From assembly GCA_043819795.1 (NCBI GenBank), contig JBDREN010000007.1:1-24440 (forward strand): 24,440 nt of DNA. The letters are read 5' to 3'. Under the pieces are notes generated by a model. It made no database searches and was not told the DNA's origin. It worked only from the letters and a program-made list of their open reading frames with translations. Of the stretch, positions 1 through 24,440 are shown piece after piece; position 1 is the first letter of the stretch; each line of letters opens with the position of its first letter. Made by a program: the position numbers and the translations under genes. This DNA comes from Elusimicrobiota bacterium. GTDB taxonomy: Bacteria; Elusimicrobiota; Elusimicrobia; UBA1565.

Positions 1-218
1 GAAGTGCTTTGGCGCGGCATGGCGCGTTTGGCTGATATCGATATGGCTTACAACCTTTACCACTGACGCCTCCATCATGAATCTTCTCAAAAATCCCCAT
101 CTCCCCTTGTGCTCAAAATAGTTGTGGGTAAAGATTAGCCCGACGGGGGAGAGGGTCAGGGTGAGGGGGGGAAAACTCATGGAGGTGTCCACTCGTATAC
201 GGTAACGAGGCATCGCCC

Positions 219-455
219 ATGAACCCGATAGACTTCGAGCTGGACGGAGGCCAGCATCGAGAGCGCCGACAGTACGATAAGAAACGGACCGCCTTCCTGC
301 GGTCGAAGGGGTGGCGGGTCCTCCGCTTCTGGGACAACGACGCCCTGCTGGAAACGGATTGCGTGCTGGGGGCGATTCTAGAGGCTTTGCCCGACCGACC
401 CTCACCCGCGCTTCGCCGCGCTCAGCGCGACCTCTCCCGCAAGCGGGAGAGGTAA
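219..455 (+). pseudogene. DUF559 (Vsr-like) endonuclease with 51-codon in-frame internal deletion
   Basis: MNPIDF joins directly to ELDGGQH...D..RTAFLRSKGWRVLRFW. The 7159-7548 copy has 51 extra residues here, including T.AE..LW, FRRQHPIGPY and VDF. Confidence 0.85.
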
Positions 456-488
456 TCCCGCCACTCCCGCAGGTGGGAGAGGTAATCC
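399..488. repeat. REP-like palindromic hairpins downstream of DUF559
   Basis: CCCTCACCC (399-407), perfect hairpin ACCTCTCCCGC-AA-GCGGGAGAGGT (430-453), then a ~30-bp degenerate duplicate (CTCCCGCAGGTGGGAGAGGTAATCC). Inverted partner GGGAGAGGGTCAGGGTGAGGG lies at 147-167. Confidence 0.75.
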
Positions 489-752
489 GCCCCTCCTTCC
501 CCACGAAGCGGGGCAGAGGGGATAGAACGGTTGTTGATGGGACACCCAATCTCCGATGCCTCTCCGTCGGAGAGGCGGAGGATTCAGGAAGCCTTGCGGA
601 AGTCGGGAACGGTGTTGCGACTGCACGGCGGCGCAGACTGCCGGCGGATGTTGACCGGCATCGCCTCCGGGGAAAGTGATTGCGCTCAAAAGGGCGGATC
701 TTCCGAGCGGCTTGCGGAGGACGGGGATGCCGCGCGGATGGGAGAGCCGCGA

Positions 753-1130
753 TCAGCCGCCGGTCCCGCGGCCCAGCGCCTCGGCCACGGTCTTGCGCAT
801 CGCGGTGATGTCGAAGGGCTTGTTCACGTAGCCGGTCACCTGCAACTCCTCGGCGCGATCCTCGCTGTCGTCTTCCGGGGACCCGGTGATGACGAGCACG
901 GGCATTTTGGGGTGACGCTCGCGGGCTTCCTTGACGAGGTCCCAGCCGCTTCCGTCGCCGAGGCGCAGGTCCGCGATGAGAAGATCGAACCCGCCTTCCG
1001 CCATGCGCTTGCGGCCCTCTGCGAGGCTTCCGGCCTCGTCGAGGACGCGGGACGGGTCCTTAAGGATCCGCCGCAGCACGGCCCGGACCGGCGGCTCGTC
1101 GTCGACCAGCAGGATCCTATGTTGTCCCAT
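753..1130 (-). CDS. Single-domain response regulator (REC)
   Basis: ILLVDDE, FDLLIADLRL (phosphoacceptor D), VLVITG, YVNKPF; overlaps the stop of the upstream kinase. Confidence 0.93.
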   Translation of the reverse strand: MGQHRILLVDDEPPVRAVLRRILKDPSRVLDEAGSLAEGRKRMAEGGFDLLIADLRLGDGSGWDLVKEARERHPKMPVLVITGSPEDDSEDRAEELQVTGYVNKPFDITAMRKTVAEALGRGTGG

Positions 1131-2385
1131 TGCGTCCTCCCCGGGGCAGCTCGACGGTGAAAGTCGTCCCCTCGCCCTCCCGGCTCTTGACCGAGATGGC
1201 CCCTCCGTGCGAGGCGATGATGCCGTGAGAGATCGACAGGCCGAGGCCGGTGCCCTTCCCGGCCTCCTTGGTGCTGAAAAAGGGATCGAAGAGCTTGTCG
1301 ATGTTCTTCTTGGATATTCCCGCGCCGGTGTCCTGGAAATGGATCCGTACCCTGCCGGCCTTCTCTTCGACGCGGATGATCAGCTTCTTCGTGGGCCGCT
1401 CCTGCATCGCGTGCATGGCGTTGGTGATGAGGTTCAAAAATACCTGCCGGGCCTGGAACGGGTCGGCGTAGACCGTGGGCGAGGGGGCGGGGCATTTCTG
1501 GTCCACGTCCACCCGGGACTTGCACAGGTCGTATTTCGCCAGGCTCATCGTCGATTCCAGGAGCGAGGACACCTGCACGTTCTCACGCTTGGGCTTGTTC
1601 TTGCGGCTGAACTGCAGCAGGTCCGATATGATCCGGCGGCAGCGCTGGGACTGGTCGTTGACCACGGTGAGCGAGCTCCGCTGCTCTTCGGTGAGCTTCT
1701 CGTCCTCGAGCAGGAGCTGGGTGAAGCCCATGATGCTGGTCAAGGGGTTGTTGAGCTCGTGGGCCACGCCCGCGGCCAGGCGGCCCACGGCCGCGAGCTT
1801 GTCCGAGTGCATGAGCTGGACCTCGGCCTGCTCCAGGCGCTTGCGCGCTTTCTGCGCCTGGCCCACGAGGAAGGAGACGAAGAAGGCGATCAGGTAGAAG
1901 AAGGGTATCCGCAGCAGGACTTGGGCGCTCATGAGCTGGGCTTCGCGTCCCCCGCGCGTCCAGAAGAACAGGTAGACCAGGCTCGCGACGGTCCCCGTCA
2001 GGAAGCTCTGCCAGGCCTCCACCTGGAGCCCGGACATGAAGATGACGAGGAAATAGAGCAGGTATAGGTCGCTGTCGAGCCCGTCGCTGGCGTAGATGAC
2101 CAGGGAGATGATGACGATGTCGAAGATGAACAGGGCCGACTGGACGAGAGGCTGGCTCCACCTTTCGCGGGGGACGACGAGGAGCGCGGTGTTCGAGAAC
2201 AAATACAGCAACACGAGGGCGAAGGGAGTTAATGAGAAGGACGCCTGCATCTTCGGGCTGAACAGCAGGAAGAAGTTCAGCAGGAGGAAGATGACCAGCC
2301 GCAGGCAGAGCAGGGCGGACTGCTCATCGAGGCTGAATGTCGCCGGGTTCCGCTTTTCGGGGGAGGCGGTGGATGCCTCAGCCAT
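1117..2385 (-). CDS. Membrane-bound sensor histidine kinase (NtrB-type core, multi-TM PilS-like N-terminus)
   Basis: About 5-6 hydrophobic segments with a D...G..S..Y pattern; H-box AGVAHELNNPL; NLITNA, DTGAGI, FDPFFSTK, GTGLGL. Start moved to ATG 2385 because GGAGG lies upstream. Confidence 0.93.
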   Translation of the reverse strand: MAEASTASPEKRNPATFSLDEQSALLCLRLVIFLLLNFFLLFSPKMQASFSLTPFALVLLYLFSNTALLVVPRERWSQPLVQSALFIFDIVIISLVIYASDGLDSDLYLLYFLVIFMSGLQVEAWQSFLTGTVASLVYLFFWTRGGREAQLMSAQVLLRIPFFYLIAFFVSFLVGQAQKARKRLEQAEVQLMHSDKLAAVGRLAAGVAHELNNPLTSIMGFTQLLLEDEKLTEEQRSSLTVVNDQSQRCRRIISDLLQFSRKNKPKRENVQVSSLLESTMSLAKYDLCKSRVDVDQKCPAPSPTVYADPFQARQVFLNLITNAMHAMQERPTKKLIIRVEEKAGRVRIHFQDTGAGISKKNIDKLFDPFFSTKEAGKGTGLGLSISHGIIASHGGAISVKSREGEGTTFTVELPRGGRNGTT

Positions 2386-3187
2386 TGTTCCGTTTCCTCC
2401 CGCTCTTTCCGTTCGCCGTTGTCCGGCCGGCGTTGCGGCGGGGAGCATTTTCCCCGGCGCCGGAGTCCGCGGACTGCGCCTCGAATTTGTAGCCGTAGCC
2501 GGTCACGCTGACCAGCCGCCTGCCCACCTCGGGGCCGAGCTTCTTGCGCAAGGAGGACACATGGACCTCGACCGTGTGGGGGTCGTTGTAGTCGGCCAGA
2601 TCGTAGCCCCAAACCGACTCGAGGAGATGGCGCGTCTGGAGCACCCGGTCCGGCTGCCGCATGAAGGACATGAGGAGGTCGAACTCCTTGCGGGTGAGCT
2701 TGACCTGAGCGCCGCGCACGCTGACCGTGCGGCCGGCCGGGTCCAGCTGCAGGCCGCAGGTCTTGAGTATCTCGGCGCCCTCGCCCGGCTGCTCGAAGCG
2801 CCTCAGGACCGCGTGGACGCGGGCCAGAAGGACCTTGAACGAGAAGGGCTTGAGGATGTAGTCGTCCGCCCCGCTGTCGAAGCCGCAGATCTGGTCCGTT
2901 TCCCCGATCCGGGCTCCCGACATCAGGATCACTGGGATGGAGCGCGTGCGGGCATCCTTTTTTAGGAGGCGGCACAGCCGAATCCCGTCCATACCCGGCA
3001 TCTCCGCGTCGGTGACGATGACCTGCGGAGCCACCTCCTGGATGATGGCGTAGGCGGCCGAGCCTTCCCGCGCGGTGACGACGTTGAAGCCGTGCGCTTT
3101 CAGATAGGACGAGACGCTCTGGAGCACGGAGGGGTCGTCGTCCACGACCAGGACCGATATCCCCGAGGGTTCTTGTCGGCGCGTCAT
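2378..3187 (-). CDS. OmpR/PhoB-family response regulator (REC + winged helix)
   Basis: VLVVDDD, VTDAEMP, GADDYILKPF, LTRKEFDLL, VWGYD..DYNDPHTVEVHVSSLRKKLG, GYGYKF; about 30-aa C-terminal extension. Confidence 0.95.
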   Translation of the reverse strand: MTRRQEPSGISVLVVDDDPSVLQSVSSYLKAHGFNVVTAREGSAAYAIIQEVAPQVIVTDAEMPGMDGIRLCRLLKKDARTRSIPVILMSGARIGETDQICGFDSGADDYILKPFSFKVLLARVHAVLRRFEQPGEGAEILKTCGLQLDPAGRTVSVRGAQVKLTRKEFDLLMSFMRQPDRVLQTRHLLESVWGYDLADYNDPHTVEVHVSSLRKKLGPEVGRRLVSVTGYGYKFEAQSADSGAGENAPRRNAGRTTANGKSGRKRNNG

Positions 3188-3789
3188 TTCTTGCCCTCCC
3201 GAACGGCGGTTGGAGCCAGCCGATAAAGACTCCTCTCCATCTCCGCTATGTCGAACGGCTTCCCGACGAAATCGTCCGCCCCGGCCTCAAGGCATTCCTT
3301 CCGGGTCTCCTCGACCGCGTAGCCGCTTACGGCCAGCACGCGCACGCGCCGGAAGCGCCGGGTGTTCCGGATCGACCGGCAGATCCTCATGCCGTCCACT
3401 CCGGGCAGCCGGATGTCGAGGACCACGAGGTCCGGCACGAGCTCGGTGATCTTGTGGCCGGCCTCGAACCCGTCGGCGGCCTCATGGATCTCCGCTTCAG
3501 GGGCCACCTTGCCGACCACGCGCGCGATGAGCTTGCGGGTGGGCTGCTCGTCGTCCACGATCAGCACCGTCCACCGTGCGGATGCCCGCAGTTCCGGCGG
3601 CGCGGGGATGTTGTGCTCCCGCAGGAAGGCGACGACGTCCTCGGCCCATACCCTGCGGTGACCGCCCGCGGTGGTGAAAGAGGGGAGCTTGCCTTCCTTG
3701 ATCCAGCGCCCCACTGTCGGCGGCGTGACATCGCACAATCGGGCCAACTCCGTGGTCCCTAGGCCGCGTTTTATGTTTGCACTATTCAT
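3184..3789 (-). CDS. Response regulator with N-terminal excisionase/MerR-like HTH and C-terminal REC
   Basis: TTELARLCDVTPPTVGRWIKEGKLPSFTTAGGHRRV, then VLIVDDE, PDLVVLDIRLPG, GADDFVGKPF. Confidence 0.92.
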   Translation of the reverse strand: MNSANIKRGLGTTELARLCDVTPPTVGRWIKEGKLPSFTTAGGHRRVWAEDVVAFLREHNIPAPPELRASARWTVLIVDDEQPTRKLIARVVGKVAPEAEIHEAADGFEAGHKITELVPDLVVLDIRLPGVDGMRICRSIRNTRRFRRVRVLAVSGYAVEETRKECLEAGADDFVGKPFDIAEMERSLYRLAPTAVREGKK

Positions 3790-3794
3790 TATGT

Positions 3795-3828
3795 ATTATA
3801 ACTATAACACGTTTATACTGTTTGTCAA
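3795..3828 (-). promoter_or_regulatory. Sigma70-type promoter for the HTH-REC/OmpR/kinase/REC operon
   Basis: Minus strand TTGACA-N16-TATAGT (TGn-extended), immediately followed by TATAAT 5 nt before ATG 3789; AT-rich island in GC-rich DNA. Confidence 0.7.
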
Positions 3829-3842
3829 GACCCAGTGACAAA

Positions 3843-3993
3843 AGTCAATCCAGCGCCGCAGGCTTGCCCTGCGGTGCTTAATCCCCTGCGTCATTGGGAA
3901 CCCCATCGCAAGAATGTCGTTGTCCTTCCAGCGCCCGGGGCATGCGACATCCAGTCAATCCAGCCCCGCAGGCTTGCCCCGGGGTATTTTGAC
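3843..3993. repeat. Two direct 33-bp hairpin-containing repeats (IS200/IS605-end or REP-like)
   Basis: AGTCAATCCAGCGCCGCAGGCTTGCCCTGCGGT (3843-3875) and AGTCAATCCAGCCCCGCAGGCTTGCCCCGGGGT (3953-3985), 3 mismatches; the second is followed by ATTTTGAC. Confidence 0.7.
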
Positions 3994-4064
3994 ATGCGGT
4001 CAAATAGATGAAGTTTTTCAGCGTCCCAGGCGGGTCCCGCCGCAACTGTTCCGGCCGGGACGCT

Positions 4065-4475
4065 CTAAGGGCGATGGCCGCTTGTGTACACGAAATGCCG
4101 GGAGCGGGCGATGAGGTTCTTGATCCGGAACCTCAGCTCATCAGCGTTGAAGGGCTTGGCCACGTAGTCGTCCGCCCCGAAGTTCAGCCCGTGGATCATG
4201 TTCTCCTGGTCGGCGAGCCCGGTCAGCATGAGGACGGGGATGTGATTGGTGAAGGGGTCGTTCATCATCTCGGCCAACATGCCGTACCCGTCGAGCCGGG
4301 GCATCATGACGTCCACGACGACCAGGTCCGGCCTGTGCGCGCGCGCCATGTCCAGGCCCTCCATGCCGTCTCGAGCCGTCAGGACCTCATACTCGCCTCC
4401 GCCGAGAGATTTTGTGACCGTCCTGCGGACGGCGTCGTCGTCGTCCACCACCAATACGCGTCGCCTGGTTTTCAT
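4065..4475 (-). CDS. Single-domain response regulator (OmpR-like REC without DNA-binding domain)
   Basis: VLVVDDD, PDLVVVDVMMP, PVLMLTG, GADDYVAKPF; AAAGGAG RBS. Confidence 0.93.
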   Translation of the reverse strand: MKTRRRVLVVDDDDAVRRTVTKSLGGGEYEVLTARDGMEGLDMARAHRPDLVVVDVMMPRLDGYGMLAEMMNDPFTNHIPVLMLTGLADQENMIHGLNFGADDYVAKPFNADELRFRIKNLIARSRHFVYTSGHRP

Positions 4476-4517
4476 ATCCGCTCCTTTGCCGATATCCTGG
4501 TTGTACGCTCTTAGAGT

Positions 4518-4566
4518 CGCATGCGGGGCTCTCAGGGGGCTCAGGGAAAGCTCAAATCATCCGCAA
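4518..4566 (-). promoter_or_regulatory. Degenerate 11-bp-periodic TGAG box array
   Basis: Minus-strand half-sites TTGCG (4562), TTGAG (4551), CTGAG (4540), GAGAG (4529), ATGCG (4518); CTCAGGG...GCTCAAAT resembles 8328-8345 and 24180-24197. Confidence 0.55.
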
Positions 4567-4617
4567 ATCCCCGGAGCGGTGGGGGAATCCGGCGTGGCGG
4601 GATAGGGGGATCGCCTA

Positions 4618-4646
4618 TTGACAAACCGGGGTAAACGCGCTATATA
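4618..4646 (+). promoter_or_regulatory. Sigma70-type promoter upstream of hybrid kinase
   Basis: TTGACA-N17-TATATA, followed by CATAT; same layout as 8441-8474. Confidence 0.7.
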
Positions 4647-4727
4647 CATATATTACAAGGATTACTAATTTAGGGCGCGCTCCGAAGCGCCGGGGAGCCT
4701 CCGGGATTTTTTTGACGACGAAAGGCC

Positions 4728-6542
4728 ATGTCTGACCGAACGGTAAAACGCGGCGGAATTTGGAAAATATTGGGATCCCTGCGTAAATTCAGAAGCCTCC
4801 CTTTGCCCCAGAACCCTCAGTCCTGCGGGCTTCTGGGACTGGTGAACTTCCTCCTCGTGGCCTACATCTGCCACGAGGTCTATATCCTGCGCCATCCGGG
4901 CGCGGGCTGGACCGACGACGTGGGGCTCGTGGCCTTCTTGTTGGCCGTCCTCTTCGTGGTGCTCCTCACCTTCTCCGCCAGGGACCGGCGGTTCGCGGCC
5001 ACGGCCATGTCCAAGAGGGTCCTCGATGGTATTTTCGCGGGCATGCGCGACGCCCTGATCGTATTCCATCCGGACGGCACGATCCGGAAGGTCAACGAGG
5101 CGGCGATGAAGCTGTTGGGCTACTCCGAGCTGGAGCTGGTCGGCAGGCCGGCGCGCGATCTGTTCCCGCAGGGGGACGGCGCCGACAAGGTCGGCCGGCT
5201 CGACGAATGGATCCGTGCCGGCGCGCCCGGCGAACGGGAGCTGTACGTCCTCACCAAGGCGGGGGAGAGGGTCCCGGTGGAGTTCTCGGCCTCGCCCCTG
5301 CGCGACGAGCGGGGCCGGATGGCCGGGATCATCGGCGTCGCACGGGACATCAGCGAGCGCAAGGCGGCGGAGGTGAGGGAAACGGTCCTGCAGGAGCAGC
5401 TTCTGCACGCGGAGAAGCTGAACACGCTGGGCCAGTCTCTTTCCGGCATCGCGCACGAGATCAATAACCCCCTGACCGGGATCATGACCTTCTGCCAGCT
5501 CCTGCTCCAGGAGGACGCGATCCAGGGCGACGCGCGCCACCGCGAGGACGTGGAGACGATCTTGCGGGAGGCGGAGCGGTGCAAGAAGATCGTCAAGAAC
5601 GTGACGACCTTCGCCCGCAAGCACAAGCCCGAGAAGACCTTCGTCGGATTGAACGGCATACTGCAGGACTGCCTCCGCCTGCAGAGCCGGCTGTTTAGGA
5701 ACCGGCACATCCGGGTCCGGACCGAGCTGGCCGGCGACGTTCCGAAGACGATGGCGGACTTCCACCAGCTCCAGCAGGTCTTCTTCATCCTGATCAACAA
5801 CGCCCTCGACGTCCTGGAGGACCGTCCGGGAGAGGGAGCCGTCACGATCCGGACCCGGCGGGAGGGAGAGAACATCCGCGTGGAGTTCGAGGACGACGGG
5901 CCCGGCATCCCGGCGGACAACCTCCAGAAGATCTTCGAGCCGTTCTTCACCACCAAGGAGGTGGGCCGGGGCACGGGGCTCGGGCTCCCCATAGCCTACG
6001 GCATCATCGCGGAGCACGGCGGCCGGATCTGGGCCGAGAGCCGGCGGCAAGGGGCTCTGTTCGTCTTCGAGATCCCCGTCACCGAGGACGCCTCGCGCGC
6101 GGCCGGCGAAGCTCCGGCGGCCGAGCCCCCTCTTCCTTCCGGCTGGCGGGTGCTGGTGGTGGACGACGAGGACAGCATACTCACCGGCATCCTGCGGCTG
6201 CTCCGGCAGATGAACATGAGGCCGGACGTGGCCCGGGACGGGAAGGCGGCGTTGGAGAAGCTCCAGCAGGGCGACTACGACGCGGTCTTCTGCGACCTGA
6301 GGCTCCCGGGCTGCGACGGGATGGTGCTCTACCGCTGGATGAAGGAGAACAAGCCCGAGCTTGTTCCGCGCTGGGTATTCATCACCGGGTCGGCGAGCGA
6401 CGAGGCGCGGAGCTTTTTCGAGGGGCCCGATCTGGCCTGCCTCCAGAAGCCTTTCGGCGCTAAGGAGATCCGCGAGACGCTGTCCCGCCTGGCCGGGCCG
6501 GGGCCGCGCGGGGGGGGAGCGATGCATGAAGGGCACGCTTGA
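4728..6542 (+). CDS. Hybrid sensor kinase: 2 TM + PAS + HisKA/HATPase + REC
   Basis: Two hydrophobic helices; PAS (NEAAMKLLGYS...RDISERK); SGIAHEINNPL; FEPFFTTK; GTGLGL; C-terminal VLVVDDE...FCDLRLP...LQKPF. Confidence 0.95.
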   Translation: MSDRTVKRGGIWKILGSLRKFRSLPLPQNPQSCGLLGLVNFLLVAYICHEVYILRHPGAGWTDDVGLVAFLLAVLFVVLLTFSARDRRFAATAMSKRVLDGIFAGMRDALIVFHPDGTIRKVNEAAMKLLGYSELELVGRPARDLFPQGDGADKVGRLDEWIRAGAPGERELYVLTKAGERVPVEFSASPLRDERGRMAGIIGVARDISERKAAEVRETVLQEQLLHAEKLNTLGQSLSGIAHEINNPLTGIMTFCQLLLQEDAIQGDARHREDVETILREAERCKKIVKNVTTFARKHKPEKTFVGLNGILQDCLRLQSRLFRNRHIRVRTELAGDVPKTMADFHQLQQVFFILINNALDVLEDRPGEGAVTIRTRREGENIRVEFEDDGPGIPADNLQKIFEPFFTTKEVGRGTGLGLPIAYGIIAEHGGRIWAESRRQGALFVFEIPVTEDASRAAGEAPAAEPPLPSGWRVLVVDDEDSILTGILRLLRQMNMRPDVARDGKAALEKLQQGDYDAVFCDLRLPGCDGMVLYRWMKENKPELVPRWVFITGSASDEARSFFEGPDLACLQKPFGAKEIRETLSRLAGPGPRGGGAMHEGHA

Positions 6543-6930
6543 CGCCGGCGTGCTCGTCGTGGACGATGAACCGGCCATCCGGAGGCTCCTGACCCGCTGG
6601 CTGGAGCTGAAGGGATGCTCCGCCGCCGCCGCGGCGACGGCGGAAGAGGCCCTCGAGATGACGAGGGCCCGGCCCTACGACGTCATCCTGCTCGACGAGG
6701 GTCTTCCCGGGATGATGGGCCTGCCCGCCCTGATGGAGCTGTCCCGGCAGACCTCGGCCGCCATCATCATGATGACCGGCAGGCCGAGCGACGATCTCGA
6801 GAGGGACGCCCTGCTCCTGGGCGCCAGGGCCTTCGTGCGCAAGCCCCTGGACCTGGATGCCCTGGAGCGCACGATCAGGGAATCCCTTCGCGGGAAAGAA
6901 GGAGCCGCGCCTTCAGCCGGAGGATCCTAG
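6526..6930 (+). CDS. Single-domain response regulator (REC)
   Basis: VLVVDDE, YDVILLDEGLPG, IIMMTG, FVRKP; ATG 6526 overlaps the end of the upstream kinase. Confidence 0.92.
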   Translation: MKGTLDAGVLVVDDEPAIRRLLTRWLELKGCSAAAAATAEEALEMTRARPYDVILLDEGLPGMMGLPALMELSRQTSAAIIMMTGRPSDDLERDALLLGARAFVRKPLDLDALERTIRESLRGKEGAAPSAGGS

Positions 6931-7036
6931 GCAGCGGCGCGGTCCTCCGAGCCGGGCTCCTCCGGCTCCATCGGGCGGCCTACAGTAGGCTCACCCCCCA
7001 TCAAGTCCCAGCCCTCTAAGGACGATATACCCTCTT
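6915..7036. repeat. Left copy of 122-bp direct repeat (putative long target-site duplication)
   Basis: Matches 7783-7904 without gaps, 6 mismatches by eye; abuts the element TIR and includes the stop codon of the 6526-6930 gene. Confidence 0.9.
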
Positions 7037-7782
7037 CCTGACTTCCGCAAGGCTTCCTGAATCCTCCGCCTCTCCGACGGAGAGGCATTGGAGATCGGGT
7101 GTCCCATCAACAACCGTTATGTCCCCTCCGCCCCGCTTCGTGGGGGAGGATGGGGGGATCACCTCTCCCGCTTGCGGGAGAGGTCGCGCGGAGCGCCGCG
7201 AAGCGCGGGTGAGGGTCGGTTGGGCAAGGCCTCTGGAATCGCCCCCAGCACGCAATCCGTTTCCAGCGGGGCGTCGTTGTCCCGGAAGCGGAGGACCTGC
7301 CACCCCTTCGAGCGCAGGAAGGCGGTCCGTTTCTTATCGTAGTGTCGGCGCTCTCGATGCTGGCCTCCGTCTAGCTCGACGACCAAACGGCTTTCGACGC
7401 GGCAGAAGTCCACGATGTAGGGGCCGATGGGGTGCTGGCGGCGGAATTTCCATCCGGCCGGCCTTCGCGATCGCAGGTGGCGCCAGATGCGGGCCTCGGC
7501 GTCTGTGGGGGTCCGGCGCAGACCGCGAGCGAAGCCTATCGGGTTCATGGGCGATGCCTCGTTACCGTATACGAGCGAACGCCTCCATGAGTTCCCCCCC
7601 TCACCCTGACCCTCTCCCCCGAAGGGCTAATCTTTACCCACAACTATTTTGAGCACAAGGGGAGATAGGGATTTTTTAGAAGATTCATGATGGAGGCGTC
7701 AGTGGTAAAGGTTGTAAGCCATACGACGGAAACGGTGGCTTACCATACGGCTTTGTCTGGGTGTCCCATCGCGGAAGTCAGG
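7037..7782. mobile_element. Non-autonomous TIR element (IS1634/IS1549-like by insertion signature) carrying DUF559
   Basis: Perfect 12-bp TIRs CCTGACTTCCGC (7037-7048) and GCGGAAGTCAGG (7771-7782), flanked precisely by 122-bp direct repeats; second copy at 42-607; no transposase inside. Confidence 0.8.
7159..7548 (-). CDS. DUF559 / Vsr-like endonuclease domain protein (possibly decaying)
   Basis: ARGLRRTPTDAEARIW, KFRRQHPIGPYIVDF, LVVELDGGQH, D..RTAFL...G..VLRF. It has RFRD where the other copy has RFWD. Flanked by hairpin 7161-7184 and CCCTCACCCTGACCCTCTCCC 7598-7618. Confidence 0.85.
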   Translation of the reverse strand: MNPIGFARGLRRTPTDAEARIWRHLRSRRPAGWKFRRQHPIGPYIVDFCRVESRLVVELDGGQHRERRHYDKKRTAFLRSKGWQVLRFRDNDAPLETDCVLGAIPEALPNRPSPALRGAPRDLSRKRER

Positions 7783-7904
7783 AGCCGGCGGATCCTAGGC
7801 AGCGGCGCGGTCCTCCGAGCCGGTCCCCTCCGACTCCGTCGGGCGGCGTACAGTAGGCTCACCCCCCATCAAGTCCCAGCCCTCTAAGGACGATATACCC
7901 TCTT
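7783..7904. repeat. Right copy of 122-bp direct repeat
   Basis: Matches 6915-7036. Confidence 0.9.
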
Positions 7905-7918
7905 CGGCTCGCCGGCGT

Positions 7919-8094
7919 GTGAGCGTCCCGTGAGCGTCCCGTGAACCTGCATCAGCTGTCCAAGGGAAGCGGAATCGCCTTAGGCTCCGTCGGCGCGTGA
8001 GCCTCCCGCGAGCCTCGCTTGAGCCTTCCAAGAACTCTCGTTGAGCTTTATTTGAGGATTCTAAGACCCGGATATGAGCGCGCCCATATATATA
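7919..8094 (+). promoter_or_regulatory. Extended 11-bp-periodic TGAG box array and AT-rich -10 region
   Basis: GTGAG 7919, GTGAG 7930, GTGAA 7941; then GTGAG 7997, GCGAG 8008, TTGAG 8019, TTGAG 8041, TTGAG 8052, ATGAG 8074 (one register); 10 bp; TATATA 8089. Confidence 0.7.
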
Positions 8095-8118
8095 TATAGC
8101 AGCAAGGAGGAGGAGTCC

Positions 8119-8307
8119 ATGAAGCCCAAAAAACGCTTGTTGATCGTAGACGATAGCCTCCCTATCCGGACGTTGGTGCAGCGCATCTTCGACGAAGGCG
8201 GGTATGAGGTCTTGACGGCCGAGGACGGGGTGCAGGGGCTCGACATGGCCCGCGCGCACATCGCTTCGATTTTTTCATGGGGTCTTCCTCTTTCCTCCCT
8301 AGGGTAG
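8119..8307 (+). pseudogene. Truncated REC response regulator
   Basis: Strong AAGGAGG RBS. MKPKKRLLIVDD...YEVLTAEDGVQGLDMARAH parallels the 4065-4475 protein, then similarity stops at ~8259, before the phosphoacceptor Asp. Confidence 0.85.
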
Positions 8308-8354
8308 CGGGGGAGGCTCACAGGAGCCTCAGGGGGTGCTCAAATTATCCTCAA
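8301..8354 (-). promoter_or_regulatory. Four-box TGAG promoter driving a deleted gene
   Basis: TTGAG 8350, TTGAG 8339, CTGAG 8328, GTGAG 8317, 10 bp, TACCCT; then GGAGG/GAGG and ATG at 8278. Similar to 24153-24206. Confidence 0.75.
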
Positions 8355-8440
8355 CTAATGGATGGCCCCGGGATTTGAGGATGCCAAGATGCGTCAATGT
8401 CACGCAAGCACTCTTTCTATATGGATGTCAGCGGCCGTCC

Positions 8441-8469
8441 TTGACTTGTCGCCGAAGCGAGGCTATATA
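8441..8469 (+). promoter_or_regulatory. Sigma70-type promoter
   Basis: TTGACT-N17-TATATA followed by CATAT, upstream of GGAGG and ATG 8508. Confidence 0.65.
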
Positions 8470-8507
8470 CATATGGATAGGGACTTGGCGGAGGTTCAGG
8501 CAAGGCC

Positions 8508-8873
8508 ATGGCCAGGATATTGATCGTAGACGACGAACGGGCGGTGGTCGATACCCTCGCCGAGTTCCTGAGCGGGAAGGGCCACGAGGTGGTCTCGGCC
8601 GGCGATCCTATCCGGGGCCTGCAGGCGGCTCGGCGGTTTGAACCCGAAATCGTCCTGCTCGACTACCACATGCCCGGCGACACCGGCGCCCACCTCTTCG
8701 AGGCCTTTCGCCGCAACCAGAAGCTCAAGGACATTCCGATCCTGTTCATGTCGGGCAGCAAGACGGAGGAAGAGTTGGCCGCCGAGGTCGCGAGCCGCGA
8801 GAAGACCGCCTACCTTATGAAGCCTGTCCGGTTCGATGACCTCGAGAGGACGATCGACGATCTCCTAGCCTAG
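8508..8873 (+). CDS. Single-domain response regulator (REC)
   Basis: ILIVDDE, PEIVLLDYHMPG, PILFMSG, YLMKPV. Confidence 0.93.
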   Translation: MARILIVDDERAVVDTLAEFLSGKGHEVVSAGDPIRGLQAARRFEPEIVLLDYHMPGDTGAHLFEAFRRNQKLKDIPILFMSGSKTEEELAAEVASREKTAYLMKPVRFDDLERTIDDLLA

Positions 8874-8905
8874 CCGCCCCCGACCGGGATCCGGTCCTTT
8901 GGAGC

Positions 8906-9598
8906 CTACTTCTCGAGCTTGTAGCCGACGCCCCGCACGGTGCTCAGGTATTTCGAGACTTTGGGGCCGAGCTTGCTGCGCAGGCGCGAGATGTGCGTCT
9001 CGACCGTGTGGGGGTCGTTGTAGTCGGCCACGTCGTAGCCCCAGACGGCTTCCAAAAGGAAGGTCGCCTTGAGCACGCGGCCCGGGTTCGCCAGGAACAG
9101 GGCCAGCAGGTCGAACTCCTTTCGGGTCAAAGTCAGTGCCTTGCCGTCGACCTTCACCTCGCGCGAAGCGGGATCGAGCTGGATGCCGTACTTCTTGACG
9201 CTCGCTTCTCCCGTCGAGGCGTGCTCGTATCGCCGAAGCACCGCGTGGATGCGCGCGAGCATGACCTTCATGGGGAAGGGCTTGATCAGGTAGTCGTCGG
9301 CCCCGCCTTCCAGCCCCGCCACCACGTCTTTTTCGTCCATCAGCTCCCCCGACATGATGATGACGGGGATGTTCCGCGTGGCCCTGTCCTTCCTCAGCAG
9401 GCGGCACAAGGTGTGGCCGTCTAGGCCGGGCATGTCCGCGTCGGTGAGGATGATGTCGGGGCGGGTCTCCTTGGCGAGCAGGCGCCCGTCGGAGCCGTCG
9501 GCCGCGGAAACGACCGAGAAGCCGTCCCGGCGCAGCTCCTTCTCGAGGGTCTTTCTCATGCTTTCGACGTCGTCGATGATGAGGATCTTCTTGGGCAT
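8906..9598 (-). CDS. OmpR/PhoB-family response regulator
   Basis: ILIIDD, ILTDADMP, GADDYLIKPF, LTRKEFDLL, VWGYDVADYNDPHTVETHISRLRSKLG, TVRGVGYK; paralog of 2378-3187. Confidence 0.96.
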   Translation of the reverse strand: MPKKILIIDDVESMRKTLEKELRRDGFSVVSAADGSDGRLLAKETRPDIILTDADMPGLDGHTLCRLLRKDRATRNIPVIIMSGELMDEKDVVAGLEGGADDYLIKPFPMKVMLARIHAVLRRYEHASTGEASVKKYGIQLDPASREVKVDGKALTLTRKEFDLLALFLANPGRVLKATFLLEAVWGYDVADYNDPHTVETHISRLRSKLGPKVSKYLSTVRGVGYKLEK

Positions 9599-9604
9599 AG
9601 ACGG

Positions 9605-9695
9605 ATTCTAGCTTCTTGCTCACGGGAACTTCAACCAAAGCGTGAGGCGCAGTTGAGGCCGTCTTGCGCCGCCGCTGAGCCTCGTCCTCCATACT
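9605..9695. promoter_or_regulatory. Divergent promoter with TGAG boxes, both sides apparently leaderless
   Basis: Plus: GTGAG 9642, TTGAG 9653, TTGCG 9664, CTGAG 9675, 10 bp, CATACT 9690, 6 nt, ATG 9702. Minus: TTGAA 9630, GTGAG 9619, TAGAAT (9610-9605), 6 nt, ATG 9598. Confidence 0.75.
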
Positions 9696-9701
9696 TGGGG
9701 T

Positions 9702-10640
9702 ATGGGAAGACGACCAGTGTCGGGGGCGATCCGGACCTTGGCGGCGGCCGGCGTCTTCCTCTGCATCCCGCCGTTGACTGCGTGGGCGGGGGGAGGCCAG
9801 AAGTCGATCGCGCGGAGCTTCCTGCGCGCGGCGAAGAAAGCCGGAGTCCGGCGCGTGGCGGTCCTGCCCTTCAGGCCCTTGGACGGCTCCAGCGCGGCCC
9901 AAGGGCGGCTTCTCGCCGAAGAGCTGACCACCCGTCTGGCGAGGGGAAGAGCCGTGAGCGTCGTGGAGCGCTCTTGGATGGACGCCCTCATGAGCGAGCA
10001 CCGCCTGGGACGCAGCGGCGTCCTGGCCGAGGAGAGCCTCACGCGCATCGGGCGTCTGCTGCAGGCCGAGGCGGTCGTCGTCGGGTCTTTCGCCGCGGTG
10101 GGGGACGCTCTGGAGCTTCACGTCCGCCTCATCGAGATAGAGACCGGAGTCGTCCTCTGCGCCCGGCGCAAGCGCGTGAAGGCGGAGCCGTTCGCCGGTG
10201 ACGGCTTCGCCTCGAGCCCGGCGTTCGTCTTTCCGGAGGAGGAGGCCGCCGCGCGTGGGCCCGGCTGGACGTTCGGGCCGCCGGCCGCCGTCGCGGAGGC
10301 CGGCTGCGAGGCGGCCGAGCGCCGCGTCAACGCTCTGGTCGGCGGCATCCTGGATCTCAAGGCCCGGTACTGGGCCGAACAGGCGCGGAAATCGGGGCTG
10401 CCCAGAGGGATTCTAAGCAGGACCGGCGCGTCGATCCCGGACCCGGTCCTGCGGGCGTGGTTTTACCGGCTCGTGACGGACGCCTTCGACCGGCGGGCTC
10501 CGTCCTTGAGCGCGACGGAGATGAAAAGGTTCATGGCGGCCGACCGCGAGGCGTTCATCCTGGGTCTTAGCTGCGTGCGGGCTTCTCCCCGGACCGCGGC
10601 CGGCGGCCGCGTCGGAAAGCGCTATGCGAGAGGACGGTGA
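9702..10640 (+). CDS. Exported FlgO/CsgG/TolB-N-like domain protein with helical C-terminal domain
   Basis: Signal-like N-terminus ending AWA; RVAVLPF...LAEELTTRL...VVERS..DALMSE...IGRLLQAEAVVVGS...VRLIEIETG is the typical FlgO/CsgG-family pattern. Confidence 0.8.
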   Translation: MGRRPVSGAIRTLAAAGVFLCIPPLTAWAGGGQKSIARSFLRAAKKAGVRRVAVLPFRPLDGSSAAQGRLLAEELTTRLARGRAVSVVERSWMDALMSEHRLGRSGVLAEESLTRIGRLLQAEAVVVGSFAAVGDALELHVRLIEIETGVVLCARRKRVKAEPFAGDGFASSPAFVFPEEEAAARGPGWTFGPPAAVAEAGCEAAERRVNALVGGILDLKARYWAEQARKSGLPRGILSRTGASIPDPVLRAWFYRLVTDAFDRRAPSLSATEMKRFMAADREAFILGLSCVRASPRTAAGGRVGKRYARGR

Positions 10641-10682
10641 TCCGGAGGGCGCCGTCCGGACGGGGCGGCGGGAGGGAGTCGA

Positions 10683-12065
10683 ATGAACGCCGATGGGATG
10701 ATCCTTGTCGTTGACGACGAGCCGAGCGTCCGGTCCTTTTGCGCGAGGGTGTTGAGCGCCTCGGGCTTCGTCGTCAAGACGGCGCAAAACGCGCACGAGG
10801 CCCTGTCCGTCCTGGAGGTCGAGACGCCGGACCTGGTGTTGAGCGATCTTTGGATGCCGTACGCATCGGACGGGCAGCGGCTGCTCGAGGAGATCAAGAG
10901 GCGGTCTCCCTCCACGGACGTGGTGATCATGACCTCGTATCCCGATGTGAGCACCGCTGTCCCGGCTTTCAAGAACGGGGCGTGCGAGTATCTGGGCAAG
11001 CCCTTCAGCGAGGACGCGCTGGGATCGGCGGTGAGGCGCCGCTTCGAGGAGCGCCGGATGTCCGCGGAGCGGCGCTGGCATGAGCGGATGCAGGAGGAGC
11101 TCTCGGCGGCCTACTCGGAGCTTGAGAAGACGGAGCGTCTCAAGGACGCGGTCTTGTCCCGGCTGAACCACGAGCTGAGGACGCCGATGGCCGTGTCGCT
11201 CATGAGCCTGGAATGCCTTTCCAAGGGGATCTCGGACGGGTGGGGGATGAAGCTCTGCGGCAAGCTGCGCTCCGGGCTCGATCGGCTGCGGGAGACGGTG
11301 GAGGACCTTCTTCTATTCAAGGACCTCCAGCGCGAGGGATCGCTCCTGCGCACCTCGCGGGTGGACGTGATACCGGTCCTCGAGAGGGCTATCGCCGCGT
11401 GCAAGCCCCTATACGACGACAAGGGGATCGCCGTCAGGTTTTCGGTCGAGGGCGAGGCGGGCGCTCTGGAGGCGGACGAAAGACTTCTGGAGACCGCGTT
11501 CAAGCACCTTCTGCTCAACGCGATCCACTTCAACCGGAAGGGCGGCGGCATAGACGTCCGCGTGGGAAGACAGCGCGACGGTCTTGCGGTTTCTTTTGCG
11601 GACACCGGGATCGGGATCCCGGAGGAGAAGCGGCTCCGGGTATTCGACGGCTTCTATCAGGCCGCGGACCATATGACGCGCAAGGTGGGCGGCTTGGGCC
11701 TGGGCCTGGCCATCGTGCGCAGGATCGTCGAGGCGCACGGCGGCGGCGTCTTCGTCGAGAGCCGCGAGGGCGAGGGCAGCGTGTTCACCGTCGCGATCCC
11801 TTTCGGGGAGCCGATGGATGGGGAGTCGGCGATCGGGGAAGGCGGGCGGGCGGCTCAAGAGGCCTCCGGAGGCGACCTCCCGGGCTGTCCGCCGTGTTCG
11901 ATTGCGGAAGCCGGATTCCGCGAGGCGGACTCGGCGCGGCGGGAAGAGCCCTATCTGCTCTTCGTGGATGACGGTATGCCCCAGGAAGGCGGCCCGTTGG
12001 AGGCGATCGTGGGGCGCGTCGGCGGACGCGGCTTCGTGTTGATGAGTCCCGGGCTCGACTTCTGA
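10683..12065 (+). CDS. Hybrid REC-histidine kinase (cytoplasmic)
   Basis: ILVVDDE, PDLVLSDLWMP, YLGKPF; LNHELRTP; LLNAIHFN, DTGIGI, GGLGLGL; about 85-aa atypical tail. Confidence 0.93.
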   Translation: MNADGMILVVDDEPSVRSFCARVLSASGFVVKTAQNAHEALSVLEVETPDLVLSDLWMPYASDGQRLLEEIKRRSPSTDVVIMTSYPDVSTAVPAFKNGACEYLGKPFSEDALGSAVRRRFEERRMSAERRWHERMQEELSAAYSELEKTERLKDAVLSRLNHELRTPMAVSLMSLECLSKGISDGWGMKLCGKLRSGLDRLRETVEDLLLFKDLQREGSLLRTSRVDVIPVLERAIAACKPLYDDKGIAVRFSVEGEAGALEADERLLETAFKHLLLNAIHFNRKGGGIDVRVGRQRDGLAVSFADTGIGIPEEKRLRVFDGFYQAADHMTRKVGGLGLGLAIVRRIVEAHGGGVFVESREGEGSVFTVAIPFGEPMDGESAIGEGGRAAQEASGGDLPGCPPCSIAEAGFREADSARREEPYLLFVDDGMPQEGGPLEAIVGRVGGRGFVLMSPGLDF

Positions 12066-12140
12066 ATTCGAGGCCGCTCGCCGCGGCGAGAGAAGCCCTT
12101 CCGGATCGGATTCCGGCCCGATCGCTGCGGCGCGCGCGGC

Positions 12141-15100
12141 CTATCCGGCTTTCGGTTCCCGCCTATGGAGCGCTTCCCACGTCATTCGCGCGAGGCTCTC
12201 GGGAGTGAAGGGCTTTTCGAGGAGAATGATGCCCGGCTCCAGCATGCCGTGATGGACGATGGCGTCTTCGGTATAGCCCGATATGTAGAGCACGCCCATG
12301 TCCGGACGCGAGGCGGCCAGGCGCTGCGCCAGCTGCTTGCCGCTCATGCGCGGCATCACCACGTCGGTCAAGAGCAGGTGTATGGGCCCGCGATACTGCT
12401 CGCTGATGCGGACAGCCTCCTCGCCGCGGCCCGCTTCGAGGACCGTATAGCCGTGCTCCTCGAGCGCGCGGCGGGCCGCCTTGCGGACTTTGTCGTCGTC
12501 CTCGACCAGGAGCACGGTCTCGCCTCCTTTCAGCTTCTCCAGCGGGACCTTCTGCGTTTCGTCGGGCGTGAGCTCGCCTTCCACGCGCGGCAGGTAGACC
12601 TTGAAGGTCGTGCCCTGCCCCGGCTCGCTGTAGACGTGGATGTAGCCCCCGCTTTGCTTGATGATGCCGTAGACGGTGGAAAGGCCGAGACCGGTGCCCT
12701 TGCCCATCTCCTTGGTGGTGAAAAACGGCTCGAAGATCCGGTCCACGGTCCGCTTGTCCATCCCGCATCCGGAGTCGGTGACGGCGAGCATGACGTACGG
12801 TCCCGGCTTCACGCCCGAATGCTCCGCGGCGAAGGCCTCATCGAGCTCCGCGGTCGAGGTCTCGATGGTGAGCATTCCGCCTTCGGGCATGGCGTCGCGG
12901 GAGTTCACGGCGAGGTTCATGATGACCTGCTCCAACTGCCCGGCATCCGCCTGGACGCGGCACGTCTCGTGCCGGAGAACGGTGGACAGCTCGATGTCCT
13001 CGCCCAGGACGCGGCGGAGCATCTTCTCCACGCACTCGATCACGCTGTTCAAGGACAATATCTTCGGCCGGAAGACCTGCTTGCGGCTGAAAGCCAGAAG
13101 CTGGCGGGTGAGCGCCGCCGCCCGCTCGCCGCAAGACCGTATCTCCTCCACGTCATCTCTGGCCGGGCTGCCGGGAGGCAAGTCCTTGAGCAAAAACGAG
13201 CAGCAGCCCAGGATGGGGGTCAAAAGGTTGTTGAAGTCGTGCGCCACTCCGCCGGCCAGCTTCCCGACGGCCTCCAGCTTCTGGGCATGCCGGAGCTGTT
13301 CCTCCGTTCGCTTGAGCGCCTCCTCCGCCTTCCTGCGCTCGGTGACGTCGCGGAAGACGCCCAGCAGGCAGCGCCTGCCCGCCAGCGTGATGGGCGTTGC
13401 GTTCACGTCCGCGAAGAAGACCGTTCCGTCCTTACTCACCACGGGTAAGTCCGGGGCCAAGGAAGACTCGCCGCTGACCTGCTTGGCGATATACGCGGCG
13501 ACGCGGGGGAGGGCGTCCTCGGGATGGATGTCCTGGACTCCCAGGCGCATGAACTCCTCGCGGGCGTATCCCAGGCGGTCGCAGATCGCCTTGTTGCAGG
13601 CGACGAAGCGATGCGTCTCGATGTCCGCGACGGCCATCCCGTCGGTCGCCCCGTCGAAGAGGGTCGTGATCCTGGCTTCGCTCTCCCGCAGCGCCTCCGA
13701 CGCATCCTTCCGCTCGGTGATATCCCTGGCGATGGTGGCCAAGGCGTATAGGGTCCCGCTTTCGTCTCTCAGGAGGGTCGAGGTCGCAAGGGCGTGGAAG
13801 GTCGTCCCGTCTTTGCGGACGTGGCCGACCTCGCCCGCATGGAACCCGAGCTCCTCGGTCTTCCTGATGGAGGGGACGACGTCCCGCTCCAGCTGCTCCG
13901 GGGTGTGGAAGGCCCTTACGTGTCGGCCGATGAGGTCGGCGGCCTTCGGGCATCCGTGCATCTTCGCCCATGATTCATTGGCGAACAAGAGATTGCCCTC
14001 CAGGTCGGCGATAGCCATGCCTTCGGAAGACTGCTCCACCATCGCCGACAGCATCCGGACCTCTTTTTGCGCCAGCATGCTCTCGGCCATCCGGCCCACA
14101 TGCCGGGCGATATCGTCGATTAGGAGCCGCTCTTCCTTGAGGAAGGGCCCCTCGTCCAGCTCCAGTCTGGTCTCCAGATAGCGGACCTCCACGCTCCCGG
14201 CCGGTTTGCCCTGTACGGCGATGTCCGACGACTGCTTCCAAGGGGTCTCCTTGAAGTTCTCGGATCGATACTCCCGACCCTGGAGGACGACGCGCGCGCA
14301 GGTTATCTCCGGATGCCGCCATCCGGAGGGAATGATGTCCGCTATCCGACGCAGCTTCTCCTCGAAGGGAAGGTCGAGATTCTCGCGCAGGACGGAAATG
14401 TCATAGAGGCACTTCGTTTCCTTGACCCGCTCGCCCAGGTCATGGGTGGACTTCCTCAGCGCCTCCTCCGTCTTCTTTCGCTCGGTGATGTCCCAAAAGA
14501 CCCCCAGGAGGCCGGTGACGTTCCCGAGTTTGTCTCTAACGGGAGTCTTTATCGTATGGACGAACATCTCCCGGCCGGCTTCGATATATTTCTCATCGAG
14601 CTCCTCCGGCCGCCCGCTGTCCATGATCCGCGTGTCATCCGCCCGGTACTTGTCCGCCCGCTCTCGCGGAAAGAAATCGTAGTCCGTGCGCCCCGCGATC
14701 TCATCCGGCGCGATGTTCAAGGCCTCGGCGTAGTTCCCGTTGCAGGAGACATACGCCGAGTCCTTGTCCTTGACAAACACCTTTTGCGGCAGGTTCTCGG
14801 CCAGGGTCCGGTATTTGTTCTCGCTCGCCCTCAGCTCCTGTTCGGCTTGCCGGTGCGCTCGACGCTCCGCCGCGTCGCGCAGCTCCCGGCCGACGGTGGG
14901 CCCGAGCCGCGCCAGGTTGTTCTTCATGATATAGTCGTTGGCTCCGGCGCGTATCATCCCGACCGCGACGTCCTCGCCGATGGTCCCGGAGACCACGATG
15001 AAGGGGACGTCCGGGTTCCACTTTCTGGCAACGGCCAGCGCCGCCGGGGCGTCGAAGCGCGGCATCTTGTAGTCGGAGAGGATGATGTCCCATTGACGCT

Positions 15101-15242
15101 CGTCGAGCGCGGTCTTCATGGCCTCGGCCGTGTTGACCCGCGTGAACGACGGCTCGTAGCCGGCGCGGCGCAGCTCCCGCAGAACCAGGCGCGCGTCGTC
15201 TTCCGTGTCCTCGACGATCAACGAGTCGAGTGGTTTGCCCAT
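12141..15242 (-). CDS. Large hybrid kinase: REC-PAS-GAF-like-PAS-PAS-HisKA-HATPase-REC (CckA-type core)
   Basis: LIVEDT...ILSDYKMP; three PAS/PAC units ending DITER/DVTER; GGVAHDFNNLL; QVIMNLAVNSRDAMP; GTGLGL; VLLVEDD...LLTDVVMP...KPF. Start at ATG 15242 with GGAGG. Confidence 0.95.
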   Translation of the reverse strand: MGKPLDSLIVEDTEDDARLVLRELRRAGYEPSFTRVNTAEAMKTALDERQWDIILSDYKMPRFDAPAALAVARKWNPDVPFIVVSGTIGEDVAVGMIRAGANDYIMKNNLARLGPTVGRELRDAAERRAHRQAEQELRASENKYRTLAENLPQKVFVKDKDSAYVSCNGNYAEALNIAPDEIAGRTDYDFFPRERADKYRADDTRIMDSGRPEELDEKYIEAGREMFVHTIKTPVRDKLGNVTGLLGVFWDITERKKTEEALRKSTHDLGERVKETKCLYDISVLRENLDLPFEEKLRRIADIIPSGWRHPEITCARVVLQGREYRSENFKETPWKQSSDIAVQGKPAGSVEVRYLETRLELDEGPFLKEERLLIDDIARHVGRMAESMLAQKEVRMLSAMVEQSSEGMAIADLEGNLLFANESWAKMHGCPKAADLIGRHVRAFHTPEQLERDVVPSIRKTEELGFHAGEVGHVRKDGTTFHALATSTLLRDESGTLYALATIARDITERKDASEALRESEARITTLFDGATDGMAVADIETHRFVACNKAICDRLGYAREEFMRLGVQDIHPEDALPRVAAYIAKQVSGESSLAPDLPVVSKDGTVFFADVNATPITLAGRRCLLGVFRDVTERRKAEEALKRTEEQLRHAQKLEAVGKLAGGVAHDFNNLLTPILGCCSFLLKDLPPGSPARDDVEEIRSCGERAAALTRQLLAFSRKQVFRPKILSLNSVIECVEKMLRRVLGEDIELSTVLRHETCRVQADAGQLEQVIMNLAVNSRDAMPEGGMLTIETSTAELDEAFAAEHSGVKPGPYVMLAVTDSGCGMDKRTVDRIFEPFFTTKEMGKGTGLGLSTVYGIIKQSGGYIHVYSEPGQGTTFKVYLPRVEGELTPDETQKVPLEKLKGGETVLLVEDDDKVRKAARRALEEHGYTVLEAGRGEEAVRISEQYRGPIHLLLTDVVMPRMSGKQLAQRLAASRPDMGVLYISGYTEDAIVHHGMLEPGIILLEKPFTPESLARMTWEALHRREPKAG

Positions 15243-15258
15243 AAGGTCGTTTCCTCCA

Positions 15259-15720
15259 TCATATCCGCCTCCTTCTCTCGGCCTTCCCCCGGCCGCCCTC
15301 ATGGGTGCGGGCTTCCTGAGGGGGGGTATGCGGGGAATCCAGGACGTTTCGTACCAGCGCGGCCAAAACGCCGGGGGAGAACGGCTTGGGAAGGAAGTTC
15401 CGGCCGGAGATGAGATTCCCGCGGTGAGAAATAGCCTCCGCCGGATAGCCGGAAGTGAAGATGACCTTGATGCCGGGCCGGGCCGACTTCACGCGGCGGG
15501 CCGGCTCCGCGCCGTGTATCCCCGGCATCACGAGGTCGGTGAGCGGAAGATGGATGATCTCTTTGTGGTCCCCGAGGATCCGGAGGGCCTCCGCGCCGCC
15601 GCCCGCCTCCAGGAGCTTGTAGCCGCGGTTTCTTATGACGCGGAGGAAGGTCTTGCGCACCGCGGAGTCGTCCTCGACGATCAAAATACGGAGCTTCTTC
15701 TCCGTTCGGGTTTCGTTCAT
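15259..15720 (-). CDS. Stand-alone REC protein resembling the C-terminal REC of CckA-type kinases (possibly decaying)
   Basis: ILIVEDD, TDLVMPG, VIFTSGY, FLPKPF; has Pro in HLPLTD and GAEPARR where the paralog has Leu. Confidence 0.85.
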   Translation of the reverse strand: MNETRTEKKLRILIVEDDSAVRKTFLRVIRNRGYKLLEAGGGAEALRILGDHKEIIHLPLTDLVMPGIHGAEPARRVKSARPGIKVIFTSGYPAEAISHRGNLISGRNFLPKPFSPGVLAALVRNVLDSPHTPPQEARTHEGGRGKAERRRRI

Positions 15721-16154
15721 TTGGGCGGACGCTCGTTGAGCAGGAGCCAGTACAGGCCAAGATGCTTCACCGCCTCCGCGAACTGGTTGAAATCCACGGG
15801 CTTGCGCACGTAGCTGTTGGCTCCCAATTCGTAGCTTTTCATGAGGTCTTCCTCCTGGGTGGAGCCGGCAAGAATGACCACCGGGAGGATCTTGGTGCGC
15901 TCGTCGGCGCGAATGCGCTTGAGGACCTCGAGGCCGTTGAGCTTCGGCAGCTTGATGTCCAGGAGGATGACCGCCGGACCACGGGAGAGGTCGCGGCCCG
16001 CGTGCTCGCCGGCGGCGAACAGGTAGTCCAGGGCCTCCGCGCCGTCGCGGGCCACATGGACTTCGTTCGTGATATTGCTCTTCTTGAGGGCTCTGACGGT
16101 CAGGGCCTCGTCGTCCGGATTATCTTCCACCAATAGGATGGCCCCGTTGGTCAT
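15717..16154 (-). CDS. Rcp1-like single-domain response regulator
   Basis: ILLVEDNPDDE, DGAEALDYL, ILLDIKLPKLNGLEVL, SYELGANSYVRKPV, LGLYWL; AAGGAGG RBS. Confidence 0.93.
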   Translation of the reverse strand: MTNGAILLVEDNPDDEALTVRALKKSNITNEVHVARDGAEALDYLFAAGEHAGRDLSRGPAVILLDIKLPKLNGLEVLKRIRADERTKILPVVILAGSTQEEDLMKSYELGANSYVRKPVDFNQFAEAVKHLGLYWLLLNERPPK

Positions 16155-18015
16155 GGCTTGCCTCCTTTTTTTGTCCGATCGTGAAAAAGAACGTCGCGCC
16201 TTCGCCCGGGCTGGCCTCGGCCCAGATCCGGCCGCCATGCAGGGTGATGATGCGCCGGACGGTCGCCAGGCCGATGCCGTTGCCTGGGAACTCCTCGGTT
16301 CTGTGCAGGCGCTGGAAAGCCTGGAAGAGCTTGCCGGCGTAGGCCATGTCGAATCCCGCGCCGTTGTCGCGCACGAAAAGCGTCGTCATCCCGTCCTCGA
16401 TGGCGGCGCCGAATCGGATGCGCCCTTTGGGCAGCTTGCCGGTGAATTGCCACGCGTTGCCGATGAGATTCTCCAGGGCGATCTTTATGAGGGCCGCGTC
16501 GCCATCGAGCGAGACGCCCTCCTCGATGTCCAGCTCGACATCGCGGCCCGGGTTCGCCTTCCGCAAGTCTCCGGCCACCGCCAGGGCGAGCGCGCTCATG
16601 TCCAGATTTCCCCAGGAGATTTCCCTCCGAGTGACCCTGGAGAGGCTGAGCAAGTCGTCTATGAGCGATCCCATGCGCTGCGCGGCGGCGCGGACCCGCT
16701 GGAGATGTTGTCGGCCTTCCGCGTCCAGTTTTTCCCCAGAGTCCTCGAGCAGCGCGAGGCTGAAGCCGTCTATGCTTCTGAGCGGGGCCCGCAGGTCGTG
16801 GGAGACGGAGTAGGCGAAAGAGGCCAGCTCTTCGTTGGTCGCTTCAAGCTGGGAGGAGTACCGCTTCAGTCTCTCGGCCGCCCGCCTGCTCTCTGTGATG
16901 TCGGTATGGACCGAGATCAATACCTTTCCGTATTCATGGTGCTGGAACAAGGATACGCTGGCATGGCACCAGAAGCGGGCGCCGTCCTTCTTGATGTTCT
17001 CGACCTCGCCTTGCCAGGTCCCTTTTTCCTCCAGCTCCGCCATGACCCTTTTCACGGTCGCGGCCGGATCGAGGTCTCCGGGGGCATTGACTATCGAAAC
17101 ATGCTTTCCGAGCATCTCCCCGGGCCCATAGCCGAACATCTCTTCGAATTTAGGATTGGCGACCAAGATCGTGCCGTCAGCGGCCCTGATGAGGTAAACC
17201 CCTTCGCCCACATTGGCCATGATCTCGCCGTGAAGGCGCATATCGGCTTGTGCGGCTTCGCGCTCCGTGATGTCGGTGAGAGTCCCGACCCATTCCCGGA
17301 TGCCGCCGTTATCCCCGAACACCGGCACGCCTTTCACGCTGAAGAGGCGATAGGCGCCGTCGCGGCGGCGCAGGCGATACTGGGTGTCGTAAATGGAGCG
17401 CGTCTTTACCGCCTCCTCCCAGGCGGCCGCGGCCCCTTGCCGGTCTTCCGGATGCAGCGCGTCGAGCCAGCCCGATCCCCGTATCTCCCCGACGCTCTGG
17501 CCGGTGAAAGCCCTGTAGGCGGGAATATCCTCGCTCACCGCCCCTCGGGGGTCGGTCGTCCAGACGATTTGCGACGTCGCGCTCACCAGCGAGCGGAAAC
17601 GCTCTTCGCTCCGGCGCAGGTCCGTCTTCTGCCGGTCAAGGCGCAGGAAGACCGCGACCTTGCTGCGCAGTATCTGGGGGTCGAAGGGCTTGGTGATGAA
17701 GTCCACCGCGCCGGTCTCATAGCCCTTGAAGACATGCGCCTCTTCGGTGTAGGCCGCGGTCAGGAATATGACGGGCAGCTCTCGGGTCTTCTCCTCCCCG
17801 CGCAGGAGCCCGGCGAGCTCGTAGCCGTCCATCCCGGGCATCTGCACGTCCAATATCGCCGCGGCGAAATCGTGGTTGAGGCTGGCGGCCAGGGCCGCAT
17901 CGCCGCTGGCGGCCTTGACGAGCTCCGCCCCCGTGGCCTTGAGCACCTTCTCGAGAGCCAACAGGTTTTCGGCCTTGTCGTCCACGATAAGGAGCTTCTG
18001 CTTGTGCGCCGTCAT
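16120..18015 (-). CDS. REC-PAS-PAS histidine kinase with phytochrome (Cph1)-type transmitter
   Basis: LLIVDD...ILDVQMP...ITKPF; two PAS; FAYSVSHDLRAPLR; DNGAGFD; FQRLH; GIGLA. Confidence 0.95.
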   Translation of the reverse strand: MTAHKQKLLIVDDKAENLLALEKVLKATGAELVKAASGDAALAASLNHDFAAAILDVQMPGMDGYELAGLLRGEEKTRELPVIFLTAAYTEEAHVFKGYETGAVDFITKPFDPQILRSKVAVFLRLDRQKTDLRRSEERFRSLVSATSQIVWTTDPRGAVSEDIPAYRAFTGQSVGEIRGSGWLDALHPEDRQGAAAAWEEAVKTRSIYDTQYRLRRRDGAYRLFSVKGVPVFGDNGGIREWVGTLTDITEREAAQADMRLHGEIMANVGEGVYLIRAADGTILVANPKFEEMFGYGPGEMLGKHVSIVNAPGDLDPAATVKRVMAELEEKGTWQGEVENIKKDGARFWCHASVSLFQHHEYGKVLISVHTDITESRRAAERLKRYSSQLEATNEELASFAYSVSHDLRAPLRSIDGFSLALLEDSGEKLDAEGRQHLQRVRAAAQRMGSLIDDLLSLSRVTRREISWGNLDMSALALAVAGDLRKANPGRDVELDIEEGVSLDGDAALIKIALENLIGNAWQFTGKLPKGRIRFGAAIEDGMTTLFVRDNGAGFDMAYAGKLFQAFQRLHRTEEFPGNGIGLATVRRIITLHGGRIWAEASPGEGATFFFTIGQKKEASHDQRGHPIGGR

Positions 18016-19244
18016 GGCCTCTCTTGTGCCAGCTTGCTCAGGCCCATGTCAGGCTTAGTCCTATGGGCGGCTCGCGTCGAGCGGGAGCCAGTACCGTAGA
18101 CCGTATCGTCCCGCCAGTCACGCGAGGCCTCCTTCTTGTGTCCGATCGTGAAGAAGAACGCGGCGCCCTTGCCCGGACCGGCCTCGACCCAGACCCGGCC
18201 GCCATGCCGGGCGATGATCCTCTGGACGGTGGCCAGGCCGATGCCGGTTCCGGGGAAGTCCTCGGTCCGGTGCAGGCGCTGGAAAGCCTGGAAGAGCTTG
18301 TCGGCATGGGCCATGTCGAATCCCACGCCGTTGTCGCGCACGACAAGCGTCATCTGCCCCTCCGCGCGGGTCGCGCGGAATTGGATCCGCGCCTTGGGCA
18401 GCTTGCCGGTGAATTTCCAAGCATTACCCATGAGATTCTCCAGGACGATCTTCATGAGCCCCGCGTCAGCGTTGAGCGAGATCCCATCTTCGATATCGAA
18501 CTCGACATCGCGGCCCGGGTCCGCCTGCTGCAGGTCTTGGGCCACCGCTTGGGCAAGAGCGCTCATGTCCGTATTTCCACGGGAGATCTCCTTCTGCGTG
18601 ACCCGGGACAGGCTCAGTAGATCGTCTATGAGCGCGCCCATGCGCTGCGCGGCGGCGCGGACCCGATGGAGATGCTGCCGGCCCTTCGCGTCCAATTTCT
18701 CTTCATAATCCTCGAGCAGGGCGAGGCTGTAGCCGTCAATGGCCCTCAGCGGGGCCTTCAGGTCGTGAGAAACGGAGTAGGAGAAAGCGGCCAATTCCCT
18801 GTTGCTGGCTTCGAGCGCGGCGGTGCGACGAATGACGAGCTCCTCGAGCTTCTCTTTGGTCGCCGCCAGGCGCAGGAAGATCTCGATCTTGCTGCGCAGT
18901 ATGCTGGGCTCGAAGGGCGTGGTGATGAAGTCCACCGCGCCGGTCTCATAGCCCTTGAATATGTGCGCCTCGTCGGTGTAGACCGCGGTCAGGAATATGA
19001 TGGGCAGCTCTCGGGTCTTCCGCTCCCCGCGCAGGAGCCCGGCGAGCTCGTAGCCGTCCATCCCGGGCATCTGCACGTCCAATATCGCCGCGGCGAAATC
19101 GTGGTTGAGGCTGGCGGCCAGGGCCGCATCGCCGCTGGCGGCCTTGACGAGCTCCGCCCCGGTGCCCTGGAGCACCTTCTCAAGAGCCAACAGGTTTTCG
19201 GCCTTGTCGTCCACGATAAGGAGCTTCTGCCGCTGGGCGGTCAT
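18012..19244 (-). CDS. REC-histidine kinase, paralog of 16120-18015 without PAS
   Basis: Near-identical REC; FSYSVSHDLKAPLR; NAWKFT; DNGVGFD; GTGIGLA. REC Lys replaced (ITTPF). Confidence 0.92.
   Translation of the reverse strand: MTAQRQKLLIVDDKAENLLALEKVLQGTGAELVKAASGDAALAASLNHDFAAAILDVQMPGMDGYELAGLLRGERKTRELPIIFLTAVYTDEAHIFKGYETGAVDFITTPFEPSILRSKIEIFLRLAATKEKLEELVIRRTAALEASNRELAAFSYSVSHDLKAPLRAIDGYSLALLEDYEEKLDAKGRQHLHRVRAAAQRMGALIDDLLSLSRVTQKEISRGNTDMSALAQAVAQDLQQADPGRDVEFDIEDGISLNADAGLMKIVLENLMGNAWKFTGKLPKARIQFRATRAEGQMTLVVRDNGVGFDMAHADKLFQAFQRLHRTEDFPGTGIGLATVQRIIARHGGRVWVEAGPGKGAAFFFTIGHKKEASRDWRDDTVYGTGSRSTRAAHRTKPDMGLSKLAQERP
18061..18121 (-). pseudogene. Internally deleted remnant of an Rcp1-like gene inside the kinase tail
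   Basis: AAGGAGG + GTGAC at the position equivalent to the intact rcp start, then TACTGGCTCCCGCTCGACG..CCGCCCA, matching the intact 3' end TACTGGCTCCTGCTCAACG..CCGCCCA. Confidence 0.7.
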
Positions 19245-19555
19245 GGCATTTCCTCCGCCAGCTTGTTGAGCGCCGCGCCGATCTCCCGGAGCGTCGCGAT
19301 TCTCTCAACGCCTCCCGCCTCGATGGCGGAGCGGGGCATCACCGGGTGCTCCGCGCCGGCGGGGTCCTGGGCGAAAGTGCGCCCCCCGAGCCCGCGGATC
19401 GCCAGCATCCCGGCCGCGCCGTCGGGGCTGGCTCCCGTGAGGAGGACGCCTATCACGCCGGAGCGCCAGGCGCGTGCCGCGCTCTCGAAGAGCACGTCTA
19501 TAGACGGCCGCGAGTGGTTCACTTTTTTCAATGGGTCTGCTGAATAAAAAGACAC
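19241..19555 (-). pseudogene. cheB: C-terminal fragment of CheB-type methylesterase
   Basis: SRPSIDVLFESAA, GVLLTGASPDGAAG, GGRTFAQDP, MPRSAI present; N-terminal half with the catalytic Ser (GxSxGG) and His is absent. Confidence 0.88.
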
Positions 19556-19608
19556 CGCCTCACCCGGGCGGGAGGGTAGTTTCCCTTAATAGGGCGATGC
19601 AAAGACGT

Positions 19609-19654
19609 TTAATACGAGTATTAATAGTTTACATCTAATAGGTGCGGATTGCTA
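19609..19654 (-). promoter_or_regulatory. Candidate promoter with palindromic operator
   Basis: Minus TAGCAA-N17-TAAACT (19654-19626), followed by perfect palindrome TTAATAC-GA-GTATTAA (19609-19624). Confidence 0.5.
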
Positions 19655-19804
19655 TAGGGAAAAGCCGTATTCTGACCTGGGGGAAAATCCCAGAGGAAGG
19701 CGCGGGCAGGATGCCTGTGCCGATGGCGAAAGGGCGCCGGGATGGAGGGGGGCCCTGCACCGCTTCGCGACGCGGCGCGGGGGGGCCGAAAGGGCGTCGG
19801 GCGG

Positions 19805-20530
19805 CTAAGACCCCCCGCGGGCTCGGCCTCGGCGCCGTTGTTCGACGAGGCCCCATTCCACGGCGAGCCGGACGAGCTCGGCGGAGCCCCTCAGGCCCAG
19901 TTTCTTCTTTATGTTCTCGCGGTGGGATTGGACCGTCTTGACGCTGCGGTGGAGCGTGTCGGCTATCTCCCGCGTCCCCCGGCCCCGGCCGATGAGGCGG
20001 AAGATCTCCATCTCCCGGTCGCTCCGCGCCTGGATGGGGGAGGCGCCTGGGCGCGCCGTGCCGAGGCCGATGCCGACCTGCCGGCGCATGATGTCGGACC
20101 GGACGGCGTCGCTCAGGAAGATATCGCCCTTCAGGACCCGGCGGACCGCCCGGACCAGGTTCGCCGTCAGCGCTTCCTTCATGATGTAGCCTTGGGCCCC
20201 GGCCCGGAGGGCCCGCTCGGCGTAGACCGACTCGTCGTGCATGGAAAGGATCAGGATGGGCAGCTTGTGCCTTCGGGCCCTGATCCGCTTGACGAGCTCG
20301 ATCCCGTCGTCCCCCTTGAGCGAGATGTCCACGACGGCCATGTCCGGCGATCTTTCCTTGACGGCGAGAAGCGCGGCGTGGGCATCGTGGACGATGCCGC
20401 AGACCCTGAGACCCGGCTGCTGGCCGAGGACCTCCGCCAGGCCCCGGGCCACGATAGGATGGTCGTCCACGATGAGGATCCCGCCCCGCATCGGTCCCGG
20501 CCCGGCCCGGGCGCCTTTGCCGGCCGTCAT
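19805..20530 (-). CDS. NarL/LuxR-family response regulator
   Basis: ILIVDDHPIV, VVDISL, ILSMHDE, GAQGYIMK, SDREMEIFRLIGRG...EIA..L..SVKTV.SHRENIKKKLG. ATGA overlap with the kinase; alternative start 20491. Confidence 0.95.
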   Translation of the reverse strand: MTAGKGARAGPGPMRGGILIVDDHPIVARGLAEVLGQQPGLRVCGIVHDAHAALLAVKERSPDMAVVDISLKGDDGIELVKRIRARRHKLPILILSMHDESVYAERALRAGAQGYIMKEALTANLVRAVRRVLKGDIFLSDAVRSDIMRRQVGIGLGTARPGASPIQARSDREMEIFRLIGRGRGTREIADTLHRSVKTVQSHRENIKKKLGLRGSAELVRLAVEWGLVEQRRRGRARGGS

Positions 20531-23307
20531 GCTCCGCCCTTGGCGGCTTGGCCCCGCGAGCGTAAGGAGCAGACGACTTTGGTCCCCTTGCCCGCCCCGC
20601 TTTCGATCCTCAGCGAGCCATGGACGAGGCCCGCGCGGTGCCTCATGATCTCGAGCCCCATGCCATCGCCCCTCTTCGAGGGGTCCGGCAGGCCCACGCC
20701 GTCATCCTCCACGGTCAGGAGGACAGTCCCCTCGCGCTGCTCGAGGCCGATCGAGATCTCCGAGGCTTTGGCATGGCGCGCGGCGTTGTGGGCGGCCTCC
20801 TGGGCGATGCGGTAAAGCTGCGTGGCGACCGCCGCGTCCTGAAGCGATACCGGCTGGTCCGCCCGGAAGCGGCACGCGACCCCGAAGTTGGACCGCACGT
20901 GGGAGGCCAATCCCTCGAGAGCGTGCATCAGTCCCTCCGGCTTCGCCACGACAGGGACCAGCCCTTTGGCCAACCTGCGGACATCGGCCACGGCCTCATC
21001 CACATACCGGACGATCTCGGTCGCCGCGCCCGCTCCGGCGTCGGATCGGGCCGCCAGCCTTTCTTGGAGCGCGTGGCAAATCAGCGACACGCCCGTGAGC
21101 TTCTGGCCCAGCTCATCGTGCAGGTCGTTGCCGATCCGCCGCCGTTCCCAATCACTGATCCTCAGGACCTCGGCCTCCAGCCGCCGGCGTTCGGCGATGT
21201 CTTTGATGATGGCGGCCAGGCCGATCGGCTTGCCGTCCGATCCTTTGACGACGAAGGTCGTGAGCAGAATGGGGACCCGGCTGCCGTCCTTCCTGATGTA
21301 CTCCTTTTCGTACTCCGTGGGGCGGCCCGTCCTCAAAACCCTTTCTACGATCCCGGCCTCGTACCCGTGGTACTCATTCGGCGTGAGATCCTGATATCTT
21401 TTCCCGGCCAGCAATTCCTCCCTGGGATAGCCGGTTAGGCCGCAGAAGGCATCGTTTATATGGGTCAACGTCCCGTCCGGATCGGCGAACACTATGGCGT
21501 CTTTGGAGGACTCGTAGAGGCCGGTGAACCGGTCCTGAAGCGTCCGGGCCTCCTCCTCCAAGCGCTTGCGCTCGGTGACGTCCCGGTAGACCGCGACGAC
21601 CTTGCCGGAGGGCAGCCTGTAGACGAAGTTTTCGCGCCAGCCCGCGATCCGGCCGTCCTCATAGAAGCTCAGGGGGTGATGCTCGCTCTTCCCGGTCCTC
21701 CATACGCGGCGGAAGACGTCCAGGAGGCCGAACTTCTCGACCCCGGGAAACGCCTCCGTCACGCGCTTGCCGAGCAGCCTTTTTCTGCCGACGCCGTCGA
21801 TGACCTCCACGGAGGCGTTGACGTCCGTGAAGACGAAGTCGCTTCCCCCGTCGACGGCCTCATAGACCGCGATGCCGCCGGGGCTGGTCTCAAAGAGCCC
21901 CCTGTAGTTGGCCTCGCTCTCCAGCAGCTCCCTCTCGACGCGCTTGCGCTCGGTGATGTCGGATTGGACTGAGACCGCGACCGTCCCATATTCGGGATGG
22001 TCGAACAAGGAAACGGTCGCAGAGCACCAGAAAGGCGTCCCGTCTTTCTTGATGTTCTTGACCTCCCCTCGCCAGGACTTCTCCCTTCGCAGGGCCGCTA
22101 TGATCTCGCTTGCCGTCTCCTCGGGGCTCTTCTCGGTGGGGGCGTTGATTATGGAGATGTGCCTGCCCGCCAGCTCGCCGGGGGCGTAGCCGAACATCTT
22201 CTCGAACCTCGGATTCGCGTAGACGATCACGCCGTCGCTGAGCCGCATGAGATTGACCCCTTCCGACATATGGGCCATGATCTCGCCATGGAGGCGCAAC
22301 CTGTCCTCCGCTCGCTTGTGCTCGCAGGACTGTCCGATCTCCCTGGCCAGGGCATCAAGCAGGTCCCTCTCCTCCTTGAGGAACGGCCCATCGTCGGCTG
22401 CCGGTCGTTCCTGGAGATAGTACACCTCCACGGCTCCCGTCTTCTTGCCGGAGACCATGATGTCCGCGGATTGCCCCCATGCCGTCTCCCTGAAGCCGGG
22501 CGTCTCGAACCGCCGTCCCTCGCAGGTGATCCGGGCGCGGGCGATGTCCGGATACTGCCAGGCGGGCGGGATCAAAAGGGCGATCCCCCGAACGACCTCA
22601 TCGATGGACGTGCCGGGTCCCATCGCGATCCTGGTGGCCTCAAAGAGGCATTTGAGCTCCTTGACGCGCTCGCCGAGTTGATGGGAGGTCCGCCGCAGCG
22701 CCTCCGCGGCCGCCCTGCGGTCCTGGCTTTCGAAAATCTTCCAGCCGCCTTCCCGCCGGATGAGGGCGAAGCGATGGCGCTCGGCCACCTCGAGGACCTC
22801 GGCCGCGTCGCACCGCTCGAGGGCATAGGAGCACATAGCGAGCATGCGGTGCTCGCCGATGACGCCGTTCACCGCTTCCTCATGGGCGGCGAAATCCTTC
22901 CAGTCCTTTTTCTCGAGCCAAAAGATGTTCCCGCTGAGGCGCAGCCCGTCGAATCCCTTTCTCAAGGCATGCTCTTCTTTCTCGAGCCAGCCTTTGAGTA
23001 CGCTGTCGGCGTCGAAGCTTCCTGACGGGGTGTACCACCGGCCGGCGTCCAGGATCTCGATGCGGCCCCGCCGGATATGCTCGTCGAGGTCCTTGACCGC
23101 TTCCCGGAGCGAGGACTTCGCGTCTTCGGCCCCCAACGGGTCCGAAGCGATCCACATGCAGAATTCGTTGCTCTCCAACCCGGCCTTGAAGTAGGGCACC
23201 AAGACGTCGCTCAGGTCCTCTTTGGTCCGGCAGAAATGGCAGAAGTGGGTCCCCCACGGGGCGTCACCGATCACGTCGATTCCCGTCTTTCTAGCGTGTG
23301 CCGTCAT
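20527..23307 (-). CDS. MEDS-GAF-like-3xPAS HisKA_3 (NarX-type) histidine kinase
   Basis: MEDS pattern GIDVIGDAPWGTHFCHF...YFKAGLE.NE.C.W...GFDGLRLSG; three PAS; ERRRIGNDLHDELGQ; RIAQEA..NA.RHA; DDGVG; GMGL. Confidence 0.94.
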   Translation of the reverse strand: MTAHARKTGIDVIGDAPWGTHFCHFCRTKEDLSDVLVPYFKAGLESNEFCMWIASDPLGAEDAKSSLREAVKDLDEHIRRGRIEILDAGRWYTPSGSFDADSVLKGWLEKEEHALRKGFDGLRLSGNIFWLEKKDWKDFAAHEEAVNGVIGEHRMLAMCSYALERCDAAEVLEVAERHRFALIRREGGWKIFESQDRRAAAEALRRTSHQLGERVKELKCLFEATRIAMGPGTSIDEVVRGIALLIPPAWQYPDIARARITCEGRRFETPGFRETAWGQSADIMVSGKKTGAVEVYYLQERPAADDGPFLKEERDLLDALAREIGQSCEHKRAEDRLRLHGEIMAHMSEGVNLMRLSDGVIVYANPRFEKMFGYAPGELAGRHISIINAPTEKSPEETASEIIAALRREKSWRGEVKNIKKDGTPFWCSATVSLFDHPEYGTVAVSVQSDITERKRVERELLESEANYRGLFETSPGGIAVYEAVDGGSDFVFTDVNASVEVIDGVGRKRLLGKRVTEAFPGVEKFGLLDVFRRVWRTGKSEHHPLSFYEDGRIAGWRENFVYRLPSGKVVAVYRDVTERKRLEEEARTLQDRFTGLYESSKDAIVFADPDGTLTHINDAFCGLTGYPREELLAGKRYQDLTPNEYHGYEAGIVERVLRTGRPTEYEKEYIRKDGSRVPILLTTFVVKGSDGKPIGLAAIIKDIAERRRLEAEVLRISDWERRRIGNDLHDELGQKLTGVSLICHALQERLAARSDAGAGAATEIVRYVDEAVADVRRLAKGLVPVVAKPEGLMHALEGLASHVRSNFGVACRFRADQPVSLQDAAVATQLYRIAQEAAHNAARHAKASEISIGLEQREGTVLLTVEDDGVGLPDPSKRGDGMGLEIMRHRAGLVHGSLRIESGAGKGTKVVCSLRSRGQAAKGGA

Positions 23308-23582
23308 GTCCGTTCTCCCGCTGAAACGGTCCTTGCCATCGACGCGGCTTGCCGGACCCGCGATGATCCCCTCTCACCCGGCATCCCAACGGTTCGGGCC
23401 GGGCGCCCCTCCGGCATGCGTCGTCCGCGGTATCGCTTGTCTCGAGGAGCGACGCTGCCACGGGAAAGGGCGCGGGTCGTCTTTGCATAGGGCCGTTCAG
23501 GCCGGCGACGCTGCTGTTCCCCGTCGTGGGATGGTCCGCTCAGGTGTGACCGAAGGGGGCGCAAGACCGAACGCCTCTACTC

Positions 23583-23611
23583 AGTATAGCCAGCGATCTT
23601 GCGGCACGCAA
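23583..23611 (-). promoter_or_regulatory. Candidate sigma70 promoter for the MEDS kinase-NarL pair
   Basis: Minus strand TTGCGT-N17-TATACT. Confidence 0.55.
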
Positions 23612-23671
23612 TAGAGGATTTTGGGGATTTTGGGCTGGATTCCGGGCGGGGACCGGGGGCGGCCGGCGCCC

Positions 23672-24130
23672 TTACTGGAAACGCCTGCCGGAGAGCTCCT
23701 TGAGCCGCGAGACGGGAAGCCGCACGGTCACCTCGCAGCCGGCGTCGGCGGTGAACTCTGAGTTCACCAGGCCCGAGCGCGCGAAGACTGACTCGATGCG
23801 GCCGGCGAGCTCCGAGTCCGAATCCATGGCGCGGGCGAGGGCCGCGTCGTTGGAGAGGGGGACGTCCTTCGCGAGGGAGCGCATCTCGTATTGGGCCTGC
23901 AGGACGGTGGCCTCCAGGGCCATGGCGGCGCACTCGCTCGTGGTGCCCGCGGCGAAGGCGGTCCCGCCCGTCGCGGCGCGCGCCGGGGCCCGCTCCGCGG
24001 CCGACCTTCCGGCGTCCACGTCGCCGGCGTAGTGCAGCGGGCGGCTGTCCACTCCCGCGTATCCCGTGCCGACGAGCCAGATCGCCAGGGCCAAGGTGAC
24101 CGTCTTGAGTATGTGCTCTTTTATCTTCAT
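23672..24130 (-). CDS. Exported protein, LPP20/FlgP-like
   Basis: Signal peptide (MKIKEHILKTVTLALAIWLVGTGYA); the C-terminal A..QA....R.L...V.L.......AM.SD......I.............G..EVTVRLP pattern resembles LPP20/FlgP. No lipobox Cys. Confidence 0.6.
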   Translation of the reverse strand: MKIKEHILKTVTLALAIWLVGTGYAGVDSRPLHYAGDVDAGRSAAERAPARAATGGTAFAAGTTSECAAMALEATVLQAQYEMRSLAKDVPLSNDAALARAMDSDSELAGRIESVFARSGLVNSEFTADAGCEVTVRLPVSRLKELSGRRFQ

Positions 24131-24152
24131 GGTATTTCCCTCGCTCAGTATT

Positions 24153-24279
24153 AGGGTAGCGGACGCGGCTCAAGCGAACCTCAGGGAGCGCTCAAATATT
24201 CCTCAACTAAGGAGGGCTTGGGTATTTGAGGATTAGTTGAGAAGTACTTGAGGGTGAAGGGAGCGCGGGGGGCTATGCT
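24153..24279. promoter_or_regulatory. Back-to-back four-box TGAG promoters
   Basis: Minus: TTGAG 24202, TTGAG 24191, CTGAG 24180, TTGAG 24169, 10 bp, TACCCT. Plus: TTGAG 24226, 24237, 24248, GGGAG 24259, 10 bp, TATGCT 24274. Confidence 0.8.
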
Positions 24280-24344
24280 CATAAGAGGCCGGCAGCAGCG
24301 GCCGGGAAGTGGACGGCGAGACTCCGGCTACGGACGGATCGATC

Positions 24345-24440
24345 ATGAACGAGAGCGAATCGGCGTTGTGCGAGACCCGGACGGGATGTCTTCCCCCCGC
24401 GCCCAGCCTGTTGGTCATCGACGACGAGCGGGGGATCCGC
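24345..24440 (+). CDS. 5' part of another REC-domain protein (runs off window; not in ORF track)
   Basis: Translates as MNESESALCETRTGCLPPAPSLLVIDDERGIR, with the REC beta1-DD motif. Confidence 0.75.
   Translation, partial: MNESESALCETRTGCLPPAPSLLVIDDERGIR

What the first reader, a model, noticed from the sequence alone, without database searches (positions are those of the whole stretch)
4518..24279. Pho-box-like regulon code: 4 x (nTGAG-N6), 10 bp, -10 hexamer, repeated across the island
Seen: half-sites at exact 11-bp intervals with exactly 10 bp to a -10-like hexamer at 8301-8354 (-, TACCCT), 9642-9695 (+, CATACT), 24153-24206 (-, TACCCT), 24226-24279 (+, TATGCT) and 8041-8094 (+, TATATA, one degenerate box). 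Weaker arrays lie at 4518-4566 and 9619-9634. Established: PhoB-type regulators bind 11-bp direct repeats that replace the -35 element about 10 bp upstream of -10. Inference: the local OmpR paralogs control a self-contained regulon of exported proteins and further REC proteins, readable directly from sequence. I do not recognise this motif as a described site.
Basis: partly seen in the sequence, partly recalled or inferred. Interest (0 to 1): 0.8.

Follow-up and report, generated by a model that had tools for sequence, protein, structure and literature searches.

The report
Two-dialect regulator boxes in Elusimicrobia promoters
A four-part DNA repeat sits at one fixed distance in front of about twenty likely promoters in this uncultured bacterium and in many relatives; it is likely the docking site through which a family of neighbouring response regulators switches on genes for signalling and exported proteins, a known mechanism, and its two spellings track one amino acid of the regulator that may decide which spelling is read.

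Summary
Real. Four nTGAG half-sites at 11-bp steps end exactly 10 bp before a -10 hexamer. A matrix built from window half-sites alone found 11 intergenic arrays on other contigs, 10 with the hexamer at that offset (background 1.7%). The regulon is genome-wide (21 sites, 15 outside the window), not island-confined. It recurs in 42 of 101 genomes of the order; 52 of 115 foreign arrays have an ATG 6 nt after the hexamer (likely leaderless mRNAs), which fixes the register. The likely readers are one clade of OmpR-family regulators, two of them in the window: 32 of 104 clade genes have an array within 200 bp. Two spellings occur, TGAG and TAAG; the local spelling follows the neighbouring paralog in 6 of 8 genomes holding both types. 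His at the PmrA-N188-equivalent position goes with TGAG, but tree-based tests are not significant. It is not a Pho box. One flagged site (9619-9634) is an ordinary -35; two others face broken genes. The mechanism is known, and the scan noted such boxes (other motifs) in other taxa; this motif and regulon were not found in print. Binding is untested.

The parts
9642..9695 (+). Four half-sites (the third degenerate) plus a -10 hexamer at 9690-9695; predicted activator-dependent, leaderless promoter, divergent from the regulator gene
   Evidence: score 34.2; ATG 6 nt after the hexamer; a divergent array 28-48 bp from the ortholog's start also in L007, L012, L014, L023
9702..10640 (+). Target: exported CsgG/FlgO-like protein, one of the three conserved target groups across the order
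   Evidence: Pfam PF03783/PF17680; 27-member cluster; alignment with 24 relatives; Atlas clusters 0.96-0.97
10683..12065 (+). Receiver-histidine kinase directly downstream of the CsgG-like gene, likely co-transcribed
   Evidence: Pfam REC+HisKA+HATPase; co-transcription inferred from the 42-nt gap
8906..9598 (-). OmpR-family response regulator, likely reader; His197 (codon 9008-9010) is the first residue of the recognition helix
   Evidence: Pfam PF00072+PF00486; clade; below every named NCBIfam cut-off listed; residue position
9605..9634 (-).
2378..3187 (-). Second OmpR-family paralog of the same clade; His204 (codon 2576-2578) at the same helix position
24153..24206 (-). Four perfect half-sites plus -10 hexamer; best-scoring site in the genome
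   Evidence: score 40.1
23672..24130 (-). Target: small exported LPP20-like protein, second conserved target family
   Evidence: no Pfam hit; Atlas lead LPP20 at 0.89, under its 0.9 bar; 11-member cluster
24226..24279 (+). Four half-sites plus -10, back to back with 24153-24206; faces an ORF starting at 24345 that is cut by the contig end
   Evidence: score 35.6; the ORF's first 32 aa end in a receiver-like motif, no Pfam hit
8301..8354 (-). Four perfect half-sites plus -10; homologous copy of 24153-24206 whose own gene is lost (only a 38-codon frame follows)
8041..8094 (+). Degenerate array (third half-site and -7 T missing) in front of a truncated receiver gene at 8119-8307; likely a relic
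   Evidence: score 21.4; the fragment is 83% identical at DNA level to part of 4065-4475; Pfam below cut-off
4513..4566 (-). Weaker array with an imperfect hexamer in front of the single-domain receiver gene 4065-4475; the same layout occurs on contig C135
   Evidence: score 22.0

Best explanation
Four half-sites at 11-bp steps lie at a fixed distance before a sigma-70-type -10 hexamer, and they are likely the binding sites of one Elusimicrobia clade of OmpR-family regulators, which would bind as two tandem dimers and likely activate transcription by standing in for the missing -35 element. Shown: the period, the distance, the lack of a -35 at 17 bp, the start codon 6 nt after the hexamer in 52 of 115 foreign arrays, tight linkage to clade genes, and two spellings (TGAG, TAAG) that follow the neighbouring paralog. 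With that ATG as +1, the conserved Ts sit at -59, -48, -37 and -26. Inferred from known family structures: phosphorylation-driven dimers, contact with sigma region 4 and the beta flap, activation rather than repression. Inferred from sequence: the core regulon is further signalling proteins plus a CsgG/FlgO-like and an LPP20-like exported protein, so an envelope or surface programme with feedback onto signalling genes; the residue at the PmrA-N188 position (His versus Gly/Asn/other) likely reads the variable base at -25/-36. The input signal and cognate kinase are unknown.
For: Chance excluded in the genome. Order-wide: the pattern with the 10-bp spacer has 96 hits in 42 of 101 genomes (3 reversed-pattern control hits); with an 11-bp spacer it has 4 hits in 4 of 101. 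In 100 regions around clade genes there are 80 hits at the true -10 offset against 9-20 at offsets shifted by 1-3 bp. ATG at exactly +6 in 52 of 115 arrays, background 2.3%. 32 of 104 clade genes have an array within 200 bp and 56 within 4.1 kb. Helix first residue His/Gln: 12 TGAG, 1 TAAG; other residues: 40 TAAG, 2 TGAG, 1 mixed. In 6 of 8 genomes with both regulator types, each type has its own spelling beside it. In a second order of the class, every regulator with an array nearby has His and the arrays read TGA. Outside the clade: His in 5 of 8 regulator clusters beside TGAG arrays, 0 of 8 beside TAAG arrays, 5 of which have Asn (Fisher p 0.026). PmrA N188 contacts the AA of its box, and the box replaces -35 (PMC10570014, PMC4660055). 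Two tandem dimers on four sites are seen for PhoP (PMC11825685). The afs box has its conserved Ts at -38 and -27 (PMC10936776).
Against: No binding, start-site or expression data. Which of the six paralogs reads which site cannot be told; all may share the sites. 48 of 104 clade genes have no array scoring >=20 within 4.1 kb. The residue-base link is mostly one evolutionary split: 2-3 independent pairs within the order, p 0.5-1; 5 pairs with other phyla added, on average 3.2 concordant and 0 discordant, p 0.25; Fisher p 0.07 once Elusimicrobiota are removed. Exceptions: L167 and L173 (Arg, TGA-type arrays); three TGAG clusters in other phyla have Asn or Ser/Thr. A second helix position (PhoB R201 equivalent) separates the spellings about as well inside the order. 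Only 2 of 21 sites in this genome have the ATG at +6. Two of the six window sites face broken genes.
Confidence: 0.85

Rival explanations
1. The arrays are real promoter elements but are read by another direct-repeat binder, such as the HTH_17/MerR-like receiver protein at 3184-3789 or a SARP-type activator, and the OmpR genes are only neighbours.
For: An HTH_17-REC gene lies in the window. HTH_17/MerR-like proteins such as BldC oligomerise on direct repeats (recalled, no call). The phase matches the afs box of the SARP AfsR.
Against: HTH_17-like genes are in only 4 of 100 regulator regions; 51 of 53 array-bearing regions lack one. The six BTAD hits in the genome are weak and lie in long frames on contigs with no OmpR-type DNA-binding domain. 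The spelling follows the local OmpR paralog within single genomes.
Confidence: 0.06
2. The clade binds the arrays but mainly as a repressor, or the third half-site acts as a -35 with a long spacer that the regulator realigns, instead of recruiting polymerase PhoB-style.
For: The third half-site (-38 to -33) resembles a -35 hexamer 20 bp from the -10; afsS has its poor -35 at the same place. PmrA activates partly through DNA distortion. Divergent arrays begin 28-48 bp from the regulator's own start, close enough to occlude its promoter.
Against: No -35 consensus at 17 bp, so basal activity should be low and there would be little to repress. The genome's second 11-bp code keeps an intact -35, which shows the contrast.
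Confidence: 0.06
3. The arrays are copies of one duplicated or mobile DNA segment, with no regulatory meaning of their own.
For: 8301-8354 and 24153-24206 are homologous, and a repeated DUF559 element and a rearrangement lie next to 8041-8354.
Against: Spacer bases differ between sites while half-sites and distance stay fixed. The top 21 sites are all intergenic and face different genes. The element recurs across three families of the order and in a second order, with start codons in register.
Confidence: 0.02

Closest known systems
PhoB and the Pho box (E. coli pstS); PhoP PHO boxes of M. tuberculosis (PMC10570014, PMC11825685; passages read)
   Same: 11-bp direct repeats over the -35 region; REC plus winged-helix regulator; two tandem dimers on four sites as in 4PhoP-TAC.
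   Different: Half-site TGAG/TAAG rather than TGTCA; the last dimer's sites span about -38 to -23 against -41 to -25 for pstS; regulators score 182-195 bits against the PhoB cut-off of 296.2; no phosphate gene among the 21 targets.
PmrA/BasR box (PMC3973317, PMC4660055, PMC10570014) and BqsR box of P. aeruginosa (PMC4358008); passages read
   Same: The TAAG spelling matches the published BqsR tandem repeat TTAAG(N)6TTAAG, which overlaps -35; the helix layout matches PmrA (N188, V192, H193, N196 as listed in the papers).
   Different: Four half-sites, not two; the TGAG spelling in this genome; His or Gly in place of N188; about 2 bp upstream of the pmra-box by the paper's numbering; regulators score 108-130 bits against the PmrA cut-off of 330; different targets.
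SARP activators and the afs box (AfsR; PMC10936776 section 7 and passages, PMC10972967 passages)
   Same: Same phase relative to the start site: T-T-x-A at -38 to -35 and -27 to -24; 11-bp repeats; sigma-adaptation geometry.
   Different: The likely readers are REC-wHTH proteins with no BTAD domain; the variable base is a purine, not a pyrimidine; the targets are not biosynthetic clusters.

Membership tests
OmpR/PhoB-type activated promoter | Direct repeats at an 11-bp period | tested here: met
   (23 sites >=20 at period 11; 0, 0, 1 at periods 10, 13, 14)
OmpR/PhoB-type activated promoter | Fixed position over the -35 region, with a -10 hexamer and no -35 consensus at 17 bp | tested here: met
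OmpR/PhoB-type activated promoter | A REC plus winged-helix regulator with an intact acceptor site is linked to the sites | tested here: met
   Pfam; acidic pocket, acceptor Asp, Ser and Lys read from the alignment; linkage and dialect match
OmpR/PhoB-type activated promoter | Regulator binds the repeats and activates transcription when phosphorylated | not testable with these tools
   needs EMSA, reporter or in vitro transcription
Pho regulon (PhoB/Pho box proper) | TGTCA-type half-site | tested here: not met
   column counts; a separate TGTCA code exists elsewhere in the genome
Pho regulon (PhoB/Pho box proper) | Regulator is a PhoB equivalog | tested here: not met
   192.1 and 194.6 bits against TIGR02154 cut-off 296.2
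Pho regulon (PhoB/Pho box proper) | Targets are phosphate uptake or scavenging genes | tested here: not met
   0 of 21 sites; the single PBP_like_2 hit in the genome has no site among the 26 scoring >=18
SARP (AfsR/ActII-ORF4 type) | OmpR-type DNA-binding domain fused to a BTAD domain | tested here: not met
SARP (AfsR/ActII-ORF4 type) | Repeat phase of the afs box (-40 to -19) | tested here: met
   register from leaderless ATGs compared with PMC10936776
PmrA/BqsR regulons | TTAAG-type half-site | tested here: inconclusive
   met by the TAAG dialect in relatives; not met by the window's TGAG sites
PmrA/BqsR regulons | Regulator is a PmrA ortholog | tested here: not met
   129.9 and 117.5 bits against cut-off 330; BqsR orthology was not tested

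The most novel reading that the evidence does not exclude
One residue at the start of the OmpR recognition helix is a portable specificity switch: His reads G and Asn, Gly or Arg go with A at the same base of the half-site. The pairing arose independently in Elusimicrobiota, Bacillota and Chloroflexota, and Elusimicrobia use it to run two insulated regulons, often on leaderless transcripts, from sister paralogs in one cell.
Probability: 0.4. Interest if true: 0.7.

Novelty: new member of a known kind. Interest (0 to 1): 0.48.

Why it matters
It gives a readable regulatory code for a phylum with almost no promoter biology in the searched literature: a motif, its register, its likely readers and a conserved core regulon of uncharacterised exported proteins and kinases. 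The natural pair of spellings, each beside its own paralog in the same genome, makes a long-standing question cheaply testable: which helix residues set OmpR-family DNA specificity. One substitution and two oligonucleotides would test it. The activation mechanism itself is textbook.

Tried and rejected
RNA evidence: no RNA holder was listed for window 8000-10700; no evidence either way. Single-sequence fold of the CsgG-like target: mean pLDDT 39, not used. Phylogenetic independence of the residue-base link: not significant. The PhoB-R201-equivalent position as the determinant: fits inside the order (His: 39 TAAG, 1 TGAG, 1 mixed; others: 13 TGAG, 2 TAAG), but a Bacillota cluster with His there sits beside TGAG arrays and TAAG clusters carry Arg, Lys or Ser, so it is disfavoured. 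The PhoB-V197-equivalent position: Val occurs with both spellings, rejected. 9619-9634 as an autoregulatory array: rejected. HTH_17 or SARP reader: disfavoured. The period-10 and period-13 controls used unmatched offsets and are not relied on; matched ones are. Across the phylum sample the pattern hit 42 of 301 genomes, but hits in the AT-rich families f4 (2 of 88) and f14 (2 of 89) are near the reversed-pattern control level; close relatives of the regulator (E below 1e-60) were seen only in the window's order and families f5 and f11 among 60 hand-picked genomes. The MprA box as a possible reverse-strand match is recalled only; the search returned unrelated papers. A paper on the OmpR-family protein-DNA code (Joyce and Havranek 2018, recalled) is not held. 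No complex prediction was sent.
Full report
Setting. The window is the whole of contig C7 of a 4.99-Mb, 66.8% GC draft genome. It is packed with two-component genes: two OmpR-family regulators (8906-9598 and 2378-3187), an HTH_17-REC protein, a LuxR-type regulator, several kinases and receivers, a CsgG/FlgO-like exported protein and a small exported protein. Earlier scan notes call the organism Elusimicrobiota. This agrees with named Elusimicrobiota records whose regulators fall in the same clade and with the Atlas clusters of two targets.

Observation. The arrays are as described. TGAG triples occur 11 times at period 11 and never at ten control periods that are not multiples of three or eleven. 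A matrix from the window's half-sites, with no -10 term, gave 12 hits scoring >=18 outside C7, 11 of them intergenic; 10 of those 11 carry YAnnnT exactly 10 bp after the last half-site, where the background is 1.7%. A joint model gives 26 sites >=18 in the genome; the top 21 are all intergenic, 6 on C7 and 15 on 11 other contigs. Matched controls at periods 10, 13 and 14 give 0, 0 and 1 sites >=20 against 23. So the element is real and genome-wide. In the window, 9619-9634 is the -35 region of the regulator's own ordinary promoter. 8301-8354 is a copy of 24153-24206 that has lost its gene, and 8041-8094 precedes a truncated receiver gene; the two face each other across a rearrangement.

Relatives. 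Close relatives of the 8906-9598 regulator occur in 93 of 101 genomes of the order. The TGAG pattern hits 16 of 101 genomes (47 hits, 0 reversed-pattern hits). Allowing A or G at the second base raises this to 42 of 101 (96 hits, 3 control hits); lengthening the spacer by 1 bp drops it to 4 hits. The element is also present in a second order of the class (family f5, 9 of 22 genomes), and near control level in families f4 and f14.

Register. In 115 distinct arrays from other genomes, an ATG lies exactly 6 nt after the hexamer in 52 cases, 50 of them opening a frame of at least 60 codons; the rate at offsets 9-39 is 2.3%. The ATG was in no model, so this is independent support for the hexamer as the -10 (-12 to -7) and points to leaderless mRNAs; the arrays include orthologous loci and are not fully independent. 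In this genome only 2 of 21 sites show it, one being 9642-9702. On this numbering the conserved Ts are at -59, -48, -37 and -26, and there is no -35 consensus at 17 bp. The PhoB site at pstS spans -41 to -25 and the pmra-box lies 4 bp downstream of it (PMC10570014, passages). The afs box spans -40 to -19, with T-38 and T-27 read by AfsR (PMC10936776, passages and section 7). Tandem dimers on four sites displace sigma region 4 in PhoP complexes (PMC11825685, passages). The element sits inside this known range.

Reader. The genome has 16 OmpR-type domains over the Pfam cut-off. Six share a helix motif and are the six own-genome matches to the window regulator; none of the five tested reaches a named NCBIfam cut-off among the families listed. 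I fetched 100 regions around the best matches (100 of about 200 matches; six regions were widened to include known arrays, and arrays beyond 4.1 kb were not counted). Of 104 clade genes there, 56 have an array within 4.1 kb and 32 within 200 bp; of the 35 arrays that close, 24 lie just after the stop on the same strand and 8 lie divergently before the start. HTH_17-like genes are in 4 of 100 regions, and no SARP was found.

Two spellings. One gene without a readable helix was dropped, leaving 103, of which 56 have arrays. Where the first helix residue is His or Gln, nearby arrays read TGAG in 12 cases and TAAG in 1 (that one shares its arrays with a Gly-type neighbour); with other residues, TAAG in 40, TGAG in 2 and mixed in 1. 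Eight of 43 genomes have both types with local arrays, and in 6 each type has its own spelling. In the second order all regulators with arrays have His and TGA arrays; seven of those regions were picked because an array was known to be near. This residue corresponds to PmrA N188, which contacts the AA of its box and is needed for activation (PMC4660055, PMC10570014, PMC3973317; passages). The TAAG spelling equals the BqsR box (PMC4358008, passages). Against this: p rises from 0.026 to 0.07 without Elusimicrobiota-type rows; the two scans used different collections; adjacency does not prove binding; and independent-pair tests give p 0.5-1 and 0.25. The link of arrays to the clade is strong; the single-residue code is a hypothesis.

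Targets. For the 21 sites in this genome: 9 signalling genes (receivers, receiver-kinases, a PAS kinase, a REC-GGDEF; one is a fragment, one is cut by the contig end), 7 exported or envelope proteins (three CsgG/FlgO-like, one LPP20-like, one AMIN-domain, one in a prepilin-type operon, one unknown), a flavodoxin-fold protein, an MbnB/TglH-family enzyme, two small unknown proteins and one site with no gene. Clustering 129 downstream ORFs (of 135; six were lost to duplicate labels, and a few automatic picks are in wrong frames) gives 58 signalling, 27 CsgG/FlgO-like and 11 LPP20-like. The sample is biased towards genes near the regulators. An envelope or surface programme with feedback on signalling genes is my inference; the stimulus is unknown.

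Prior art. Searches for Elusimicrobia with regulator, promoter or leaderless terms, for the TTGAG repeat with OmpR (0 papers) and for an OmpR protein-DNA code (0 papers) found no description of this motif or regulon. I saw listings for those searches and passages of PMC10783764, PMC10972967 and PMC3264566. No supplements were opened, most subscription papers are not searched, and one recalled paper on the code was not held. The scan has noted several boxes of this general kind with other motifs in other taxa, and no look-alike of this stretch.

Verdict. Interest 0.48.

Noticed in passing
G000, many contigs (e.g. C5:2576+, C37:11518+, C48:2317-, C140:46039+); degenerate copy in window 8426-8469 (+) before the receiver gene 8508-8873: A second, larger 11-bp code: three TGTCA-type half-sites in Pho-box register (last two at -41 to -25), an upstream T-rich box, an intact -35 embedded between the second and third half-sites, 17 bp, then -10. 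69 hits, all intergenic, mostly before large signal-peptide-bearing proteins. Possibly more interesting than the given finding.
   Followed up: partly
window 7035-7780 and 42-609: A repeated element carrying a DUF559 endonuclease gene (7159-7548) with GC-rich palindromic flanks; a shorter inverted copy at the window start and many partial copies at contig ends. The 7035-7780 copy is flanked by a 123-bp direct repeat (6915-7037 and 7783-7905, 95% identical).
   Followed up: partly
window 8119-8354: Rearrangement junction near 8260: the 5' part of a receiver gene is joined head-on to an orphaned promoter and ribosome-binding region.
   Followed up: yes
G000 genome-wide; L079-L178: Signal for leaderless genes: YAnnnT ends 6 nt before the called ATG in 108 of 2964 genes against about 55 at other offsets; for the clade regulators themselves 13 and 12 of 85 at 6 and 7 nt.
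   Followed up: partly
L191, L192, L216, L236, L240, L253-L255, L257 (Bacillota): The same four-TGAG promoter with the same spacing occurs in gut Clostridia beside an unrelated OmpR family with His at the same helix position, upstream of ABC-transporter-like genes.
   Followed up: partly
L167, L172, L173, L152, L177: A possible third spelling (TGAC-rich half-sites) beside paralogs with Thr, Ala or Gly in place of the helix Glu.
   Followed up: no
window 9702-10640 and relatives (alignment A2): The CsgG/FlgO-like target family has a C-terminal domain with two invariant cysteines and a KARxW motif and no Pfam match.
   Followed up: no
window 3184-3828 (-): HTH_17/MerR-like plus receiver gene with a near-consensus sigma-70 promoter at 3828-3801 that heads an operon with the second OmpR paralog and a 6TM PilS-like kinase.
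   Followed up: no
window 19241-19620 (-): Truncated gene resembling a chemotaxis methylesterase C-terminus (label recalled, not searched) next to an AT-rich gap, upstream of two near-duplicate receiver-kinase genes at 16120-19244.
   Followed up: no
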